Below are positions 1-64,000 of a DNA stretch of 64,000 nucleotides, piece by piece. The stretch's first letter is position 1. The number at the start of each line of letters is the position of its first letter. Origin of the DNA: an uncultured virus (IMG/VR IMGVR_UViG_3300038679_000356) (lineage: Duplodnaviria > Heunggongvirae > Uroviricota > Caudoviricetes); IMG/VR virus record IMGVR_UViG_3300038679_000356; one strand, written 5' to 3'. Under the pieces are notes generated by a model, which worked only from the letters and a program-made list of their open reading frames with translations, was not told the DNA's origin and did not search any database. The position numbers and the translations under genes were made by a program.

Positions 1-536
1 TTTTTTACACTGGTGAAAACCATGCCAGTTTCACGAATGAATTCTCTTTTCATATCTGAGTTATGTCGAACGTAACTTGTATCTTCATCGCAGAAAGAGA
101 AACCCCTATTGAAGAATTGTTCAATCCAATAACGGCAAGGTTTGACGTTTACATGGTGATGAGCCTTCGGGTTCTGAGATGCGGTAACTAAAACAACTCG
201 ACAAGAAGCGAAAACCTGAAAATAGTTATCCATGTAAATCTCATCTACATGCTCAAGAAATTCTACACTCCATCCAAAATCTCTCTCAGCAACATGCAAA
301 GGACCAGTAGAAAAATCATGAATGATAGTCGGAACACTTCTTACAATTGTGTAGTCACCATCAATCCCAATACAGTCGATTCCCATATCAATCATTTCTC
401 GAACCATTCCGCCAGGTCCACAACCGATATCGTAGGCAGTTTTGATCCCGTATTTGTCGCGTAAATACGTCACGCTATTACGATCAATGTGCGTTATGTT
501 GGCGTGTCCACCAAGGTGTTGCGGGAGAACATCCAT
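1..536 (-). CDS. Class I SAM-dependent methyltransferase (runs off the left edge; absent from ORF track)
   Basis: Hand translation from ATG at 536: MDVLPQHLGGHANITHID...TAYDIGCGPGGMV...IGIDGD...WSVEFLEHVDE...HHHVNVKP..YW. DIGCGPG is SAM-binding motif I. The start overlaps the upstream stop (TAATG). Confidence 0.8.
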   Translation of the reverse strand, partial: MDVLPQHLGGHANITHIDRNSVTYLRDKYGIKTAYDIGCGPGGMVREMIDMGIDCIGIDGDYTIVRSVPTIIHDFSTGPLHVAERDFGWSVEFLEHVDEIYMDNYFQVFASCRVVLVTASQNPKAHHHVNVKPCRYWIEQFFNRGFSFCDEDTSYVRHNSDMKREFIRETGMVFTSVK

Positions 537-1264
537 TATTTATCTCCAATCGAAGTTGCTTTGATCTCATCTATAGTTGGACGACGACCGATCATGCTCG
601 TGATTCTTTGAAGTGGACTTGTGATGTAGAAGAAATATTTGGCGACATTCTTCGGATCTTCGAGTTTTTCCCCAGTTAGCTCGCTTTCAACAATATCCCA
701 TGCTCCATTCTCGTCGGCATATTCTTTCAAGTCTTTCATAATAGACAAGGCATGCCATTTCTTTACCTCATTTTCGGAGATGTAAAGAAGTGTTACTGGT
801 TGTCCAGAAAGCCTAGCAATTGCCGTGCGCGTTGCTCCACCGGAGAGAAGTAGGGAACCGTCACGCCGCATGATTGCCAGGGGCATTGGAAGCTCTTTTC
901 CAGCCTTTATGGAGGCGACCATTGAGTCTGGGTCTTTCGTCTCTCCATATGATTGAACCAACTTTTTCATTTTATCGTACGAATCAAAGGAAAAACGCCA
1001 GGCGTTATCCTTGGATAAGTCATCGGGATTAACGGTGGTTTCCTTGAGGTGAGTTTTGAAAAACTGCCAAGCTGCTTCGGTTTCTTCCGGAGATGGATAA
1101 CCACCACCAGCTATCATCAGGTTTTCCGTATCAGCTTCCTTAAACTCCGCAAGCAATTCGCGGTCTATCGGTCGTCTCCACTTAATGGGAGGCAATTGTA
1201 TGCGCTTATCCAGCTCTGCATCTTGCGAGATACGGATAATCGTCGATTTTATTCCATTAATCAT
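536..1264 (-). CDS. ParB/Srx-like N-terminal domain protein
   Basis: SMVASIKAGKELPMPLAIMRRDGSLLLSGGATRTAIARLSG resembles the ParB/sulfiredoxin 'P-I-x..(D)G-x-x-R' core. Confidence 0.5.
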   Translation of the reverse strand: MINGIKSTIIRISQDAELDKRIQLPPIKWRRPIDRELLAEFKEADTENLMIAGGGYPSPEETEAAWQFFKTHLKETTVNPDDLSKDNAWRFSFDSYDKMKKLVQSYGETKDPDSMVASIKAGKELPMPLAIMRRDGSLLLSGGATRTAIARLSGQPVTLLYISENEVKKWHALSIMKDLKEYADENGAWDIVESELTGEKLEDPKNVAKYFFYITSPLQRITSMIGRRPTIDEIKATSIGDK

Positions 1265-1320
1265 ATTAGGCTCGTGCTGGTTTTGCTCTCACCTCGATCC
1301 ATTCATAAAATTGCGGGCTT

Positions 1321-1422
1321 GCACCTGTTACCAACGACGGTCCGCTCGCCGTAACTCAAGGAGTAGTCGTGAACACTATCCGAAAACAACCTCCAAAAAT
1401 ATCCACGACACGGTACAGGTGC
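1321..1422 (-). ncRNA. Candidate multi-stem structured RNA (unknown family)
   Basis: On the minus strand GCACCTGT-ACC pairs with GGT-A-ACAGGTGC and encloses GTCGTGGATAT/GTGTTCACGAC (11 bp with G-U pairs) and ACGGCG/CGTCGT. It lies in a non-coding gap with a TATATT box about 10 nt upstream. Confidence 0.45.
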
Positions 1423-1458
1423 GTCGCCGTACAATATATCTCTTGGAGGCGAGAAAAA

Positions 1459-1611
1459 TCAGCGATTTAAGGCTTTAACGACCTTTACTGTTAAAGTCGT
1501 CGCCGTAAAAATCATGCAACCGACAGCAATGATGTCAATCGTTTTTGCCCACCAAGGCATGTTTACCCATGTTTCCTTGATGCGTTTTTGATCAATGAAA
1601 TTGATTTTCAT
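1459..1611 (-). CDS. Small single-pass membrane protein
   Basis: MKINFIDQKR...WWAKTIDIIAVGCMIFTATTLTV; the internal ATG of track ORF 1459..1746 has AAAAGGA upstream. Confidence 0.5.
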   Translation of the reverse strand: MKINFIDQKRIKETWVNMPWWAKTIDIIAVGCMIFTATTLTVKVVKALNR

Positions 1612-1624
1612 GTGCGTCCTTTTG

Positions 1625-2182
1625 TTAGGAGTTATAGGCTGCAATTGAATCGACGTAATTTTCTGGCGCTCCCGTCTTCCTTTCTTCTTCGGATGACTTT
1701 TGTGCATCCCAAGCAATATTATAAGCTTCATCGGTCGGGAAGCCAAATGGGAAGGTAAGGGCGAGATCGTTCATAGTTATCTCTCCTCTATTTGTTTCCC
1801 CATCCTTATTGAAAAGTTTACTGAATGGACTGATCTCCTCCCCCTTTTGTTTTTTATTGAACATTTTACTCAACGTGACTGCCCACATTGTGCAATGTGC
1901 TGGCGTGTGACAAAGACAGGACACAAAAGCAATTGCATGGTCATTTGCTTTGAATGACGCGAAAGCAATTGCATGGTCATTTGTCTTGAATCCCGATTCT
2001 GGATTGATAGCAAGCCTGCTTTTGATGATGCGGAAAGCAGTGCTACCCATTACTTCTTCTGGAATTTTTTCTTTGTCGAGTTCCATCATCATAATATTCA
2101 GAAATATTTTTGATGTACTCTTTGACATCTCTTCGACCGAATAGCCTTGCAATCCCAGTTCTTTGAAAGACATTTCGCTCAC
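1625..2182 (-). CDS. Hypothetical protein with internal duplication (NDHAIAF x2)
   Basis: 185-aa ORF with GGAG RBS, overlapping the upstream stop. Confidence 0.65.
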   Translation of the reverse strand: MSEMSFKELGLQGYSVEEMSKSTSKIFLNIMMMELDKEKIPEEVMGSTAFRIIKSRLAINPESGFKTNDHAIAFASFKANDHAIAFVSCLCHTPAHCTMWAVTLSKMFNKKQKGEEISPFSKLFNKDGETNRGEITMNDLALTFPFGFPTDEAYNIAWDAQKSSEEERKTGAPENYVDSIAAYNS

Positions 2183-2997
2183 TCCTTAATGATGTATCGG
2201 TTATCGATTGGGATTAATACCTTGTGTCCAAGCGCAATAACTTGAGTATAAAGATCAGCAGCAAAATTTGATATCGTCTGCAATGGACGACTGCACAGCC
2301 AACCACATTGAGCATAGCTCATTGGGATCTCATTGGTGTGCGGGATTCCAAGCAGAGAACAAACATTCTTCGCCTTATCACCGCTCATCCTGACAATAAT
2401 ATCTGTTTTTCCGGCTGCAGGCGGCGTACAAATACCCAACGTTTGTTTGAGTTGATTTGCCCCATGGTCATAGTCTGTGTCAGGACCAACGTAAATCGCT
2501 GGGTGATAGCCGAAAAAGCACCAGCGTGTCGGATCATAAATCGCACCACTTTTCAGTAAAATCCAACCGTGACGAACGAGGTTTTTTCGCCCACCGCAAA
2601 ACGACCATGTTGAATCTTCGCTGATTTTGCCATGGTAAATTCCGTAGCAAAGTTCACCTTCAATAATCCCATTATCAAGGATCAATGATGCCACCTCGTG
2701 ACACCTTCCATTCCATTTCGCAGGCAAGATTCCAATTACTCTGCCGATTGCCTGTGGGTCAAGAGCCAACTTGCTCACCTGGCTATAGGAAGTCAGTTCA
2801 TTTTCAAATTCGCATGGGTCAAAGGCGTCAACTCCAGAGCCTTGATAGATCTCAATGAATAAACTTTGCATAACGTCTCTCTTATTGCATGTGATGCAAA
2901 TTTGTGTTACATGTTCTTTGCTTTCAAAGTCTCTAAAACACTTCGTTCTTCCACAATGAACCTGGAATAGCGGACAACCGGGTTTTTCTTTGACCAA
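2179..2997 (-). CDS. Transglutaminase/papain-like Cys-His-Asp protein (true start probably the internal MQSLF)
   Basis: NGRCHEVA...RHGWIL...IYDPTR. Confidence 0.5.
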   Translation of the reverse strand: MVKEKPGCPLFQVHCGRTKCFRDFESKEHVTQICITCNKRDVMQSLFIEIYQGSGVDAFDPCEFENELTSYSQVSKLALDPQAIGRVIGILPAKWNGRCHEVASLILDNGIIEGELCYGIYHGKISEDSTWSFCGGRKNLVRHGWILLKSGAIYDPTRWCFFGYHPAIYVGPDTDYDHGANQLKQTLGICTPPAAGKTDIIVRMSGDKAKNVCSLLGIPHTNEIPMSYAQCGWLCSRPLQTISNFAADLYTQVIALGHKVLIPIDNRYIIKE

Positions 2998-3131
2998 TCC
3001 GGCGTGCTGGCGTTTGTGTGGTCCACCTTCTCTTTCGCTGTCTGAATGGAGTGGGACATTTCTGGCAGTAGAAAATATTCACGTCCATCTTCGTTGATGC
3101 GAACGGCGCAGTACGCTTCAATGTTGAGCAT
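2907..3131 (-). CDS. Small hypothetical protein
   Basis: 74-aa ORF with GAGG RBS, downstream of the promoter at 3194-3221. Confidence 0.55.
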   Translation of the reverse strand: MLNIEAYCAVRINEDGREYFLLPEMSHSIQTAKEKVDHTNASTPDWSKKNPVVRYSRFIVEERSVLETLKAKNM

Positions 3132-3193
3132 TTTCGGTTCCTCTAATCTGCATTTTTTGGATGATCATTTGTTGCTATTATCTTTATGTATTA

Positions 3194-3221
3194 AATATAG
3201 TCTGACAACAATGAGATTCAA
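3194..3221 (-). promoter_or_regulatory. Sigma70-like promoter TTGAAT-N16-TATATT
   Basis: Direct read; the -35 box contains the TGA stop of ORF 3218..3853. Confidence 0.7.
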
Positions 3222-3853
3222 GTCGCATGCTTAAATTTTTCATCGAACCTGTCAAATGGAGTATTCATTATCTCGTCCATTGGTTCGGTCTGGGTGAAAA
3301 CAAGCTCGTAGTTTTTATGGCGGCATCTATCACCATTTGACTTAACGCCATGCATGCGCATACATTTTTCCATCATGTTTTTTCGCAGCATATAGCCAAC
3401 GATCATGATTGACGCAGTCCTGGTGGAACGATCTTCTTCATGTAAGTATGAGACAATATATATGTCATGGCTTGGCTCGATCACCATTCCTGTTTCTGTG
3501 AGGTAGCGAACGTAGCACTTATTGCTATCTCTTGAAGCGCATTTTACGTCTATTTTACAGGTTCCAATTATATTGTCGTAATCATCGCCACGTTCACGGT
3601 AAGCAAGATCGACGGGAATGTTTAGTAGTGTTGAAAAAGCCATTTGACCAAGGAGCCCGATCCGAGTCACCCTACATTCATCATCCGTTGAGTTGAGTAA
3701 CCCCTTGCCATATATCCCGCTTTTTTTATTCGCCCAAAAAATATGCGAAGCCGCATCGCATTTGTCATAATCATCACCAGTAATTGACACAAGAGGACAT
3801 TTGCGAATCCCGCCACCGTATAGCTCGTAGTCGAAAATGGTCACTTCAAGCAT
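3218..3853 (-). CDS. Putative PD-(D/E)XK-type nuclease
   Basis: GLLGQMAF...GDDYDNII...IDVKC pattern; overlaps the end of the methylase gene. Confidence 0.45.
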   Translation of the reverse strand: MLEVTIFDYELYGGGIRKCPLVSITGDDYDKCDAASHIFWANKKSGIYGKGLLNSTDDECRVTRIGLLGQMAFSTLLNIPVDLAYRERGDDYDNIIGTCKIDVKCASRDSNKCYVRYLTETGMVIEPSHDIYIVSYLHEEDRSTRTASIMIVGYMLRKNMMEKCMRMHGVKSNGDRCRHKNYELVFTQTEPMDEIMNTPFDRFDEKFKHAT

Positions 3854-4691
3854 AAATCAAAAGCTCCGGCTTGATCCTGGATGATCGTTCACCATCTTCA
3901 TTTTTTGTTCCAGTAATTGAATAGTTAACGTTTAGCGCATCAATATTCGACCACCAGTAAAGATCTCGTATTTCCTGGCAATCGTCATACGATAGAACCC
4001 ATGGACAATCGCACTTTCTTAACGCTTCAGCCAATCGGATATGATCTGATGCGGAAAATCCATGTTGGTATAAATCTCCCCCCTTATGATAGTATGGTGG
4101 ATCAAGATAGATGATGGTGTCTTTTCCGCCTGCAAGGATAACTTCTTCAAAATCAAGACAAGTACAACGACCACCAAATACTTCGACAGTTGAGAAGCGC
4201 TTATGGAGTAGGTCTATTTTACGGCAGATGTATTCCGGAGACCACCTACAGTCTATTTTGTAGCGAGATGCCTGCTTTCTTCCGCCAAGTGGTCCTCCCG
4301 ATTTTGTTCCCAAGCCAGAGTATGAAATCTGATGAATGGCAAGTTTCTCAAATCCACACTCTACTGTATCCATATTCAATCCAGAGGTCAGATTCAACTT
4401 GAATTGATCAAACGCCTCAATCGACGGCTTGAAATTCATGACCATTTCTTTAAGCGCTTCTGGATGCTTGATGACTGACGTCCAAAGATCAGAGATGCCC
4501 TTATCGAAATCATTTATCCATATCTTCTCCCAAGAATGATTTTGGGAGAGGAATTTTGTTCCTACACTGCCACCACCAAAAAATGGTTCACGCAGTTCAA
4601 CAATACCACCTTTACGAATGTATTCGTTGAAATGCTGTGATATGACATTCCATATCTTTGATTTTCCACCTGGATACCGAAAAAAGGACAT
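3846..4691 (-). CDS. dam: DNA adenine methyltransferase (D12/Dam family)
   Basis: FRYPGGKS, EPFFGGGSV, IND, YLDPPY, WVLSYDD, ELLI motifs. Confidence 0.92.
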   Translation of the reverse strand: MSFFRYPGGKSKIWNVISQHFNEYIRKGGIVELREPFFGGGSVGTKFLSQNHSWEKIWINDFDKGISDLWTSVIKHPEALKEMVMNFKPSIEAFDQFKLNLTSGLNMDTVECGFEKLAIHQISYSGLGTKSGGPLGGRKQASRYKIDCRWSPEYICRKIDLLHKRFSTVEVFGGRCTCLDFEEVILAGGKDTIIYLDPPYYHKGGDLYQHGFSASDHIRLAEALRKCDCPWVLSYDDCQEIRDLYWWSNIDALNVNYSITGTKNEDGERSSRIKPELLIYA

Positions 4692-4694
4692 TGC

Positions 4695-5315
4695 TCATTT
4701 CTTTTTCTTGGATGCAGGCTTTTTAACTGGCTTCTTCGATCTTGGCTCCTTTGTGTGTCGGACATGAGGCGGAGGCGTGGATAATGCTGTAGTGGGAAAT
4801 GGAATCGTTCCATTTTCCGCCTTAGTTTCCTGCTCTGCAATCTTCTCTTTGAGAGTCGGTATTGCAGCATCATCACTCATCATGACCGGCTTGAACTGGT
4901 AATCTCCCTTGAACCCAGAGAGAGTATGGTCAATAACCAACGTCTGTTTTCCGTCGGAAATGGCAATGCGACGCACCGCACAGGTGCCAATGACATACCC
5001 CTTCATCGTTTGTGGTCCGTTTTTTTCATAACCTACGACAACACCTTCCCCGATATTGACGTTGGTACTGCCAATCAACTTATCAAACTCCTCGGAAGGA
5101 CGAACTGGATGCCCAACGCTCAGGGCGGCGATGGCTTTTCCTACAGAGTCAGCTTCGAATCCGAAATCACGAACCTTGATCAAACGGATTGCTGCCAAAT
5201 AATAGGCTTCTTCCGGACTAAATTTACTTTTTATCGGATCAATTCCACACTTGGATAATAGATCCAATTCTGTAGCGGAATAGATGTGATTTATTTCTTT
5301 CGTCTTCTTTGGCAT
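4695..5315 (-). CDS. Hypothetical protein with Lys-rich C-terminal tail
   Basis: 206-aa ORF, GGAG/AGG RBS, ends KKPVKKPASKKKK. Confidence 0.65.
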   Translation of the reverse strand: MPKKTKEINHIYSATELDLLSKCGIDPIKSKFSPEEAYYLAAIRLIKVRDFGFEADSVGKAIAALSVGHPVRPSEEFDKLIGSTNVNIGEGVVVGYEKNGPQTMKGYVIGTCAVRRIAISDGKQTLVIDHTLSGFKGDYQFKPVMMSDDAAIPTLKEKIAEQETKAENGTIPFPTTALSTPPPHVRHTKEPRSKKPVKKPASKKKK

Positions 5316-5329
5316 TTTACCTTCTCCTG

Positions 5330-5932
5330 TCAGATTATGGACAATTCGTCATTCATATTCAGCTTAGCCGCATCGTGCCATTCACGGTAGTCGCTATCGG
5401 ACTTGAAAAAATCACGTCCTATAATGTATTCTTTTTTGATCATCCCTTCCAGGAACGCCTTTCTTCCTGAAATCCACTTGGAATAACCGTAAACTCCGAC
5501 AAACTCATCTTTAATGAGAGGATTGTATACCCAATACATCGGAGTGCCCAACGAATACAAATCCAGTCCAGGTACAGTCCAGTCTCGGACGGTGTTTTCT
5601 CCGCCACACAAAACTGACCCGGTATCAATAATGTATTCGGACGCATCGCTGATGTCTTTTGGTGGGAAAGCAATATCCCCATCATTAGCCATCCGAATCA
5701 TTATCGATACACTGTTTGTTTCATTCGCCATTGGCGTTGATGGGATGTTATAAACGACATCATGCATGAGGATTGCAAGAGAATGGGCGTCGGTCAAGTC
5801 GATTTTTAAAAATGCGGCAGTGTTAAACATTGCCGACACGTGATTCAACGTGTGATAATGCCGATGTGGCTCGCAATATCGTGACAACACTTCCATGAAG
5901 GCGGATAGGCGAAAATTAGACCTGTCAAACAT
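5330..5932 (-). CDS. HD-superfamily metal-dependent phosphohydrolase
   Basis: YCEPHRHYHTLNH...AILMHDVVY...NE..S...DL..LG...R..FL. Confidence 0.85.
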   Translation of the reverse strand: MFDRSNFRLSAFMEVLSRYCEPHRHYHTLNHVSAMFNTAAFLKIDLTDAHSLAILMHDVVYNIPSTPMANETNSVSIMIRMANDGDIAFPPKDISDASEYIIDTGSVLCGGENTVRDWTVPGLDLYSLGTPMYWVYNPLIKDEFVGVYGYSKWISGRKAFLEGMIKKEYIIGRDFFKSDSDYREWHDAAKLNMNDELSII

Positions 5933-5959
5933 ACCGTTCTCTTTGTTTGTTGTATGAGG

Positions 5960-5987
5960 AATATCCTGTACCTGGAAAACAATTCAA
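5960..5987 (-). promoter_or_regulatory. Promoter TTGAAT-N16-GATATT
   Basis: Direct read; the -35 box contains the TGA stop of 5984..6511. Confidence 0.55.
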
Positions 5988-6511
5988 GAGGTTTTGTTGT
6001 TTTTCTCAAGTATGTCCGTACCAATGAAGCCATCGAATATTTTACTGGTGTTTTCCTTGTAAGAGTGAATGATTTCACTAGTGATAATCGCAAATTCTTC
6101 TTCTGTGAAATGAGGCTTCAAGCTGAGTACCGCAAGATATAGTGCATCTCCGCTCATAAAACTCCTCGCCATACCGCCGACAAAAAAGCGCAACACTTTT
6201 TTCCAGTCCACATCGGGAGATACTTCCTTCCGATGCCTAGCGTTGATGATCTCAGGAGTTGGAATATTTTTACGGTCAGTGTTGAACAGAGAAGAAGAGC
6301 AGCCATCACCGATATACAAATCGGCGGCGTATTGGGAGTCCATGGAGACGAGATTGCAGCGCCATTTTTCCCCGTTCCAGCGAAGTGCTCGGCAGCCTCC
6401 ATCCTCCGGCTTTCGCCAGAGGTTGAATTTGTTTGCCAATCCACATGGACCGGTGCGGCAACAATGTCCGCAACCGACACATGGCTTGACTTCAATTCCA
6501 TCAATTTCCAT
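5984..6511 (-). CDS. CxxCxxCC cysteine-cluster protein (YkgJ-like, Zn or Fe-S)
   Basis: CVGCGHCC...C...C.AL.....C. Confidence 0.7.
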   Translation of the reverse strand: MEIDGIEVKPCVGCGHCCRTGPCGLANKFNLWRKPEDGGCRALRWNGEKWRCNLVSMDSQYAADLYIGDGCSSSLFNTDRKNIPTPEIINARHRKEVSPDVDWKKVLRFFVGGMARSFMSGDALYLAVLSLKPHFTEEEFAIITSEIIHSYKENTSKIFDGFIGTDILEKNNKTS

Positions 6512-7113
6512 CAGAATGAACTCTTGAAAGTTGATTTTATGGAAACGAGATCAAGGGCTTCAGTCAGGTCGTCAAAAACGATGTTGGGTTCACGTTCAAA
6601 AACTCTCCCCCATCTGCGATCAGTAACCTGTTTGAAACCACACAGCACAGCTTTGTAATCATGGGAATTGACTACGTCCATCAACGGAATGGCGATATCC
6701 ATTGCATGGGTTACGATTGTCACAACACCAGTCTGGCAATTTTGTGTCGCTTTGGCGAGTTCATACGCCATAAGCGTCGACATGGTGATTGTATCGAATC
6801 CGTGAGGCTTGCTTCCGGGAGCTGCCGATGGGACAGACAGCCTGTAGTCTATACCAATGAACTCAAACCCAGCCGCCTCCCACAACTCACGAAATTTTGT
6901 CATGGAATAGGTTGGTTTCTGTTCATCGCAAGTGGAAAAGACCTTCAACACCGAATGAGTAAACGTTGGCATTCCGTTATCCTCAGCGACATTATCGCTG
7001 AGATTGCGAAAATATTCTGCTGCCTTCGCAATGTCGAGCTTGTATTCATTGGAGTATTTTGATGCAAAATGCAATGACGCACAATCAACGAGGATGATCT
7101 CTTGAAGATCCAT
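6511..7113 (-). CDS. Degenerate NYN/LabA-like domain protein
   Basis: ILVDCASL at the N-terminus and VTIVTHAMDIAIPL align by eye with NYN motifs VDxxN and LVSGDGDF. Confidence 0.4.
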   Translation of the reverse strand: MDLQEIILVDCASLHFASKYSNEYKLDIAKAAEYFRNLSDNVAEDNGMPTFTHSVLKVFSTCDEQKPTYSMTKFRELWEAAGFEFIGIDYRLSVPSAAPGSKPHGFDTITMSTLMAYELAKATQNCQTGVVTIVTHAMDIAIPLMDVVNSHDYKAVLCGFKQVTDRRWGRVFEREPNIVFDDLTEALDLVSIKSTFKSSF

Positions 7114-7216
7114 ACGAATCCTTTGTAGGTTTTGGAGACGACTTTAATCGACAAACTTTTGTGTTTGTCGGGTCATCTTCCGTTAATTATTGAGAATATT
7201 ATATGTGAATAACTAT

Positions 7217-7244
7217 ATTATATCCACAATTTTCTTAAAGTCAA
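7217..7244 (-). promoter_or_regulatory. Promoter TTGACT-N16-TATAAT
   Basis: Near-consensus; the -35 box contains the TGA stop of 7241..9220. Confidence 0.8.
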
Positions 7245-9220
7245 GTTTTGTTTTTAGATAATCTTGAAAGCGCGTTAGCGTAGTCTTTATAAAGGGAAAG
7301 GAAGGAATTTAAGAACACTTCGCCACGTCCACGCAACTCTAAAAACCTATTGTATGTATCCTTAATTACTTTAATCCGATGTTGCAAGAATGGGATAAAT
7401 TCTTGCCCCATGTTACCAAGCTGTTCGATCGCACGAAGTAAGCTACGCGAAAAAAATGTGTTGTATATTTCTTTCTCTGGTGGTGTCTTCTCAGTTTTTG
7501 ACGCCATTTTGCGATAAAAATCCAGGGCGATTGGACTATGCTCTCCAGCAGACGCCAACACGAAGAGAGTATTTGCCTCAATACGGTTAACGAAATCGTC
7601 GGCAGGTTTTTCAGGAAGAGAGAAGGAGCGAGCCGTCAATGGAGCGTCTTCAGCGATATCAATCAATTTATGAACCAATTCTTGTGGAATTGGGTTATTT
7701 ACTGAGAAGACTTTATCAATTAATTCTGTTGCGTCATTAAATTTTACTGAATAAGAAATTTCCTTCGTGTCTATTTTTCTATCCATAATGGTTAATTCAT
7801 TCAGTCTTTTCTGCGTCAACTGCACAAGAGAAGCAATAGCGATTTGCTTTTCTGGTCCTTCCGGCATGGATTTCACTTGTTTGGAGAATTCTACATCAAT
7901 ATCTTCTTGGTCGCGAGAAACAATTTTTTCCTTAAAAATCCCCAGTTTCTTCTCAATGATGTCCCTGTATTCTCTTGCATAATTTGGAAGTATTTGGCGA
8001 AGATCGGTTAATTGTTGGTTTGTCAACCTGTCAATGTTTTTTCCTATTAACCAATCAAAAGCCTGCTTTCTTTTCTCATAAGACACAGTACGTACTACAT
8101 CGTATGGGTTTAGAACGTACTCATCGTTCTCGTCAACATCTTCCCACTCGCCACCATAATCTTGACGCCAGCTTGAGTCATAAAAAAGATCTTTAGCAGC
8201 TCGCTCTGCCTCTTCCTTGCTATCGTATTTAATTTTTTCTTGAATCTCAGCTTCTCTCTCGTCAATTACATTGTCATTGATTCGAATGTACCATTCATAG
8301 GCTAGGTTTAACGCGGCATCCATGGCTTCTTCAATCGATTTGAAGTAATATATTTTATCTGGCACAGAATCGGACCATTTACCACCAACCCGATTGTACC
8401 GTCCTGATAGATTTTCTTCTTTTTGTTTAGAACCAATCCAATTTTTTACAGTCTTTAAAAACAAATCACTGAGGCTGGAGTTATTAACACCGTAAACCGT
8501 TGTTTCCGGAATAGCTAAGGAATCCCCCTGTTCACCAACAAGCCGCTTAATGTGAATTCTGCCAATAGGATGTGCTATTTGCTTGTCTTCTTCCCGAATG
8601 AGATAAGCTACCAGACTTCCTACTGCAACCTCACAATAAATATCTTCCTTGTGATGTCCATCATCTAAATTCATACATGAGGTCCAACCTCTGTTTGTAG
8701 ACATGCTGCCAATATCATGCGGCAACTGCGAAATAACAACCAACAACTTATTATCAATATTCTTCCCAGCACGTGCATGCGAATTGGCGTAATCTGCTTC
8801 AAGCCCATTGACGAAGGGAACTGTGGATTTTAAGTCAATGAGTTGTATATCTATATCTGGATCGCCAGTATTCTTTCCGGAAGGAGAAAGCTCTTTTATT
8901 TTACGGTCAATCAATTCATTCTCTTGTTCAACATACCTTCGAAGAATTTTCCCAATCCTTGTTTTACGACCATTCTTTTCCGCCAACCCCGCTATGTAAT
9001 CTTCTGGACTTACTTTATACCCCAAATCTTCAAGCGTTCCAATCACACGCTTGTCCTCTCTGGATGGTGAGAAAACCGTTTTATCACCGCTCTCTAATGG
9101 AATGTAAATCCTCCCAGACTGATCAAACCACTTCTTAAATGGATATGGATTTGATTCTGCCGCCTCTTCAACGGCGGCACGATGCTTTTCATATTCAGCG
9201 TGTTTATTGAGCCAGGACAT
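7241..9220 (-). CDS. Large hypothetical protein (MSWLNKHA N-terminus, SMS..RGWTSCM motif, helical C-terminus); possible virion-internal protein
   Basis: 659-aa ORF; N-terminus resembles that of 12384..13124. Confidence 0.7.
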   Translation of the reverse strand: MSWLNKHAEYEKHRAAVEEAAESNPYPFKKWFDQSGRIYIPLESGDKTVFSPSREDKRVIGTLEDLGYKVSPEDYIAGLAEKNGRKTRIGKILRRYVEQENELIDRKIKELSPSGKNTGDPDIDIQLIDLKSTVPFVNGLEADYANSHARAGKNIDNKLLVVISQLPHDIGSMSTNRGWTSCMNLDDGHHKEDIYCEVAVGSLVAYLIREEDKQIAHPIGRIHIKRLVGEQGDSLAIPETTVYGVNNSSLSDLFLKTVKNWIGSKQKEENLSGRYNRVGGKWSDSVPDKIYYFKSIEEAMDAALNLAYEWYIRINDNVIDEREAEIQEKIKYDSKEEAERAAKDLFYDSSWRQDYGGEWEDVDENDEYVLNPYDVVRTVSYEKRKQAFDWLIGKNIDRLTNQQLTDLRQILPNYAREYRDIIEKKLGIFKEKIVSRDQEDIDVEFSKQVKSMPEGPEKQIAIASLVQLTQKRLNELTIMDRKIDTKEISYSVKFNDATELIDKVFSVNNPIPQELVHKLIDIAEDAPLTARSFSLPEKPADDFVNRIEANTLFVLASAGEHSPIALDFYRKMASKTEKTPPEKEIYNTFFSRSLLRAIEQLGNMGQEFIPFLQHRIKVIKDTYNRFLELRGRGEVFLNSFLSLYKDYANALSRLSKNKT

Positions 9221-9480
9221 AATTAAATTCCAGGTGGTGCGTTTTTAACTTATATTCGACACCAACCGAAATCAATCCTTTTTTAGAAACCATCGCCCAT
9301 CACGCCGACAGGCAATCATAACTTCATTTCCACGACCATGCGAAACGTCGAGGTAAGCAGCAATAGGTGGATCGAACGAATAATCCACTTTGAACGCAAC
9401 GCTTGCCCCCATTCTATCCACTCGTTCCTGGAACGCGACAGCATCACATTCCAGGAACCCTTCAAGTGGATTAACGGGGG

Positions 9481-9831
9481 TCAAGTCAACAGGGGTCGAT
9501 ATGCCGCCTTCCACGGGATCACCATCGCGTTAGATTTAATGAAATTGATCGCTTCTTCCTTGGTAAGGAAAGGATCGTGATTCAGTCGCTTGTTGTTCCA
9601 GATGATTCGGAAGAGGGAAACTTCATCGTCCCTTTCATACTGAATGACGGTAATGGGATGCTTTGTGCCTTCCTGGTGAAAAGCGGCAACAACATCTGGA
9701 TTACGGTAACTGCGATCAAAACGCTCGTGATAGCTCTCTTCCATACACTCTCTTCTTTTGTTAGATTGCGTCGCTCGCCACTCATCCGTGGCAATACGTA
9801 TGGAATATACGCGAGCCAAAACCACATTCAA
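9481..9831 (-). CDS. Hypothetical protein
   Basis: ATGA overlap with the upstream gene. Confidence 0.55.
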   Translation of the reverse strand: MNVVLARVYSIRIATDEWRATQSNKRRECMEESYHERFDRSYRNPDVVAAFHQEGTKHPITVIQYERDDEVSLFRIIWNNKRLNHDPFLTKEEAINFIKSNAMVIPWKAAYRPLLT

Positions 9832-10838
9832 CCGTTTTCTTCAACATTTCCTGCAATGGTGTGCGCACTCACCTTTCCGCCACACCAATGTGCTTCAACT
9901 GGAACGAGTCCAGGATGTTTGGTTCCATCCCGGCGCGTCGGGAAACTCCTAAAATGAAAACCCCTCCGGTACAAACCAACAGTATGGGGCTGCTGCATGT
10001 CTTTCATAATCTCACGTCCAACAAGGTGTGGACGGGAATGTTTTGGCAATTGAACTGAGGTTGTAATATCCTTCGGAAGCCCATCAACCATACTGTTGGG
10101 AAATGACTGGATGAAGAGCCCAATGCCGATAACGAGCTTCAATGCCCAGTACATCTCCTCCCGTTCTTTGTCAGTCAACTGCCCGCAGTTGATCGTGTTT
10201 GACATATTTCCAACAATGCGGATGTCATCAGCCGGATCTCCCCCTTTTGAAATGATTTCATTGAGGAGATGGTTGGGAATGGCGATTTTATTCATCATTT
10301 TTGCTTTGACGTCATTAACAACAACAGGAGTTGTCTTGACAATTCGTAGCGTAGGCGTGTCTGAAATTTCGTCTCCATCTAAGTATAATCTGTGCAAACC
10401 ATATTCATCATGCATGGCGTCGTAGAAAACCTGCCGCGCCGCACAAGTACGACGCTCAACAAAAACTGGACCAATTTCCACTCCCTTCCATACAAGCCCT
10501 TTTGGCATTGCCAGGGAAAAAGAATCAAATGGAAGACGAAAAGCGTTCGGATCAACCTCAAACTTGCTGGAGAGCATCGCTTCCGCCAAACCTTTTGATG
10601 GAAACAAAATATGCCGCCCCTCTTTGATCCATCGGAATTCGTCCATAATGGTGACGTATTCCATTTGCGTTGATGCACGCTTGTCGATCTGCATTGTATC
10701 CCGAACGATATTGTATAGCTCAGTTATGATTGACCGACGAAGAACTTGCTCATCCGCATTCTTCCCTCCGCAATACTTCTTGACGATCCTGACGTTCGCG
10801 TCAAAAATTCCATCGTACGTGATGTAATTCATAGGCAT
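9828..10838 (-). CDS. Hypothetical phage protein with C-terminal YRRGFHFR...VEAHW motif
   Basis: Start moved to MPMNY (AAGGAGA RBS), downstream of the promoter at 10865-10892. Confidence 0.7.
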   Translation of the reverse strand: MPMNYITYDGIFDANVRIVKKYCGGKNADEQVLRRSIITELYNIVRDTMQIDKRASTQMEYVTIMDEFRWIKEGRHILFPSKGLAEAMLSSKFEVDPNAFRLPFDSFSLAMPKGLVWKGVEIGPVFVERRTCAARQVFYDAMHDEYGLHRLYLDGDEISDTPTLRIVKTTPVVVNDVKAKMMNKIAIPNHLLNEIISKGGDPADDIRIVGNMSNTINCGQLTDKEREEMYWALKLVIGIGLFIQSFPNSMVDGLPKDITTSVQLPKHSRPHLVGREIMKDMQQPHTVGLYRRGFHFRSFPTRRDGTKHPGLVPVEAHWCGGKVSAHTIAGNVEENG

Positions 10839-10864
10839 GACAATGTTTCTCCTTGGTTGACTAC

Positions 10865-10892
10865 AATATATTTTAATGAGGCGTGATGTCGA
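10865..10892 (-). promoter_or_regulatory. Promoter TCGACA-N16-TATATT
   Basis: Direct read. Confidence 0.6.
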
Positions 10893-10954
10893 GCGATATT
10901 CCAAGGAAAACAACTAGGGGAATTTGAATGAACGCTTAGGGCAGGGAAATTCAC

Positions 10955-11758
10955 ATGGCAACAGTGTCAACATCCATTGCTGCAGGCGGTCCACGTGGGC
11001 TGTATACGGCGTTGAAGCGGGAATACGGAGGATCTTTTGATCCATCCGTCGTTTCATGGTCGTCGTATCCCTGTGAATGGATATCTTGGGCAATCTGTAA
11101 CTTCCCCGTACATATCGCCAGAAAAATGGCGAAAAACATAGATGTCAATACACTTTCTTACGGAGAACTTACCGCTATGGGATGGTGCGCCATGGCTGGT
11201 GACGTCCGCAGATTATGTATGCTTGCTGAGAAAGGAGGAGATATAGATGGACATCTTCATAACGGATGGAGACCAATTCACGTTGCCATTTCTTCAAATC
11301 GAGAGGATTGCGTACATCAACTCCTTGAGCGTGGATGTAATCCAAATGCACCCGGACAAAACGGTTTGACGGCATGCCATCTTGCCTGTGTCGCTGGATC
11401 ATTTGGAGGACTGGGAATACTGATCGAAAATGGTGCCGACCCATTCATCGAAGCTGACAATGGGCGAACTGCCATTTATTATGCTTCTGAGTCTGGTAAT
11501 AGAAAGTGCGTCAGAATGTTGATTTCCCTTAAACGATTCATACCAAACCACACAGATCATTTTGGCATGACGCCTCTACACATATGTAGAAACATAGAAT
11601 GTGCTTCGATTCTTCTTTCATCTGGAGTAGATCCACGCCAAGCTGATATCGAAGGGCGTCGCGCCTGGCAAACAGTCCCAATTCAAGAGGTCAGAGAATA
11701 TCTCATGGCTTCAGTTTATGCGAAGAGAAAGCCAGCACCGCCTTGGGGAAAATTCTAA
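10955..11758 (+). CDS. Ankyrin-repeat protein
   Basis: About 5 repeats: GELTAMGWCA, GWRPIHVAI, GLTACHLAC, GRTAIYYAS, GMTPLHIC with LLxxGADP-like ends. Confidence 0.9.
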   Translation: MATVSTSIAAGGPRGLYTALKREYGGSFDPSVVSWSSYPCEWISWAICNFPVHIARKMAKNIDVNTLSYGELTAMGWCAMAGDVRRLCMLAEKGGDIDGHLHNGWRPIHVAISSNREDCVHQLLERGCNPNAPGQNGLTACHLACVAGSFGGLGILIENGADPFIEADNGRTAIYYASESGNRKCVRMLISLKRFIPNHTDHFGMTPLHICRNIECASILLSSGVDPRQADIEGRRAWQTVPIQEVREYLMASVYAKRKPAPPWGKF

Positions 11759-12342
11759 GTGATATCACGCTCGATGAATGCCATCAATTCATTCTTCCAT
11801 CCATCGACTCTTACGTTGAACACTGGAATGTTAAGATAGGCGGCAATCCGAGTGGCTTGCCCAGTTCCGCCATTAACGTTGTTTTTCGCTATTCTTTCTA
11901 GGACAACTGGTCCAAAAGCTGAAAAAAACGAGTCTTCTTCCTCGTCTCGCATAGCTGGCGTTGCACAGCACAACACGAACGAAACCTTTGGGTAATCGGG
12001 CATTTTTCCGCAAACTTGATGGTAGTTACGGTTCATCATGGCGTGAGCCCCCTTACTGAGCATTGCGTACCGAGGGTAAAGCATTTTTGTCATTTGCGCT
12101 CCTGCCGCCGAACTTCCAACAACGTATGATTTTCCGTGAATAGGGACTTCTTTACAAAATCCATTGAATGGTAGCCACGAAACACTATCATCCATCGCCC
12201 CTTGCTCAAAGGCTTGATCGGAGCCGTTAGCGTGTCCACTATACAGTGTATATTTTCCACGCAGAAACGCTGCGATGTCAATAATGGTTTGTCTTTCAAC
12301 TTGGCTGATTTCTCGCGAGCCGATTCCAGCGTACGATTTCAT
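11755..12342 (-). CDS. SLOG/DprA-like (Smf) Rossmann-fold protein
   Basis: YAGIGSRE...SGHANGSDQAFE...RNYHQV.G...GGTGQA.RIA....IPVFN; start moved to MKSYAG. Confidence 0.85.
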   Translation of the reverse strand: MKSYAGIGSREISQVERQTIIDIAAFLRGKYTLYSGHANGSDQAFEQGAMDDSVSWLPFNGFCKEVPIHGKSYVVGSSAAGAQMTKMLYPRYAMLSKGAHAMMNRNYHQVCGKMPDYPKVSFVLCCATPAMRDEEEDSFFSAFGPVVLERIAKNNVNGGTGQATRIAAYLNIPVFNVRVDGWKNELMAFIERDIT

Positions 12343-12359
12343 GAAAAATCCTTTTCCAT

Positions 12360-12387
12360 AATATAAAGGAAAGCAAGCGTGAATCAA
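12360..12387 (-). promoter_or_regulatory. Promoter TTGATT-N16-TATATT
   Basis: Direct read; the -35 box contains the TGA stop of 12384..13124. Confidence 0.7.
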
Positions 12388-13124
12388 CGCTCTGGAACGA
12401 ATTCTTTAACTGCCTTGATGGATGAGTTTTTCCACACAACGATTTGCGGATATGACATATATCCGGCAATAAAGGCTCCGTCGTATTCTCTCCTTAACTC
12501 TGCCACAGTTCCCGCGCCAATCCCTCCATCAACTTTAACGAATGCTCCCTCAAGCTCAATTTCCAAGAATTTTGGCTGTGGAGATGGTTCTATGCCAAGC
12601 GGGATGAGAAATGATGGTTCCCAGAAATGAATGTTGTATGGTTGTCCAGCTATGGTAGCCAGACATGAATCGGCATACTGTCCACTCATCCAGTATCTCA
12701 AGGTTTTTTCCGCATACTCTCGCTCAGATTCAGACAAATAACCTTTTTCGTGGAGGTTGCGGTGAGCAAGAATCGCTTCGCCTAGTTTTTTGCGTTGCTC
12801 ATTATTAAGAGAGTCGAGAAAGTCGTACTTTTTCCTGGCTCGTCCTACCCATAAATTTGGTGCATTCGATCCATATAGACCACCACCAAGATCGCCAACA
12901 TCATGTCCTCCACGACCAGAGGTGATGGGAGCATTTGATGAAAGGGTTTCTTTGACTTTTTCTGGATCATCGGTGAGGTGAATTGTGTGAATCCTACCAT
13001 TCTCAAACCAACCGGCGTTGCCAAGATAATAATCAGCATAACCAGGATCGCTTACTGCGGCGGTGTCGATCACCACAGTGCCATCCTCTTTCTTTGTTTG
13101 GGAATATTTGTTAAACCAATCCAT
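12384..13124 (-). CDS. Putative ADP-ribosyltransferase-fold protein (ART-PolyVal-like)
   Basis: IHLTD...GDLGGGLYGS...EYDGAFI....QIVVWKNSSIK matches the HxT / GxGxY / YDG..(E/Q)xVVx..xIK pattern. Confidence 0.55.
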   Translation of the reverse strand: MDWFNKYSQTKKEDGTVVIDTAAVSDPGYADYYLGNAGWFENGRIHTIHLTDDPEKVKETLSSNAPITSGRGGHDVGDLGGGLYGSNAPNLWVGRARKKYDFLDSLNNEQRKKLGEAILAHRNLHEKGYLSESEREYAEKTLRYWMSGQYADSCLATIAGQPYNIHFWEPSFLIPLGIEPSPQPKFLEIELEGAFVKVDGGIGAGTVAELRREYDGAFIAGYMSYPQIVVWKNSSIKAVKEFVPER

Positions 13125-13151
13125 GTATCATTTATTCTGTGGCAACTTTGA

Positions 13152-13442
13152 TCATCCCTGCCTCAAAATCGACTCTCTTTGAACCTGGTGTCCGTCGCTT
13201 GAAACAATCCTAATCTTCATGTCGTGGCGTCGGCAGTGGTCAAGAGCGTCAGAAAGAACAATGTATTTGCCGATAAATGAATCAGGCGTTATCAAAGAAG
13301 AACCGCCAATAGCGTTTGTCGTTTGATTTCGATCGATATGTCTGTGGATTTGCCACTGAGAGCCATCATATAATATGTTAATGTTCATCGGATGATCTTT
13401 TTGCCAATAAGTGATTTGAACATTTCGGTTCCAGGTTCCCAT
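13152..13442 (-). CDS. Small hypothetical protein (likely start MNINIL)
   Basis: ATGA-type coupling to 13385..13762. Confidence 0.45.
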   Translation of the reverse strand: MGTWNRNVQITYWQKDHPMNINILYDGSQWQIHRHIDRNQTTNAIGGSSLITPDSFIGKYIVLSDALDHCRRHDMKIRIVSSDGHQVQRESILRQG

Positions 13443-13762
13443 TTGCCGTACAAGATTTTATCAACAATTCCATCTCCAATGGCAACCACATTGCATGGAA
13501 CTGACATCCAGTCCATTCTGGAGAAAGCGCTACATTCCAAAATTACGGTTGCTTCGCGAGCAAATTTCAAGGCAAAAGAACGGGCTTGATCAAGTTCTTT
13601 GAAGCAGCACAGACCAAGTCCTTCATCAATCAGCCAGCTTGGAGCCTTCGACCATTTTCCAATTCCGTATTCCACGAGAGCATCACCGTGCGTCATCAGC
13701 GAACAGAATGTGTCGCCGTGATGCTGTACAACTTTGTACGTTTTTTCTGAAGTTAAGATCAT
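13385..13762 (-). CDS. Hypothetical phage protein
   Basis: AGAGAGAG RBS and TTTAAC-N16-TACATT upstream. Confidence 0.65.
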   Translation of the reverse strand: MILTSEKTYKVVQHHGDTFCSLMTHGDALVEYGIGKWSKAPSWLIDEGLGLCCFKELDQARSFALKFAREATVILECSAFSRMDWMSVPCNVVAIGDGIVDKILYGKWEPGTEMFKSLIGKKIIR

Positions 13763-13823
13763 TTTCTCTCTCTTGTTTGTTTCAGAAGGAATGTACTACG
13801 AAAAAAATGTTGTTAAATGTGGG

Positions 13824-14204
13824 ATGACCAAAAAATTAAATGCCATTAACAATAGGTTTTCATCCATCATACCAGAAATTATGGAATCCGTCCTTTCCTG
13901 GACCAAAGAAAAAGCAACGGAAAAAGGATTGCCATCCGATGCCGGAATGTGCGCAATGTCCAGCGTTGAACTTTTCAAGCGGTTACGTATGGTCGGAATT
14001 CCATGTAAAATCGCAATTAATGACACTCACGTTTTTGTTGTCTATGGAACAACAGTTCTTGACTTGACTTCAACTCAATTTGGGCTGAAGGAGTTGGAGG
14101 TTGGGCGAGTCGGTGTTCATCCATTCTGGGTGGCGGAAAAAACATTTGATTCGGTGTCGAAATTCAAGAAGGCGATTGAAGGATGGGGAATTCCTATTGA
14201 CTGA
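13824..14204 (+). CDS. Small transglutaminase-like Cys-His-Asp protein
   Basis: AGMCAMSS...THVFVV...VLDLTSTQF. Confidence 0.55.
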   Translation: MTKKLNAINNRFSSIIPEIMESVLSWTKEKATEKGLPSDAGMCAMSSVELFKRLRMVGIPCKIAINDTHVFVVYGTTVLDLTSTQFGLKELEVGRVGVHPFWVAEKTFDSVSKFKKAIEGWGIPID

Positions 14205-14982
14205 TTTTTCTGAGATCCCATTTTGACCTCCATTTTGGCGCAATGGGCATCAGAACTTCCAGTGTTACAGTATCCAAAACAGCAAGAGAATCATCGTCAT
14301 AGCATCCAAGAGAAACAACATCTGTGTTGTTTCTCTTATAGCGACACTGAGAATGCATATGCCCATGAACCCATAGTTTTGGTTTTACTAAGTCACAGAT
14401 CATCCCCATAAATTTTGCATGGTCAGCGCAAGCTGGATCTTCGGTTAATTTAACTCCAAATTTTTGTCTATTAGGATGCTCTGGAAGAGTATCATGTGAA
14501 AAAACCACATCAACTTTGTCTAATGCTTTGATCGCAGCTAACCCGGTCTCCATTTCGAACATTGACCAGGATTCTTGCTCCCACCAATCAAATTTTGGGA
14601 TTCTTTTCGCCCTGTCAAATGATACGGTGCCACCAACAAAAAGACATTTCAACCCATAGGCGGTCCAATATCCGAGTTTATGTCCGGTATGAATGTTTTT
14701 AGCGAGTTGTTTGGGCGCAAAATTCATTAGCGGGGATTGCCTGTGAACATATCCGAAAAGCGCGTCAATATGATCCCAATTCTCGTGATTCCCTGGGACA
14801 ACTGTTATGTGAAAATTGCAATTAGTTGCGACTTCTCCTACGTGATTGTCGTAAAACTTACCGTCAACGCCAAAGTCGCCCAATTGTACGATTTCAAGAA
14901 TGCCACGTTCGCGGCAAACGTGTGAAATAGCATCAAGATTTGTTTGATCTCCATGCATATCACCAGCAAGTAAAATCAACAT
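14194..14982 (-). CDS. Calcineurin-like metallophosphoesterase
   Basis: GDMHG, QLGDFG, PGNHEN, FSHD, HGHMH; start moved to MLILL (GAGG RBS). Confidence 0.92.
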   Translation of the reverse strand: MLILLAGDMHGDQTNLDAISHVCRERGILEIVQLGDFGVDGKFYDNHVGEVATNCNFHITVVPGNHENWDHIDALFGYVHRQSPLMNFAPKQLAKNIHTGHKLGYWTAYGLKCLFVGGTVSFDRAKRIPKFDWWEQESWSMFEMETGLAAIKALDKVDVVFSHDTLPEHPNRQKFGVKLTEDPACADHAKFMGMICDLVKPKLWVHGHMHSQCRYKRNNTDVVSLGCYDDDSLAVLDTVTLEVLMPIAPKWRSKWDLRKISQ

Positions 14983-15005
14983 AAATACCTCGTGAGTTGT
15001 TGTAT

Positions 15006-15033
15006 AATATATGGCATGAGTCGAATCATTCAA
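15006..15033 (-). promoter_or_regulatory. Promoter TTGAAT-N16-TATATT
   Basis: Direct read, upstream of the phosphoesterase. Confidence 0.7.
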
Positions 15034-15174
15034 TTCACTATTATGCACATCAGTCCATGGGCTATAGTTAGCATGGCACTGTTTGCCACCACTTTTTTCT
15101 ATCGCTTGAAATGGCGTCAACTCTTCGAAAGAGTCGAAGAGTTGGAAGAAGAATGTGGCGAGCTACGCGATGAA

Positions 15175-17337
15175 CTACGACATCGCAAAAACAAATAACG
15201 GATCAACGTAGAGGTATCCGGTTGGATCATACCAATCGAAGTGCATTCTAGCCGTTATCGGTTGAGACGCACTATTGACGGTGAATGGCAGGATCAATTT
15301 CAATGGTGTCAGTCCGGTATCATTATTCCAGACCGAAACGCCATCATCTTCCCACCACCCTTCAGTTTCAGAAAGGTATGTTTCCTTGTGCCAATTTGCG
15401 CCATCATAATATGGAACCTCAATCTCTATCCTGAATCGATTGTGGAGATTATAGGTAGGTGAGAACAGTTTATGTGCGACATAAACAGTAAGCGTGGCGG
15501 CTCCAGTTGACCCAGGAGTCCATTCCAGTCCACGGAACGGTTTAGGTGCAAGAACGAGTGGGAATAGATGGTAGTCGCTAAAACCGGCGTTTGCATTGAA
15601 CTTAATCGCAGCAGCCGCACCTCCGGTCCTATAGGCATTCCACGACTGACCGATATAGTAGCGATTTGTTCCGTACCACTTACCAGTAATATTATCTACA
15701 TTGTTGATGAGAATTGATTCGTCCCATTGAGGTGTTGTATCCCAGTAAGTCATAGTTAGATTGTAAGGAACGTCAATCTGATCAATGATTAGATGCCCAG
15801 CATATCCGTGATAACGGTGCCAGGTTTGCGACTCCCATTCAGAAGTTGGGTCAATTTGGGCTGTTTTAATGTAGATATTTGCATATGATTGATATAACTT
15901 TACGCCAACTCCATAACTATTTTGATTTCTAGTGCGAGGTGAATTTAAGTACCAATCATTTACCTCAAGAAAATTCATATATCTACAATATATAATTCCC
16001 TTGATTGAAGCATTCTTTATGACAGCCCCTTTTTTGTATGCACTATCAAATGGATCGCGGAAATATAATCCCTGTTCGTAGGCATGCCACGCAGTAACCT
16101 CATCAATTACGAAGTTATTTCCAAGATAAAGCATCATAGCCGTACCTGAACTGGAAATAAATCCAGTGCTGGCACATTTTGCAGAAATACGTTTAACGAC
16201 GCATGTTGGGATAGACTGGTATGACGAGTACGCATCATAATAGTACATATACAGTAAACTACCACCAAAATTAGCTATATCACCAGTATCAATGGTAATG
16301 TCGGTAATATTCCATTTTCCCATTCCGGAATCATTACTACCCCTACTTATTTGAACACCATAACTAAGCCAACCTCCAGTAACTGCTGGACGATTATAGA
16401 ATCGATGCATGGTCAGCGTACAATTATGGACTTCCATGTTTAGTCCATTAATGGCTATCGGAGCATAGAACGAGGTGTATGAATAATTTTGACCAATCAA
16501 TTTCATGTCATTATTAGTGTACGTAAACTCTGTACGATCACCAGAGTTAGAAGTGGCATATAAAAACATGAATGTATTGGACGTTCCGCCAAAACTAGAC
16601 ATGTAAAAGACATTGTTATCAATCGTGATATTTCTTGCAAATGCAATATAAATACATCCGCCATAACCGATGACGCTATTGTGTGCTGTATTTCCGTTAT
16701 ATCGTCCACTGTATTGGATATTGCAATCTTTGATCGTCACATTTCTGGCGTAACGGAAGATAATTGAGCCGGACTGATATGATGTATTTGTAGTATATGA
16801 CTCGTTATCAAGTTCAACTCCATTGTCCGTCCACTTACAATTCGTCATGAAGTAGTTGCCATTATGGTAGGCGGTATCGTTCGATTGGTATAACGCTTCT
16901 GCCTGGAGTGTGCCATAGGAAAAATTACAGTCTCCACTCGACGGACGATTGTACCAGATTCGGTGCGTTCCGAAATCATTGATTGGAACAAAGCGAAACA
17001 CTGAAGTCGCAGTAGCAAAATTACATTTGCAATAATCGTCAGAATCAGCATCCCATGCAGATTTCGCTTCGGCTGGAGCGCGAAGATACATATGATCTGT
17101 TGACTTTGGCATACCGATGAGGAAGATATAACTTCCTGTGGTGTTGGTTCCATCCGGAATGGTTAAGGCGGTGGTATGATTGCGGCGGCACAGATAAACT
17201 GTGTTATTTGTCATGGAATTTGCCGCTGGAAGCGTGTTGAGCGCCAGGGCTGGGGTAGATCCATCACCTGGTACGCCAATAGCTGCGTCTACATATTTCA
17301 CCGTACAATCTTGAAGTCCCATTCTCATCGTAGCCAT
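15175..17337 (-). CDS. Putative tail spike/adhesin with parallel beta-helix (pectin-lyase-like) region
   Basis: YVD....GDGSTP..A N-terminus; NVTIKDC/NITIDNN beta-helix rungs; Tyr/Asn/Thr-rich. Confidence 0.6.
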   Translation of the reverse strand: MATMRMGLQDCTVKYVDAAIGVPGDGSTPALALNTLPAANSMTNNTVYLCRRNHTTALTIPDGTNTTGSYIFLIGMPKSTDHMYLRAPAEAKSAWDADSDDYCKCNFATATSVFRFVPINDFGTHRIWYNRPSSGDCNFSYGTLQAEALYQSNDTAYHNGNYFMTNCKWTDNGVELDNESYTTNTSYQSGSIIFRYARNVTIKDCNIQYSGRYNGNTAHNSVIGYGGCIYIAFARNITIDNNVFYMSSFGGTSNTFMFLYATSNSGDRTEFTYTNNDMKLIGQNYSYTSFYAPIAINGLNMEVHNCTLTMHRFYNRPAVTGGWLSYGVQISRGSNDSGMGKWNITDITIDTGDIANFGGSLLYMYYYDAYSSYQSIPTCVVKRISAKCASTGFISSSGTAMMLYLGNNFVIDEVTAWHAYEQGLYFRDPFDSAYKKGAVIKNASIKGIIYCRYMNFLEVNDWYLNSPRTRNQNSYGVGVKLYQSYANIYIKTAQIDPTSEWESQTWHRYHGYAGHLIIDQIDVPYNLTMTYWDTTPQWDESILINNVDNITGKWYGTNRYYIGQSWNAYRTGGAAAAIKFNANAGFSDYHLFPLVLAPKPFRGLEWTPGSTGAATLTVYVAHKLFSPTYNLHNRFRIEIEVPYYDGANWHKETYLSETEGWWEDDGVSVWNNDTGLTPLKLILPFTVNSASQPITARMHFDWYDPTGYLYVDPLFVFAMS

Positions 17338-17477
17338 AATTTTTCCTCACTGGTCTTTTTTAACATATTCAATCTATTTGATCCGCTATCCTCGCGGATC
17401 ATTTCGTGATCGTGATTATTTCTGGACATTCTGTTGAATATTGTTCAAGTCCATAATCACAAAAAACTACCGTTTCC

Positions 17478-18584
17478 TCACGCCTGGTATCTGAGTAGAA
17501 GGACGCCGTTGGCTCCGGTTGCGCCAGATGCACCAGAGGCATATGCTCCATAACCACCAGAACCGGTATTGGCAACTGGTGCGGTGAAGTTCTCACCACC
17601 AGTTCCACCCTTTGCGTATTCTATGCTGTTGCCGTCAAGGCTCCGAGTGAGACCTGCTCCACCAGCGCCTGGAGTACCACCACTTGCAGTTCCGCCGACG
17701 CCTCCGGCACCTCCACCGCCAGATCCGGCATTGTCACTGTAGCCTGCTTGATTACCACCAGCATATCCCTGACCTGCAGTTCCTGCACCACCAGTGGAGG
17801 TGTACCAGCCACCGCCACCACCAGAGCCACCGGGTCGACCATTTTTACCTGCGTTGTTGGCACCGTTTCCGCCGCCACCACCGCCAACGGAGGTGTTGCC
17901 GTTGAACGAGGAGTTGCCTCCATCAGTTCCTTGTTGCGACTGACTTATTAGACCACCAGCACCGCCAGCTACCAGTAACCAGTCTGCATTCGTTACAGGT
18001 ATGGTGAGAACAAGATCATCGTTCACCAAGAATCTATGCAGAATGTAGGTGACGCCGAGAATAGTTATAACACTGATGTCACCACCAGAGTTAGGAGGTA
18101 TAACACCTGTCATATCACCACCGACATACCATTCATCGACGGCAGCTTTGCGAATCCAGATACGTCCATACCGCTGACTGATCTTGGTAATCCCGGAAGG
18201 TATGCCGTTCAGTTTGGCACCTACCTCTGCAAAAACAGATGGCTGTCCTAAACCTTTCCAAAAGGCAGCCATGTTGGCGTTGACTGGAACGGCAACATCG
18301 TTGTCTACCGGGAGTGTCAGGTCGTTTGCACTCGCGTAGTTACACTCTACAGTCTTGCTGATATCGGTAAGCTGTACTCGATATGACGCATCGACTTGTT
18401 CTGTCACTTCTTCGATAGCTCTACCGAAACTTTCATATGGAAGGTCATTCCAATGCGTACCCGTTACACCCAACTTCCATCTGCCGGTGTCGGTTTCACG
18501 CCCTATCTCGTTCTCGTCCAGTATAGGATTAGAAGAGGTCCAGTGTGCAGCGGTTCCGCGCCGTGGTTTAATTACATCAGACAT
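17478..18584 (-). CDS. Tail fibre: Mtd/hyaluronidase-type N-terminal domain + gp10-like beta-sandwich + Gly-rich domain
   Basis: IKPRRGTAAHWTSSNPILDENEIGRETDTGRWKLG; LLVAGGAGG...GGGGG...GANGVLLLRY. Confidence 0.8.
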   Translation of the reverse strand: MSDVIKPRRGTAAHWTSSNPILDENEIGRETDTGRWKLGVTGTHWNDLPYESFGRAIEEVTEQVDASYRVQLTDISKTVECNYASANDLTLPVDNDVAVPVNANMAAFWKGLGQPSVFAEVGAKLNGIPSGITKISQRYGRIWIRKAAVDEWYVGGDMTGVIPPNSGGDISVITILGVTYILHRFLVNDDLVLTIPVTNADWLLVAGGAGGLISQSQQGTDGGNSSFNGNTSVGGGGGGNGANNAGKNGRPGGSGGGGGWYTSTGGAGTAGQGYAGGNQAGYSDNAGSGGGGAGGVGGTASGGTPGAGGAGLTRSLDGNSIEYAKGGTGGENFTAPVANTGSGGYGAYASGASGATGANGVLLLRYQA

Positions 18585-18614
18585 ATATGCACCTCTATTG
18601 TTACGTATTGAATA

Positions 18615-21608
18615 TTACGGGGTTCCTCCATCGATATCTCTTGTACCGATAGAGTCTGGATCACCACCGTCAAAATAACGTGTAGGACTAGCATCAGGAT
18701 CACCGCCATCCAGAACTGAGATATTACTTTCGAGTTCGCCGACTTCGTTGTACGTCGATGGTTCGCGTAATAAACGGTCGAGGACGGTGATTTGATCATC
18801 TGTTGGGATTGTTCCACGGAAAAATATGACGACACCCATGGTACCCTTCGCATAGTAAGTGGCATATCTTCCAAATGCGATTGGAAAATTTTCGTCATAT
18901 ATATCTGTCTGAAATGCGGTAACAGGAGAGCCCTTAACTCCATTTGATATGGGCGAATATGCAGTGCCGTCTCGACGAACTCCTGTTGTAGCCGGTACAT
19001 TCAGGCTTAGGCTGCTTCCTGTGACTAATGCGTAGTTGGTGTCGGGGTTAGTGACACTGCGGAAATGCCATAACGATGTATTATTTACTTGTTGCTCAGC
19101 CTCTATTGCATCGGGACGTGTACCTGTGCTGAAATGAGTGCTAATAAGTCCGCCACGGCGTGACAACTCTGCCGTAGTCCATAACACTAACCAACAAAAG
19201 TCATCGGTTCCGACTTTCTTAAACATGTCCGTCATATCTGTGCCAAACGGAAGAGTTGCATAATTGGAACCGCCCAAGTACAATCCGTCGGGCGTTATGG
19301 TTGCAGACGTATTTACTAAGTCAAATCCTCCGATCATATCTGAAAGGAATCCGCTACGGAACCACATAGCCTTCATATATGCAGGCCACGTTACTTCCTC
19401 AGTTGGCGCGGGGGCGTCAGCATTGCCAATGTAGCATTCTAGCTCGACATCGGAGCTGCGGGTTTCGCCATCTTGGACAGCGTAATCAAGCAGGTACTCT
19501 GTAAATGGTGCCTGCAATACCGTGTACTGGTCCAGAGTGTAGGAGGTCGGTGGGGTGAAATCATCCTCACCGTACCTTGCAATTCCCTTCGATATGCGGA
19601 CTTGTCTGATCTTCCCATTGAACGAGGTTGAATTGTAGAATCGTCCAATCTCTAAAGCGGCTGATAAACTAGCGAGTGTGATACTATAAGTGACCGTCTT
19701 TCGATGCACGCCTAAAGTATGCAGATGAAAGTCATTTCCTGACCTCGAAACAGCAACATGTACCCATTGCCCAGTAGGTGTTGCTACGTTTGACTTGAAT
19801 ATTGCTGGACTAATCACAATGGAACCACCTGAAACTATGTAGAATGAGATATTACGCCCATCTACATTGTCATAGTTGAACAGGTGAATACGGTTATTCG
19901 CGTCGCCCATCTGTTGGATGATACCCATTTCGGCGTCAGCATTAAGATAGACCCACGCTTCCCACGTGAAATCTTCGTCAGCCATTGTCCAATCATCGGA
20001 ATCCGCAAAGGAGGCGTAGCCGCTCGTAAATTCTAGCCCATTTACGCCAGGACCAGCGACAAGAGAGGTCGTAGAAGCATTCCCATGTCTGCTGTAGAAT
20101 CCATTGAAGCTCCCCTTGAGCCAGAAATCGCAAACACCGCTGTATGGATTAAGACCACGAAGCGGGGCGGAGTACGGGACGGCAACGCCTGCTTTGGCAA
20201 CGCGGAAATCCTGGAGGGCGTAGCGATAGCTGGCGGCGGGAGGGATGGAAGTGCCTTTGAGAATTCTCAGATTTCTGACTGTATACGCCAGTGTTCCACC
20301 AGAGCCGCCATCATACCGAGCACCGATGTAGACGCCCAAGTTTCCGCCAATGGACGCGGTAGCGTTGCCGCTGCCGTTCGTGAGTTCTGTTCCGTCTACA
20401 TACAGCTTCGGATTTGCGGAAGGCGTAATGACCAACGTCAGCTTTCGCCATTCATCGTTATTCAGACCGGAAAAACTCCATGTCCGTGGTGCCGACGCAC
20501 TGTCGCGATATCCGAAAATGTTGTTACCCATCTGCCAATAAAGGTCGAAGAATTTATTGGCACCGCCGTCTTGATCAGATGCAAGAAGATACCTACCGGC
20601 TGTTCCGGTGCCGGACCCTAACTTTACCTCCCATTCGATCACGGCAGTGGTGAGACTCTGGAAGTCAACAAGCTGTGCTTGTCCAGTGATCCCGATTTTT
20701 GCCTGATCCGTTCCGGCAGGTAGACTGAGCCCATCAGCAGTGATAGCAGCATTCCCAAACAGCGTCAAAGAGTGCGCAGTTCCCGGTGCGTACTTTGCGA
20801 CACCAAATCCGGCATCGGTTGTATGCCCCTGGAATGACCAGTTGCCGACCTCGAATGGATTGTACTGGAAGAGGTCGTGGGGGAGGACCATTGAACCGCG
20901 TGCGGGCGGGGTGAAGTTGGCGGTATAAAGAGCTTCGCCTTTTAGTATCAGCAAGTCAGCCATAACGCCATGTCCACCGCCTTCGTTCCCTGTCGAACAA
21001 GACGCCATAAGCCCGAGATCTTTTGCCACATCGGCTAGTGCGCCGGAATACGTATCGGTGTCTTCTACCTGTCCGTTGACGAACAGCCGCCATGTGTTAC
21101 CAGATCGTGTAACTGCGACATGATACCACGTATCCAGCACAATTGTAGTAGTTCCTTGCAGGGCTGGATCGCGCCAAGTACCGCCTATATTTGAAACGAA
21201 ACGGAACTGCTGGTTCGTGGTTTCCTGACTGTTTATGATCCAACCATCCGTACTAGTTGCCGACCGCTTCCCTATGAAGTTATTCCACCCAGTTATCCAG
21301 CCGGTCGGCTTTACCCAAAACGCGATAGTTAGGTCTGCAGATGCAAAATCGAGATTGGCGGAATACGTGACCTTCGCCCAATCAGATTGTGCAGCACTAT
21401 GATACCCGTCCGTGTCAACGTATCCGCTGCCTTGTGCCGTCACCACATGCGGAACTCTCACCGCCTTCTCATCTGAATCTCCGTAATCGAACAGTCCATA
21501 GGTGTCAATGCCCGACTTCCGCAGTGGGAGCTTCAAGACTTCTTTCGGAGCGTGTAGTCCGGGGATGGTGAAGCGAAGTGGTATAGGCATGTCGGTGTAG
21601 GTACTCAT
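18615..21608 (-). CDS. Multi-LamG/ConA-like lectin adhesin with interrupted DUF2341-like scaffold and C-terminal DGG repeats
   Basis: TIAFWVK..WYHVAVTRSG..LFVNG, FTWEAWVY..WVHVAVSRSG..G.I..VRISKG.ARY...FTPP; ends LDGGDP..FDGGDP..IDGGTP. Confidence 0.85.
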   Translation of the reverse strand: MSTYTDMPIPLRFTIPGLHAPKEVLKLPLRKSGIDTYGLFDYGDSDEKAVRVPHVVTAQGSGYVDTDGYHSAAQSDWAKVTYSANLDFASADLTIAFWVKPTGWITGWNNFIGKRSATSTDGWIINSQETTNQQFRFVSNIGGTWRDPALQGTTTIVLDTWYHVAVTRSGNTWRLFVNGQVEDTDTYSGALADVAKDLGLMASCSTGNEGGGHGVMADLLILKGEALYTANFTPPARGSMVLPHDLFQYNPFEVGNWSFQGHTTDAGFGVAKYAPGTAHSLTLFGNAAITADGLSLPAGTDQAKIGITGQAQLVDFQSLTTAVIEWEVKLGSGTGTAGRYLLASDQDGGANKFFDLYWQMGNNIFGYRDSASAPRTWSFSGLNNDEWRKLTLVITPSANPKLYVDGTELTNGSGNATASIGGNLGVYIGARYDGGSGGTLAYTVRNLRILKGTSIPPAASYRYALQDFRVAKAGVAVPYSAPLRGLNPYSGVCDFWLKGSFNGFYSRHGNASTTSLVAGPGVNGLEFTSGYASFADSDDWTMADEDFTWEAWVYLNADAEMGIIQQMGDANNRIHLFNYDNVDGRNISFYIVSGGSIVISPAIFKSNVATPTGQWVHVAVSRSGNDFHLHTLGVHRKTVTYSITLASLSAALEIGRFYNSTSFNGKIRQVRISKGIARYGEDDFTPPTSYTLDQYTVLQAPFTEYLLDYAVQDGETRSSDVELECYIGNADAPAPTEEVTWPAYMKAMWFRSGFLSDMIGGFDLVNTSATITPDGLYLGGSNYATLPFGTDMTDMFKKVGTDDFCWLVLWTTAELSRRGGLISTHFSTGTRPDAIEAEQQVNNTSLWHFRSVTNPDTNYALVTGSSLSLNVPATTGVRRDGTAYSPISNGVKGSPVTAFQTDIYDENFPIAFGRYATYYAKGTMGVVIFFRGTIPTDDQITVLDRLLREPSTYNEVGELESNISVLDGGDPDASPTRYFDGGDPDSIGTRDIDGGTP

Positions 21609-22792
21609 GGGAACGCCTCCGCAGGTATCGTAAGCGAGAATTTATATGACCATTCGCTGTATGGTGTTGGAGTATTGCTTGAGCTGGATGAGCTGGATGA
21701 GCTGGATGAATAAATTGAACTATTACTACTTGACGAGCTACTTGACGAGCTACTTGACGAACTACTTGACGAACTACTGGATGATGGACCTGATCCTGAT
21801 TTTGCCGCTAAGCCCATCCAATTTACTGATGGTCCAAGAGCAGTTAGCGCTCCAGAGACGGGATTTATTTTACACAGTGTTCCAGCATAGGTTCCATCAT
21901 GCCTTACGCCATATAGCTCTCCATTATAAAAGCACATATCTCTGAAATTATATCCAACATTTACAGGAGTACCGAGAACTCCAGTTTCTAATGTGATTGG
22001 ATAAATATTATTACTTGCGCTATAATAAGCGTTTCCACTTCCTTGATCGTAAGCCAATCCTTGACCTTGCGTGAATTCTAGTTGGGTTATATAAGTTATT
22101 GCCGCATTTGACAAATTCATTGAATGATATGAATATGAATTACATCCACTGCCAGTTATATAGCCTACGCCATTTTTAATGGTAAGTGACGCCAATGGAC
22201 ACCATGCGCCACTATTTCCAATGAAAGTATACGCTCCAGTCAATTGGTTTAACTCTACGAGAGCCCCATATTCTATCGGTCCATCATAAGTATTGACTAT
22301 GCCGTATAGTTTATCGCTCGATGGATCGTAAGCTAATGAACGAACAGAATTGGTATTAGTTGCTCCAATAAGTGTCCTGTCTCCAGTGGATGTATCGACA
22401 GAATATAAATTAGAGCCGGAGTCGGTTGCAAACATCATACCAGGAACTTCAGCCGCAGACGAACTACTACTTGATGAACTTAATGATTCGCTGGATGAGC
22501 TTGATAAACTGACAGAAGAATAACTTGACGATGACATTGAACTACTGGACGGACTTGATTGACTTGAATTACTTTCTGATGAACTGCTAGAAAAACTACT
22601 TGACTTACTTCCAGAAGAACTGGATGAAAAACTGGATGAGCTGGACGGTGTTTGACATGTAAGACAATCTGAAAAAACATCTTGAACAGATGGAATAACC
22701 ACTACGCCAGGACCAGTGCCAGAATAATAATAGCACTGTCCATTTATGCGAATCACTTCGCCATAATATTGATCTGCTACAATTGGGTCCAT
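21605..22792 (-). CDS. Cys-socket + poly-Ser + beta-propeller adhesin
   Basis: N-terminal G..IRING.CY...CLTC; LYSVD..TG..T.IG / SLAYD...LYG blades; two Ser tracts. Confidence 0.75.
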   Translation of the reverse strand: MDPIVADQYYGEVIRINGQCYYYSGTGPGVVVIPSVQDVFSDCLTCQTPSSSSSFSSSSSGSKSSSFSSSSSESNSSQSSPSSSSMSSSSYSSVSLSSSSSESLSSSSSSSSAAEVPGMMFATDSGSNLYSVDTSTGDRTLIGATNTNSVRSLAYDPSSDKLYGIVNTYDGPIEYGALVELNQLTGAYTFIGNSGAWCPLASLTIKNGVGYITGSGCNSYSYHSMNLSNAAITYITQLEFTQGQGLAYDQGSGNAYYSASNNIYPITLETGVLGTPVNVGYNFRDMCFYNGELYGVRHDGTYAGTLCKINPVSGALTALGPSVNWMGLAAKSGSGPSSSSSSSSSSSSSSSSSSSSNSSIYSSSSSSSSSSSNTPTPYSEWSYKFSLTIPAEAFP

Positions 22793-22793
22793 A

Positions 22794-23492
22794 TTACGGA
22801 ACTCCAGTTGGCGTAAAAGTTATATCGAATGTTGCACCATAAAGTCGGAATCCATCCGTACCGTCTATTCCGTTAAATAATTGTACTGACATGCCATAAG
22901 ATAGTGAATACCAATTCCATGTGCTTGAGTCGTAGTAATACCAATCATATCCGTCATAATTCCAGAATGAAGAATATCGATGTCCATCAGATGGTCCAGA
23001 GATATACTCATAACCAGGTCCAGAATCGCCTGGTCCCTCACGATATATTGACGTTTTCCACTGCCATATGATTCCAGACGTAAATGCGCCAGTGTCAGTA
23101 TATCCACTCATTGTCGCATATTCTGGGAAATTATTTGCAGACCCTCCAAGAGGATAATTTAGAGTAACGGTAGGATAACTCGCCCCAAAAGAACTTGATG
23201 AGCTTGAGCTTTGTGAGCTTGTCGACATTGATGATCTTGATGATGATAATGACATTGATGAACTACTGGACGACAAAGGCGTGCATGGCAAATAAATGTA
23301 ACCTATCGTTCCGCTGCTAGATGAACTACTGCTAGATGAGCTTGGGAGCGTTGAACATTCCTCACAAGTTTCATATGCCCCCTCAACAGTAGCTGGCGTC
23401 AACGGCTCATTAGTCATTGCATCAAAAACATAACAGATCCCGTCAACCTTTATGACGGTCCCTGCATTGTAATTAATGATGATATTTGCCAT
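22794..23492 (-). CDS. Cys-socket + poly-Ser + YIYLPC strand + Tyr/Trp-rich domain
   Basis: GTVIKVDGICY...CEEC, Ser tract, GYIYLPC, Ser tract. Confidence 0.75.
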   Translation of the reverse strand: MANIIINYNAGTVIKVDGICYVFDAMTNEPLTPATVEGAYETCEECSTLPSSSSSSSSSSGTIGYIYLPCTPLSSSSSSMSLSSSRSSMSTSSQSSSSSSSFGASYPTVTLNYPLGGSANNFPEYATMSGYTDTGAFTSGIIWQWKTSIYREGPGDSGPGYEYISGPSDGHRYSSFWNYDGYDWYYYDSSTWNWYSLSYGMSVQLFNGIDGTDGFRLYGATFDITFTPTGVP

Positions 23493-23504
23493 TTATTTCC
23501 CTGA

Positions 23505-24413
23505 TTAAAGTCTGTACCGCACCATGACGATGCCTCGTCCGCCATTTCCACCAGTTACACTTCTGCTTCCGCCACCGCCTCCGCCCCCCAAACCATTAGT
23601 CCCAGCAGACGGTCCGCCACGGTCGTCAGATCCGTATCCGCCACCGCCTAATCCACCTTCTCCGCGTTGGCTTGATCCACCAAAACTACCTCCACCTCCA
23701 CCTCCGGCATAATAAGTTTCCGTTCCGGTGAAATTAATTTGAATACCATCGCCGCCATAACCTATTGTGCCGTTTTGACTTGTTCCGCCGTTGGCTCCAG
23801 CTTCTGACGCACCGCCACCGCCACCCTGAATGAAATTATAGGTATTGGGAGAACAATTTCCGCCAGCAAATCCCTGATCTTCAGTACCTGCCCCTCCAGT
23901 TCCGGAATACGATGCATAAATGGCTCCGCCTCCGCCACTACCTCCCAAGCGACCATTAACCGACGAAGAAGGATAAGAAGCGCCACCGCCTCCGCCGCCA
24001 ATCGCAGTTAGTCCAGTTGGTCCAGCAAATAAAGAGTCTTCTCCATCTCCGCCTTGCGAAGAAGCAACTCCAATACCGCCATTCCCCACGGTTACAGCAT
24101 ACTCTCCGGTGTTTATTGACATCCCTAAGTTCAGAATATATCCACCAGCGCCTCCACCACCAGCACCAATGGCGTCACCAATTCCAGAACCGCCAGCTCC
24201 ACCGCCAGCGATCAATAATACATCTACATTTCTTGTCCCGACAAGAACGGTAAAACTATCTGATCCGCTATCAAAAGTATGTATTCTATAGGAAAACCCA
24301 CCAATCATGACATCAGAGATATCCCCGCCGATCGCGGAAAAGCGCAATGGACCAGCGTCACGTGTTCCAACCATATACCCATAAACATCTCTATTGGCTG
24401 AGCGGTAAAGCAT
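23505..24413 (-). CDS. Gly-rich tail/fibre protein
   Basis: YRIHTF...VDVLLIAGGGAGG...YYAGGGGG...GGRGIVMVRY. Confidence 0.8.
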   Translation of the reverse strand: MLYRSANRDVYGYMVGTRDAGPLRFSAIGGDISDVMIGGFSYRIHTFDSGSDSFTVLVGTRNVDVLLIAGGGAGGSGIGDAIGAGGGGAGGYILNLGMSINTGEYAVTVGNGGIGVASSQGGDGEDSLFAGPTGLTAIGGGGGGASYPSSSVNGRLGGSGGGGAIYASYSGTGGAGTEDQGFAGGNCSPNTYNFIQGGGGGASEAGANGGTSQNGTIGYGGDGIQINFTGTETYYAGGGGGGSFGGSSQRGEGGLGGGGYGSDDRGGPSAGTNGLGGGGGGGSRSVTGGNGGRGIVMVRYRL

Positions 24414-24434
24414 TTTTCATCTCCAAATCATCTC

Positions 24435-24776
24435 TTAGACTGGCTCTTCAGATCCACATACAAAACAAGTTACTTTTGATGCAGTTGTTGTGACTCCCAC
24501 CAAAGACGAAGCATCATCAATTACGATTCCTTCTCCAGAAAAATCAAGAACGACTGTCTCATTAGATGGCACTGGAATATTCCAAAGAATGTAAGTATTA
24601 GTTCCATCATTCATCTTAATTACAACCACTTCTTCAGAAGTGTTAATGTTATGTAAAATGATGTTGTGAATTAATCCTTTAGTCGATGCTGGAGGATCAT
24701 AAATTGTTCCTTCACTACTTGGTAACTGTATAAACGCCAATTTTTTTCTAGTAAACGCCATATTATTCTCCTTCAA
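24435..24776 (-). CDS. Small beta-sandwich fibre adaptor protein (putative)
   Basis: TIY..P....IHNIILHN...VP.NET...G.E pattern, which I recall from ~110-aa phage fibre adaptors. Confidence 0.55.
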   Translation of the reverse strand: MKENNMAFTRKKLAFIQLPSSEGTIYDPPASTKGLIHNIILHNINTSEEVVVIKMNDGTNTYILWNIPVPSNETVVLDFSGEGIVIDDASSLVGVTTTASKVTCFVCGSEEPV

Positions 24777-26202
24777 CCGCCATCATGACGGATATTATTT
24801 GATCCTTATTATCTTCACTGCCATATTCCGCTAAGGTTGTCCATCCACCTGTAGCCATTATTGACGCAATCATATCAGATTCGCTGAATGGAATTGAGTT
24901 AGAACTGCTGGACGAACTACTACTTGATCCATTAGATGACGAGCTACTGTGTGATGAGCTACTGTACGACGAACTACTCGACGAACTACTTAAAGATGAA
25001 CTAGATGAACTCGAACTGCTGGACGAGCTACTACTGGATGACGACGAATAATAGTCCAACGGCGCGGAGAATTGATATGTAGTTAAATCCTCGCGTTCTA
25101 CCAATGAATCGGTCGGATTGTTAAGGTAGGTTGTGCCCAGAGCACTTAGGAACCCAATTTCACCTGCCTCCCCTCCGCCAGGGAGAGAATCATTATCGAC
25201 AGGTTGAATTTCAGTCTGTAGTGGTTGCGAAGCATCTGAATCTATAATTTCAATAAGATCATCTTGTTCGTTTAATGTGTCGGTCGGATTATTGACATAG
25301 GTTGTTCCCAATGCACTCAAAAACCCGATTTCACCAGTTTCTCCACCGCCAGGAAGCTGATTATTGTCAACTGGTTGTGGCGTGATCTGCAAAGGTTCAA
25401 AGAACGCCTCCTCTTCAATATCTGTTCTTGGGAATTGTTCAAAGAAAGACGTCATTTGGAATGCGTCAGGATGTAATTGTATTTGTTGCGGTTCGGCGTA
25501 CGCAGAGGAACTGCTGCTTGAGCTGCTTGAGCCAATACTTGACGAACTGCTACTGGATGAATAGCATGGAATATATCGATAATAAGGCAATATTACGCCG
25601 CTGCTGGAACTACTAATGCTGGAGCTATTACTACTGGAAAATGAAGACGAACTGTACGACAAACTGGATGAACTGGATGAGCTTGATGAACTCGACGACA
25701 AACTTGACGAACTACTATTTGATGAGCTAGATGACAAGCTCGATGAGCTTGAGGAGCTACTACTGGAGATTGACGAACTGCTACTGCTCGACGAACTACT
25801 GAAACTTGATGAACTACAACTGCTTGATGAGCTACTGTTTGATGAGCTGGAACAGCTACTTGAACTTGATGAATTACTGCTCGATGAGCTTGAATAGCTA
25901 CTTGAACTTGATGAACTTGACGAACTACTAGAACTTGATGAGCTACTGCTCGATGAGCTGGAACAGCTACTTGAACTTGATGAACTTGACGAGCTGGATG
26001 ACGAACTGGATGATGAACTGGATGAACTTGAACTAAAACATTTTTTGTAGATAAAAATAGATCCACACTCGGCGCATGAAATACAGGAAAATTCCACAGA
26101 CGTGTGCGTTGGCTTCTTGTGAGTGAAGCCAAGTTTGGTGTAACAGTACCCTCCAATGAGTACAGTCGTACCCATATCGGTGGGAAGTACGATCCTGTCC
26201 AT
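24763..26202 (-). CDS. Extremely Ser-rich scaffold protein (Cys socket, two YxYxxC-type strands, acidic 2x repeat, C-terminal hydrophobic helices)
   Basis: One Ser-rich tract of about 140 residues; QPVDN..LPGGGE.GEIGFLSALGTTY.NNPTD twice. Confidence 0.75.
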   Translation of the reverse strand: MDRIVLPTDMGTTVLIGGYCYTKLGFTHKKPTHTSVEFSCISCAECGSIFIYKKCFSSSSSSSSSSSSSSSSSSSSSSSCSSSSSSSSSSSSSSSSSSSSSSYSSSSSSNSSSSSSCSSSSNSSSSSSCSSSSFSSSSSSSSSSISSSSSSSSSSLSSSSSNSSSSSLSSSSSSSSSSSSLSYSSSSFSSSNSSSISSSSSGVILPYYRYIPCYSSSSSSSSIGSSSSSSSSSAYAEPQQIQLHPDAFQMTSFFEQFPRTDIEEEAFFEPLQITPQPVDNNQLPGGGETGEIGFLSALGTTYVNNPTDTLNEQDDLIEIIDSDASQPLQTEIQPVDNDSLPGGGEAGEIGFLSALGTTYLNNPTDSLVEREDLTTYQFSAPLDYYSSSSSSSSSSSSSSSSSSLSSSSSSSSYSSSSHSSSSSNGSSSSSSSSSNSIPFSESDMIASIMATGGWTTLAEYGSEDNKDQIISVMMAVEGE

Positions 26203-26314
26203 AGCTATCCGTGGTTAAGGCTTTTCGTAGCTTAACTTTCGCCCAAACGATCGGTTTTTCCTCCCAATAAGCTACATCTGGGAAACTATACAATGCAGCC
26301 AGATTTGAATCAAT

Positions 26315-29300
26315 CTATCCAGAACACGCATTCGCGCATGTATTATAGTTGGTGTATGGTCCTGACACATATTCATAACTTGCGTAACCAAGACCAGGTA
26401 TGTATTGACATGCATTAAATCCACCAGCAGCAATAATGTCGAATCCACTAACACATCCTTGTGTTTCTTGAGGTATGGTTGTCCAGCAACCAGTTGCTCC
26501 ACCCATTTCATACCATAATCTGGATATAACACAGTAGGTAGCATCTGGATCTACATAACCACACACGCAATCTTGCAAGCCATCGAATGACGGTGGGGTA
26601 TAGGAACCTGTGGCACCAAGCGCCTGTGTGCAGGTCTCATATTCCCCAATGTCAGCGGCAAGGTTGACTGTATAAACCGCATGGCAATAGTCTGGTTCAT
26701 CTTGATAGAAATTCCACCCTTCATTGTATGGGTTTTCACCTTCCTCAGTAAAGACCTCATCAGTCAGTTGCCAACCACCATCAGGGCAGCCGTACCAAGC
26801 AGCTAACCAAGCGCGATATCCATAACAATCAAAACTTTGACTTCCAGAGCTACTGGAAGAAGAAACAGCTTCAGAGCAACAACAATTTAGATACCATAAC
26901 CCTTCATATTCATTACACGTGCCGCCACAGGAAGAAGTCCATCCCCAACTCTGGCAATATGAATCAACGCAAAGGATAGACTTGGCGGCAGCACATTCGC
27001 TATAACTGTCGTACGAATCCATAAACCCGCCATCTATACAATTCTCGCCACCATCGCTACAATTTTCCGGGGAATAACATGGGTCTTCTGTCCAGTTTGG
27101 AGAAGGTGCAGTTCTGACTACGGAACGGCAAAATTCTGTGCCAGATTCAGATAATCCATCGACCGTTAAATTTTCACCAGATCCAATATATCCACCACTC
27201 CACGTGCAATCAGCCTCTTCATCATACCAGAAATAAGCCCAATCAAGCGTTCCTTGATCGCAGTACCAAACTCCCCATCCCTCAAGTAGAAATGGATTTG
27301 TGCAATTTTCACAAGCTGTTTCTTTATCAAGATAGTAATCACCACCAGGATTCCATTGTGAATCTGTGTCGGGAGGATCAGTTGGACAACATTCGGCAGC
27401 AGCACTACTACTTGAACTGCTACTCGGACACTCACAAGCCGGAGGACAATCACCTTCAAATGGACCACAAACAACTTCATCAATATATCCAGGAAGATCT
27501 ACACAACCACCAGCAACTGGAGGATTTGGTGTACATTCACTACCTGCATAACAACCAAGTATTAGAAATGATCTATCACCAGGATTTGTACATGGATCAC
27601 CAGGACCAACCCAAACATTTAAGCAGTAGTATTGTTCTGTTATCTCACCACTGCTACTATAGCTGCTACTACTATAACTACTGCTACTGTAACTGCTACT
27701 ACTGTAACTGCTACTACTGTAACTGCTACTACTGTAACTGCTGCTTGATAGACTCGATGAACTTAATGATAAGCTCGATGAATTTGAAGAACTCGATGAA
27801 TTTGAAGAACTCGATGAATTTGAAGAACTCGATGAACTTGAACACACGCATTCAGTAAGGTCTGTTGGCAAGTCAGGTCCGGCTGGCCAATTAACGCAAT
27901 CATCTCCGCCAACACAAGGAGGAGTTCCAACATTACATTCCGCATAGGAATAAATACATAACTCTCCCTCTTTACCTTCAAATTTCCAATCGTGATTACT
28001 TGATTCACAAAGAGATGAGTCTATGCATTCGGCACCCTCTCTGGAAATTTCGCTCCATGAATCAGAAACACAATCGTATGCGACAGACCAATTGTACAAA
28101 CATAATGTTTCGCATGGGTCGTCCGACCATGAGGCGCTTGGGGTTAATTGAACCGATCGACATTGCAATCCACCTTCATTAACTGTGGATCGTATTGTTC
28201 CGGCTTCACCGTCTGGTATTGATGATGTTGAAGCCCATGTACAGGTGCCATCATCATAGCTATATGTCCAGAAAATATTTTTATCGCAGTACCACTTTTC
28301 ATATCCATCCAATTTGAATGGTTCTGCACATACCGCGCAAGCACCGCTTTTACTCGAATAACCACCTTGTGGCGTCCAATATGATTGACTATCAAGAGGA
28401 TCATCCGGACAGCAATTCTGCGAAATCCAGTTCGGTTCACTTGGAGAAGATAAAGTAACTGTTCTACAGGGTTCTTCGGTGGAATTAATGATTGAGTCGA
28501 TATCAGTGACTGTATCACTTGCTACATAAGCGCTTGTCCAAGTGCAAGTGCCATTATCTTCCACATATTCCCACCTTAAATTATTTCTATCGCAGAACCA
28601 GTAATTGTAACCATCCATTTTTTCTGGTTCACAGCATACCTCACAAGCTGCTGCGAGCGTAGAGTAACCACCCTTAACATTCCAATTTGAGCTATCTCCA
28701 GTTGGATCATCGCCACAGCAACAAACTTCTTCACTGACAGAAGGCGTTGGGGCAATCAATTGTACGGTCCGGCAAATAAAACCATCACCATACCGCTTAC
28801 CATGCACGTCAGACGCCTCGCCTGGCTCTACAAGAGATTCTGACACCCATTCACATTCACTTTCTTCATCGTCCCAGGTATAGGATAATCCAACGCTGGA
28901 CGGAGTGCTGCTACAAAAATATCTTTCACTTGATCCAACTGATAACTTGTAAACTGGAATAGCTCCGACAATACCACATTCTTCACATGCAGTTTCTTTA
29001 TCTGGATACCCTTCTGCTATAGTCCAGTATTCGTCGTTTTCAGGAGGATCGTTTTCACAATAGCACGCTTCTTTAACAGGATCAATTGAAGGAGCGGTAA
29101 CTTCAAAGGTGCGACAGGTGTACGTTTCACCCCCAATTTCATAAGTCGAGGTTACATCTCCGGTGAACCCAGTGATAATTCCTTCTACTCCGGATTCCCA
29201 TGTGCAACCATCATCATTTACCTCAAAATAATCGAAAGTGGGGAATTCATTGCACCAATAATATGTATTTCCATCAAAAACGAATGAATATACGTCACAG

Positions 29301-30454
29301 TAGCCGCACTCTTCGCAGGCAACTTCTTTTGATTCATAGGAAGTTTGCGGGCTCCAGTATGCATTCGACTCAGACGGATCGGTAAGGCAGCAGTCTTTTG
29401 GTCTCAAACAACATTTGATATGAGCCCGCCATTGAGTATTCTCTGAGTCTTTATCATACCAAATAAATTGTCCACATATTTCATGAGTAGCGTCTGGTCC
29501 ACAATTATAGATATCATTACATGTCATTTCAAGATCGGTTCCCGCCATGTCGTTTTCTGCTTCTTGGCGAGTTGAATAATCTTCAAAATCAGCCGTATGA
29601 CATGATTCACACCCAGGACTGTCCACACACAGTGGCTCAGGATCAGAAACACCACAAACCCGACGAGTAAATGGAGATAGAGTTGGAGTAGGAAGAGAAA
29701 CGATTCGGCATAATGTCAAATCTCCGCCGATAGGTCCATATTTACTTTTTACGAGTATTGTTGAGCCAGGGGGACCAATTTCATTTTCGACATTCGACCA
29801 AATACAATTTCCATCTATTAGAAAATATCCCCATCTATAACTTCCAGACCCACAGAAAAACAGTCCGCCTTCAACTTTGAAATCCATTTCACTGCCAGTG
29901 TACTCCCAAACTGGACCTTGACCTCCACATGCTGTACAAGCATCTTCTAAGGTTGCATATCCATTTGTTAATACCCAATGTCCACCGAAATCAGAGGGAG
30001 GATCGGTAGGGCAACATGTATCGTCATCATCATTGTCTCCATCATCTGGTGGTGGATATGGAGAAGGGGGGTACGGAGGTGGTGGTTCTGTTGGCGGGAA
30101 AATAGGGGGGTTCGTTGGGTCGTCGATAGTCATTGATGATGACGACGATGCAACAGTGCTGCTGGAACTGCTGTACAAATGACTGCTGCTAGAACTACTG
30201 CTATATGGATGACTACTACTAGAACTACTACTATTTGAGTTGCTACTGTTTGATTTACTACTGGAGCTACTGTTAGAAAAACTTCCCGAGCTACTTGGTT
30301 CAATGGCGCAGTCTTCGCACGTTTCTACGATAAGATTTGGGTTTCCTGGATGATCAGGCTGTCCGGGTACGTTCGCCTGCAGGAGATAGTAACATTCGTT
30401 ACCTATCCTGATTACAGGACCGTAATTCGTTCCTAGCCGTATTGTAGAAGTCAT
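26315..30454 (-). CDS. 1379-aa Cys-rich, acidic, multi-repeat protein with Ser linkers
   Basis: Six ~100-aa C-x-x-DP..W...Y.....AC..C...C...C.W...CR repeats plus three other duplicated Cys modules. Confidence 0.8.
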   Translation of the reverse strand: MTSTIRLGTNYGPVIRIGNECYYLLQANVPGQPDHPGNPNLIVETCEDCAIEPSSSGSFSNSSSSSKSNSSNSNSSSSSSSHPYSSSSSSSHLYSSSSSTVASSSSSMTIDDPTNPPIFPPTEPPPPYPPSPYPPPDDGDNDDDDTCCPTDPPSDFGGHWVLTNGYATLEDACTACGGQGPVWEYTGSEMDFKVEGGLFFCGSGSYRWGYFLIDGNCIWSNVENEIGPPGSTILVKSKYGPIGGDLTLCRIVSLPTPTLSPFTRRVCGVSDPEPLCVDSPGCESCHTADFEDYSTRQEAENDMAGTDLEMTCNDIYNCGPDATHEICGQFIWYDKDSENTQWRAHIKCCLRPKDCCLTDPSESNAYWSPQTSYESKEVACEECGYCDVYSFVFDGNTYYWCNEFPTFDYFEVNDDGCTWESGVEGIITGFTGDVTSTYEIGGETYTCRTFEVTAPSIDPVKEACYCENDPPENDEYWTIAEGYPDKETACEECGIVGAIPVYKLSVGSSERYFCSSTPSSVGLSYTWDDEESECEWVSESLVEPGEASDVHGKRYGDGFICRTVQLIAPTPSVSEEVCCCGDDPTGDSSNWNVKGGYSTLAAACEVCCEPEKMDGYNYWFCDRNNLRWEYVEDNGTCTWTSAYVASDTVTDIDSIINSTEEPCRTVTLSSPSEPNWISQNCCPDDPLDSQSYWTPQGGYSSKSGACAVCAEPFKLDGYEKWYCDKNIFWTYSYDDGTCTWASTSSIPDGEAGTIRSTVNEGGLQCRSVQLTPSASWSDDPCETLCLYNWSVAYDCVSDSWSEISREGAECIDSSLCESSNHDWKFEGKEGELCIYSYAECNVGTPPCVGGDDCVNWPAGPDLPTDLTECVCSSSSSSSNSSSSSNSSSSSNSSSLSLSSSSLSSSSYSSSSYSSSSYSSSSYSSSSYSSSSYSSSGEITEQYYCLNVWVGPGDPCTNPGDRSFLILGCYAGSECTPNPPVAGGCVDLPGYIDEVVCGPFEGDCPPACECPSSSSSSSAAAECCPTDPPDTDSQWNPGGDYYLDKETACENCTNPFLLEGWGVWYCDQGTLDWAYFWYDEEADCTWSGGYIGSGENLTVDGLSESGTEFCRSVVRTAPSPNWTEDPCYSPENCSDGGENCIDGGFMDSYDSYSECAAAKSILCVDSYCQSWGWTSSCGGTCNEYEGLWYLNCCCSEAVSSSSSSGSQSFDCYGYRAWLAAWYGCPDGGWQLTDEVFTEEGENPYNEGWNFYQDEPDYCHAVYTVNLAADIGEYETCTQALGATGSYTPPSFDGLQDCVCGYVDPDATYCVISRLWYEMGGATGCWTTIPQETQGCVSGFDIIAAGGFNACQYIPGLGYASYEYVSGPYTNYNTCANACSG
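27691..27742. repeat. 15-nt tandem repeat AACTGCTACTACTGT (encodes YSSSS on the minus strand)
   Basis: Three perfect units plus degenerate flanking copies. Confidence 0.85.
27774..27836. repeat. 18-nt tandem repeat CTCGATGAATTTGAAGAA (encodes SSNSSS-type units)
   Basis: 3.5 perfect units. Confidence 0.85.
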
Positions 30455-30455
30455 G

Positions 30456-30501
30456 CAGGTTGTACCAATGGTTTGAGTCTATCATTCCATTGTACAACCT
30501 G
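30456..30501 (-). promoter_or_regulatory. Long hairpin ending 1 nt before the start codon of 26315..30454
   Basis: CAGGTTGTACCAATGG / CCATTGTACAACCTG: 15-bp stem with one bulge. Confidence 0.6.
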
Positions 30502-30518
30502 GAGATCCTTTAAGGAAT

Positions 30519-31070
30519 TTATTTCATATCAGGACGGTTATTGGCTGACATATTATCCATGTCGCGATTAAAATCAAATGTTGCTGCAATTAACTGCAAA
30601 TTATTACGAAGATGAGAACGTGTATTGCACTCTTTGACATAATTTGGATACTTTTTTCTATAAACTTCAGATTTAGCATCTTCGTCAACAATAGAAGCAA
30701 AAACTGGAGATATTTTTCGAATTTCTTCCAATCCAATCAACCTATCTTTTTCTGTTTTTCCGTTAAGATATAGATTGACCAATGTACTACAATTAAACCT
30801 ATATTTTTTTTCAGTGATTTTCATGAACAAAAGCGTCATTTCAGCGGTAATTCGCTTACCGTATACAATTCGAGATAGTAGCAGTTTTACCGCCCCCTTA
30901 GAATCATTTTTTTGAACCAGAATCTTTGCCTCTTTCAGAATTGCGTCATTTTCCGCATCTTGTTTTGCATCCAAAGCAGCTTGATCGACCTCTGGTGATT
31001 GAGGAACCTGAGCGTTGGAAATGGTGATGGTGGCAAACAGAAGACAGAGCACGAGAAACAACCGAGTCAT
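30519..31070 (-). CDS. Secreted/periplasmic hypothetical protein
   Basis: Signal peptide MTRLFLVLCLLFATITISNA. Confidence 0.7.
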   Translation of the reverse strand: MTRLFLVLCLLFATITISNAQVPQSPEVDQAALDAKQDAENDAILKEAKILVQKNDSKGAVKLLLSRIVYGKRITAEMTLLFMKITEKKYRFNCSTLVNLYLNGKTEKDRLIGLEEIRKISPVFASIVDEDAKSEVYRKKYPNYVKECNTRSHLRNNLQLIAATFDFNRDMDNMSANNRPDMK

Positions 31071-31112
31071 AATTTCTCTCCTTGGTTTGTTGTTTTAGGA
31101 TGGACAACTAAC

Positions 31113-31140
31113 AATATATTCTAATTTAAATAAAAGTCAA
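31113..31140 (-). promoter_or_regulatory. Promoter TTGACT-N16-TATATT
   Basis: The -35 box contains the TGA stop of 31137..31391. Confidence 0.75.
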
Positions 31141-31391
31141 TAGACATATTCCAGTATTTTGCCAAATTGGTTTGAGGTTGGATCGACAATTTCTCCAGCG
31201 ACTCCAACAAGCCACCAATGAGTGTACCATTTGCCATCGTTTCCCGACAAAACATGCCCACATTGCCGAATCAATTCTGGGAACTGGTCGCCCATCTCGA
31301 TTGCTGCTTCACGGCATTTTCCTGCGGTGTTACCAGTGCGCCGCCGATACATGTTGATCCATTCGGAATATTCTTTTGGAAGTTCGCTCAT
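31137..31391 (-). CDS. Minimal transglutaminase-like Cys-His-Asp protein
   Basis: AGKCREAA...THWWLV...EIVDPTSNQF. Confidence 0.55.
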   Translation of the reverse strand: MSELPKEYSEWINMYRRRTGNTAGKCREAAIEMGDQFPELIRQCGHVLSGNDGKWYTHWWLVGVAGEIVDPTSNQFGKILEYVY

Positions 31392-31945
31392 TTTTCAAGA
31401 TATGAAATCTGGATTGGAGGTCTGACTCCGATAGAGTTTTGGATTGCTGCCTCAATGGCAATTGATAAGCGTTTTTCTGGCTTAATTCGATACCCTTCGA
31501 GAGCGTACATAGCGCCTAAAGCGTATGAAGATCCACTTCCGATACTGCAATATGGTTTATCCTCGATTGCTACTTGGAAGTCACTATCGATATGATACAA
31601 CATACCACGATAGGCGACGACAAGTAAAAATTGACCAAGACTAGCGCAACCGTTGTCATTTGATAGAGATTTTGAATCATCGAATTTTTCAACTAGGTAA
31701 TCCACGAAAGTGGTGCATAGGAACTCGTGATCTTCTTGAAATTTTTGTTGATGTGGGATGTCATCGACATACCTTAGTATTTGACCCATGCGATAGGAAC
31801 CCGCAAAACCAAATAGCATGTCTTTAACGGCAAAAACTTTGCCATCCTTCCTGATTGAGACGCAATCGCCATCGGAAGCCGCCGAGTCTGCGGCGATATA
31901 GACTCGTGAAGTTGATTTATCGATATATCCAACCACACATGTCAT
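31388..31945 (-). CDS. Ntn-hydrolase (HslV/proteasome-beta-like) protease
   Basis: MTCVVG (N-terminal Thr nucleophile; GGAGG RBS), IAADS, K, FGFAGS, SIGSGS.YALGAM. Confidence 0.85.
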   Translation of the reverse strand: MTCVVGYIDKSTSRVYIAADSAASDGDCVSIRKDGKVFAVKDMLFGFAGSYRMGQILRYVDDIPHQQKFQEDHEFLCTTFVDYLVEKFDDSKSLSNDNGCASLGQFLLVVAYRGMLYHIDSDFQVAIEDKPYCSIGSGSSYALGAMYALEGYRIKPEKRLSIAIEAAIQNSIGVRPPIQISYLEK

Positions 31946-32197
31946 GGCGACCTCCATTCAGGCAAAAATAACCATGCTTGAATATGGTTCTTTACTCCAA
32001 AAAATGCTTAGTCTCCTCTCATGGAAACCCATACAAAATCAACCAACCACCCAACTGTGGAATTATTTTCCCATAGAGACAATGTAGTCGTTATTATGGA
32101 GACAATTTTTCCTCAACGAGACTTCTTCTACGCTCGACGAATAGTCCCTGGCATTCAAAATGCTATCCCTCAGCACATAATCGAGAGGAGAGGGAAA

Positions 32198-32431
32198 ATG
32201 AAGACAGCAATCATATTGTTCATGATGGCGGCATCGGCATTCAGTGCGGAAAGCAGAATCTCAAAAATCGTCAGAGTGATGAATACGTCCGACAAAGAGA
32301 CTTCCATAAAATGTGTGGAAATTTTGTCAAAAGAATTGAAAGAAGAGAAAGAAAGGACGGCGGATGAGATCCAGCGTTTAAAGGAGGAAATAACACTATT
32401 GAAAAAAGATGGTTTTATTGCTTCAAAGTAG
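32198..32431 (+). CDS. Small secreted coiled-coil protein
   Basis: MKTAIILFMMAASAFSA signal peptide; GGAGAGGG RBS. Confidence 0.55.
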   Translation: MKTAIILFMMAASAFSAESRISKIVRVMNTSDKETSIKCVEILSKELKEEKERTADEIQRLKEEITLLKKDGFIASK

Positions 32432-32487
32432 GGAAAAGGGGATGCTTCGTGGAATTCCTCATCATAACGATATAGGAATCCCAACAT

Positions 32488-35427
32488 ATGTCAGAAAAAA
32501 TCATCCTCTTTGGCGAAGATATCCTGAAACGCAACAGTGACGGTAATCTTACTTACGCTGGACGTAAAATTCTTGATGACGAAAACGCACGCTTTGCCGA
32601 TCTCCATGATGTAAATATTCCCTCTGAAATATCTTCTCTTGATTCCGATAAAATCATCAAAGCAAATTACATTTCAGCCACGCCGTATGGAGATGCATCA
32701 TTAGGTAATGTTACCCTATCTTCTCCTGGTCCAATCAACTACTATACCGATTTGATTGCTGATGTTGGGGTCGGCGAAACCGTACTTCCAGTAAGTAATG
32801 CAACAAGTTTTGTGGGAGTTACCCAGGTACTTGTTCATCAAACGCAAAATTACAGATGGCATAACAACACGTCTGACCCTACCGAAAGTAGGATGAAGTA
32901 TGAAATAAGGAATGTGCTTGGCGTCGATGTGGGAAATAATTTGATCGTCCTTGCCGATCCATTGAATACAGCGTATAAATCAGACTCCAATGGAAACAAA
33001 AAGTTTAACACAAAAACACAGATCGTATCTGTTCCGCAATACAATACTCTGACTATAAACGCCTCTCTTTCGTGTAAGGCATGGGATGGATATTCTGGTG
33101 GAATAATTGTTTTTCGTGCTCGCGTATTGAGCGGTAACTCATCCATTAATGTGACTGGATTGGGATTCCGTGGGATAATGACTCCACACGCATATGGAGC
33201 TGGTGAAGGGTGGGATGGATTAGGTGATACGTCATACAATCGAGGTGGTGGTCAAGGTAATGAGGTAGGCGGTTGGAATTATGCCTCTGGTGGACACCAT
33301 GGCGCTGGTGGATCGGTAGGCAATGGCGTAGGTGGTGTCAGTTATGGTTTGGATGATGCGGATTTGGAAACATACCTGACGCTTGGTGGCGCAGGTTGGT
33401 CTGATGCCAGCGCCAACGCCGCCGGAGCTGTGTTAGCCTTCGTAGAATCGTTTTCAACATGGTCAGGATCGTGGATTGCGGAAGGAACGATTGTTGGCGT
33501 GCGAGGCGGTGGTGCTGGTGGTTCGATATTGATCTACACCCCAACCAATCAAGTTCCCAACATCGGTTATGTTTCTGTAGCTGGCGCAGGAACAGCACCA
33601 TATGGCTCTGCTGTTGGCTATCAATTAACAACTCAACCTACGGAAGAACCGGTAAAACAATATGTTCTTGGACAGAAGGTAAGTGCTATATTAGATGCAG
33701 ATAAAGATACAGAAATCCCCACGTCCAAGGGGGTAGCTACATTTGCTCTTGCTCGTGATGGATCTAATTCAATTACCGGAAATCTTATTCCAGACACAGC
33801 AGGAACCAGAGACCTTGGAAGCTCTGAAAAACCATTTCGAGATATCTATGCTTCGGAAGGAAGTATATACCTTGGGGAAAAAGCAATTTCCATTGTTGAT
33901 GACAATATCCACAAAAGTGGTGAAAAAGTCTTGGATACTGGAAATGCATTGTTTGCCGATATTCGAGATGTAAATATTCCGACCACACTTATTCAAGCTG
34001 ACAATAATAAAGTTTTGAAGGCAACGTTTGAAGTAGAGAACGTATATGGTGACGAATCAGATGGAGACGTAACAGTTTCTGGAACCGAAATCATCAATTC
34101 ATATACCGATTTGATTTCCGATGCTTCTGTTGGCGCTACGACTATTTATGTTCGAGATTCATCTGGTTTTCAGGCTGGTAACGAAATACTTATCATCACT
34201 TCGCAGATTTATCGACAAACAACTGTAGATAACCTTGGGTTGTATGAGTTCGCTACAATAGCCGAGGTTCCTACCTCCGCTCAAATCATTCTTTCTGGTG
34301 GTTTGTCGAGAACTTATCTATCTGACGCCAATGGCAATAAAAGCAACAATACAAAAACTCAGATAGTTAAGGTTCCTCAATACGGAACGTTAAATGTATC
34401 TGGAACTATCACCGCTAAACAGTGGGATGGCTACTCGGGTGGCGTCATTGCATTCATGGCAAAAGATCTTGTGGGAAGTGGTTCCATTAGCGTAAAAGGG
34501 AAGGGATATCGAGGGGGAGCGGTAAGCGCCCAGGATGGAGAAGGATGGTTTGGGTCTGATCCCAATGAAGCGGCACAGGGATCTGGACAAGGTCCTGGGG
34601 GAAGTCCGCAATCTTCTGGTGGTGGTGGTCATCTTAATAATGGTTCGGCGGGATCATACGGTGCATATTATGGACTTGCGTATGGATTAACTGTCGATCA
34701 AGTTGAAACTAATATTACGTTTGGTGGCGCTGGTGGAGCCGCTAATGCCAACAATTGGGGTGCTGGAGGAAATAGCGGTGGCATAATTTTTACATACATA
34801 CAAGATCCATCGGTTTTCAACGGTGCTCTTGATGCAAGAGGAAATGATGGTGTTCCTAATTCTGGCGGAAATGGTGGACCTGGCGCTGGTGGAAGCATCC
34901 TCATTTATCATGACACTGTCGTGAGTTCCACGTTGAATGTTCAAGGCGGCGCAGTAACGGGAACTGGCTCGGTAGGGAGAAGCAAGCAAACATCTCCTTC
35001 TCCCGCAACAACCAGACAGTATGAACTCGGCGCGAAAATTTCCACTTCGCTCGACAAAACGAAGGATACGGAAATTCCAACGTCAAAGGCGGTTGCCGCC
35101 TACTGCCTTCTTCCGATGCCTCCTATCACCGTAGACGTCGCGTCAAGAGGATTAACATCAGAAGATTCCGGTCATATTCTCGACACTATCTATGCCGACG
35201 GGACGGTGACGTATTCGATTGATGTAGGTGTGATGGCGCAATATGACGAATTCATCATCAATCGCCTTACCGTTCAATCTGTTTTAGTTTCATCGGCGAC
35301 TGGTGTCACAATTAACGGAATCGATGGAGCGACCATAGAAATTACAGATCAGTTTGGAATGATCACCATTCGAATGTACGGACCGAATAACGCGCAGGTA
35401 ATCGGCAACTTTACGACGGTGATCTGA
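32488..35427 (+). CDS. Tail fibre with two ~370-aa Gly-rich-ended repeats, a shaft motif and a C-terminal gp10-like domain
   Basis: YGD.S.G.VT...YTDL..D...SD.NGNK..NTKTQIV.VPQY...WDGYSGG twice; GNLIPD...DLGS.EKPFRDIY. Confidence 0.8.
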   Translation: MSEKIILFGEDILKRNSDGNLTYAGRKILDDENARFADLHDVNIPSEISSLDSDKIIKANYISATPYGDASLGNVTLSSPGPINYYTDLIADVGVGETVLPVSNATSFVGVTQVLVHQTQNYRWHNNTSDPTESRMKYEIRNVLGVDVGNNLIVLADPLNTAYKSDSNGNKKFNTKTQIVSVPQYNTLTINASLSCKAWDGYSGGIIVFRARVLSGNSSINVTGLGFRGIMTPHAYGAGEGWDGLGDTSYNRGGGQGNEVGGWNYASGGHHGAGGSVGNGVGGVSYGLDDADLETYLTLGGAGWSDASANAAGAVLAFVESFSTWSGSWIAEGTIVGVRGGGAGGSILIYTPTNQVPNIGYVSVAGAGTAPYGSAVGYQLTTQPTEEPVKQYVLGQKVSAILDADKDTEIPTSKGVATFALARDGSNSITGNLIPDTAGTRDLGSSEKPFRDIYASEGSIYLGEKAISIVDDNIHKSGEKVLDTGNALFADIRDVNIPTTLIQADNNKVLKATFEVENVYGDESDGDVTVSGTEIINSYTDLISDASVGATTIYVRDSSGFQAGNEILIITSQIYRQTTVDNLGLYEFATIAEVPTSAQIILSGGLSRTYLSDANGNKSNNTKTQIVKVPQYGTLNVSGTITAKQWDGYSGGVIAFMAKDLVGSGSISVKGKGYRGGAVSAQDGEGWFGSDPNEAAQGSGQGPGGSPQSSGGGGHLNNGSAGSYGAYYGLAYGLTVDQVETNITFGGAGGAANANNWGAGGNSGGIIFTYIQDPSVFNGALDARGNDGVPNSGGNGGPGAGGSILIYHDTVVSSTLNVQGGAVTGTGSVGRSKQTSPSPATTRQYELGAKISTSLDKTKDTEIPTSKAVAAYCLLPMPPITVDVASRGLTSEDSGHILDTIYADGTVTYSIDVGVMAQYDEFIINRLTVQSVLVSSATGVTINGIDGATIEITDQFGMITIRMYGPNNAQVIGNFTTVI

Positions 35428-36917
35428 TGATTAGGGCGACGACATATGGGATCATCGCCTCCACACGTGGATTGCATCCAACTCCAAGTAGCTCGTCAAG
35501 TTCATCGAGCTTATCAAGTCTATCTAACTCGTTAAGTTTATCAAGCTTATCAAGTTCTAGCAGTTCGTCAAGCTTGTCAAGCAGTAGCTCGTCTAGTCTA
35601 TCATCCAGCTCATTAAGCGGTAATTCATCAAGTTCCAGTGGCTCTTTTATTTTATCCAGCTCATCCAGCAGCACTAGCGCCAATCCGTATATTAAACATT
35701 GCTGGTGTTTGATAAACAGGTATGGTCTCGGTCCGTCAGAATATGACGTCTTCTCCTCGGGGTGCGATTATCTCGTTGACATCCAGTTGTTCCCAGATTA
35801 TCCGAAGGTGGCGTACGTTAATAGATATTCCATTGGAGTTGACGCAGTAACATACGTTTATAGCGATATCCCGACTTGCAACACTGGCGATGAATGTTTT
35901 GAAGGGGTCGGTTTCTGCAGTAATATGTTTGATCCATCATCAAGTTCATCAGGATTATTAAGCTCATCGTCGAGTTCTTATAGTTCACTCAGCTTATCAT
36001 CCAGTTCATTAAGTAGTAATTCATCAAGTTCGTTAAGTTTGTCACTCAGCCTATCATTAAGTTCGTCCAGTTTGTCTTCCAGTAGTTCTGCTGGATCTAC
36101 CACGATTGGGTTTATTGTATCTGGTTCCTCATTCTACGACAATCCAAATGGATTGTATTGCGAAATCGGAACTTATAAAGCGCACCCACTCTACCATTAT
36201 AACAGTGGTAGCGCTGACTTCTATATTTATTGGGATGACACTTGTACTGGTTATGGCTACGTTGGACCGACCTGGTGGATTGGATACACTGGCTACGGCG
36301 AAGACTACGGCTGCCCAGCAGCTATCGACTACGTTGATGGATCTTCTGCACTACCGCCAACAGGTCTTTGGAGTTATGACGCGACATTAACACAGACCAC
36401 ATGTGGCGCTACATCGAGCAGCTCAAGTTCATTAAGCAGCAGTTCATTAAGCAGTAATTCATCCAGTTTATTGAGCTTGTCCTCCAGTTCATTTAGTTTA
36501 TTAAGCTCATCGAGTTTGTCGAGTTCGTCGTCCAGTTCTTTAAGCTCATCAAATAGCAGTAGTTCTTCCAGTAGTTCATCTAATTCCAGCAGCTCGTTGA
36601 GCAGTTCCTCATTTTCAAGTAGCTCGTTAAGCAGCTCAAGTAGATCCAGCAGTAGTTCGTCCAGCAGTAGTTCGTCCAACAGTTCGTCAAGTTCAAGTAG
36701 TTCGAGCAGTTCGTCGAGTAATTCCAGCAGCTCATCGTCACTAACTTATGAACAAACCATTTCCTATATCTGGACAGGCAACCTTCAACCGACACCACGT
36801 GAACTAGATGTGGATGGTGGCACGCCCACTACCACTAATTATGAAACAGATTTTTATGGCGGAACGCCAAGTGATACCGAACAAATTATTAACCTAGACG
36901 GCGGCGGCCCGCTGTAA
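35427..36917 (+). CDS. Ser-rich protein with GIIAS N-terminus and C-terminal DGG repeats
   Basis: MIRATTYGIIAST; three Ser tracts; ends VDGGTP..FYGGTP..LDGGGP. Confidence 0.75.
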   Translation: MIRATTYGIIASTRGLHPTPSSSSSSSSLSSLSNSLSLSSLSSSSSSSSLSSSSSSSLSSSSLSGNSSSSSGSFILSSSSSSTSANPYIKHCWCLINRYGLGPSEYDVFSSGCDYLVDIQLFPDYPKVAYVNRYSIGVDAVTYVYSDIPTCNTGDECFEGVGFCSNMFDPSSSSSGLLSSSSSSYSSLSLSSSSLSSNSSSSLSLSLSLSLSSSSLSSSSSAGSTTIGFIVSGSSFYDNPNGLYCEIGTYKAHPLYHYNSGSADFYIYWDDTCTGYGYVGPTWWIGYTGYGEDYGCPAAIDYVDGSSALPPTGLWSYDATLTQTTCGATSSSSSSLSSSSLSSNSSSLLSLSSSSFSLLSSSSLSSSSSSSLSSSNSSSSSSSSSNSSSSLSSSSFSSSSLSSSSRSSSSSSSSSSSNSSSSSSSSSSSSSNSSSSSSLTYEQTISYIWTGNLQPTPRELDVDGGTPTTTNYETDFYGGTPSDTEQIINLDGGGPL

Positions 36918-36927
36918 GGAGTGGAAT

Positions 36928-39129
36928 ATGGCAGATCCAGTATTGGCAAACATTAGGGTAAGGCAAGGAACACATGCGGAATGGATAGCGGCAGATCCAA
37001 CGCTATTAGCTGGCGAAGTTGCATTCGTCACCGATGCGAAAAAGTTTAAGATCGGCGACGCGCTCAATCCTTATTCTGTGCTTGACTTTACATACACAGG
37101 TCCATACCTCACCGCAGATCGCCACGAAGCCATTGCATCTACCGTCAATGCAGGTGAACTTAACGCCCTACTAGCCTCAATTCCGAAGAACCTAAACGGT
37201 TACGATCTGCATATCGACATGGCGGACGGAGACTATGTTTTCGACGACTTCATCAGGCTGTTTGGGTTCCATGGCGGAAACGTCTACATCAATGGCAATC
37301 TCACCGAAACCGACGCTACGGAATTACACACCACCCAAGCTGTAACAGTGACTTGTACGGTAACGGCATCGCAGTCGTCCTGGCAGGGAGCCTTTGATGT
37401 TCGGGGAGGTTCAGCCCGCGTCATTGTTCAAGATATCAAGATCACGATTGCTGACGCCCTTGGCATATGTAATATATTTTCCGACGGTGCAGTATGCCAG
37501 GTAAAATACTGCTACCTCCTGGGGTCCGGAGTGACCGCAAATGCCAGTTATGGTTTCGTGGCGCTAGACGCTTCTGGACAAATGGACAAAACCTATCTGT
37601 CAAACATGCGGATTGGTGTTACAGCAGCGGGCTGTACGGTACGCTGCAACAACTGCTCCTCCACTGGAACGTTGCCATATTTCGGGATGCAAGGCACGGG
37701 TGGCGGCAACGTAATCACCACAGGATCTGAAGTTACAGGCTCATATCGGCAGATGTATGTTAGCTCCGGCGGTTGGGTTAATGCGGATAAATTGTACGCA
37801 AACAAAACCGTCAATATCCCGGCTGGCACAACGGCGGCAGAATTTACAAATATCGTTAACGACCAACCGAAAAATCTCAATGGTTACAATCTTACGTTCC
37901 AGTTCGCGGACGGTACATACACCTGGAGTTCCAGGATTACGGTATTCAATGGGTTTGTGGGTGGTCAGATCGTAATCGCTGGCAATTCCGCCGATGGTAC
38001 AGCCCTACATACCGTGCATTCCGTAAACATTACATGTTCCGATACCGCGACGACATCAGGGGTATTTAATTTTTACCAGTGTGCCTGTGCAATAACGATC
38101 CAGTACATGAAGATCACTGGTGCCGATAACGTTGCTGGTGGCTACTGCGTCTACGCAGACACGGTAAACAGGTTAACCGTGCAATACTGCTATCTGAATC
38201 ATGCAGCTACAACAGGATCAGGAAGTGCAGGTGTCCGGTTCAATAACTGTTTCGGATTTATCAATCTAACGTATTTTAGTGGCGCAAGTGCCGGTTGTTC
38301 TTCCACGAATGCATTAACTAGAATGGACAACTGTGCGTCCACGGGAACATTGCCGCTCATCGGTTTATCAGCTAGCGTTGCCGGTTTCATCGGAGTTAAC
38401 GGTACCTGGTGTGCTGGTTCCACACAGGATTTCGCGGAAAGTGGTGGTGGTGTAATTAACGGTGGCAGGCTTCTCGCTAACCTCACCGTTAATTTTGACA
38501 ACAGCATGACGGCTGCGCAGGTCAACACGATTATCGGATCGTTGCCGAAGAACCTGAACGGCAAGACGCTGACGCTGCAGTTCGCTGCCGGTACCTACAC
38601 CTTCAACGCCAATATCGCTGTTACGTACTTCTTCGGTGGTATCATCAATATCTATGGCGTTACCGCCGAGGGTACGACAGCATATACGACGCAGACTGTT
38701 ATTTGGAATTCTACCACGGCGTCTACGGTCCGAAATTTGTCCGTACAGTACAACGCTTGCCGTGTCTATATCCGCAACATCCGGTTCAACGTGCCGGATG
38801 TAGCCGATGCTCGTGGTGTTGAAATGAACGGCAATAACTATGCGTATGTTGAAGCTTGTTACGCCGCAGGCGCTGCAAAAACCAATGCGAATTATGGTTT
38901 CAGTTCATTTAATCAAATATCAACCGTCCTAAATACATACGTCTCAAACGTGCAATATGGCATTCTAGCGCAACGCGGCATCCTGTACTCCAACACGAAT
39001 CCAAGCACGGGTACGAATCCAAATTATGGACTACGTGCCTCAGAAGGTGCTCGCATTGCCAAAAATAGCACGCAACCAACCGGCACAACCGCCAACGAAA
39101 CGATTTCAACCTTCGGAGAGATCGGATGA
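36928..39129 (+). CDS. Tail spike: Mtd-type N-terminal domain + three PKNLNG beta-helix modules
   Basis: IRVRQGTHAEW.AADPTLLAGEVAFVTDAKKFKIGD; PKNLNG..L....A.G.Y three times. Confidence 0.8.
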   Translation: MADPVLANIRVRQGTHAEWIAADPTLLAGEVAFVTDAKKFKIGDALNPYSVLDFTYTGPYLTADRHEAIASTVNAGELNALLASIPKNLNGYDLHIDMADGDYVFDDFIRLFGFHGGNVYINGNLTETDATELHTTQAVTVTCTVTASQSSWQGAFDVRGGSARVIVQDIKITIADALGICNIFSDGAVCQVKYCYLLGSGVTANASYGFVALDASGQMDKTYLSNMRIGVTAAGCTVRCNNCSSTGTLPYFGMQGTGGGNVITTGSEVTGSYRQMYVSSGGWVNADKLYANKTVNIPAGTTAAEFTNIVNDQPKNLNGYNLTFQFADGTYTWSSRITVFNGFVGGQIVIAGNSADGTALHTVHSVNITCSDTATTSGVFNFYQCACAITIQYMKITGADNVAGGYCVYADTVNRLTVQYCYLNHAATTGSGSAGVRFNNCFGFINLTYFSGASAGCSSTNALTRMDNCASTGTLPLIGLSASVAGFIGVNGTWCAGSTQDFAESGGGVINGGRLLANLTVNFDNSMTAAQVNTIIGSLPKNLNGKTLTLQFAAGTYTFNANIAVTYFFGGIINIYGVTAEGTTAYTTQTVIWNSTTASTVRNLSVQYNACRVYIRNIRFNVPDVADARGVEMNGNNYAYVEACYAAGAAKTNANYGFSSFNQISTVLNTYVSNVQYGILAQRGILYSNTNPSTGTNPNYGLRASEGARIAKNSTQPTGTTANETISTFGEIG

Positions 39130-39164
39130 TCAGGCAATTTATGAGAATATTTACGATGGGGTAA

Positions 39165-41165
39165 TTGGTTATGGATAATTTATACCTACTTACTGACGAA
39201 GGTGATACCATAAGAGTAGCTGATGAATGCTATCAGCGTGGCTCCGTAGTTATGGCAATACCTGATACTCCTACGATTCAGGAGGCGTACAGTGAATGCG
39301 CTGAATGCTTGCAGGGATTGGTCGGCATCGAAACCGATGTCAATCAATTATCGGTCATGGAATCCAGCCAAGCGTTTTTCCAAGTAAGGCTCACTAGGAA
39401 GCCATACTATCCCGTCATGGTGCATGTTGAGAGAATCTCTGGAGATGTCGACCTGAATATAATCGGCGTAAGATATCTTCATTTCGATCAGGAAAATTAT
39501 GGTGAATACCAGACTGTCATCATCCAGGCAGAACTGGATTTGGACCCATCTCCTGGGCAAGCCGTCTTTCGTTGTTCTAGCGAAGGGCTACCTGGAGTCT
39601 ACGCAGATGTTACCGTGACTGAAGATGATATTGATATTCTCAATATTTCTGTTTCAGCCACTGCCGTATCAATTCCTGAAGGCGGTACTGCCACATTCCA
39701 GGTGAGGGTAACGGCAATGCCGCTCGAAGATCTTGTCGTTAGTGTTTTTCGGTATTCCGGCGATACCGACATCACGGTGCAATCCGGCAGCAGTTTGACT
39801 TTCACATCGGTAAATTGGAACGTATACCAGACCGTTACACTGGCCGCGGCGGAAGATCCAGATGCCGGTTCGGGAACCGCCATCATAAGATGTTCCTCAC
39901 CTGGAGTGACCGACAAAGATATCACGGCTACTGAAGTGGAAAACGACACCACGCTCACCGTGGCAGCCAATACCGGTGGTACGACCAATCCGAGCGGGGC
40001 GGTGGTTGTCACAAAGAATGTAGCCAGGGCAATAGCGGCAACAGCCAATACTAATTACTATTTCAAGCAATGGGCGGCAACAAGCGGATCGCCAGCCATT
40101 GCCAATGTTTACAACGCAAGCACAACCGCCACGATATCGGCTCCAGGTACGGTAACTGCCAATTTCGTCTCCAATTACTACGGAAACGGTTCTGACGGAG
40201 ACGCCACCATATCAGGTGCAAACACCGTACTGAACACATCAACAGATCTAACGGCGGATATCGCATCCGGCGCGACAACGATCACCGTTCGATCCACGAC
40301 CGGTTTCACTGCCGGAAAATCAATCATCATCCACCAGACCCAATCTTATCGTCCTTCTGACGCAGCCTCCGGAAGATGGGAAATCAGAACGATCAATACG
40401 ATTGTCAATTCCACATCGTTGACGGTTACGTCCGGAGTATCAAGGGCATATTATTCCGATAGCGATGGGAATAAGCAAAGAAGTACCAAGGCACAAATCA
40501 TACTTCTAAAACAATACAAAACTCTAACAATTTCTGGTTCAATTACATGTTCTGCCTTTGATGGCTACTCAAAAGGCATCGTGGCAATTTCCTGTTGGAA
40601 CCTGGCTGGAGCTGGAGCAATTCATGCCAATGCAAAAGGTTTTAGGGGAACGACAATGGGTGAAGGATGGAGAGGTATAGGTGATGGCACGGTAGTTAGT
40701 AATGGAATAAAAGGCGGAGGAGGCTTTGACCAAACCGGAGGCGGAAATAATCAAACCGGTGGCGGCGGCGGACACTTAAATAATGGAACTTTTGGCAGTG
40801 CGGCTAATACTTACGGAGGGACGGCTTACGGCATTACAGAGGCGAATGTATATACCCAACCTATGCCAGGTGGTGGTGGATCTGGATTAAATAACCCAGG
40901 ATACAGTGGTGGTGCCGGAGGTGGAATTATTCTTCTGATGGTAAATAATCCTGCAAGCTATACCGGTTCTCTCAGTTCTACGGGAGGCAATGGTGCTGGA
41001 GGGGATTACAATTGTGGTGGTGGAGGTGGTGCAGGTGGATCGATTGCTGTCTTTACACCATCATCTTTCTCCAGGACGATGACGGTGACTGGCGGGTTGA
41101 GATATGACGGCGGTCCAGCCGGAGCTGGTTCCGTTGGCAGAAAGCTTGTTAGAATCCAAGCTTAA
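39165..41165 (+). CDS. Cys-socket + 2 Calx-beta-like domains + InlB-B-like repeat + Gly-rich module
   Basis: GDTIRVADECY...CAEC; LTFTSVNWNVYQTVTLAAAED; GGTTNPSG..ATANTNYYFKQW; third copy of the YG.GSDGD module. Confidence 0.8.
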   Translation: MVMDNLYLLTDEGDTIRVADECYQRGSVVMAIPDTPTIQEAYSECAECLQGLVGIETDVNQLSVMESSQAFFQVRLTRKPYYPVMVHVERISGDVDLNIIGVRYLHFDQENYGEYQTVIIQAELDLDPSPGQAVFRCSSEGLPGVYADVTVTEDDIDILNISVSATAVSIPEGGTATFQVRVTAMPLEDLVVSVFRYSGDTDITVQSGSSLTFTSVNWNVYQTVTLAAAEDPDAGSGTAIIRCSSPGVTDKDITATEVENDTTLTVAANTGGTTNPSGAVVVTKNVARAIAATANTNYYFKQWAATSGSPAIANVYNASTTATISAPGTVTANFVSNYYGNGSDGDATISGANTVLNTSTDLTADIASGATTITVRSTTGFTAGKSIIIHQTQSYRPSDAASGRWEIRTINTIVNSTSLTVTSGVSRAYYSDSDGNKQRSTKAQIILLKQYKTLTISGSITCSAFDGYSKGIVAISCWNLAGAGAIHANAKGFRGTTMGEGWRGIGDGTVVSNGIKGGGGFDQTGGGNNQTGGGGGHLNNGTFGSAANTYGGTAYGITEANVYTQPMPGGGGSGLNNPGYSGGAGGGIILLMVNNPASYTGSLSSTGGNGAGGDYNCGGGGGAGGSIAVFTPSSFSRTMTVTGGLRYDGGPAGAGSVGRKLVRIQA

Positions 41166-41815
41166 ACTATCATAAATTGCGATATCATATTCAATGCAAT
41201 GGAGCATTCCTGAAAATATTTTGATAGGTTGTAAGCCATATGATCCCGAGATTCTATGCTCTTCCCCATCTTGATGCAGTTATCATGCATCCATACCGCG
41301 TCTTTCCTTGATTTCAGTCTTTCAGGTCGGCAGCCGCAAGTGAATAGTGATAGCTCTATGAGATGGGCATAAATCTCATCAACTGCATTTCCGGAAGTGT
41401 AATTCACTCCTTGTGGGCGATCGTATTTCCCTTGTGCATATTTCATCATGGAAATAACATACCCAACTGGGTGGGCAGCACTAGCTTTTTCATTTTCCTT
41501 CGAAAATACAATTGCAATTTGCGCTACCTTATCGGATATGATGCCAGAGCAGCCAAAAAATCGATCCATCGTCAACCTGGCCGCGCAATACGCCCGTATG
41601 CGTGGAGATACACCAGGATCTTCCAGAAGAGATGCCATCATACTTGAACTAAACATAGTATGCCTTGCCGACTCGTCTAAAAGACTGTCATGAACAAGCT
41701 TTGAATCAAAATGAATTTTTCGACTAATTACGTCAACATCGGCTGGTTCAAGATTCAATAGGCAGGAGTTGCTCGTAAATTTGATCATCGATAAAATCCT
41801 TTCTTGGATTGCCAC
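41162..41815 (-). CDS. Hypothetical protein
   Basis: 217-aa ORF converging on the plus-strand cluster. Confidence 0.55.
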   Translation of the reverse strand: MAIQERILSMIKFTSNSCLLNLEPADVDVISRKIHFDSKLVHDSLLDESARHTMFSSSMMASLLEDPGVSPRIRAYCAARLTMDRFFGCSGIISDKVAQIAIVFSKENEKASAAHPVGYVISMMKYAQGKYDRPQGVNYTSGNAVDEIYAHLIELSLFTCGCRPERLKSRKDAVWMHDNCIKMGKSIESRDHMAYNLSKYFQECSIALNMISQFMIV

Positions 41816-41852
41816 TCAATGGAAAGTACCAACAAGAAATTGAATTCCAAGC

Positions 41853-42113
41853 TCAAACAAACGAATCTCTTGTGACTCCACTATACAGTCCACAATCCGG
41901 ACAAGCTAATTTCTCAACAACCATATCTGATCCAGGAAACGGAATCTTTAAGTACGGCTTCATCTCAATTCGATATCCTTCCCAATGACAGTTCGGACAA
42001 ACATATATCATGTAGTCTTTTTCTTCTCTCCAAAACTCATCGAACTGCTCTTCTGTTTCTTTGAGAATCATAACCGCACCATATGTTTGGCATATGGTGC
42101 GATTGTACAACAA
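41853..42113 (-). CDS. Small zinc-ribbon protein
   Basis: CPNC...CPDC. Confidence 0.55.
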   Translation of the reverse strand: MLYNRTICQTYGAVMILKETEEQFDEFWREEKDYMIYVCPNCHWEGYRIEMKPYLKIPFPGSDMVVEKLACPDCGLYSGVTRDSFV

Positions 42114-42114
42114 A

Positions 42115-43524
42115 TCAACACTTCTTAATCCAACAGTGGCTCTTCATACTGATCGCGCCCACAAGGAACATAAGGATCAACAAGGTTGACCCAACGTTAC
42201 CTTGAGACATCATACAGCCACTGCTACTGGAAGACGAAGATGGCGGTGGACGGAGAGAGACCGGGATGTCGTGATTTTCCTTGAAGGTGATGTGAAAGGA
42301 TGCTGTAGTATAGGTGCGGAATTGGATGAAGACATTTTCCGAGTCATTATCGATGCTGATAATCTTATCCAAGTCTCCAGTTATCTGATCAAGCTCATAT
42401 TCCGTTGAGTGGTTTCCAATGATGGTGTAGATGATCCCTTGCTGGAACAATCCACTTGCTGGTCGAACTGTTCCGTTCGGTCCGCACGTGATGTTAACCC
42501 ATACCTCATCGTCTACCACTTCAACAGCGACTGATTTCTCATCCATTAGCGTTCCAGTAAGGGAATCAGACATGGATAAGTCGATATTCGCCGCGCCACC
42601 GGTTCCGTCAAAATCGTCGCCAGCAGAAACGTTTACTTCCTGGGGAATATCCCAATTATCCTTGGTAAACGTCAATGTTGGTTTGTCTAAACTGACTGTA
42701 CTGTCGCCAGACAAGGAAATGGAAACACTCATGTCCGCATATGGGATCTTGTCTATATTAACTGAAAAGGTAGCATTTCCATTTTCATCGACAACGATCT
42801 CATCGGTATCCAGAACGATATTGGGTTGATCAATAAGAACCTTGACGTTGGCTATTTTTTCGTTTTTGCAGGAATATACCGTATAGAGCTGAATTCTCCA
42901 TGCCATGGGCGTCGTGAACCCAGTTAAGTCAGAAGAAACTCGTTCATCGGCATCAACCTGCATATGGCAGAAATTTGCCTCATCAATCCAAAACTTAAAA
43001 TGCCTGACCACTCCGAAATTGAAACGTTCTGGCGGTGTGAGAAGTTGCTCAAAAACCGTTTCTGACAAAAGAGAATCATCTTTCCTGTAGGTGCCGTAAT
43101 TCAATAACTCAGAGTGCATGAAATCAACATATTGCGTTTCCGGCGTGCCATTCGCGGGCGGATTTGTAGGAGAGTAGGAAAATAGCCGCATTTCACCGGA
43201 ACCAGTCCCTTCCATGCCTTCCACTTCGTTTATGATCAAATCAAATTCGATGCCCCAACACCTTTCTGATTTGGTCATTATGGAAAGAAAACCCTGCGTG
43301 AGGGGAGGGAGATCTCCGTTGCCGACGAAACCGGGGATCATGATCAGCCACCCCTCACTGACAAGGTGTCCGCCAACAATAGTTTCTCCAATCTCCCATT
43401 TTTCCTCATCGAGGAATGATCCATCGAAGTTGTCGTAATTGATCCATACTCGTTCCTGCGCCCAAGCGGCACAAACCGCCATCATGATCGCCGTCAACAT
43501 GACGGACTTGACTACATTACGCAT
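42115..43524 (-). CDS. Exported surface protein with Calx-like domain and C-terminal SSSSGC-TM-basic sorting signal
   Basis: Signal peptide (AAWA|Q); LTFTKDNWDIPQEVNVSAGDD; PPPSSSSSSGC + hydrophobic helix + KSHCWIKKC. Confidence 0.8.
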   Translation of the reverse strand: MRNVVKSVMLTAIMMAVCAAWAQERVWINYDNFDGSFLDEEKWEIGETIVGGHLVSEGWLIMIPGFVGNGDLPPLTQGFLSIMTKSERCWGIEFDLIINEVEGMEGTGSGEMRLFSYSPTNPPANGTPETQYVDFMHSELLNYGTYRKDDSLLSETVFEQLLTPPERFNFGVVRHFKFWIDEANFCHMQVDADERVSSDLTGFTTPMAWRIQLYTVYSCKNEKIANVKVLIDQPNIVLDTDEIVVDENGNATFSVNIDKIPYADMSVSISLSGDSTVSLDKPTLTFTKDNWDIPQEVNVSAGDDFDGTGGAANIDLSMSDSLTGTLMDEKSVAVEVVDDEVWVNITCGPNGTVRPASGLFQQGIIYTIIGNHSTEYELDQITGDLDKIISIDNDSENVFIQFRTYTTASFHITFKENHDIPVSLRPPPSSSSSSSGCMMSQGNVGSTLLILMFLVGAISMKSHCWIKKC

Positions 43525-43560
43525 ACTGGACCTCCGTGTTTGTTGGTCTCGTTGCGCAAT

Positions 43561-43588
43561 ATTATATTCTGAAAATATTAAAAGTCAA
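43561..43588 (-). promoter_or_regulatory. Promoter TTGACT-N16-TATAAT
   Basis: Near-consensus, upstream of the GGAGG RBS of 42115..43524. Confidence 0.8.
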
Positions 43589-43593
43589 GTATG

Positions 43594-43818
43594 TTATACA
43601 ATAATTTTCCAATTTTTTGGAAATCCAAATATGTTTTTGCGTCGAAATCGTGAAATTTCCAGTCTTCTTTTTTGACGCCGCCGAGCCACGTTTTTAACAT
43701 CATTGATCATTGGAATCGATCCTGGTCCTAGATTTGGCGTTTTTCCCATGAACAAAACAAGAAAAGAGAGTATGATTATATCGCAGATTTTCCTGAACAA
43801 CTCTTTCGCGAACACCAT
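43594..43818 (-). CDS. Small membrane protein with basic tail
   Basis: Hydrophobic stretch followed by an Arg/Lys-rich segment; GGAG RBS. Confidence 0.45.
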   Translation of the reverse strand: MVFAKELFRKICDIIILSFLVLFMGKTPNLGPGSIPMINDVKNVARRRQKRRLEISRFRRKNIFGFPKNWKIIV

Positions 43819-44246
43819 ATCTCCACTCTCCTGCCTGACGCTTTTGCGGACAGAGCTTCAGTTAATTCCACTTCCATTCCATCAACGACATGTCGAACTA
43901 GTAGAATGCCGACTCTTGATAGCATAAAGACGACACGTTTTGCTATTGCTTTATTCTCACACGACTCAAGGAATGCACTCCATTCAATTTCTTTTCCGTC
44001 TGGAATTGCAGTTAGTATTTCCATGATCATTTTTTCAATATCGTTTCCAGCGGTTGAAGCCTCAATTAGATCATACCAATCTGCACTCAATGATGAAATA
44101 TTTGGTAATGGTCCTCGACGTTTACCACACGTTGGGCAAAGAGCAGACCAACCTTGTTCATCAAATGATAGAATAGCATTCCTCATACATAGACGACAAA
44201 ATATAGGATCTGGCAGGCTATTCATCACGCACCGACCATTGCACAA
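43776..44246 (-). CDS. Zinc-ribbon + winged-helix-like hypothetical protein
   Basis: CRLC...CPTC at the N-terminus. Confidence 0.5.
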   Translation of the reverse strand: MCNGRCVMNSLPDPIFCRLCMRNAILSFDEQGWSALCPTCGKRRGPLPNISSLSADWYDLIEASTAGNDIEKMIMEILTAIPDGKEIEWSAFLESCENKAIAKRVVFMLSRVGILLVRHVVDGMEVELTEALSAKASGRRVEIWCSRKSCSGKSAI

Positions 44247-45901
44247 ACTTCGATCTCATTTTTCTCCGCCTCAATTGGCATAGGCGGTAATTTTTTTTGC
44301 ACAAAGAGATCAACATAATGTTTTATGAATGGCGGTGGGTTTTGGTTACATACAGCTCTGCATTGTTTTACTGTCAATACTGGTTCAAATGAAGTTTGAG
44401 CTGTCAGGCTATACTCTTTTTCTTTATTTGAATTATCATTGACTTGTGGTGCGACTTCGATCGTCGCCATTTTTTTCCCGTCATCCACGCAAATCACACT
44501 AAATATTTGACACATTCCAGTCTTTACCATATCGGCATAGGAAGATACGCAATGATGCATGCTGCGCCCCTCTTCCGACAGTTCAGTAGAATTAGAAATA
44601 TATCTGATTTCATACGTTTTTTTGTCATGTATGAATAAATTGTTAGGGAGCCAGGGATCTGGGAACGTGAACGCCACGGGCGTTTTTGTTAAAAAACCAT
44701 CTAATCTTACATCCCACATGTCTTTTTGCCATTTATCTACAGCTTTCTTAATTGTATTAAGGGGGGCATTACGATCAAGACTATTGAACTCAACGTCGGC
44801 AACACACCAATCAATCAGATGCTCAATATAACTAATGACATTTAAATGCCCTGTAAGTTCAACAATTTTAACTGATTTTCTACCCGATAATTCACCGATA
44901 ATCTTAGTGATGAAAATCATTAGTTTTTTCTTTTTCTCTTCCGCAATCAACCGCCTTTTATCAGACAGTTTAATGAGAGCCAACATTTTGTTTACTTGCA
45001 CCTTCGCATTATCCCTACGTGACGGGAACAATATTTTGTCATCAATAAGAAGTAACGGGTTGCTTTTGACGTAATGGAACGCCGCCATTGGCTTCAACGT
45101 TAAAAATTCAACTGGCATAACACCCTGGCATATTTCGTTTACTTTCTTGCCAGTAATAACCATATCAATGCGATCTTGATACTTCTCTTCATTTTGCATT
45201 AGAATTAAAGCCAATGCTGGAGCAGTTTCAAACAATTGAGCCATCCTTTTGCCATACTTACACATCATAGCATAGCACTGGTAACGGAGAGAAATTGGAT
45301 ATCTCATGCAGATCTTTTTATAGTCCGGATCAAGCATCTTCATAATATCATACGACAAACAAGAAACAACTTTTTGAGTTTTTTTCTCATTCGATTTATG
45401 CATAATGGCTGCACATTGCTTAGGTGGAAAACGTTTACTTAATTTTTCCCGAGCATCTTTGTTTGGAGTATTATAACTATTGATAGATTTTACGAGACCT
45501 TTGAAAAATACTGACTGGAAAGATGATTTTGGATGGAAAATAATCATTGGATATGGAATATTGTGGGCGCAAAGGCTCTTACTGCAAATGCCTAGATATT
45601 TCCCATACAATTTTTGCTCCCCCTTAAAATATTTTACTGCATCAAGTCTAAATGGGATGAGTCTATATCTGTTGTTAGCTACACAAGAGGAGGAATCATT
45701 ATATCCATATTGCACATCAAATCCATCTTCCATGATCAAAGAGTGAGGTCCGCGATCATCACAGACAATGCAAAATCCATATTTCCACTTTCCCAACTCA
45801 ACTTCTTTAAGCTTGTCTATATCGACCTTCATGCACCTGTCGGAACGATACAAAAATTCAGCAGATGATGGACTCTCTTTCTTGGTAATCATACATTCCA
45901 C
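44225..45901 (-). CDS. PcfJ-like domain protein
   Basis: ELSEEGRSMHHCVSSY...IFSV...ATIEV...Q.RAVCN. Confidence 0.8.
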   Translation of the reverse strand: MECMITKKESPSSAEFLYRSDRCMKVDIDKLKEVELGKWKYGFCIVCDDRGPHSLIMEDGFDVQYGYNDSSSCVANNRYRLIPFRLDAVKYFKGEQKLYGKYLGICSKSLCAHNIPYPMIIFHPKSSFQSVFFKGLVKSINSYNTPNKDAREKLSKRFPPKQCAAIMHKSNEKKTQKVVSCLSYDIMKMLDPDYKKICMRYPISLRYQCYAMMCKYGKRMAQLFETAPALALILMQNEEKYQDRIDMVITGKKVNEICQGVMPVEFLTLKPMAAFHYVKSNPLLLIDDKILFPSRRDNAKVQVNKMLALIKLSDKRRLIAEEKKKKLMIFITKIIGELSGRKSVKIVELTGHLNVISYIEHLIDWCVADVEFNSLDRNAPLNTIKKAVDKWQKDMWDVRLDGFLTKTPVAFTFPDPWLPNNLFIHDKKTYEIRYISNSTELSEEGRSMHHCVSSYADMVKTGMCQIFSVICVDDGKKMATIEVAPQVNDNSNKEKEYSLTAQTSFEPVLTVKQCRAVCNQNPPPFIKHYVDLFVQKKLPPMPIEAEKNEIEVCAMVGA

Positions 45902-45909
45902 GCCTATAT

Positions 45910-46986
45910 TTATTTTTCTTTCCGACGACGACTGATTCCATTAATTCTACGAAGCATTCTAAAAAGCGCTTCATCGGGACGACTGCCTTCTTCGTGAAAA
46001 ACCCACAGAAGCCCCATACCGGGAGGAATCATCGCCTTATTGAATATGGTTATCGCTCTTTCAAAAATGTCCAGGACCGCATTCAAATCGTTAAGTTCCA
46101 TCCGGTCCGCACACGACAATTGAAAGAGATTATCTAACATATCCTTGGCTTCAATTGTCAATGTCGGCTGATTACGGCTCCATGAATATGCCGCCGCTAT
46201 CGCATCTTCTATCCACGACACGAAATTAGGATTGAGGATCACACCATAGATGAAGAACACTTTGCAGCATTCATTGCTAAGATTGGTGGACAAACTCGTT
46301 TGAGCAGACATTGAGGAAGCTGACTTTCTGGCTATTCCATTCGTTGCCAGGAAGTTTTCCAGATCACGATATGAGGCGTCTCCAGGTGCAGATTTTGTCA
46401 TATCTAAATAAGCGTTGCATGCCGCCTTCAAGACTTTTTGACTTGATGGCGAAGGAACTTTTAACGATTTCCACATTCTGTTGTAAGCGAACATTGTCGC
46501 AAATTCGATAGCATTCTCGTCGATTACTGTATCGCCAATCGTTATTTCTCCGATTTGTTCTGATAACTCGGAAAGAATACCGCCCATTGCCTTGGCGGCA
46601 TTAAATTCATGACGATGAAGATGCTTGAGTATGATGTCTTCCGTTTCCTGCGAAACCATGAAAGTGGAAGATATCTTAGACTGTTTTTTCCCTGTAGCAA
46701 AGTATACCAGTTTTGACAGCTTATCTTCATCATTAACGAAAATATCCCTGACAACGGTCAAGTCACGCATCGCTCTTACCGCGTTCTTGATTTGATCAAG
46801 GGGAAATTCTCCATATTCATCTTTCAATTCTTTCGTAAGCTGCATATGAAGCTTTCGACCACCAAGCGAAATCCCGCCGTCAGTATTGCATAGAGCGCAA
46901 GCAACTTTACGAAGCCGAGCAAGAAATGTTGCGGGGATCATCTTCATTGCGCACCAGCCTTTGGCGGCATCGCCAATGATAAACAT
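45910..46986 (-). CDS. Hypothetical protein (likely start MKMIP near 46947)
   Basis: Long ORF; ATGA coupling to the upstream stop. Confidence 0.65.
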   Translation of the reverse strand: MFIIGDAAKGWCAMKMIPATFLARLRKVACALCNTDGGISLGGRKLHMQLTKELKDEYGEFPLDQIKNAVRAMRDLTVVRDIFVNDEDKLSKLVYFATGKKQSKISSTFMVSQETEDIILKHLHRHEFNAAKAMGGILSELSEQIGEITIGDTVIDENAIEFATMFAYNRMWKSLKVPSPSSQKVLKAACNAYLDMTKSAPGDASYRDLENFLATNGIARKSASSMSAQTSLSTNLSNECCKVFFIYGVILNPNFVSWIEDAIAAAYSWSRNQPTLTIEAKDMLDNLFQLSCADRMELNDLNAVLDIFERAITIFNKAMIPPGMGLLWVFHEEGSRPDEALFRMLRRINGISRRRKEK

Positions 46987-48023
46987 ATTTCCGTCAATGC
47001 TTCTGACACTGTCTTACCATCGGCTTTATCGACAATCTTGTCAGAAGTAAAAATGCATTGATACCCATCAGCGGTACGATTGAAGGATACCTTACCATTG
47101 AGCTTTAGATCGTCGCAAACACGTTGCAATAACTTGGATGCCTCTGGAACTGAACCGTAGAAATTTGGTGCCTTGTCTGCCTTTTTCCCTTTACTGGTAA
47201 GAAAATGATCGCCGTCCTTTTTCCACCCTAATATTGTGAGGGCAGCCAGGGTATTTCTCTCTTCTCCGGTCATTGCATCATCCTTTTTCTTTTCTACGTT
47301 ATTAGCACGGGAATATATGCAATGGTTACGGCTATTCAATATTTTTTTCAATTCCCGTAGAATCTTATTGATGCTTTTGTTTATTGCCTGGGCGCTTACC
47401 CCCATCTCATCACCTATTTCCGCCATGGTCATTGGAGGATGCCCAGACATTCCAAATCGCATCTCTATTATCCGCCTTTTTTTCTCAGGCAAGAGTCCGA
47501 CAACATCGGCAAGCTCATCAATCAGACCGTCATCCTGATTGTCTTTCGACTCTTGTATATTCTCTATTTCCATTGAATCTATTGTGCGTATGGACATCGC
47601 ACTCTTTATTCTTGAAAAAACCTTTTCAGATACACCTATATCAGACGCCTGGACCGCCCCACTGTTGACCGTTCGTTTGATCAACTTTTTCATCCTTGAT
47701 GGCAATCTGATTAATGTCATCCGACTATCAGTAAAGTTACTAAGTTGCCCCTTCACTTCGTTCGATAGCACAGAAGAAAATTTAGCCCCTCTCAAGGAGC
47801 AATATCTTATTGTGGCAGCATACGTCGCAGACAAGGCAACAGCATTTATCTCAGCATCTGTCATCAACCATGAAGGACATACTTGTGAGTATATCTTTCG
47901 TACCAATTGGATGTGACGCTCGGTAAGCTCGATAAGATACTTCTCATCGCCAGTTTCCGAATACATCCCAACTAGTTCGCTGTCAGTTGCCGGATTTAGA
48001 TCGTCTCTTCCGACAAGCCGCAT
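46944..48023 (-). CDS. Sigma70-family RNA polymerase sigma factor with C-terminal extension
   Basis: Region 2 (L.ERHIQLVRKI...GAKFSS), IRLP, region 4 (LPEKKRRIIEMRFGM...TMAEIG..MGVS.QAI); an extra ~110-aa domain follows. Confidence 0.85.
   Translation of the reverse strand: MRLVGRDDLNPATDSELVGMYSETGDEKYLIELTERHIQLVRKIYSQVCPSWLMTDAEINAVALSATYAATIRYCSLRGAKFSSVLSNEVKGQLSNFTDSRMTLIRLPSRMKKLIKRTVNSGAVQASDIGVSEKVFSRIKSAMSIRTIDSMEIENIQESKDNQDDGLIDELADVVGLLPEKKRRIIEMRFGMSGHPPMTMAEIGDEMGVSAQAINKSINKILRELKKILNSRNHCIYSRANNVEKKKDDAMTGEERNTLAALTILGWKKDGDHFLTSKGKKADKAPNFYGSVPEASKLLQRVCDDLKLNGKVSFNRTADGYQCIFTSDKIVDKADGKTVSEALTEICLSLAMPPKAGAQ
47312..47339 (-). promoter_or_regulatory. Promoter TTGAAT-N16-TATATT inside the sigma ORF
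   Basis: Direct read; followed by AAGGA and an in-frame ATG (MTGEERN) at 47273. Confidence 0.65.
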
Positions 48024-49213
48024 CGTTTAACTCCAATCGCTTCCATCATTCTCATTGCGACATGTTTCCGAGCGGCTCGCTCTGTAGTTGGCTTTGAGCC
48101 ACGCATAAGACGAGATACTTCATTCATGAAATATTCACGGAATGACATCGGACCATTTTCCAAGCACGAGAAAAGATAGGGCGGGCAAACAGACGACTTT
48201 GCCATCTTAGCAAATTCTCCTCTGAGTGTCCGATCGTTTTTCACCTCATCAAGAACAAACTTTGAGGTAATATCCTGCATTTCAAGCTCAGCCTGCTTGA
48301 TGTAGGGGATCGTTTTTTCTTTAATGCGATCGATATAAACCTTGAAATAAGGTAAGTACGACAAAAGTTCTTCTTCTTCTCCCGTCATCACCAGCTCAAA
48401 CATGGAGCGGGTTGAGCAGGCTTTGTCTCGGATATGAGCGATTGCAACGTAGCTTGGATTTTTCACCTTGACTCGATAATGGCTGTTGCACGGCAAGCTC
48501 CACGAGTAATCAACGCAAACATACCCTTCATCGACGACTCTCGGAAGATCGGCAGCCATCTTTGCTACAGATTCAAGAGAAGTGAAGCTGTAATACTTAG
48601 GTGTTTTAACACCCATCTTTTCAGCCAATACATTCAATACTGGTAAATCAACCTCCGCGTGGTCAATGTTTCTCCGAGCGGTTAAAAGATATAAATCCGG
48701 AAAGTCGTATGGAGTGACAATGGTAGTCTCAGGCGAGACCAACTCAAAAACATAGTTCATTTCATCGAGCGTTCCCTTATGGAAATTAGGGTGCCTGGCT
48801 ACCGCCTTGTCGAAAACGTCCTTAAATGTTGTTCCCTCAATGTTTGTCGGTCCGCTACCACCGATCATGGATCTTGTAGACATCAATCGACGTCCCTTAT
48901 ACATGAAATAATGAATAAGAGAACCATCGATTTTTTCCAGCGCATACGAATTGTCCAGGTTCAATTCTAACGGCTCACCTTCACCGTAATTGAAAAACCG
49001 ATAGAACGTCATGGAAACAAGATCCCACGTCCCTTCCTCAAGAATCGTAGAGCGACACTCCATAACTATCGGGTCATTTTTTACAGACTCGATTTGATCG
49101 TAATTGAGTACAACAAGTCCTTCCGCTTTTTTTGCGGAGACATGATATTCACGATCCAAGTCTTCCAGAGACTTCCCGGAACGAAGGTAAGATTGTACCT
49201 TTAACTCTTGCAT
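47996..49213 (-). CDS. RNA ligase, T4 Rnl1 family
   Basis: ECR..ILE, RFFNYGE, motif I EKIDGSLI, FELVSP, EGYV, RVKVK..Y. Confidence 0.9.
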   Translation of the reverse strand: MQELKVQSYLRSGKSLEDLDREYHVSAKKAEGLVVLNYDQIESVKNDPIVMECRSTILEEGTWDLVSMTFYRFFNYGEGEPLELNLDNSYALEKIDGSLIHYFMYKGRRLMSTRSMIGGSGPTNIEGTTFKDVFDKAVARHPNFHKGTLDEMNYVFELVSPETTIVTPYDFPDLYLLTARRNIDHAEVDLPVLNVLAEKMGVKTPKYYSFTSLESVAKMAADLPRVVDEGYVCVDYSWSLPCNSHYRVKVKNPSYVAIAHIRDKACSTRSMFELVMTGEEEELLSYLPYFKVYIDRIKEKTIPYIKQAELEMQDITSKFVLDEVKNDRTLRGEFAKMAKSSVCPPYLFSCLENGPMSFREYFMNEVSRLMRGSKPTTERAARKHVAMRMMEAIGVKRCGLSEETI

Positions 49214-49263
49214 AAATGGCTCTCTTTTGGTTATAAGCGTACTTAATGATCTTGGTTACTTGA

Positions 49264-49291
49264 AATATATACCAAATAAAATATAATTCAA
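49264..49291 (-). promoter_or_regulatory. Promoter TTGAAT-N16-TATATT
   Basis: Direct read, upstream of the RNA ligase. Confidence 0.75.
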
Positions 49292-49295
49292 GCAA

Positions 49296-49721
49296 TCAAC
49301 CAGCGCCTATCTTAATCATAAGTACGTCTAAGACGAACTGCCTACAGTCTGCCTTTGAGATGGACTTATCGTGCTTGTCTATCTCCACGTAAAATTTCTC
49401 AGACACCTCTTCGACAAACGTACTGATTTTTTCTTTACGCCAACGGTCAATAATCGCCAATAGATTTCCGCCAGAACAAACATACCCAAAAAGTTGTTCG
49501 TCTTTAATTTCCTCTCGCAACGCCCGGATGTCGGAGATGATGTCTTTAACGTTCAATTTACTGCCTGCAGTCACGTCAGGAAAATCATCTTTTTCCATGA
49601 TCCGACTGATTTTTTCAAAGAGCGTCCTGGACTGAGCCTTAAAGATAATGTCTGAACTTGCCGTCATAAAATCAATCCTTTTTCTTGAAAAAGTTAAAAG
49701 CGTAATATACCAACATGACAA
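49296..49721 (-). CDS. Hypothetical protein (likely start MTASS)
   Basis: ORF with AAGGA upstream of the internal ATG. Confidence 0.55.
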   Translation of the reverse strand: MSCWYITLLTFSRKRIDFMTASSDIIFKAQSRTLFEKISRIMEKDDFPDVTAGSKLNVKDIISDIRALREEIKDEQLFGYVCSGGNLLAIIDRWRKEKISTFVEEVSEKFYVEIDKHDKSISKADCRQFVLDVLMIKIGAG

Positions 49722-49781
49722 ACATGATTGCTGTTGCTATTTTTTCCTGTATGCTCATTCTGTTATTATACAATCTTTTGT

Positions 49782-50918
49782 CTATCTTTTCCAAATTCGT
49801 TTACGCCGAGGTGATTCTTCGTCGAACTGATTATTGATCACAATAAACAAACAAGCGAATGTTACCATTCCAGTTAACGCATATATGGCGAGAATCCATT
49901 TCCAGTCCAATTGCACCGAAAGATAAGAAAAATCCTTGAATTGCTTTCTCACCCATTTTGATTCAGCTTGAGTTGCAATAATTTTTGCCGCCAATTCTGC
50001 GTCGAAAATTTTCATTTTATTGATTTCATCTCGTATCCCGATCTTCAATTCCTCAACTGGCGTCCAGGAGAACACGTAAACCCATTGAACTTCTTTGTTT
50101 TTTAAGCCAACACAAACAACCAATTCGTTCTTATTTCCACCTTTCCAGTACGATTCTTGTTCAATACCAGCTTCAATAGGTTGATCATTGAACAGTAACA
50201 TCCACATTCTAATTTGCTTTCTCGCCCCTAATGCAGCGTTGGCAGCAGATAAGGAAAAATCAGCAGAACTATACCTATCGCATACGCCAAGAATAGATGG
50301 ACAAGTATAACCATCTTCTGCGAACTTAGGGTAGTTATAAAGATTGTACTTCCCAGGATCTACTGGTTGAAATTTAAACACGCTGTTTGACGATTGAACT
50401 CGATTCTCATATGAATGAATGCTCGTCACCACTTCAATCGTTCGTATATCTCCCTTCCACTCAGATACATATTTATTGCCGTCTCGACTATGATATCTTC
50501 TATTCATCTCAACAAACTTGCGGTTTCCCCATCTCGACACAAGTGACTCAAATAGATCTTCGGAAATTATTCTTTCCGATCCTGATGAATCAGTAAAATA
50601 CCATTTCTCATGATGATGCTTTACATAGGAGCAATCATATGATTCGGTGCGAGCATTTTTCCCTGAGCCAACTGTTCTGGTACATCTTTTGTATATGTAT
50701 TCATCCCATGGTTCCTCATACGAGGCACTAACAACATAAGACGTCCAATATTCCTCGTCCTTGGCAATGAAGGACTCCGCCGTAAACTTTGCGATAAACA
50801 AAGAAACCACCGGCACGGCAAGCAATATGGCAAATTCCCACCACAGCACCTTGCTCTGATGAAAAAAATATGCATAAATTGCCGCAAGAAACGGAATTGC
50901 TATTGCGCCGTATTCCAT
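49782..50918 (-). CDS. Membrane protein (2 N-terminal TM + 1 C-terminal TM), partner of the LemA-like gene
   Basis: Hydrophobic helices; W.GGNKNELVVCVG motif. Confidence 0.7.
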   Translation of the reverse strand: MEYGAIAIPFLAAIYAYFFHQSKVLWWEFAILLAVPVVSLFIAKFTAESFIAKDEEYWTSYVVSASYEEPWDEYIYKRCTRTVGSGKNARTESYDCSYVKHHHEKWYFTDSSGSERIISEDLFESLVSRWGNRKFVEMNRRYHSRDGNKYVSEWKGDIRTIEVVTSIHSYENRVQSSNSVFKFQPVDPGKYNLYNYPKFAEDGYTCPSILGVCDRYSSADFSLSAANAALGARKQIRMWMLLFNDQPIEAGIEQESYWKGGNKNELVVCVGLKNKEVQWVYVFSWTPVEELKIGIRDEINKMKIFDAELAAKIIATQAESKWVRKQFKDFSYLSVQLDWKWILAIYALTGMVTFACLFIVINNQFDEESPRRKRIWKR

Positions 50919-50925
50919 AGTTTGC

Positions 50926-51462
50926 TCAGCGTTGGAACACGTTCACATCATCATCCTTGCCCGTCTCATAAGCAGTTTCTGTCCTTGATGAGGTGATGAT
51001 GACAACATTGAATTCTGGACGAGCACCGACAACAAGAGACGAGGGAAAGGTCATCCGCATATCATCGTGCTCGCGCTTCAAATCAAGGAGAGTCTTTTGT
51101 TCCCTGGTGAATACAGCTCTTTTAGCCTCAATCGCTGAAGAAAGATCCTTATACAATGAAACGTCAAAGGTAGGATTCGCCTCATTAACAAATTTCATCA
51201 GGGCACCACCTTTTTCATTGCCGTATCGCCCCTCCATCAAAGCCGGGAAAATCTCCCTAAATGCCTCTTTATAACTGTCTGTGACCTGTGCTTTTTGAGC
51301 GATCACCTTCCATGTTTCATCATATACCGCTTTGCACACTTTTTGTTGATTCTCAAGCCGATTGCGACACCTGATTTCACCGTTAGACGTGCTAATCCAC
51401 AGCATTGCAACAATTGCCGCAAGGATGATCACACCGATAATAGAAACGACTGCGATTTTCAT
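50926..51462 (-). CDS. LemA-like membrane-anchored coiled-coil protein
   Basis: N-terminal TM; YD..WK.I.QKAQV, E.NP.FD.SLY, FPS. Confidence 0.65.
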   Translation of the reverse strand: MKIAVVSIIGVIILAAIVAMLWISTSNGEIRCRNRLENQQKVCKAVYDETWKVIAQKAQVTDSYKEAFREIFPALMEGRYGNEKGGALMKFVNEANPTFDVSLYKDLSSAIEAKRAVFTREQKTLLDLKREHDDMRMTFPSSLVVGARPEFNVVIITSSRTETAYETGKDDDVNVFQR

Positions 51463-51890
51463 ACTTTTTCTCCTTCAATTAAAATCAAATTGTTATGGCT
51501 ACAATCAAAATATCCGCCCACCTCAACAGGGATATCATCCAATGAATCTAAGTTGTTATGGCTACAATCAAAAAATCCACCTACTCTCGTTGGGCATCCA
51601 TTCAATGAAGTTAATTGATTTTGACTGCAATTAAAATTACCACTTACTCTCGTTGGACCACCTTTTAATGAAGTCAATCGATTGTAACGGCAATTAAAAT
51701 TACCATTTACTTCTATGGGACATCCTTCCAATGAAGTTAATTCGTTACAACTACAATCAAAATCGCCATTGATTATTCCAAACTTAAATGGAATCTCTGA
51801 ACCTAATATTATAGATAGATCGATGCGCATGTCGAAATTCCAACGCCCGTCTACTTCCTTGCCATATTTCTTCAAATCTTCAAAATTCAT
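51459..51890 (-). CDS. Leucine-rich repeat protein (22-aa F.CS.N.LTSLxG.P repeats)
   Basis: About 4.5 tandem 66-nt units. Confidence 0.85.
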   Translation of the reverse strand: MNFEDLKKYGKEVDGRWNFDMRIDLSIILGSEIPFKFGIINGDFDCSCNELTSLEGCPIEVNGNFNCRYNRLTSLKGGPTRVSGNFNCSQNQLTSLNGCPTRVGGFFDCSHNNLDSLDDIPVEVGGYFDCSHNNLILIEGEKV

Positions 51891-53050
51891 GCATCACCAC
51901 CAGTTCCTTTCGCGCTAATCAATAGCTTCCTGAACTGATATTCATCGATCGAATAGCTATGACCAAGAAAAAAATCTGGATTAACCTCTATTCCATACTT
52001 CAATCTCTGCAAAGCATGTGGAACAATCAACTCAGCCGTTGCCCTTTCTGAGCACAATTTGACAATTTCTGGATTCCTAATATCGACTTTAACAAGCGTC
52101 ATGTACTTCTTAGCAGTCAACACGTCAGAGAAGCTGTCGTAAAACTGTAAGGGAAGACCGTCTGCCAGCGTCCGAACAGCCCATACTAGTTCGCTATGCT
52201 CTTCGACGTTATATCGCGTCTCAGCTTCCTGGAGATACGCCAACATATCTGGAGAATCAAGAGCGATAGGACACTTTTCTAACCTTTGCAATGGGCGAAC
52301 TGTGCCGTATGGCGATCCTTTATCCCAATGGAATTCATCAAACGTATAGGTCTCACTAAATTTTCTCCTGGAAATGATAAACGATTGCCTCTCCCGGTTA
52401 TACACTCCAATTTGAGCATTCCTAGCCGATATCCAATATAGGAAGCCATCAACACAAGCACTGTCAGGAATGTTGTTTACCGCATTCTGCCAATCAATCT
52501 TGTGCATCCTGGACTTTCTCTGATCCATGACGTCCTTCATTTCATAAAAGGATACGGGACGAAACCTCCAGGCGTCAACGCCAATATCGGCAATCTTTAG
52601 TTCCTGCCATTCCACCGATGAATATTGAGGATATTGATGAAGTCCGTTATGGCAATGTCCATGAAGCATCCATGATCCATGAACGGCTTTATCCCAGGAA
52701 AAAATTGGATAATGGTAAATATGGACCGGGACACCATGAATTGCCTTTCGAACTTCGACCTGAACTGTTTTCCACTCTGGACACTCAACAACCACGTCAG
52801 AATCGTGATTTCCGACGATCAAATGTTTTTCACCATTCAGGCTGCGAAGCAGCTCCCCAACGGAAGCTGCATCTTTCCTTTTGACAAACATGAAGTCACC
52901 ACCAACATAAACTGTATCTTCTTTCTTGACGTGAAGATTCCAGTTGGTGATCATCGCACGGTTCATTTCGTCCTTATCCTTAAAAGGACGAAAGCAATAT
53001 CGAATGATATTGGCGTGATCAAAATGATTGTCGGCGGTAAAAAAGATCAT
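51887..53050 (-). CDS. Calcineurin-like metallophosphoesterase with C-terminal extension
   Basis: FFTADNHFDH.NII..C.RPF, GGDF, GNHD, HYP, LHGHCH, DIGVD. Confidence 0.9.
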   Translation of the reverse strand: MIFFTADNHFDHANIIRYCFRPFKDKDEMNRAMITNWNLHVKKEDTVYVGGDFMFVKRKDAASVGELLRSLNGEKHLIVGNHDSDVVVECPEWKTVQVEVRKAIHGVPVHIYHYPIFSWDKAVHGSWMLHGHCHNGLHQYPQYSSVEWQELKIADIGVDAWRFRPVSFYEMKDVMDQRKSRMHKIDWQNAVNNIPDSACVDGFLYWISARNAQIGVYNRERQSFIISRRKFSETYTFDEFHWDKGSPYGTVRPLQRLEKCPIALDSPDMLAYLQEAETRYNVEEHSELVWAVRTLADGLPLQFYDSFSDVLTAKKYMTLVKVDIRNPEIVKLCSERATAELIVPHALQRLKYGIEVNPDFFLGHSYSIDEYQFRKLLISAKGTGGDA

Positions 53051-53244
53051 TTTCTGATAATTTCCACTGGTTGGTTAGACTTGATGTATGCTTCGGCGTT
53101 TTTCTTGCAAATCCATGTCGTCATCAACATGGCAACCAAAAAAATCAAAATGTAGGATACTCGTACGGCAGTCCTCATTTCTGCAAGAGCACGATCCAAT
53201 GCAATGACTGTATCTTCCAAATCTTTCATTTTTTCGTCACTCAT
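53047..53244 (-). CDS. Small membrane protein
   Basis: One TM; AGGAG RBS; ATGA coupling. Confidence 0.55.
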   Translation of the reverse strand: MSDEKMKDLEDTVIALDRALAEMRTAVRVSYILIFLVAMLMTTWICKKNAEAYIKSNQPVEIIRK

Positions 53245-53284
53245 AACTTCTCCTGTTGTTTATCATACCAAATGCGGCATGTAG

Positions 53285-54094
53285 TTATTTTGTATCGACA
53301 GTTGGCTCTTCATCATTAAAGATAACTCCAACTATGTTTGTCACAGTTACAAGTGGAGGCATATCTAACAATACAACAACGCTCCTGGAAAATTTGGTAA
53401 TACCAATCGTTCGAGCCTGATGCTTTTCTGGCAGCTTTTCCAATTCCGCAGGATCAATTTCATTCTCAAACACTTTTCGTCGAACATACGTTCCACGTTT
53501 GAATGCCGCTGGATATTCATGCCAGTTGACACCATTGGGCATCAACATGGCTATCATTGTATCACAACTTTTACCTTGCAGTGACTTGAGAGAAAATTCT
53601 GCTTGCGCCGCCATGCTGACACTGTTTCTTTTCGCATCATTTTCGCGCCAGACAAAAACATTCGTCGCCTCTTGCATGTTGGGGACATTCCACGTCCGAC
53701 AATCAAAGACTGGATCTCTTCCGGATTTCTCTGGAATAGCAGCGGCAATCAACTTATTGAACTTGACTGAAGCCATTGCTGACAAAATGCTGTTCATTTT
53801 ATCAACCCGACCGCCAAAGAACAATTGCGACGATCCAGTCTTTTGAAGCCAACACAAACTGATTTCATCAGATTGTGTATAGCCAATCAACGCCTTGGTC
53901 TCTTCAACGAGATATTTCGTCACCTCAATCATGACTGACGACAACCGTTCATCGAACGGTCTTTTCAACCCTCGCGTAAAGGAATGGAAGCATTTCCCAT
54001 CTAACCTTGAAATTACTGGAAGAAGGGGTATGAGCAATCTCTGATTTGCCCTTTCATAGACCTTCATACGGTCGCCAAGATCATCTTTTGACAT
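53285..54094 (-). CDS. tRNA(His) guanylyltransferase Thg1-like protein (3'-5' polymerase)
   Basis: RMK.YE, RLDGKCFHSFT...RPFD, YTQSDEISL, FDCR, WRE.DA.RNS. Confidence 0.92.
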   Translation of the reverse strand: MSKDDLGDRMKVYERANQRLLIPLLPVISRLDGKCFHSFTRGLKRPFDERLSSVMIEVTKYLVEETKALIGYTQSDEISLCWLQKTGSSQLFFGGRVDKMNSILSAMASVKFNKLIAAAIPEKSGRDPVFDCRTWNVPNMQEATNVFVWRENDAKRNSVSMAAQAEFSLKSLQGKSCDTMIAMLMPNGVNWHEYPAAFKRGTYVRRKVFENEIDPAELEKLPEKHQARTIGITKFSRSVVVLLDMPPLVTVTNIVGVIFNDEEPTVDTK

Positions 54095-54130
54095 GGTGCT
54101 CTCTTCGTTTTGTTCAATTCAATTTGTTAA

Positions 54131-54158
54131 AATATATTCTACGCCATTGGTTTTTCAA
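54131..54158 (-). promoter_or_regulatory. Promoter TTGAAA-N16-TATATT
   Basis: Direct read, upstream of the Thg1-like gene. Confidence 0.7.
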
Positions 54159-54180
54159 TCACCAATCGAAAAATATTCTA

Positions 54181-56091
54181 TCATTGGCGAGAAAGAATTT
54201 GAGCCAACTCCAATTCTCCGATCACAGTCACGCCGAGCTTTTTCGCTTTTTCGCTTTTCTCAGACTTACTGTCTTTATCAGCTTGAATGAGATAAGTCAA
54301 TCCTTTTTTAACCGACGACCACGCCTCGCCACCCTTGGCTTCGATCTCGTCGTAAACTGCTTTTTTGGGGCGAGACAACGATCCAGTAATGCAGAAAGAC
54401 AGACCCTTGAGCGGACCACCCTTTTCGACACAATCTTCTGCCGTGACGTACCGCAATAGATCGTCGATCATTCCAGCGCATCCAGCAAGACCAGTCACAA
54501 ACATCTTTGAGGTGACTTCGCCAATACCATCAAGAGATAGAAAGTCGGAAACCGAAGCAGAGCGAACTGCTTGCAGGCTGACAAATTTCTTCGCGAGTAA
54601 TTTTGACGAGGTGTTTCCAAGATTCTGTATTCCCAAGCCATGCAAGAAAGTAGACAAGGGCAGAATCTTTTTGGATGAAATGGCATCCAAGATCACTCGC
54701 GCCGACTTCTCCCCTCCGGTAATAGGCGTAACATCAGCCATCGTCAACCGATATAGATCGGGAGTTGACTTTAACGCTCCGCTCTCAAACAGAGCAGCTA
54801 CAGTTGCTCCACCAACGCCCTTGAGATCCAATGTCGTGATCCAATTCATGACAGTTTCCATGACCCTGGCGGTACACATCGGATTCATGCAAAGAAGGGT
54901 GGTTCCATCATCAATTGTCGGGGTGCCACATGATGGACAGACGTCCGGATATTCAATTGACGCCTTCCAATCTCCCGGAGGAGGAGGATTAACGACAGCA
55001 ACGACCTGGGGTATGATATCGCCAGCCTTTGAAATTCTAACCGTACACCCCTTCCCATAACCAAGTTCGCGGACTCGGGCGAGGTTATGTAGTGTAGGGC
55101 TAGAAATAACGCTCCCGTCAACCTCAATTGGTTCCAGTTTAGCCACGGGCGTGATTTTTCCAGTGCGTCCAACCTGCCAGGCAATACCAATCGCTTTGGT
55201 TTCTTTTTCCTCTGGAGGAAATTTGTAGGCAACCTTCCAGTTCGGGCATTTTCCGGTCCACCCGTATGCATCAGAATTACATTCGTTGATGGAAAACACC
55301 ATGCCATCAACCTGATATGGCAGACTTAACCTCACGTTTGTTGCTTTTTCGAGAAACTCAGCAACCTTTCCGGGTGGAACTATGGTGTTTTTTACATATG
55401 GAACATGGTTGTTTTTAGCCCATTCTAGCTTTTCCAACTCGGTGTTAAACTTCTTGTCTGCGGGAATAATCTCATAGGCAAGAAATCTCAATCCACGTGA
55501 AGCAGTAACATTCGGATCGGAATTCTTAAAACTACCAGCAGCAGCATTGCGGACGTTGGCAAATAATCGCTTCCCTTTTTCCGCCAACTCTACATTAATT
55601 CGTTTCAACGTTTCCTTTTCCATGAAGACTTCTCCACGGACCTCCCCAGAATAGCCTGGAATTTCCTTCGGAATGTCAACAATGCTCTTAACGTTGGGTA
55701 AAACATCCTTGTTTCCACGTGTCGCAGCAAGAACCAACTTCCCGTTATCGTATTCCAATCTGCAGGATAGCCCGTCCATCTTCGGAGATAGCGCAATCGT
55801 CATTGACAATACCTGTGGAAATTTAGTGCGCATTGACGAATACCAATCTTCTACCGCAGCAGCAGAAAATACTTTGGCAATCGACCCCATTTGCACTTTC
55901 GGAGAAGGTAGGTCGCCCTGATCTGCTTCGCCGACTGAGAAAAGGAGAGGATGAGATGGGGACAGCGAAGCCAACTCTTTCTTCAACTCGTCATAATCCG
56001 CATCTGAAATCTCTGGATCATCTTCATTGTGATAACGATCATCATGATAGGCGATAAGAGCTTCAAGTTCATTAATTCTGTCGGCGCTCAT
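54181..56091 (-). CDS. ligA: NAD-dependent DNA ligase
   Basis: YH...P.ISD..YD, KMDGL, TRG, EVRGE, RNAAAG, DG.V, AYKF, WQVGRTG.ITP, LHN, AGDIIP, Zn finger, HhH, BRCT (FCITG). Confidence 0.96.
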   Translation of the reverse strand: MSADRINELEALIAYHDDRYHNEDDPEISDADYDELKKELASLSPSHPLLFSVGEADQGDLPSPKVQMGSIAKVFSAAAVEDWYSSMRTKFPQVLSMTIALSPKMDGLSCRLEYDNGKLVLAATRGNKDVLPNVKSIVDIPKEIPGYSGEVRGEVFMEKETLKRINVELAEKGKRLFANVRNAAAGSFKNSDPNVTASRGLRFLAYEIIPADKKFNTELEKLEWAKNNHVPYVKNTIVPPGKVAEFLEKATNVRLSLPYQVDGMVFSINECNSDAYGWTGKCPNWKVAYKFPPEEKETKAIGIAWQVGRTGKITPVAKLEPIEVDGSVISSPTLHNLARVRELGYGKGCTVRISKAGDIIPQVVAVVNPPPPGDWKASIEYPDVCPSCGTPTIDDGTTLLCMNPMCTARVMETVMNWITTLDLKGVGGATVAALFESGALKSTPDLYRLTMADVTPITGGEKSARVILDAISSKKILPLSTFLHGLGIQNLGNTSSKLLAKKFVSLQAVRSASVSDFLSLDGIGEVTSKMFVTGLAGCAGMIDDLLRYVTAEDCVEKGGPLKGLSFCITGSLSRPKKAVYDEIEAKGGEAWSSVKKGLTYLIQADKDSKSEKSEKAKKLGVTVIGELELAQILSRQ

Positions 56092-56408
56092 ACGATTGGC
56101 ATCCTTTTATATGTTTCGTTCCATGAGTTAAATTTTCCGTTCTGGTCCACCTTATCGGACCACTCCCATATGAAATCGAGATTGGCGTCGCACTTCCGAA
56201 CAATTTCAGCAAATGGCAATGACTGAAATCCTGGAAACTTATCCAGCACATCATGAATGTCCATTCCAATGGACGAAACAATCGATCCATTTTGAATTCC
56301 GTCCATAATGCTATCCACATCCATAATCACTTCTTCCACGGTCGATTGACGGGATTCTATGTTCTCCACTTCTCTCTCCAAGCTAAATTGATTTTGATGG
56401 TTTCCCAA
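56088..56408 (-). CDS. Hypothetical protein
   Basis: ATGA coupling to ligA; start uncertain. Confidence 0.5.
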   Translation of the reverse strand: MGNHQNQFSLEREVENIESRQSTVEEVIMDVDSIMDGIQNGSIVSSIGMDIHDVLDKFPGFQSLPFAEIVRKCDANLDFIWEWSDKVDQNGKFNSWNETYKRMPIV

Positions 56409-57939
56409 CCTTGTACTGTGACCCGTCTTCTGTCATCAAGTACAACTCCGCCTTGGGGCGGGTAAGAGCAACATACTCGCAGCATTGCTCCTGAAATTCC
56501 TGCCAGGGCTTCTGCCCTTTCCAACGCAATCTAACCTTTCCAGCGTCAATAAGGAAAACTCGATCAGCTTCAAGACCCTTTGCGCGGTGAATCGATGAAA
56601 AAATGATGGATTCTGGCGTTTCTTCAAACATCGATGCAATAATCGCCTTCATATTGATGACGTCCAATGGCTTCTTGTTCTCATAGATGCCAATGACCGC
56701 GTCGAAGAGATCGCCGATACGTTCCGCAGATTCATCTTCTCCGTCGTTTAGTAGTTTGTTGATTGCATTCATTTGCGCAATCCGAATGTCCGCATCAAAA
56801 CTTTTCCATGTATGCCCAGGCGTGGAGGTCACAGAGTCGACAAGATCAATCAAAGAGTCTTTAAGTTCTGCCCCTCTGATATAAGCGTTTTTCCCATCTG
56901 CAATAGCTTTCAAACACTCCACCATTAATGGAGCATTACGACGGCAAATAACCATATCTTTAGAGCGTAGCATTTTTGTTATGCTATGAACCTGTAACAC
57001 AACTCCTTTTGGAGCATTACTCCTTGGCTCGATAGCTGGAACAATTTTTCTTGCTAAATCAATGACCGATGACGGGCAACGATAGCAAATCGACAGGGGA
57101 AAGTCATTATTGGCAACTGACCCTATGCTTTGAAATGACCACGGATCTGCCCCTGTGAAGCCATAGATCGATTGATCCGGATCACCAACTGCCACGAGTC
57201 TCCCGGTTTTCTTCAAACTTGCGATGACAATTGCCAATTGCGCGGCAGATAAATCTTGCGCCTCATCAACCATCACCCATGAATATTGCCTCATGGGAAG
57301 TTTTTTGATCGCTGGGTAATAGATCATATCGGTAAAATCAATCAATCCTTCCGCAGCGCTCTTGTTACCCTGCTTAATGATATCTGGAATGTACTCGAAA
57401 ATGATATCCCTGGTTATCGAATCGTACGCCATCGTGTACGTAGAACACATTTTAACGAATGCCTGATGATCTTCCGGCGGACACATGGTAAAGCGTACCA
57501 TGTCAATCGTCTTTTTGAGCATCTTTACGATGCTCCCCTTAGTGTGCTCAAGCCCCTTAGCGTTGGTCTTTGATAAAATTGACGGAGCAACCCGAAAGCA
57601 GATATCCAAATACTTTTTGTTTTCTAGCTTTATCTTGCCGCAAGATGTACGTAATGCATCGTATCCAACGCTATGAATTGTCTTGCACGTGATCCCACCA
57701 GACAATCGACATGACAATTCCTCTTCAATGTGCTTATTGAACGCGCAAAATAAGGCGGTCCCATTGACTTGAGAAGAAGCGTCAACAATGGTTGATGTTT
57801 TACCAGAACCAGCCACTGCCTTAATCCTAGCCCCACCATCTCCTTTTACCATCCATTCAAAAACAGGAATCTGATATTTTGAAGGGACGTACGACGTCCG
57901 AGGCATGGTTGATTCCGTAATAGTGTCAAAAAAATCCAT
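56383..57939 (-). CDS. UvrD/Rep-like SF1 helicase
   Basis: AVAGSGKT, AFN, TIHS, VDEAQD, VGD..QSIYGF.GA, CYRC, SSIHRAKGLE, YVALTR; start moved to MDFFD. Confidence 0.93.
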   Translation of the reverse strand: MDFFDTITESTMPRTSYVPSKYQIPVFEWMVKGDGGARIKAVAGSGKTSTIVDASSQVNGTALFCAFNKHIEEELSCRLSGGITCKTIHSVGYDALRTSCGKIKLENKKYLDICFRVAPSILSKTNAKGLEHTKGSIVKMLKKTIDMVRFTMCPPEDHQAFVKMCSTYTMAYDSITRDIIFEYIPDIIKQGNKSAAEGLIDFTDMIYYPAIKKLPMRQYSWVMVDEAQDLSAAQLAIVIASLKKTGRLVAVGDPDQSIYGFTGADPWSFQSIGSVANNDFPLSICYRCPSSVIDLARKIVPAIEPRSNAPKGVVLQVHSITKMLRSKDMVICRRNAPLMVECLKAIADGKNAYIRGAELKDSLIDLVDSVTSTPGHTWKSFDADIRIAQMNAINKLLNDGEDESAERIGDLFDAVIGIYENKKPLDVINMKAIIASMFEETPESIIFSSIHRAKGLEADRVFLIDAGKVRLRWKGQKPWQEFQEQCCEYVALTRPKAELYLMTEDGSQYKVGKPSKSI

Positions 57940-57964
57940 GGTTTCTCTCTTGGTTCTCGAAAAA

Positions 57965-58309
57965 TTAACGGATGCCGGTGTATTTTTTGGGGCACAATAT
58001 TTTTTCGACACACCGTTTACATACCGCAATGCGGACGCCAGTCATGCCAAGTAGACGAACTCCCTCATGACTGATAACTTGTCCTTCAAAAATTAGATAT
58101 TCCTCCGACTGTAATGGGAGCAATGTGTTGCATTGATCACACTTAATTGCTTGCACGGAAGTCTGGTCAACCCAAGATGAAGCTGTAGCTGCATCCTTTG
58201 CCCCCGACTTACATTTGCAAGAGCCTCCACAGCCATCAGTCGCTGTTTTACCGCTCCTACATGCTGTAGTCTCAGAATTTACAGAAACACCACTTTTATC
58301 AGTAAGCAT
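57965..58309 (-). CDS. Small Cys-rich hypothetical protein
   Basis: CGGSCKC, CDQC, CKRC. Confidence 0.55.
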   Translation of the reverse strand: MLTDKSGVSVNSETTACRSGKTATDGCGGSCKCKSGAKDAATASSWVDQTSVQAIKCDQCNTLLPLQSEEYLIFEGQVISHEGVRLLGMTGVRIAVCKRCVEKILCPKKYTGIR

Positions 58310-58335
58310 AAAAAAACCTCTCTTTTAGTTAAGAG

Positions 58336-58363
58336 AAAATACTATCTAACACAGTTGATTCAA
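58336..58363 (-). promoter_or_regulatory. Promoter TTGAAT-N16-TATTTT
   Basis: Direct read. Confidence 0.5.
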
Positions 58364-58367
58364 ATCA

Positions 58368-59456
58368 TCAACGAATAATGTTTCTCACGATAGATGTTCC
58401 TTCCTCGTACCATGGGATATCCATTCTCTCTGACATGCGAAGCAAAACATCATCATTGATTCTCGTTGGACGCTTACTGTTCCATTCAAGAATATCATTA
58501 AAAGGACGCTCCATATGCATAAAATGAACGAGAAACCCCTTCTGATGTGACTGAGAGACATACTCCCGACGAGTCCGGCGCTTCAAGTTCAAGGCGTCAA
58601 AAACAAATGGTTGTCCACGCTCAAGAGAGTCAAAAAAACGCTGGCGAACGATTTCCGCAACACGCCCTTCCTGCTGTTGCCATTTAACGCCAAGCTCATT
58701 GCGAACCGCATCCGGCTCAATGACTGGGAGGTTTGAATTTTTTGACCAGGTGCTTTTTCCAGACCCAGGCAACCCACACATAAAATAAACTGGACCTTTC
58801 ATCGGGTGAGGGTTGAGGGTTCTTCCTCTACGAAGAAACATGCAGGCACCAACACCATCAACGGCAGGATCAATATATGGTGAGCCCCATATGCCAAGAC
58901 TAAGGCAACGCTCACGCCATTCCTTTGCCTTCGCATAATGCTGGGTCTTATCGACGCAAATGCGCCCACCGAGATCGGCGGCATAAAGGAGTCCAAGCAG
59001 CCGAGTGTCGCAAGCGATCGATATCGATTTACACACGAGATCATCCCCCTTGCGGAATCCCACAGCCATATGATTTGCAATAAGCCTGCAAATGAGTTCT
59101 CGGGTATCCACATCGAACTTGAATTCCGGAATGTCAGTTTTGTACATGAACTCTCTCGCCACAATACTGCCAATGTGCTCATGGGCGTGAGCTGTAATGC
59201 GTCCGTCTTCGGACACGGCAGTACACTGCGGCTTTCCGCAATCATGTAACAGAGCGGCTGTTTCCACGATCGTTTTCTGCTCGTTAGAAAGATCATCAAA
59301 CTCTTGCAATTCACGCAACGATTGGACAACCATTTTTGTGTGAACGAGAACATCCCCTTCAGCATGATATTTTGCGTCTTGCGAACACTTTTTCATTGAC
59401 GCAAATAATGGGATAGAATCAATCTTATTGAGATTAAAAGGAATATAACGGCTCAT
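58368..59456 (-). CDS. HD-domain phosphoesterase fused to P-loop polynucleotide kinase (HD-Pnk-like)
   Basis: HAEGDVLVHT, LLHDCGK, HE, NHM, AD..GR; GLPGSGKST, D..R, DA.N. Confidence 0.9.
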   Translation of the reverse strand: MSRYIPFNLNKIDSIPLFASMKKCSQDAKYHAEGDVLVHTKMVVQSLRELQEFDDLSNEQKTIVETAALLHDCGKPQCTAVSEDGRITAHAHEHIGSIVAREFMYKTDIPEFKFDVDTRELICRLIANHMAVGFRKGDDLVCKSISIACDTRLLGLLYAADLGGRICVDKTQHYAKAKEWRERCLSLGIWGSPYIDPAVDGVGACMFLRRGRTLNPHPMKGPVYFMCGLPGSGKSTWSKNSNLPVIEPDAVRNELGVKWQQQEGRVAEIVRQRFFDSLERGQPFVFDALNLKRRTRREYVSQSHQKGFLVHFMHMERPFNDILEWNSKRPTRINDDVLLRMSERMDIPWYEEGTSIVRNIIR

Positions 59457-59494
59457 TCATAACTCCTAAAATCGTTTAACGTCTCATCGATCAA

Positions 59495-59998
59495 TCAGGA
59501 ATCCTTCGTTTTCCCATAATGGCGCGCCACCCACTGACAAAGATCGTGATCAATACCGATCATCTCCAAGACAGCCAATCCATTCCCGATCGAAAGCATG
59601 GGAAACAGGCGTCCATCAATCGGCATCCGCTGTTCGGCACATGTCTTTCTGAGATCACACTCAGCCTGGCAATCCTCATCTCGAATCAAAATAAACATTG
59701 TTCCATCCGGACTAATGACAGCATCACCCGGAGACAGTCGCGCAGAAAGAAAAAGAAGACCAGGCATAGCTGCGTCTTCAATATGAATGGCTTCAAAATA
59801 AGACAGATCCCCATGTTCAATCGCCTCGACTCCAGCATTGGATGATTGCCCATAGCCAACATCCTGCATTGGCACTCGCAAGTAAGGGTCATATTCCGAG
59901 ATGGGTGGAGGAGAGGTGATCATCGTATTGCTGTATACCCCCTTATACTTCACCGCATAGTAGTGAACATCAACGAAAAACGCTTTCTCTTCTGACAT
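59495..59998 (-). CDS. Hypothetical protein
   Basis: AAGGAG RBS and its own promoter. Confidence 0.65.
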   Translation of the reverse strand: MSEEKAFFVDVHYYAVKYKGVYSNTMITSPPPISEYDPYLRVPMQDVGYGQSSNAGVEAIEHGDLSYFEAIHIEDAAMPGLLFLSARLSPGDAVISPDGTMFILIRDEDCQAECDLRKTCAEQRMPIDGRLFPMLSIGNGLAVLEMIGIDHDLCQWVARHYGKTKDS

Positions 59999-60024
59999 AT
60001 CTTACTCCTTGGTTTCTTAATATA

Positions 60025-60052
60025 ATTATATCCTACTTGCGTAAGAAGTCAA
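60025..60052 (-). promoter_or_regulatory. Promoter TTGACT-N16-TATAAT
   Basis: The -35 box contains the TGA stop of 60049..60630. Confidence 0.8.
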
Positions 60053-60630
60053 GGAGAACTTATGTCATATTTCGAAACAACAGATGAGATCCATTTTTTA
60101 TGATCAGCAGCAAAGCTGTAAAACTCATGTTGGAGCGAATTCCACCTTGAAGGAATCAATATACCGCCAGAACCGAAACCATTAACGTTACGATCCTGAT
60201 CATCAAACAAAAACTTATTCCCCAAAGGTTGTACCAATCCTTTATTGTAGGAAAATACAATGCGCTTTGTAGAAAGCTCAGGCATAAACTTCTTGATCCA
60301 ATGCATTTTGCCCGTGGCGCACGCTCCCATGGCATTCGGATTGCATTCATATGGTAGGGACGTGAGAACATGAATGTTCTCCCACTTTCCGTTCGCCAAA
60401 GTCAGTGCAGCATCAATCACTGAGTTCATCCATGGGGTCGGTGGAATATCACTCCACCATTGACAATTTAAACTTTCAAAAAAGTCAATTGCATCAACGT
60501 TGAAAATTGAAATAAAATCGAATGGGACCCCTTTCTTTTCATTGAGATCCACACAAGTTTTTTCAGCGATTTGACAACTCAAATCGACTAGAACATCGTC
60601 CATGTCAAGAAAAACACTCACTTTGTGCAT
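60049..60630 (-). CDS. HAD-family 5'(3')-deoxyribonucleotidase (NT5C-like)
   Basis: FLDMDDVLVD, VLTS, GK..W, K, LFDD...N. Confidence 0.88.
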   Translation of the reverse strand: MHKVSVFLDMDDVLVDLSCQIAEKTCVDLNEKKGVPFDFISIFNVDAIDFFESLNCQWWSDIPPTPWMNSVIDAALTLANGKWENIHVLTSLPYECNPNAMGACATGKMHWIKKFMPELSTKRIVFSYNKGLVQPLGNKFLFDDQDRNVNGFGSGGILIPSRWNSLQHEFYSFAADHKKWISSVVSKYDISSP

Positions 60631-61718
60631 CGTTCTCTCGCTTTTAAGTGGATGCGATAATATAACTTTTTAATTGACGCCACATCAACATTGTCCGGGA
60701 GATCTCTTTTGGGGAACTCTCGTTTTACATCTGCAAGCAATGAATTGGATAGGTCAGAAACCAACTTATATGTCGGCTTCCCCATTTTTATGTCCATTAC
60801 TTGTTTCTGCATCTCTCCTTCAAGTCTAACAAGCGGACTGCCTGTTCGCGCAATATTCAAACAAGAATACAGAAGACGAATACAATGAGACATGTTTTTC
60901 GCATCATACTTACGCTCTTCACCATCAACGTCAAACCACCGTTTGTCGTTCCGGCTATTTCTCCAGTCCCAATAGTTTTTCCAGTCTTCGCACGCTTTTT
61001 TGTAGCGCACTTCATCAAAAAGCATGATATATCGGAACTTTGATTCTTCATCATCCATAGGAATAGAAGAACATACTGGAGGTCCATCGTCTCGAAAGAC
61101 TCCTTTTGCTTCATCTCCGTAATAATACAGTCGATAGCAATTCGGCATATGCTCAACGGCTGCGGCGTTGTACTGTGATATATCTACGCCAGTCTCGTTT
61201 AATGGAACTGGACGCCATGGAGTGATAATGCCGTTGCTCATTACGTTAGAATAGAGATAGCACATGGAGGCACGAATGGGGCGATCGTGAGGTTGAGGAT
61301 TGTTTACCCATCGATTCTGTGATGAGGCACGCTTAATCTGTGACTCAGCATACCCGCAAAACGAATCCTCAGCCTTTTTCGTTACAAAGAGATCCCGAAC
61401 AGCAAGAACCTCATCCATTATAGACGAGGTTGACAGTACGTATTGGTCTGGAACATACAACAACTCAATGATGTTCGGATTACACGCCGCCAACAACTCA
61501 ATGAATCTCTTCATTTCGTAGTAAACAACATCATTGGTTCCAACATCAACTTGCTTTATTTGATCTGAAAGCAAGCCATTCGTAACAAAGTCGAAATCAT
61601 TGAGGAAGAATACTCCGCGAACGTCGGTATCACTCGTCGGCGTGGCAAGTCCGTATAATTTACTTCCAGTAATGCACGAGTATACGACATTGTTTGGAAC
61701 TTCATCAGATTTAGACAT
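60618..61718 (-). CDS. Pol-beta superfamily nucleotidyltransferase (RlaP/YcgL-like)
   Basis: TGSKLYGLATPTSDTDVRGVF, NPNIIELL, GYA..Q, YDAKNMSHCIRLL. Confidence 0.88.
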   Translation of the reverse strand: MSKSDEVPNNVVYSCITGSKLYGLATPTSDTDVRGVFFLNDFDFVTNGLLSDQIKQVDVGTNDVVYYEMKRFIELLAACNPNIIELLYVPDQYVLSTSSIMDEVLAVRDLFVTKKAEDSFCGYAESQIKRASSQNRWVNNPQPHDRPIRASMCYLYSNVMSNGIITPWRPVPLNETGVDISQYNAAAVEHMPNCYRLYYYGDEAKGVFRDDGPPVCSSIPMDDEESKFRYIMLFDEVRYKKACEDWKNYWDWRNSRNDKRWFDVDGEERKYDAKNMSHCIRLLYSCLNIARTGSPLVRLEGEMQKQVMDIKMGKPTYKLVSDLSNSLLADVKREFPKRDLPDNVDVASIKKLYYRIHLKARERCTK

Positions 61719-61747
61719 GAATAATCTCTCTTTATGCTGCTCTTGTA

Positions 61748-62668
61748 CTACTCTTTGTTATCTTGCCAAAAATGGGCAAGTCCTTCCTCGCACGTACATG
61801 CTGGATACCCACCTAAAATTCGATAGGTATCAAACACCTTTTCTGTACCACAAAAGCGGCATTTGCATAGCCATTTATACGAGCGTGCTAGATGTTTACT
61901 CAGCACAACGAACGATTCGGTTTCACGACCAACAAGGTTCTCCTCAGAATGGCAATGCTTCTTTCGACACTTTTTGCACATTGTACCGTGTTCGAGAAAC
62001 ACGATATTCATGTTTTTGAGGTTGCCGCAGTTCACGCACTCGCACTTCCATTCTGCCTGACCATAACGATTTCGTCCAACTTTCTCAACGACAGTCCAAG
62101 CGCCAACGCGACGACCAACAATATCCAATGACCGTTCCATCTTTGGGACGACGTAATCAACTATAGTAGATATATCCGCATCAGGAGGGACGATTACATA
62201 ATTATCCGACTCTTGAGAGTGATATACATCACCAGAAAACCCGATACACAACGACCATGAAACCTTGGAGTTCTTGAGAATTTGATTGCACTCACCAACT
62301 TTCTTCCAATAATCATCCTTGGCGGGAGAAACACATTGCAATTTACTCACAGGGCGTTTAAGCATATACAAGACGCCATCGAACTTGACGTTCTTCGAGA
62401 CCCATCGGAATGCGCCCTGCGCATCACGAGCTGATCGTATATACGTCCAATCGCCATCAACCTTGCCGGTGCGATCTTCTCTCGAAATGCAGCCACACGA
62501 CTGCGTCGCTCCTTGGCGCAGTTTGCCGCCGCCAACGTGACGCATGATCCCGCATTCACACTGGCATAGCCAGGCAATTGCTGTTCGACTTTTGTACTGG
62601 GGCTGCCCGACGACAGTCCACTTTCCCACCCTCATCCCGGTCATATCAATTGAATGATTAGCTTTCAT
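61748..62668 (-). CDS. Protein with four homing-endonuclease-associated (D.TG..G.WTV...W.C.C.CG) repeats and no visible nuclease domain
   Basis: Repeats start at DMTG, DRTG, DIVG and NLVG. Confidence 0.7.
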   Translation of the reverse strand: MKANHSIDMTGMRVGKWTVVGQPQYKSRTAIAWLCQCECGIMRHVGGGKLRQGATQSCGCISREDRTGKVDGDWTYIRSARDAQGAFRWVSKNVKFDGVLYMLKRPVSKLQCVSPAKDDYWKKVGECNQILKNSKVSWSLCIGFSGDVYHSQESDNYVIVPPDADISTIVDYVVPKMERSLDIVGRRVGAWTVVEKVGRNRYGQAEWKCECVNCGNLKNMNIVFLEHGTMCKKCRKKHCHSEENLVGRETESFVVLSKHLARSYKWLCKCRFCGTEKVFDTYRILGGYPACTCEEGLAHFWQDNKE

Positions 62669-62712
62669 ACTTCCTTCTGTTCCTCTGTGTAGTGGGTTCT
62701 ATAGTTACGGTT

Positions 62713-62740
62713 AATATATACTAAGTTTTTAGAAAATCAA
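62713..62740 (-). promoter_or_regulatory. Promoter TTGATT-N16-TATATT
   Basis: The -35 box contains the TGA stop of the NYN gene. Confidence 0.75.
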
Positions 62741-63720
62741 GTTTCTTCTGGAGTACCCCTATTCGCAAATCTTGTACGTATGTCATTATTCATCCCAAGC
62801 GAAACAGATCCAGAGCGAAGTATTTCGAGAATTGAACACACAAACGACAGGTCATCACAGGTCAGTCCATCTGCACCGATTGATTCAAGGCAATCCTTCA
62901 TGGAACCGACAATTCCGCGATGCACCATCAGTTTACACATACCATAGGCGTTCATCAGTTTTCCCATTGTCGATATAGCAGTCATCATAACTAATCTGCG
63001 TCGCGCCTTATCTTCAAATATTTTACCGGCTTCATAAAAACTGGCGTTGACTTCCTCTAACGCAGAAGATGCCAGGGCTATAGATGCATCTTTTTCCTTA
63101 TGATTTGTCTCGCTTTCTGGAACTTTTGCTGACCACTCATGCAAATCAATAATTTCATCGGCGTTCATCTTCAATTTGACTGACATGTATTGTTGCACAG
63201 AGGCGACTGCGACACGAGCCCCACATTCGCGCATTGACACCAGGAGAGGTTCAAAATCACCATCGGCGCTAACCAAGATGAAGCAGTCGTATTTCCCACG
63301 GTGGAAAATTTCCATGGATTTGACAACGAGTTGAACATCAACATCAGCTTTCCCGTTGCGACGTTCGGTGGTATATACCATATACCCATAGTAACGAAGC
63401 ATGTTATGAAGATTATGCGTTCTGACGTATGAATCGCGATCTTCTCCAGGGTTAGAGATGGGGGCGAAGCATATCGGCGTACAATCGTCATTTGGGTTGA
63501 CGAGATAGTTCTTCAATTCGGAGTAATCACCTCCGATCGGACCAATTCGCCCATTATCAGCATGAACACTTTTCATCTGGCAATATAGGTTGGCAAGATC
63601 AACGGCAATCAGTGTTCTCCCCCTCGTTTTTATCTTCTCCACTTTTTCTACCTCTATTTGAGGTGAAGGGAGTTTTTCTGCTTGATCACGATCTTTTTTA
63701 GGGTTTTTTCTTCTTGACAT
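62737..63720 (-). CDS. NYN (LabA/DUF88) domain ribonuclease-like protein
   Basis: VDLANL, KADVDVQL, LVSADGDFEPL, G.RV, S..L...AD.IIDL; start moved to MSRRK. Confidence 0.88.
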   Translation of the reverse strand: MSRRKNPKKDRDQAEKLPSPQIEVEKVEKIKTRGRTLIAVDLANLYCQMKSVHADNGRIGPIGGDYSELKNYLVNPNDDCTPICFAPISNPGEDRDSYVRTHNLHNMLRYYGYMVYTTERRNGKADVDVQLVVKSMEIFHRGKYDCFILVSADGDFEPLLVSMRECGARVAVASVQQYMSVKLKMNADEIIDLHEWSAKVPESETNHKEKDASIALASSALEEVNASFYEAGKIFEDKARRRLVMMTAISTMGKLMNAYGMCKLMVHRGIVGSMKDCLESIGADGLTCDDLSFVCSILEILRSGSVSLGMNNDIRTRFANRGTPEET

Positions 63721-63799
63721 TTTATTTCTCTCTTGTTTCTTTTTGAAGATATTATAGTCCGCCACACTCTCATCATTCAAAAATACCGTGTATACGCAC

Positions 63800-63838
63800 A
63801 AAAACAAGAAGGGCGGATGCTTTTGCAACCGCCCTTCT
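63800..63838 (-). terminator. Rho-independent terminator after hsp20
   Basis: AGAAGGGCGG/CCGCCCTTCT 10-bp stem followed by TGTTTTT on the minus strand. Confidence 0.8.
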
Positions 63839-63857
63839 CACGGGATAATTGGCTGGA

Positions 63858-64000
63858 TTAAGCAGCCAATACTTTGATCTTTTTGCCCGCCTTTGATTTT
63901 ACAAGCGGTAAGTTGATCGTCAGAATACCATCAACAACCTTTGCTGAGATTGCTTCAGCATCAAATTCACTACCGACCCGGAAAACCTTAGAAAAGGCTT
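63858..64000 (-). CDS. Hsp20/alpha-crystallin small heat-shock protein, C-terminal part (absent from ORF track)
   Basis: Hand translation: AFSKVFRVGSEFDAEAISAKVVDGILTINLP...KKIKV (A..DG.L.I.LP and IxV motifs). Confidence 0.85.
   Translation of the reverse strand, partial: AFSKVFRVGSEFDAEAISAKVVDGILTINLPLVKSKAGKKIKVLAA

Follow-up and report, generated by a model that had tools for sequence, protein, structure and literature searches.

The locus described here poses the question whether a set of adjacent, modular fibre genes encodes separate adhesins or the parts of one branched assembly. It lies on DNA from an uncultured virus (IMGVR_UViG_3300038679_000356), of which a stretch of 64,000 nucleotides was analysed (the window). 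As the sequence-only reading had described, ORF calling recovered 13 long fibre-like ORFs at 15175-41165, arranged in two divergent blocks: nine genes on the minus strand (g1 to g9, 15175-30454) and four on the plus strand (g14 to g17, 32488-41165). Between them lies a spacer of five small non-fibre genes (30519-32431), including g10, which encodes a signal-peptide protein, g11, g12, which encodes an HslV-like peptidase, and g13. The encoded proteins carry linkers of poly-Ser, domains of the LamG (concanavalin A-like), Gly_rich_2 (PF21722) and Mtd_N (PF18454) families, and terminal motifs that recur within the cluster. The poly-Ser tracts, which had likewise been noted as tethers, use all six Ser codons and are thus not simple DNA repeats. 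The exact g7 protein is also present on a contig of 340,706 bp. We propose that the locus is where an uncultivated phage of very large size encodes its fibres or adhesins, and that the 13 proteins combine a few attachment modules with binding heads as varied as a beta-helix, Cys-rich repeats, LamG, Gly_rich_2 and a Gly-rich module, joined via poly-Ser tethers. On balance, we favour a model, which we hold to be a little better than evenly probable, in which neighbouring genes encode matching plugs and sockets of three kinds (DGG/Mtd_N, Cys domain/strand and g7/g6). Such plugs and sockets would let the proteins assemble into chains and branches.

Of these candidate pairs, that of a C-terminal DGG tail and an N-terminal Mtd_N domain is strongly supported by sequence and gene order. 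Among the 64 called ORFs of the window, exactly two end in a (DGGxP)x3 tail and exactly two have an Mtd_N-like start, and both tail genes stand directly upstream of an Mtd_N gene. On the minus strand, g3 (997 aa, 18615..21608) carries a head of three LamG stretches and ends in a (DGGxP)x3 plug within its last ~33 aa (18618-18716). The following gene, g2 (368 aa, 17478..18584, minus strand), has its putative Mtd_N socket at aa 5-39 (window 18468-18572; Pfam 27.8 bits, 2.4e-06, cut-off 26.3), joined to a Gly_rich_2 head (33.7 bits, 4.8e-08, cut-off 24.3). On the plus strand, g15 (496 aa, 39% Ser, 35427..36917) begins with a 17-aa peptide and ends in a (DGGxP)x3 plug at about 36804-36914, and poly-Ser tethers and two small Cys-containing domains make up the rest. 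It is followed by g16 (733 aa, 36928..39129, plus strand), in which Mtd_N at aa 9-44 (window 36952-37059; 39.3 bits, 5.9e-10, cut-off 26.3) precedes three ~220-aa repeats. In both g2 and g16 the domain sits at the extreme N-terminus, and PHROG profiles aligned at profile positions 1-60. The first ~60 aa of g2 match PHROG tail fiber and tail spike families, and g3 also matches PHROG baseplate wedge and virion structural families.

The same arrangement is found in other phages. In a 255-kb viral contig (L001), which also encodes a g16 homologue (36% identity, 1e-89), a 2349-aa protein ends in poly-Ser and three DGGxP motifs, and the gene directly behind it encodes a 179-aa protein that starts with Mtd_N. 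For a wider comparison, 80 viral loci were retrieved on Mtd_N alone, 76 of which were assessable, and an upstream frame was scored as tailed if its last 45 aa held at least two [DNEY][GA]G motifs. Such a tail was present at 64 of the 76 loci. Because adjacent genes share ancestry, these 64 represent about 17 clusters of tails; just 8-9 clusters are clearly positive, and 6 are clearly negative. Counted as unique tails, 41 of 47 upstream of Mtd_N carry at least two motifs, compared with 10 of 704 other ORF tails, and six of these ten also turned out to lie upstream of Mtd_N genes. In length, the proteins encoded upstream vary between 60 and 2349 aa, and they seem otherwise unrelated. Among 11 cultured-phage junctions, a hand-picked and non-random sample, a terminal Phi-DGG-xx was seen at seven (Arthrobacter phages Shambre1, with two junctions, and Cole, Microbacterium phage Hubbs, Stenotrophomonas phage AXL1, Pseudomonas phage Epa43 and Streptococcus prophage Javan511), and the plug was absent at four (BPP-1, Syn19, a crAss-like phage and Gordonia phage Pleakley). 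Co-occurrence and adjacency across unrelated phages thus speak for the DGGx3/Mtd_N pair that had been suggested for this locus.

We envisage that the C-terminal Phi-DGG-x-P plug, three in tandem in g3 and g15, would bind the N-terminal Mtd_N beta-prism of the next product (g2 and g16, respectively). The Mtd_N beta-prism is trimeric in Bordetella phage Mtd, and one such trimer could be served by the three plugs of a single tethered chain. Where other phages have a single plug, it may sit on proteins that are perhaps trimers themselves. The number of motifs per tail varies from 1 to 4, which fits poorly with a simple three-for-a-trimer rule. In Bordetella phage BPP-1, the namesake source of the domain, Mtd_N is, in the accounts consulted, the part through which Mtd presumably attaches to the tail fibre (PMC2408619, PMC10743442). 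While g2 and g16 start with the same domain, BPP-1 differs in that its upstream protein Bbp9 ends in ...GLADLGGIA, with neither DGG repeats nor a plug, and instead of a C-type lectin, g2 has a Gly_rich_2 head and g16 a triple repeat. We saw no diversity-generating retroelement close to either gene.

The second candidate pair comprises a Cys domain and a short strand. A ~48-aa N-terminal Cys domain with an invariant G, C-Y and C..C is common to g4, g5, g8, g9 and g17. In g4 (395 aa, 21605..22792, minus strand; domain at 22649-22792), whose stop overlaps the start of g3 (ATGA), it is followed by poly-Ser, a possibly propeller-like domain, more poly-Ser and a 23-aa C-terminal peptide. In g5 (232 aa, 22794..23492, minus strand; domain at 23346-23492), poly-Ser flanks an orphan strand, GYIYLPC (aa 64-70, window 23283-23303), ahead of a small C-terminal domain. 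The Ser-rich g8 (479 aa, 43% Ser, 24763..26202, minus strand; domain at 26059-26202) has two orphan strands, at aa 50-56 (26035-26055) and aa 208-214 (25561-25581), as well as two acidic repeats and, at its C-terminus, a peptide of 45 aa. The large g9 (1379 aa, 26315..30454, minus strand; domain at 30299-30454) continues with poly-Ser and six ~105-aa Cys-rich repeats and holds 100 Cys in total, and g17 (664 aa from the ATG at 39171, 39171..41165, plus strand; domain at 39171-39317) continues with Ig-like repeats, a Flg_new_2 domain and a Gly-rich module like that of g14. Three YxYxxC peptides are flanked by poly-Ser (g5 aa 65, g8 aa 50 and g8 aa 208).

A profile of the five domains retrieved 126 cluster representatives (E<=0.001) among 1.84 billion proteins. 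In arrays with linkers between the units (P0041, P0108, P0076, P0115), each unit is preceded, at a distance of about 12 aa, by a Phi-x-Y-x-C strand. This brings the full unit to four Cys, and the N-terminal form is one without the strand. We define this strandless form, for which we use no family name, as G..C-Y...C-x-x-C at residues ~1-50 without a preceding Phi-x-Y-x-C, and the alignment places g4, g5, g8, g9 and g17 within it. Family anatomy moderately supports the view that the N-terminal domain is a truncated four-Cys unit and that the orphan YxYxxC peptides of g5 and g8 are similar to the first strand it lacks. These peptides, one in g5 and two in g8, would supply the missing Cys-bearing first strand in cis or in trans, and completion of the truncated domains of g4, g5, g8, g9 and g17 would create branch points. 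In an AF2 model of g5, the Cys domain (residues 1-50) reaches a pLDDT of 92-96 and the peptide forms a strand (E64-69) in a block at pLDDT 88, with the linkers on either side at 59 and 56. Judged from pLDDT and DSSP, strand and domain appear to be in contact, the AF2 monomer docking in cis only. On a second contig (L087), the neighbour upstream of two Cys-domain proteins begins ...HLTYTCDE and runs on into poly-Ser. In P0112 the Cys domain is joined directly to a DGGx3 tail, so the modules are evidently shuffled. The L001 record yielded no Cys domain of this family. Taken together, family anatomy, the second contig and the cis model make the proposed pairing of Cys socket and YxYxxC strand plausible and moderately supported, and the rarity of the strands speaks against it: there are only three orphan strands for five acceptor domains, and the 126 database matches hold just five loose candidates, the sole convincing one being g5 itself.

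This rarity would also be expected if each protein attached alone to a site on the virion via its N-terminal module, without any tree. The five Cys domains would then be a common anchor for one kind of site, and the YxYxxC peptides, like those at the C-termini, linker features or remnants of decayed domains. In line with this, 103 of 112 single-domain proteins have the Cys domain at the very front, with a start no later than residue 15, which is the usual place of an anchor domain, and the first strand of g8 lies two residues after its own CxxC, like a truncated tandem unit. However, independent fibres leave unexplained why a DGG tail should be linked to the Mtd_N domain of the next gene across unrelated upstream proteins. 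An isolated 12-aa peptide in poly-Ser, which AF2 models as a confident strand, is moreover unlikely to survive without docking, and g15 and P0112 are little more than tethers and docking motifs. We regard independent attachment as unlikely.

The third pair involves g7 (108 aa from the ATG at 24761, 24438..24761, minus strand), a conserved small adaptor module, and g6 (302 aa, 23505..24413, minus strand), a Gly_rich_2 head without an anchor of its own (83.7 bits, 2.6e-23, cut-off 24.3; phrog_2295, 4.6e-49). Thirteen homologues of g7 share 48-100% identity, and its ESM Atlas neighbours are viral clusters of ~110 aa. In L090 (two cases) and L102, a module like g7 forms one protein with a C-terminal domain of ~260 aa; elsewhere, g7-like genes are directly followed by Gly_rich_2 heads (L101, L100), LamG heads (L091, L092) or other heads. 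None of the g7 relatives has a g8-like tail upstream. The sequence-only reading had paired a 113-aa adaptor with a hydrophobic tail; the adaptor is real, and its partner appears to be the downstream head g6, not the g8 tail. The small g7 protein would thus carry the otherwise anchorless g6.

The g7-like gene of L091 and that of L092 have capsid-like genes on one side and later structural genes on the other. Because the L091 context falls between head and tail genes, the modular proteins might decorate the capsid or neck, forming a fuzzy adhesive coat or whiskers there and not a tail RBP apparatus. No core tail or baseplate gene adjoins the cluster within the window, and two proteins of L087, one of them MCP-like and the other likewise head-proximal, end in poly-Ser tails. 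The Cys-domain proteins of L087, however, follow TMP-, Dit- and Tal-like genes, and that of L089 adjoins sheath and baseplate genes. In cultured phages, too, Mtd_N proteins bear the annotation of minor tail protein or tail fibre and are encoded downstream of Tal-like proteins, and we consider a head or neck coat distinctly improbable. That the proteins are adhesins or enzymes acting outside the particle, for example after release at lysis, we consider very improbable: although 10 of the 17 scanned proteins (13 fibre-type and 4 from the spacer) have no Pfam family and 11 no PHROG family, so many Cys as in g9 are uncommon in a protein with cytoplasmic assembly, and similar poly-Ser linkers occur in carbohydrate-active enzymes that bacteria secrete, a signal-peptide-like hydrophobic segment was seen by inspection at none of the 13 fibre N-termini (g10 has one), the Mtd_N, LamG and Gly_rich_2 matches fall in PHROG tail or virion categories, and L087 and L089 show synteny with tail genes.

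Two further pairs found no support. A DUF2341-like domain (PF10102) had been thought to be split, with one half at the end of g4 and the other at the start of g3, but neither g3 aa 1-120 nor the last 40 aa of g4 gave a DUF2341 match in Pfam at E<=10, a search that such short halves could escape. Likewise, a gp10-like domain had been proposed to receive a GIIAS peptide; the last 199 aa of g14 match no Pfam family at E<=10 except an unrelated one at 0.13, and a single-sequence AF2 model of g14 aa 840-979 has a pLDDT of 33.7. The general claim that terminal motifs and domains of neighbouring genes dock onto each other hence stands for DGGx3/Mtd_N and, plausibly, for Cys/YxYxxC, and gained no support for the DUF2341-like, gp10-like/GIIAS and g8-tail/g7 pairs.

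The diversity of binding heads is in part borne out. The LamG head of g3 is clear (Laminin_G_3, 121.5 bits, 4.3e-35, three stretches, above the Pfam gathering score), and the Gly_rich_2 matches of g2 and g6 agree with the Gly-rich heads described. No Pfam, PHROG or PDB sequence match was obtained for g1 (720 aa, 15175..17337, minus strand), which has no recognisable anchor module; its ESM Atlas neighbours, viral and Lentisphaerota proteins of ~700 aa as well as Pect-lyase/Beta_helix clusters, point to a right-handed, tailspike-like beta-helix, in line with the beta-helix head noted. A propeller in g4 was not confirmed (solely a sub-threshold DUF4394 match in Pfam, 20 bits, cut-off 29.6), nor was a Calx-like domain in g17, for which Pfam gave only Flg_new_2. 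The plus-strand g14 (979 aa, 32488..35427) consists of two tandem ~470-aa modules with shaft motifs and a Gly-rich module. It has no Pfam, PHROG or PDB sequence match, and its modules resemble the C-terminal module of g17 (44% over 175 aa, 3e-33; 37% over 203 aa, 3e-31). The homologue search recovered no relatives of g14 or g15. Separately, the N-terminus of g15 (MIRATTYGIIAS...), the claimed docking peptide, bears a loose likeness, by eye, to that of a 1139-aa protein of L001.

For the plug-and-socket model, we infer physical binding, stoichiometry and tree topology from sequence features, family anatomy and adjacency statistics, and a location on the virion from synteny and PHROG categories. 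In cohesin-dockerin scaffolding of the cellulosome, orthogonal pairs of plug and socket, carried on flexible linkers, underlie multi-head assembly, and in chaperone-usher donor-strand complementation a beta domain that is incomplete receives the strand it lacks from elsewhere. The likeness of the proposed pairs to both would be one of function, not homology, and no cohesin, dockerin or pilin family was found in the 17 proteins (Pfam, E<=0.01).

We judge the cluster to be a variant of known branched multi-RBP systems. In KP32, K11 and KP34, podophages of Klebsiella, RBP1 has a T4gp10-like branching domain and RBP2 a conserved N-terminal docking peptide, according to the accounts consulted (PMC13352976, PMC6872550). 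As there, a short conserved peptide on one RBP would dock on a domain of an adjacently encoded one, and docking elements are movable between heads. Unlike in the KP32 type as described, the best-supported plug here is C-terminal (Phi-DGG-x-P, often repeated) and the putative socket is the N-terminal Mtd_N of the next protein; a gp10-like domain was not detected by Pfam or in the low-confidence AF2 model, and the poly-Ser tethers have no counterpart in the KP32 system as set out in PMC13352976. Branched tailspike complexes in Ackermannviridae (CBA120 TSP1-4) and hyperbranched fibres in the jumbo phages phiKp24 and RaK2/phiK64-1 (PMC11414711, PMC8825819, PMC9700779, PMC10253068) are likewise encoded, by these accounts, in large genomes with many RBP genes in one cluster, and their RBPs form a branched complex on a single virion. 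They are described as trimeric spikes joined via folded N-terminal assembly domains, whereas g15 and g8 are mostly tether with short docking motifs. Hyperbranched fibres are already reported for phiKp24 and RaK2/phiK64-1; the 13-gene cluster appears comparable to such systems and not clearly beyond them, and the suggestion that it is more elaborate than the known branched tailspike systems goes beyond what the sequence supports. As far as sequence can tell, the candidate DGG/Mtd_N plug-socket pair recurs in many other phages.

The thirteen fibre-like genes lie in two blocks, nine long ORFs on the minus strand (g1-g9, 15175-30454) and four on the plus strand (g14-g17, 32488-41165). Our best reading of this cluster is a modular fibre or adhesin system with four kinds of part. 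Anchors or sockets would be provided by the Mtd_N domain, a strandless Cys domain and the small adaptor g7. Poly-Ser tethers would bear varied binding heads, and the plugs, short motifs that would dock into the sockets, would comprise C-terminal DGG tails, orphan β-strands and perhaps other C-terminal peptides. Between both blocks (30519-32431) are five small genes that are not fibre-like, including those for a signal-peptide protein and an HslV/proteasome-like peptidase (31388-31957; Pfam Proteasome, 2.2e-06; phrog_1040, 2.7e-25). In a scan of 30300-42200, promoter and terminator counts were the same as in shuffled sequences.

The source is an uncultivated, very large phage. The remaining window genes encode a DNA ligase, a helicase, a sigma factor (46944-48023), an RNA ligase (47996-49213), a Thg1-like tRNA-His guanylyltransferase (53285-54094) and methyltransferases, as large phages do. 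A protein identical to g7 is recorded on a contig of 340,706 bp, which together with the Thg1-like, RNA ligase and sigma factor genes indicates a very large genome; a 63%-identical g7 homologue is located on a contig of 500,135 bp. None of 50,697 cultured phage records matched the 25-kb cluster at near-DNA level, and for the ligase the highest identity to any record is 34%.

Pfam assigns Mtd_N to the N-termini of g2 and g16, Gly_rich_2 to g2 and g6, and LamG to three stretches of g3. No Pfam family was assigned to 10 of the 17 scanned proteins. PHROG matches fall into the tail-fibre, tailspike, baseplate-wedge and virion-structural categories. Two modules of ~470 aa make up g14 and recur at the C-terminus of g17 (44% over 175 aa, 3e-33), which also contains a Flg_new_2 domain. 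In g9 (26315-30454; 1379 aa) there are 100 Cys and six repeats of ~105 aa that each start CC-x-x-DP...W...GY...AC-x-x-C; for a phage protein produced in the cytoplasm, this is an unusual Cys density. The ESM Atlas neighbours of g1 include right-handed β-helices. The Atlas cluster nearest to g1 (15175-17337) by features, and third by structure, is mostly from Bacteria with Lentisphaerota as its commonest label, a faint hint of the host lineage or of prophage relatives. Relatives were found neither for g14 in viral contigs (single-protein search) nor for g1 in genome contigs. A PDB sequence search gave no match for either protein, and g16 matched nothing but a hyaluronidase chain, weakly and at its N-terminus (E 0.04).

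Serine accounts for 21-43% of g4, g8, g15 and g5. All six Ser codons are represented in the poly-Ser tracts, which argues that selection acts on the protein. The phrase 'polyserine linker' was absent from the phage tail fibre papers among the matches listed. In L087, a small siphophage-like contig, poly-Ser ends are carried by a major-capsid-like protein (68-1309, 9 residues) and by a 178-aa head-proximal protein (3028-3564, 26 residues), so in this phage group poly-Ser is not confined to fibres.

The broadest evidence concerns the DGG tail and the Mtd_N start. Three Phi-DGG-x-P repeats (Phi, hydrophobic residue) form the C-terminus of both g3 and g15, and in each case the next gene, g2 or g16, opens with Mtd_N. 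Among the 64 ORFs of the window, these are the sole two triple-DGG tails and the sole two Mtd_N starts. The pairing had been proposed in the sequence-only reading, and it recurs across phage genomes. Through a homologue of g16 we reached L001, a section of a 255-kb viral contig, where a 2349-aa protein ends in poly-Ser followed by three DGGxP motifs and a 179-aa gene with an Mtd_N start is directly next to it. We then considered 80 viral loci fetched by an Mtd_N alignment alone, 76 of which were assessable. In 64 of the 76, at least two [DNEY][GA]G motifs fall within the C-terminal 45 residues encoded by the upstream frame. The same was true of 41 of 47 unique tails, compared with 10 of 704 other ORF tails; of these 10 'background' tails, six also precede Mtd_N genes and two are the ends of Gly-rich domains. 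The tails collapse to ~17 clusters, so that the effective sample is one of families and not of loci: eight are clearly positive (plus L036 by a separate count), two are degenerate and six are negative. Apart from their tails, the proteins upstream of Mtd_N genes are diverse and range from 60 to 2349 aa. The upstream adaptor protein at one of the compared loci, L006, had no match in cultured phages.

The same arrangement occurs in some cultured phages. A Phi-DGG-xx end was present at 7 of 11 hand-picked junctions, namely gp48->gp49 and gp49->gp50 of Arthrobacter phage Shambre1, gp29->gp30 of Arthrobacter phage Cole, gp39->gp40 of Microbacterium phage Hubbs, AXL1 gp43->gp44, Epa43, and the tail endopeptidase -> hyaluronate lyase junction of the Streptococcus prophage Javan511. 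Among the 11 chosen, a terminal DGG plug was absent from Syn19, a crAss-like phage, Gordonia phage Pleakley and BPP-1 itself, the Bordetella phage from which Mtd is named. The β-prism of Mtd presumably fixes the protein to the tail fibre, according to PMC10743442. In a limited library, with searches not aimed at the motif itself, we found no published description of a link between DGG tails and Mtd_N or of a partner motif. Taken together, we infer that the DGG tail and the Mtd_N start form a predicted plug-and-socket pair. Judging by sequence, the DGG plug may serve other sockets as well. At L052:2343-2714, a 123-aa protein has two DGG motifs in its tail, and the N-terminus of the next fibre protein is not Mtd_N.

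A second candidate connector is a domain of ~48 aa at the N-termini of g4, g5, g8, g9 and g17, with an invariant G, C-Y and C-x-x-C. A profile built from these five domains retrieved 126 cluster representatives at E<=0.001 (eight at <=1e-10) from 1.84 billion proteins, and 39 of the 126 contain poly-Ser. Of 112 single-domain proteins, 103 have the domain starting at residue 15 or earlier; several units occur in 19 proteins. Where units are separated by linkers (database proteins P0041, P0108, P0076 and P0115), a Phi-x-Y-x-C strand lies ~12 residues ahead of each. This means that the full unit has four Cys, and that the N-terminal form lacks the strand and one Cys. Three orphan copies of such a strand are embedded in poly-Ser in the window, at g5 aa 65, g8 aa 50 and g8 aa 208.

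An AlphaFold2 model of g5 (41-row alignment) placed residues 1-50 at pLDDT 92-96 and the block with strand E64-69 at 88, with flanking linkers at 59 and 56 and a poor C-terminal domain. The model suggests that the orphan strand of g5 pairs with the N-terminal Cys domain, the monomer run being blind to whether this occurs in cis or in trans. A fold search with the model against 48,161 PDB representatives gave no match at Z>=3. Two observations argue against the pairing of Cys domain and strand: there are three donor strands for five acceptor domains, and orphan strands are rare among the database matches. A donor-strand-like EYIYKRC also occurs in a 378-aa protein elsewhere in the window (49782-50918; phrog_2087), adjoining a gene of the PHROG class 'virion structural protein' (50926-51462); this likeness may be due to chance.

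Gene context supports a tail location for the Cys-domain proteins. In L087, two of them come after genes of the tape-measure, Dit-like and Tal-like types; the protein encoded just upstream opens with ...HLTYTCDE and continues in poly-Ser. In L089, a locus obtained with a closer four-sequence alignment of the domain, a Cys-domain protein is encoded next to genes for sheath and baseplate proteins. A search of the L001 record did not detect the domain. In the 105-aa database protein P0112, a strandless Cys domain is joined straight to a triple-DGG tail almost identical to that of g3. P0112 thus represents a minimal adaptor with one socket-type and one plug-type module, showing that the modules are recombined.

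The protein g7, previously described as a 113-aa adaptor that receives the hydrophobic tail of g8, has 108 aa counted from its ATG. As a single-protein query it found no relatives in viral contigs; an alignment of its homologues retrieved four viral and three metagenome loci. It is a member of a conserved viral family. In L090, two tandem proteins of ~360 aa have the g7 module as their N-terminal 106 aa, and in L102 the module is likewise fused. As a stand-alone protein it is directly followed by a Gly_rich_2 protein in L101 and, as a paralogue pair, in L100, by a LamG protein in L091 and L092 and by another head in L093. In the window, the next gene after g7 is g6, a Gly_rich_2 head without an anchor. 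Since its relatives are fused to, or directly ahead of, varied heads, the adaptor role holds, with the downstream head as the partner. A g8-like tail was upstream of none of the relatives examined.

The split DUF2341 pair (g4/g3) and the gp10-like/GIIAS pair (g14/g15) are conjecture. With Pfam at E<=10, DUF2341 was detected neither in g3 aa 1-120 nor in the g4 tail, and no gp10-like family in the g14 C-terminus; AlphaFold2 of g14 aa 840-979, run with no alignment, reached pLDDT 33.7. That g4 and g3 are one gene broken by a frameshift is rejected, as their junction is an ordinary ATGA stop/start overlap. The concept behind a gp10-like/peptide pair is established in Klebsiella phage KP32, as PMC13352976 describes. 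In L001, the end of a 1139-aa protein (1291-4710) consists of an 89-residue poly-Ser stretch followed by a tandem DW(D/N)GN(D/N)I peptide, and the next gene (4721-5728) encodes a 335-aa protein with a g16-type repeat. These two proteins are a possible further plug-socket pair.

The evidence supports the putative chains g15->g16, g3->g2 and g7->g6, to which g8 and g5 may add branch points. A tentative generalisation, which we consider rather doubtful, is a readable fibre assembly code. Here, the free C-terminal Phi-DGG-x-P plug would bind the apex of the Mtd_N β-prism trimer of the next-encoded protein, a rule that would extend from siphophages of Actinobacteria, Firmicutes and Proteobacteria to huge phages. 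By carrying three tandem plugs, a single poly-Ser-tethered chain would imitate a trimer and serve one trimeric partner, allowing a monomeric scaffold to carry a trimeric fibre; the observed range of one to four motifs fits this poorly. The four-Cys mini-domain would exist in two parts, a strandless acceptor at the N-terminus and orphan donor strands; strand complementation would join proteins, with a shared metal site or a disulfide perhaps acting as a lock. Combined with g7-type adaptors, such orthogonal pairs would enable a huge phage to assemble a tree that bears roughly a dozen distinct binding heads.

The general principle of branched assemblies of multiple receptor-binding proteins (RBPs) is already known from the KP32-type, Ackermannviridae, phiKp24 and RaK2 systems. 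The novelty lies in which connectors are used, in scaffolds that are tethered and mostly non-globular, and in how widely the DGG/Mtd_N rule extends. Branched multi-RBP complexes determine host range, yet how their components join is understood for few model phages only. If the code is correct, fibre assembly order would be predictable from gene order alone, and the rule of a DGG plug followed by Mtd_N would let annotators read this order in thousands of uncultivated phage genomes. It would also give a small, portable connector for swapping fibre heads. The split Cys domain and the poly-Ser tethers suggest an architecture unlike the rigid trimeric spikes examined to date, one in which very large phages can display numerous monomeric heads held on flexible tethers.

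Follow-up and report, generated by a model that had tools for sequence, protein, structure and literature searches.

The findings described here point to an undescribed way of clipping the fibre proteins of a giant phage together, through what is likely a real, undescribed split-domain docking system. Five proteins encoded in a 64-kb window (the whole stretch of phage DNA that was analysed) begin with a module of about 47 aa, termed the socket, which would represent the N-terminally truncated, three-Cys form of a four-Cys beta-rich mini-domain. Proteins starting with the truncated form appear to be without the first strand of the domain and its Cys, and what seems to be the same strand, termed the plug, is found alone on poly-Ser tethers. 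We lean towards the explanation that the tethered strand completes the truncated domain and locks it through Cys, either in cis or in trans.

Five truncated three-cysteine modules and three tethered strands

The pattern G..[IVL].[IVL]...CY.{15,35}C..C, searched in six frames across the whole window, gave exactly five matches, every one at the N-terminal end of a long ORF. This bears out the original prediction of five socket proteins starting at 22792, 23492, 26202, 30454 and 39165. When the N-termini of the proteins (p395, p232, p479, p1379 and p666) were aligned, M1, G11, C20, Y21, C43 and C46 were invariant, at 23-33% identity to the first of the five, and all conform to the core G-x-[VI]-[IV]-[KR]-[VI]-x-G-x-C-[YWF], 20-25 residues, [YF]-x-x-C-x-x-C. 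Each start is preceded by an in-frame stop 0-9 codons upstream. The sockets begin 18-21 residues before the Cys of the CY pair, which gives the truncated three-Cys form; the first strand (YxYxxC) of the complete four-Cys form is absent from all five, and no plug strand was hidden upstream of the socket start in any of the five ORFs. A count of three Cys per module had been predicted and was found in four of the five proteins, but p479 carries a fourth, C40, inside the module. For p666 the socket is present, although its start, placed at 39165, is more likely the ATG at 39171 when judged from the sequence, because the protein would then begin MDNLYLL and show the Met-to-Cys spacing of 19 that is commonest in the family.

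Four of the genes lie on the (-) strand. In p395 (395 aa; 21605-22792) the socket (residues 1-46; 22655-22792) is followed by a poly-Ser linker, a central domain of ~210 aa, a second poly-Ser tract and a short tail. In p232 (232 aa; 22794-23492) the socket (residues 1-46; 23355-23492) leads into a Ser tether (23304-23354), an orphan plug, another Ser tether (23169-23282) and a C-terminal domain of ~125 aa. The socket of p479 (479 aa; 24763-26202; socket residues 1-46, 26065-26202) adjoins a plug, after which come ~150 aa of poly-Ser, a second plug, two repeats of ~60 aa, more poly-Ser and a 36-aa tail, with Ser making up 43% of the protein overall. The largest protein, p1379 (1379 aa; 26315-30454), has its socket (residues 1-49; 30308-30454) joined by a Ser linker to a large remainder; it contains 100 Cys, including those of six repeats of ~105 aa. 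The idea that these Cys-rich repeats are divergent four-Cys units was rejected (hhalign probability 0.1). The fifth gene is on the (+) strand and encodes p666 (666 aa; 39165-41165), where the socket (39165/39171-39308) is followed directly by further domains, with no Ser linker, and by a Gly-rich C-terminus.

Three YxYxxC strands beside poly-Ser had also been predicted, and all three were found at their expected positions on the (-) strand, flanking poly-Ser. GYIYLPC (p232 residues 64-70; 23283-23303) is an orphan, as is YYRYIPC (p479 residues 207-213; 25564-25584), which sits in the middle of poly-Ser, while IFIYKKC (p479 residues 49-55; 26038-26058) lies two residues past the CxxC. The pattern [YFW].[YFW]..C occurs eight times in the ~19,958 aa of the window ORF set; three of these occurrences are the plugs and two fall in Cys-rich p1379. 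The poly-Ser of p479 also holds three lone Cys (80, 117 and 129) without any strand, so not every Cys on a tether is a plug. With five sockets against three plugs the tally is unbalanced in the window, which covers 64 kb out of the 340,706 bp of its contig.

Split and unsplit forms of a widespread domain

A profile built from the five sockets matched 176 representative proteins at E<=1e-3, all metagenomic or viral, with E-values down to 3e-23; among the matches listed, the regex core was found in 131/150. Matches lie mostly at residues 1-55, and some proteins have four to seven copies. The two positions differ in their Cys content: exactly three Cys were found in 105/107 N-terminal cores, and in 51/63 internal cores another Cys lies 13-34 aa upstream, within the consensus N-Y-[KR]-Y-x-x-C-[DG]. 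An unsplit version of the domain, proposed as a test of the prediction, thus exists in the form of internal copies with an upstream strand ending in a fourth Cys. Moreover, Met1 of the N-terminal forms aligns 2-4 residues past the plug Cys of internal copies, with a Met1-to-CY-Cys distance of 18-20 aa in 82/109, supporting the view that the three-Cys module is strand-deficient. In complete units the plug follows its consensus only loosely: position -3 is aromatic in 24/49 and Leu in 10.

Proteins of the family carry diverse cargo, including LamG, matrixin, FG-GAP, LRR and CBM domains, and no Pfam model was found for the four-Cys mini-domain. The family is therefore a widespread domain with neither a Pfam model nor a solved-fold match. 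Most of its members show no plug, and a plug-like strand directly follows the socket in just 6/107 N-terminal sockets; sockets may thus be stable alone or bind something else.

A plug directly past the CxxC occurs in p479, P0005, P0015 and P0138. The distance from CxxC to IFIYKKC in p479 equals that from CxxC to the next plug in tandem arrays, and the homologue P0005 has VYVYLPC at the corresponding place. Within tandem arrays, a strand 2-6 aa past a CxxC belongs to the next unit, because in P0154 Pro/Thr linkers set off each of the four units together with the strand that precedes it, and because a trailing plug is left undocked in the structural model described below.

Predicted structures

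AlphaFold2 (AF2) folded a plug-core-next-plug segment from another phage locus (L001) with a mean pLDDT of 90.1, the plug forming a strand (E6-11). The trailing plug was not docked, and the last block had a pLDDT of 58. In this confident model the first strand is an integral part of the four-Cys unit. Residues 1-80 of p232 were modelled with a mean pLDDT of 82.6, with socket core blocks at 88-94, a plug block at 89 (strand E64-69) and flanking linker blocks at 56 and 61. As read purely from pLDDT and DSSP, the p232 plug is predicted to dock in cis at the canonical site, with the four Cys clustered. This docking spans a Ser tether of 17 residues. With its plug docked in cis, p232 need not be the 'extender' of the proposed scheme of branch points, extenders and tips. 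The CxxC is at the start of a helix in both models.

Fold searches returned no solved relative. VIA-align against 48,161 chains gave a best Z of 3.5, and ribosomal chains of 44-52 residues, presumably bL33, scored 2.3-3.3; values below 4 are no evidence of a shared fold. There was no Foldseek match in the PDB (best E-value 2.5), a PDB sequence search with the socket profile gave only a spurious low-complexity match (E 0.073), and the ESM Atlas yielded no usable feature match, its own p232 model having a pLDDT of 0.35. Fold matches in BFVD were uncharacterised phage proteins.

Orphan plugs and socketless hubs in other phages

Orphan strands on Ser tethers were found beside socket genes in three further contigs, some of them on hub proteins that have no socket. 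The complete genome G001 (164,893 bp) encodes a 1031-aa hub (locus L001) with three orphan plugs and no socket, adjoining three socket genes that are the only N-terminal sockets of the genome. A scan for Ser-flanked strands over the entire genome flagged no protein other than this hub; it picked up two of the plugs, and the third, below threshold, was read by eye. A second hub (566 aa; locus L032 of G002) carries six orphan plugs and no truncated socket, four of them reading I-Y-[IV]-Y-S-E-C and two I-Y-Y-N-Y-E-E-C, and G002 has three sockets. At locus L019 the first gene has three plugs and no truncated socket and is followed by two socket genes. The records for the window, G002 and L019 are all incomplete, with socket/plug tallies of 5/3, 3/6 and 2/3, respectively. 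G001 and G002 have other genes in common, and these examples are thus not fully independent. Further orphan plugs were found in P0002, P0022, P0038, P0049, P0052, P0094 and P0147.

The sequence of the orphan strands is constrained. Y-x-P-C is invariant among five plugs of two phages (5/5), and in short Cys-bearing islands between poly-Ser tracts Tyr occupies position -3 relative to Cys in 8/8 unique cases. A strict scan for orphan plugs found ten in four family contexts (108 kb). None were found in the remaining 145 kb of G001 or in 67 unrelated loci (819 kb), loci that are poor in poly-Ser, so that the control partly measures poly-Ser itself. A plug is just 6-7 residues long, and one could ask whether short motifs in low-complexity, Cys-containing proteins merely resemble each other by chance. 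We find this barely credible in view of the five strict motif matches out of five at ORF N-termini, the profile E-values and the lack of orphan plugs in the control loci.

It could be argued that the plug always folds onto the socket of its own chain, the arrangement then being a circular permutation of the four-Cys domain that joins no proteins. This is how AF2 docks the plug of p232, and the four proteins with a plug directly past the CxxC are compatible with it. The hubs with three to six plugs and no truncated socket (L001, L032 and the first gene of L019) speak against this, as do p479, P0094, P0049 and P0052, each with two plugs for a single socket, and the assignment of the strand past the CxxC in tandem arrays to the next unit. 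The recurrence of orphan strands beside sockets, including on socketless hubs, argues against completion in cis only, an explanation that we regard as improbable.

The hub of G002, with nearly identical one-Cys strands arrayed on a single chain, raises the question of whether the tethered strands pair together, within or between chains, as small beta sheets held by disulfides, thereby bundling the Ser linkers or oligomerising fibres, with the sockets uninvolved. Phage fibres are usually oligomers, which would suit such pairing. It would leave unexplained, however, the match between the tethered strand and strand one of the domain, the absence of precisely that strand from the N-terminal copies and the docking of the p232 plug by AF2, and we consider it very improbable.

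A simpler proposal is that the socket is a self-sufficient three-Cys N-terminal handle for a common virion site (baseplate, tail fibre or capsid), with the lone strands being decayed tandem units or cross-linking Cys unrelated to sockets. Phage receptor-binding proteins usually have a conserved attachment domain at the N-terminus followed by C-terminal cargo that varies, a design that the family fits with its diverse cargo. The many sockets without a nearby plug, the confidently modelled socket core of p232 and the strandless lone Cys in the p479 tether are likewise in keeping with a plain anchor. Decay, however, would hardly preserve the first-strand motif of the domain in orphan strands (Y-x-P-C in 5/5; Tyr at -3 in 8/8 islands) or produce the near-identical plug arrays of the G002 hub, and neither the pLDDT of the p232 plug nor the three sockets and three plugs of the complete genome G001 is expected from a plain anchor. 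We therefore judge this proposal unlikely, albeit the most plausible of the four alternatives considered.

Proposed mechanism

Under the completion-and-lock explanation that we favour, the full domain would consist of the YxYxxC strand, a short loop, a strand, the hairpin G-x-V-I-K-V-x-G-x-C-Y, another strand and a CxxC at the start of a helix. The tethered strand would insert into the truncated domain, as in donor-strand complementation, bringing the fourth Cys, and either a disulfide or a metal site shared by the two parts may then lock the joint. A chain such as p232, which carries both plug and socket and a tether of sufficient length, could be completed in cis. Docking in trans would be needed for plugs on socketless proteins, namely the hubs of G001, G002 and L019, and whenever a protein has more plugs than sockets (p479, P0094, P0049 and P0052). 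Such docking would bring distinct fibre, adhesin or enzyme proteins together on a shared hub or link them into chains, presumably in the virion.

More tentatively, large phages may possess a natural tag-and-catcher code, in which a 47-aa three-Cys domain takes up a tethered YxYxxC strand of 6-7 residues and holds it through a zinc site shared by both or a disulfide between the chains. Arrays on hubs could recruit a particular set of adhesins and enzymes (LamG, CBM, metalloprotease), and a socket combined with one or two plugs in one protein might allow chaining or branching, so that a reprogrammable bouquet would assemble itself on the virion. To this possibility we give less credence than to completion and locking as such; if true, it could provide a minimal protein-ligation pair for engineering.

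If plugs dock in trans, they would reveal a new principle for the multi-protein host-recognition and decoration complexes of large phages, with cargo that could be swapped by keeping the 47-aa handle. A literature search on polyserine or serine-rich linkers in phages and on donor-strand or strand complementation in phage assembly found nothing relevant; the system, if true, would be the first viral strand-complementation assembly in the literature searched, and donor-strand complementation would have been invented independently in viruses. Protein coupling could also profit from so small a domain being completed and locked by a 7-residue tag. The conservative reading would be useful as well, providing a new N-terminal anchor domain for the annotation of phage surface proteins now labelled 'hypothetical'.

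Comparison with known systems

In chaperone-usher pili, a strand-deficient domain is completed by a strand from another polypeptide, such that subunits acting as both acceptor and donor form chains; pilins have Ig-like folds short of the last strand, and their periplasmic assembly involves a chaperone and an usher. Completion by a strand from another chain is what we propose here, but the domain is, according to the model, a Cys mini-domain of ~60 aa rather than an Ig fold and has no solved-fold match, and the proposed donor strand is carried on poly-Ser tethers, in some cases as a hub array, with a candidate Cys lock. No Pfam pilin, chaperone or usher was detected in 17 window proteins (18615-43524) or in the family members scanned, nor was a chaperone or usher found in the other window genes, which were scanned with PHROGs only.

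The proposed arrangement also resembles the cohesin-dockerin pairs of cellulosomes, with a small module on diverse cargo, hubs with repeated acceptor sites and extended Ser/Thr/Pro linkers. In cellulosomes both partners are complete domains, whereas here one of them would be a lone strand, 6-7 residues in length, completing the fold of the other, and the socket and plug proteins are without signal peptides and encoded in phage genomes. Cohesin and dockerin matches in Pfam (PF00963 and PF00404) were absent from the scanned window proteins, 150 family members and the locus proteins.

Engineered splitting of CnaB2 gave SpyTag/SpyCatcher, with an isopeptide lock. A short peptide strand that completes a truncated small beta domain and is then locked is also what we propose, except that the split appears natural and the candidate lock is a Cys-based metal site or disulfide. 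Cys4 zinc ribbons such as bL33 likewise have a small three- to four-stranded beta structure and four Cys. Zinc ribbons have two CxxC or CxxH knuckles on beta hairpins, whereas the socket family has one CxxC, where a helix begins, and two more Cys that stand alone, each on its own strand.

Among phages, there is a likeness to branched tailspikes. According to the abstracts, the receptor-binding proteins of Ackermannviridae (CBA120 TSP1-4) and Alcyoneusvirus are joined by N-terminal assembly domains into a branched baseplate complex, with the 335 N-terminal residues of TSP4 promoting assembly and large gp10-like domains involved (PMC8825819, PMC11414711, PMC10253068). In these complexes N-terminal modules join multiple receptor-binding proteins within a single large phage, but, going by these abstracts, they stand apart from a 47-aa three-Cys module whose proposed partner is a tethered strand.

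Distribution and genomic context

PHROGs listed no family for the five window proteins, and Pfam gave none over the socket module; just weak, below-threshold Pfam matches were seen in these proteins, lying outside the socket in p395 and p479. No match was obtained by megablast of 21605-30454 against phage records or by a related-locus search with p666, IMG/VR did not contain an exact 48-mer taken from the window, and protein searches returned nothing beyond itself for p232 and nothing for p479 residues 1-60. A DNA pattern for G.VI[KR][VIM].G.CY, which is narrow, hit 52 loci in cellular genomes (185,579 species) with no true member among them, the three regex matches all being off-frame junk. 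A metagenome scan yielded 17 loci, five of which (L016, L018, L019, L021 and L028) have the core regex in an ORF; the remaining 12 had no such ORF and were treated as chance. No tRNA genes were found in the window. The socket/hub cluster of G001 adjoins the large terminase gene, and the neighbours of the socket genes in the window include LamG proteins with 'baseplate wedge' PHROG matches, a Gly-rich domain and Mtd_N fibre N-termini.

Sockets and plugs in the window

The original prediction had placed a three-cysteine N-terminal module (the socket, ~47 residues) in five proteins, and this was borne out: a motif regular expression run over the six frames of the window gave exactly five matches, each N-terminal in a long ORF (p395, p232, p479, p1379 and p666, named by length in amino acids). 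M1, G11, C20, Y21, C43 and C46 are invariant in an alignment of the five N-termini, and four of the five sockets contain three cysteines, p479 having an additional C40. An in-frame stop precedes each of the five gene starts by 0-9 codons, so the sockets have no hidden upstream strand. The start of p666 is probably the ATG at 39171, which restores both the MD-x-[IL]-x-L start of the family and its modal spacing. At p1379 a TGC (Cys) codon preceded by TQTIGTT lies in frame just before the ATG (30455-30478); no ATG, GTG or TTG occurs between the upstream stop and that ATG, and the Cys codon is probably a coincidence.

The YxYxxC strands (plugs) also lie where they had been placed, all three bordering poly-Ser tracts: GYIYLPC (p232 residues 64-70, 23283-23303), IFIYKKC (p479 residues 49-55, about 26038-26058) and YYRYIPC (p479 residues 207-213, about 25564-25584). 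The first p479 plug comes two residues after CxxC, the spacing of tandem arrays. Single cysteines at positions 80, 117 and 129 of p479 (24763-26202, minus strand) stand in otherwise pure poly-Ser, without an aromatic strand; single-base changes in Ser codons could account for them, or they may be there on purpose to cross-link. Leu/Glu/Asp-rich ORFs opposite poly-Ser DNA (25616-25897, plus; 35411-35683 and 36374-36679, minus) were rejected as genes, being mirror artefacts of the Ser codons.

Comparison of split and unsplit forms

The five modules were built into a profile, and searching 1.84 billion representatives with it retrieved 176 proteins at E<=1e-3 (9 at E<=1e-10). Among the 150 listed, 131 match the regular expression for the core, the part of the socket with the CY Cys and CxxC. 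Matches fall mostly at residues 1-55 of proteins of widely differing length, and a low-complexity linker directly follows the module in 69/105. The ten family clusters looked up are all metagenomic, with 'hypothetical protein' as the source name where one is given. Pfam scans of window proteins and listed family members found no family covering the socket and few recognisable cargo domains (LamG, matrixin, FG-GAP, LRR, CBM-like); a PDB sequence search with the family profile gave no real match.

The prediction presupposed an unsplit version of the domain, and one exists. Several copies of the module occur in 15 of the 150 listed proteins, where a strand ending in Cys precedes each internal core. 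Once nine near-duplicates were removed and five locus proteins added, a Cys lay 13-34 residues ahead of the CY Cys in 51 of 63 internal cores. The upstream strand has the consensus N-Y-[KR]-Y-x-x-C-[DG], with an aromatic residue at position -3 of its Cys in 24/49 and Leu in 10/49. In the family protein P0154, which has four units separated by Pro/Thr linkers, the strand is always N-terminal of its core; a complete unit thus comprises both the strand and the core and has four cysteines. N-terminal cores lack the upstream Cys, and 105/107 have exactly three cysteines. When the forms are aligned jointly, the N-terminal ones have their Met1 2-4 residues past the plug Cys, and Met1 is 18-20 residues from the CY Cys in 82/109. 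It follows that the socket is a four-Cys domain cut back exactly at its N-terminal end, and that the plug motif is the first strand of that domain.

Predicted structures

AF2 models were made for residues 108-185 of a protein from locus L001 (plug, core, next plug) and for p232 residues 1-80. The former (mean pLDDT 90.1, pTM 0.75) has strands E6-11, which is the plug, E18-22, E30-33, E36-44 and E55-57, with CxxC at the start of a helix; pLDDT drops to 58 over the trailing plug, which belongs to the next unit and is undocked. In the p232 model, with a mean pLDDT of 82.6, values are 88-94 over the core blocks, 56 over the Ser tether, 89 over the plug block, which forms strand E64-69, and 61 over the tether that follows. 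Since so short a strand scores this high only if packed, the plug is taken to pack on the core, and the model completes the socket with its own tethered plug, in cis. Foldseek against the PDB (best E 2.5), VIA-align over 48,161 chains (best Z 3.5, with Z 2-3.3 for small ribosomal, Tudor and RbpA-like entries) and BFVD (best E 0.039, to uncharacterised phage proteins) gave no significant match.

Orphan plugs in other phages

DNA-pattern scans retrieved few family members, with four contexts of at least 3.7 kb, all showing the same design. L001 lies in the genome of a phage (G001) that is complete at 164,893 bp and has terminal repeats. Sockets begin three adjacent genes (778, 610 and 144 aa), and a profile search of the genome found no further sockets. 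The next gene encodes a 1031-aa protein that lacks a socket and bears three orphan plugs (strands alone on Ser tethers): IAVYEPCD in two copies and LARYIPCD in one. Seven complete units stand in tandem in a 759-aa protein. In the related record G002, which shares other genes with G001 and is 84% complete, three sockets stand at ORF N-termini (216, 250 and 1003 aa), and six orphan plugs are strung along the Ser tethers of a 566-aa protein at locus L032 (I-Y-[IV]-Y-S-E-C four times, I-Y-Y-N-Y-E-E-C twice), followed by complete units. At L019 one gene without a socket has three orphan plugs (HLVYEC, HELYVQC, NHGYVAC) and precedes two socket genes. More orphan plugs occur in P0002, P0022, P0038, P0049 (two), P0052 (two), P0094 (two in a row) and P0147. 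Y-x-P-C is invariant in 5/5 orphan plugs of the window and L001.

Short islands between poly-Ser tracts number 20 across the family proteins as a whole; ten contain Cys, and the eight unique ones among these all carry Tyr at -3. A strict orphan-plug scan found 10 in the 108 kb of the four family contexts, none in the other 145 kb of G001, and none in 819 kb from 67 unrelated loci, a partial control as these contain little poly-Ser. A Ser-flank scan of all of G001 flagged two of the three plugs of the 1031-aa protein and nothing elsewhere; the third fell below threshold.

Several side features of these loci were recorded. The 778-aa socket protein (L001 5896-8232, minus) has a tether of ~500 aa of SSPVDV/SSLYEI hexapeptide repeats, not poly-Ser, which give DUF1388-like matches, and then a LamG-like C-terminus. 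In the fibre cluster, a 615-aa protein (L001 14117-15964, minus) gives Hint/intein-splicing matches that are weak and fall short of the Pfam thresholds; it appears to contain a Hint-like segment repeated two or three times. By eye, the G001 tandem-unit protein (L001 16635-18914, minus) and the G002 plug-array protein (L032 11919-13619, minus) have in common an N-terminal segment, ENV..L.E...C.LRCDG.G...C, which may fix the plug-bearing hub to the virion.

A proposed strand-complementation mechanism

We propose that a truncated four-Cys domain would be completed by its tethered first strand, whose Cys, the fourth, would lock the joint. Completion could occur in cis where the tether permits, as in p232, and would have to occur in trans for surplus plugs and those of hubs, proteins with several orphan plugs and no socket. 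The first p479 plug would not fold back and would be offered in trans, because at two-residue spacing in tandem arrays the strand is that of the next unit. The lock may be a zinc site or a disulfide; cytoplasmic assembly favours a metal site, and the 100 cysteines of p1379 hint at disulfide-rich virion proteins.

Several observations count against this reading: the cis docking of p232, the strandless cysteines of p479, the kinship of G001 and G002, the imbalance of sockets and plugs (5 vs 3 in the window, 3 vs 6 in G002 and 2 vs 3 at L019, all incomplete records) and the sockets without a plug in their own chain, which are the majority, a plug directly following the socket in 6/107 N-terminal cases. 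Overall, the observation was confirmed; the split-domain interpretation is partly supported, and the comparative data and two confident AF2 models strengthen it. We judge completion of sockets by plugs slightly favoured; trans assembly on hubs is more tentative, its chances falling somewhat short of even.

In its working the proposed mechanism would resemble the donor-strand complementation of pili and cohesin-dockerin scaffolding, and the branched tailspike complexes of Ackermannviridae are a functional parallel. The module belongs to neither of the first two families and shows no match to the third: the Pfam/PHROG scans run on these proteins list no pilus donor-strand, cohesin-dockerin or tailspike-complex family, and the fold searches gave no significant match. 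We found no description of such a module in literature outside subscription journals.

Source and gene surroundings

In the protein collection searched, the exact p232 sequence occurs on one contig only, of 340,706 bp, which makes a jumbo phage the probable source, with 64 kb of it in view. The window leans towards AT (GC 42-51%), has no tRNA genes and has no close DNA relative in phage records or IMG/VR. Pfam/PHROG matches are typical of a large phage: DNA methyltransferase, DprA-like protein, sigma factor, RNA ligase, Thg1-like enzyme, NAD-dependent ligase, helicase and HslV-like peptidase. LamG proteins with 'baseplate wedge' PHROG matches, Gly-rich domains and Mtd_N-type fibre N-termini are also present, and such neighbours suggest a virion location for the plug-socket proteins. 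The HslV/proteasome-like peptidase gene (31388-31957, minus; Pfam Proteasome E 2e-6, phrog_1040 E 3e-25) separates two fibre-gene blocks.

The 1379 residues of p1379 (26315-30454, minus) include six repeats of ~105 aa with invariant columns (CC-x-x-DP...W...GY...AC-x-x-C...C...C-x-W...CR) and additional Cys-rich segments at the C-terminus. The repeats match no Pfam or PHROG family; kinship with the four-Cys unit was rejected, as hhalign finds no similarity. Ser accounts for 39% of the 496-aa protein p496 (35427-36917, plus), whose three small Cys-containing domains are set apart by four long poly-Ser/Leu tracts; it has neither socket nor canonical plug and is flanked by the Mtd_N protein p733 and the Gly-rich p979 (32488-35427, plus). 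By eye, p979 has two copies of a segment, made up of …NSYTDLI.D..VG.T… and a Gly-rich region after it, and the C-terminal half of p666 (39165-41165, plus) is formed by this segment too.
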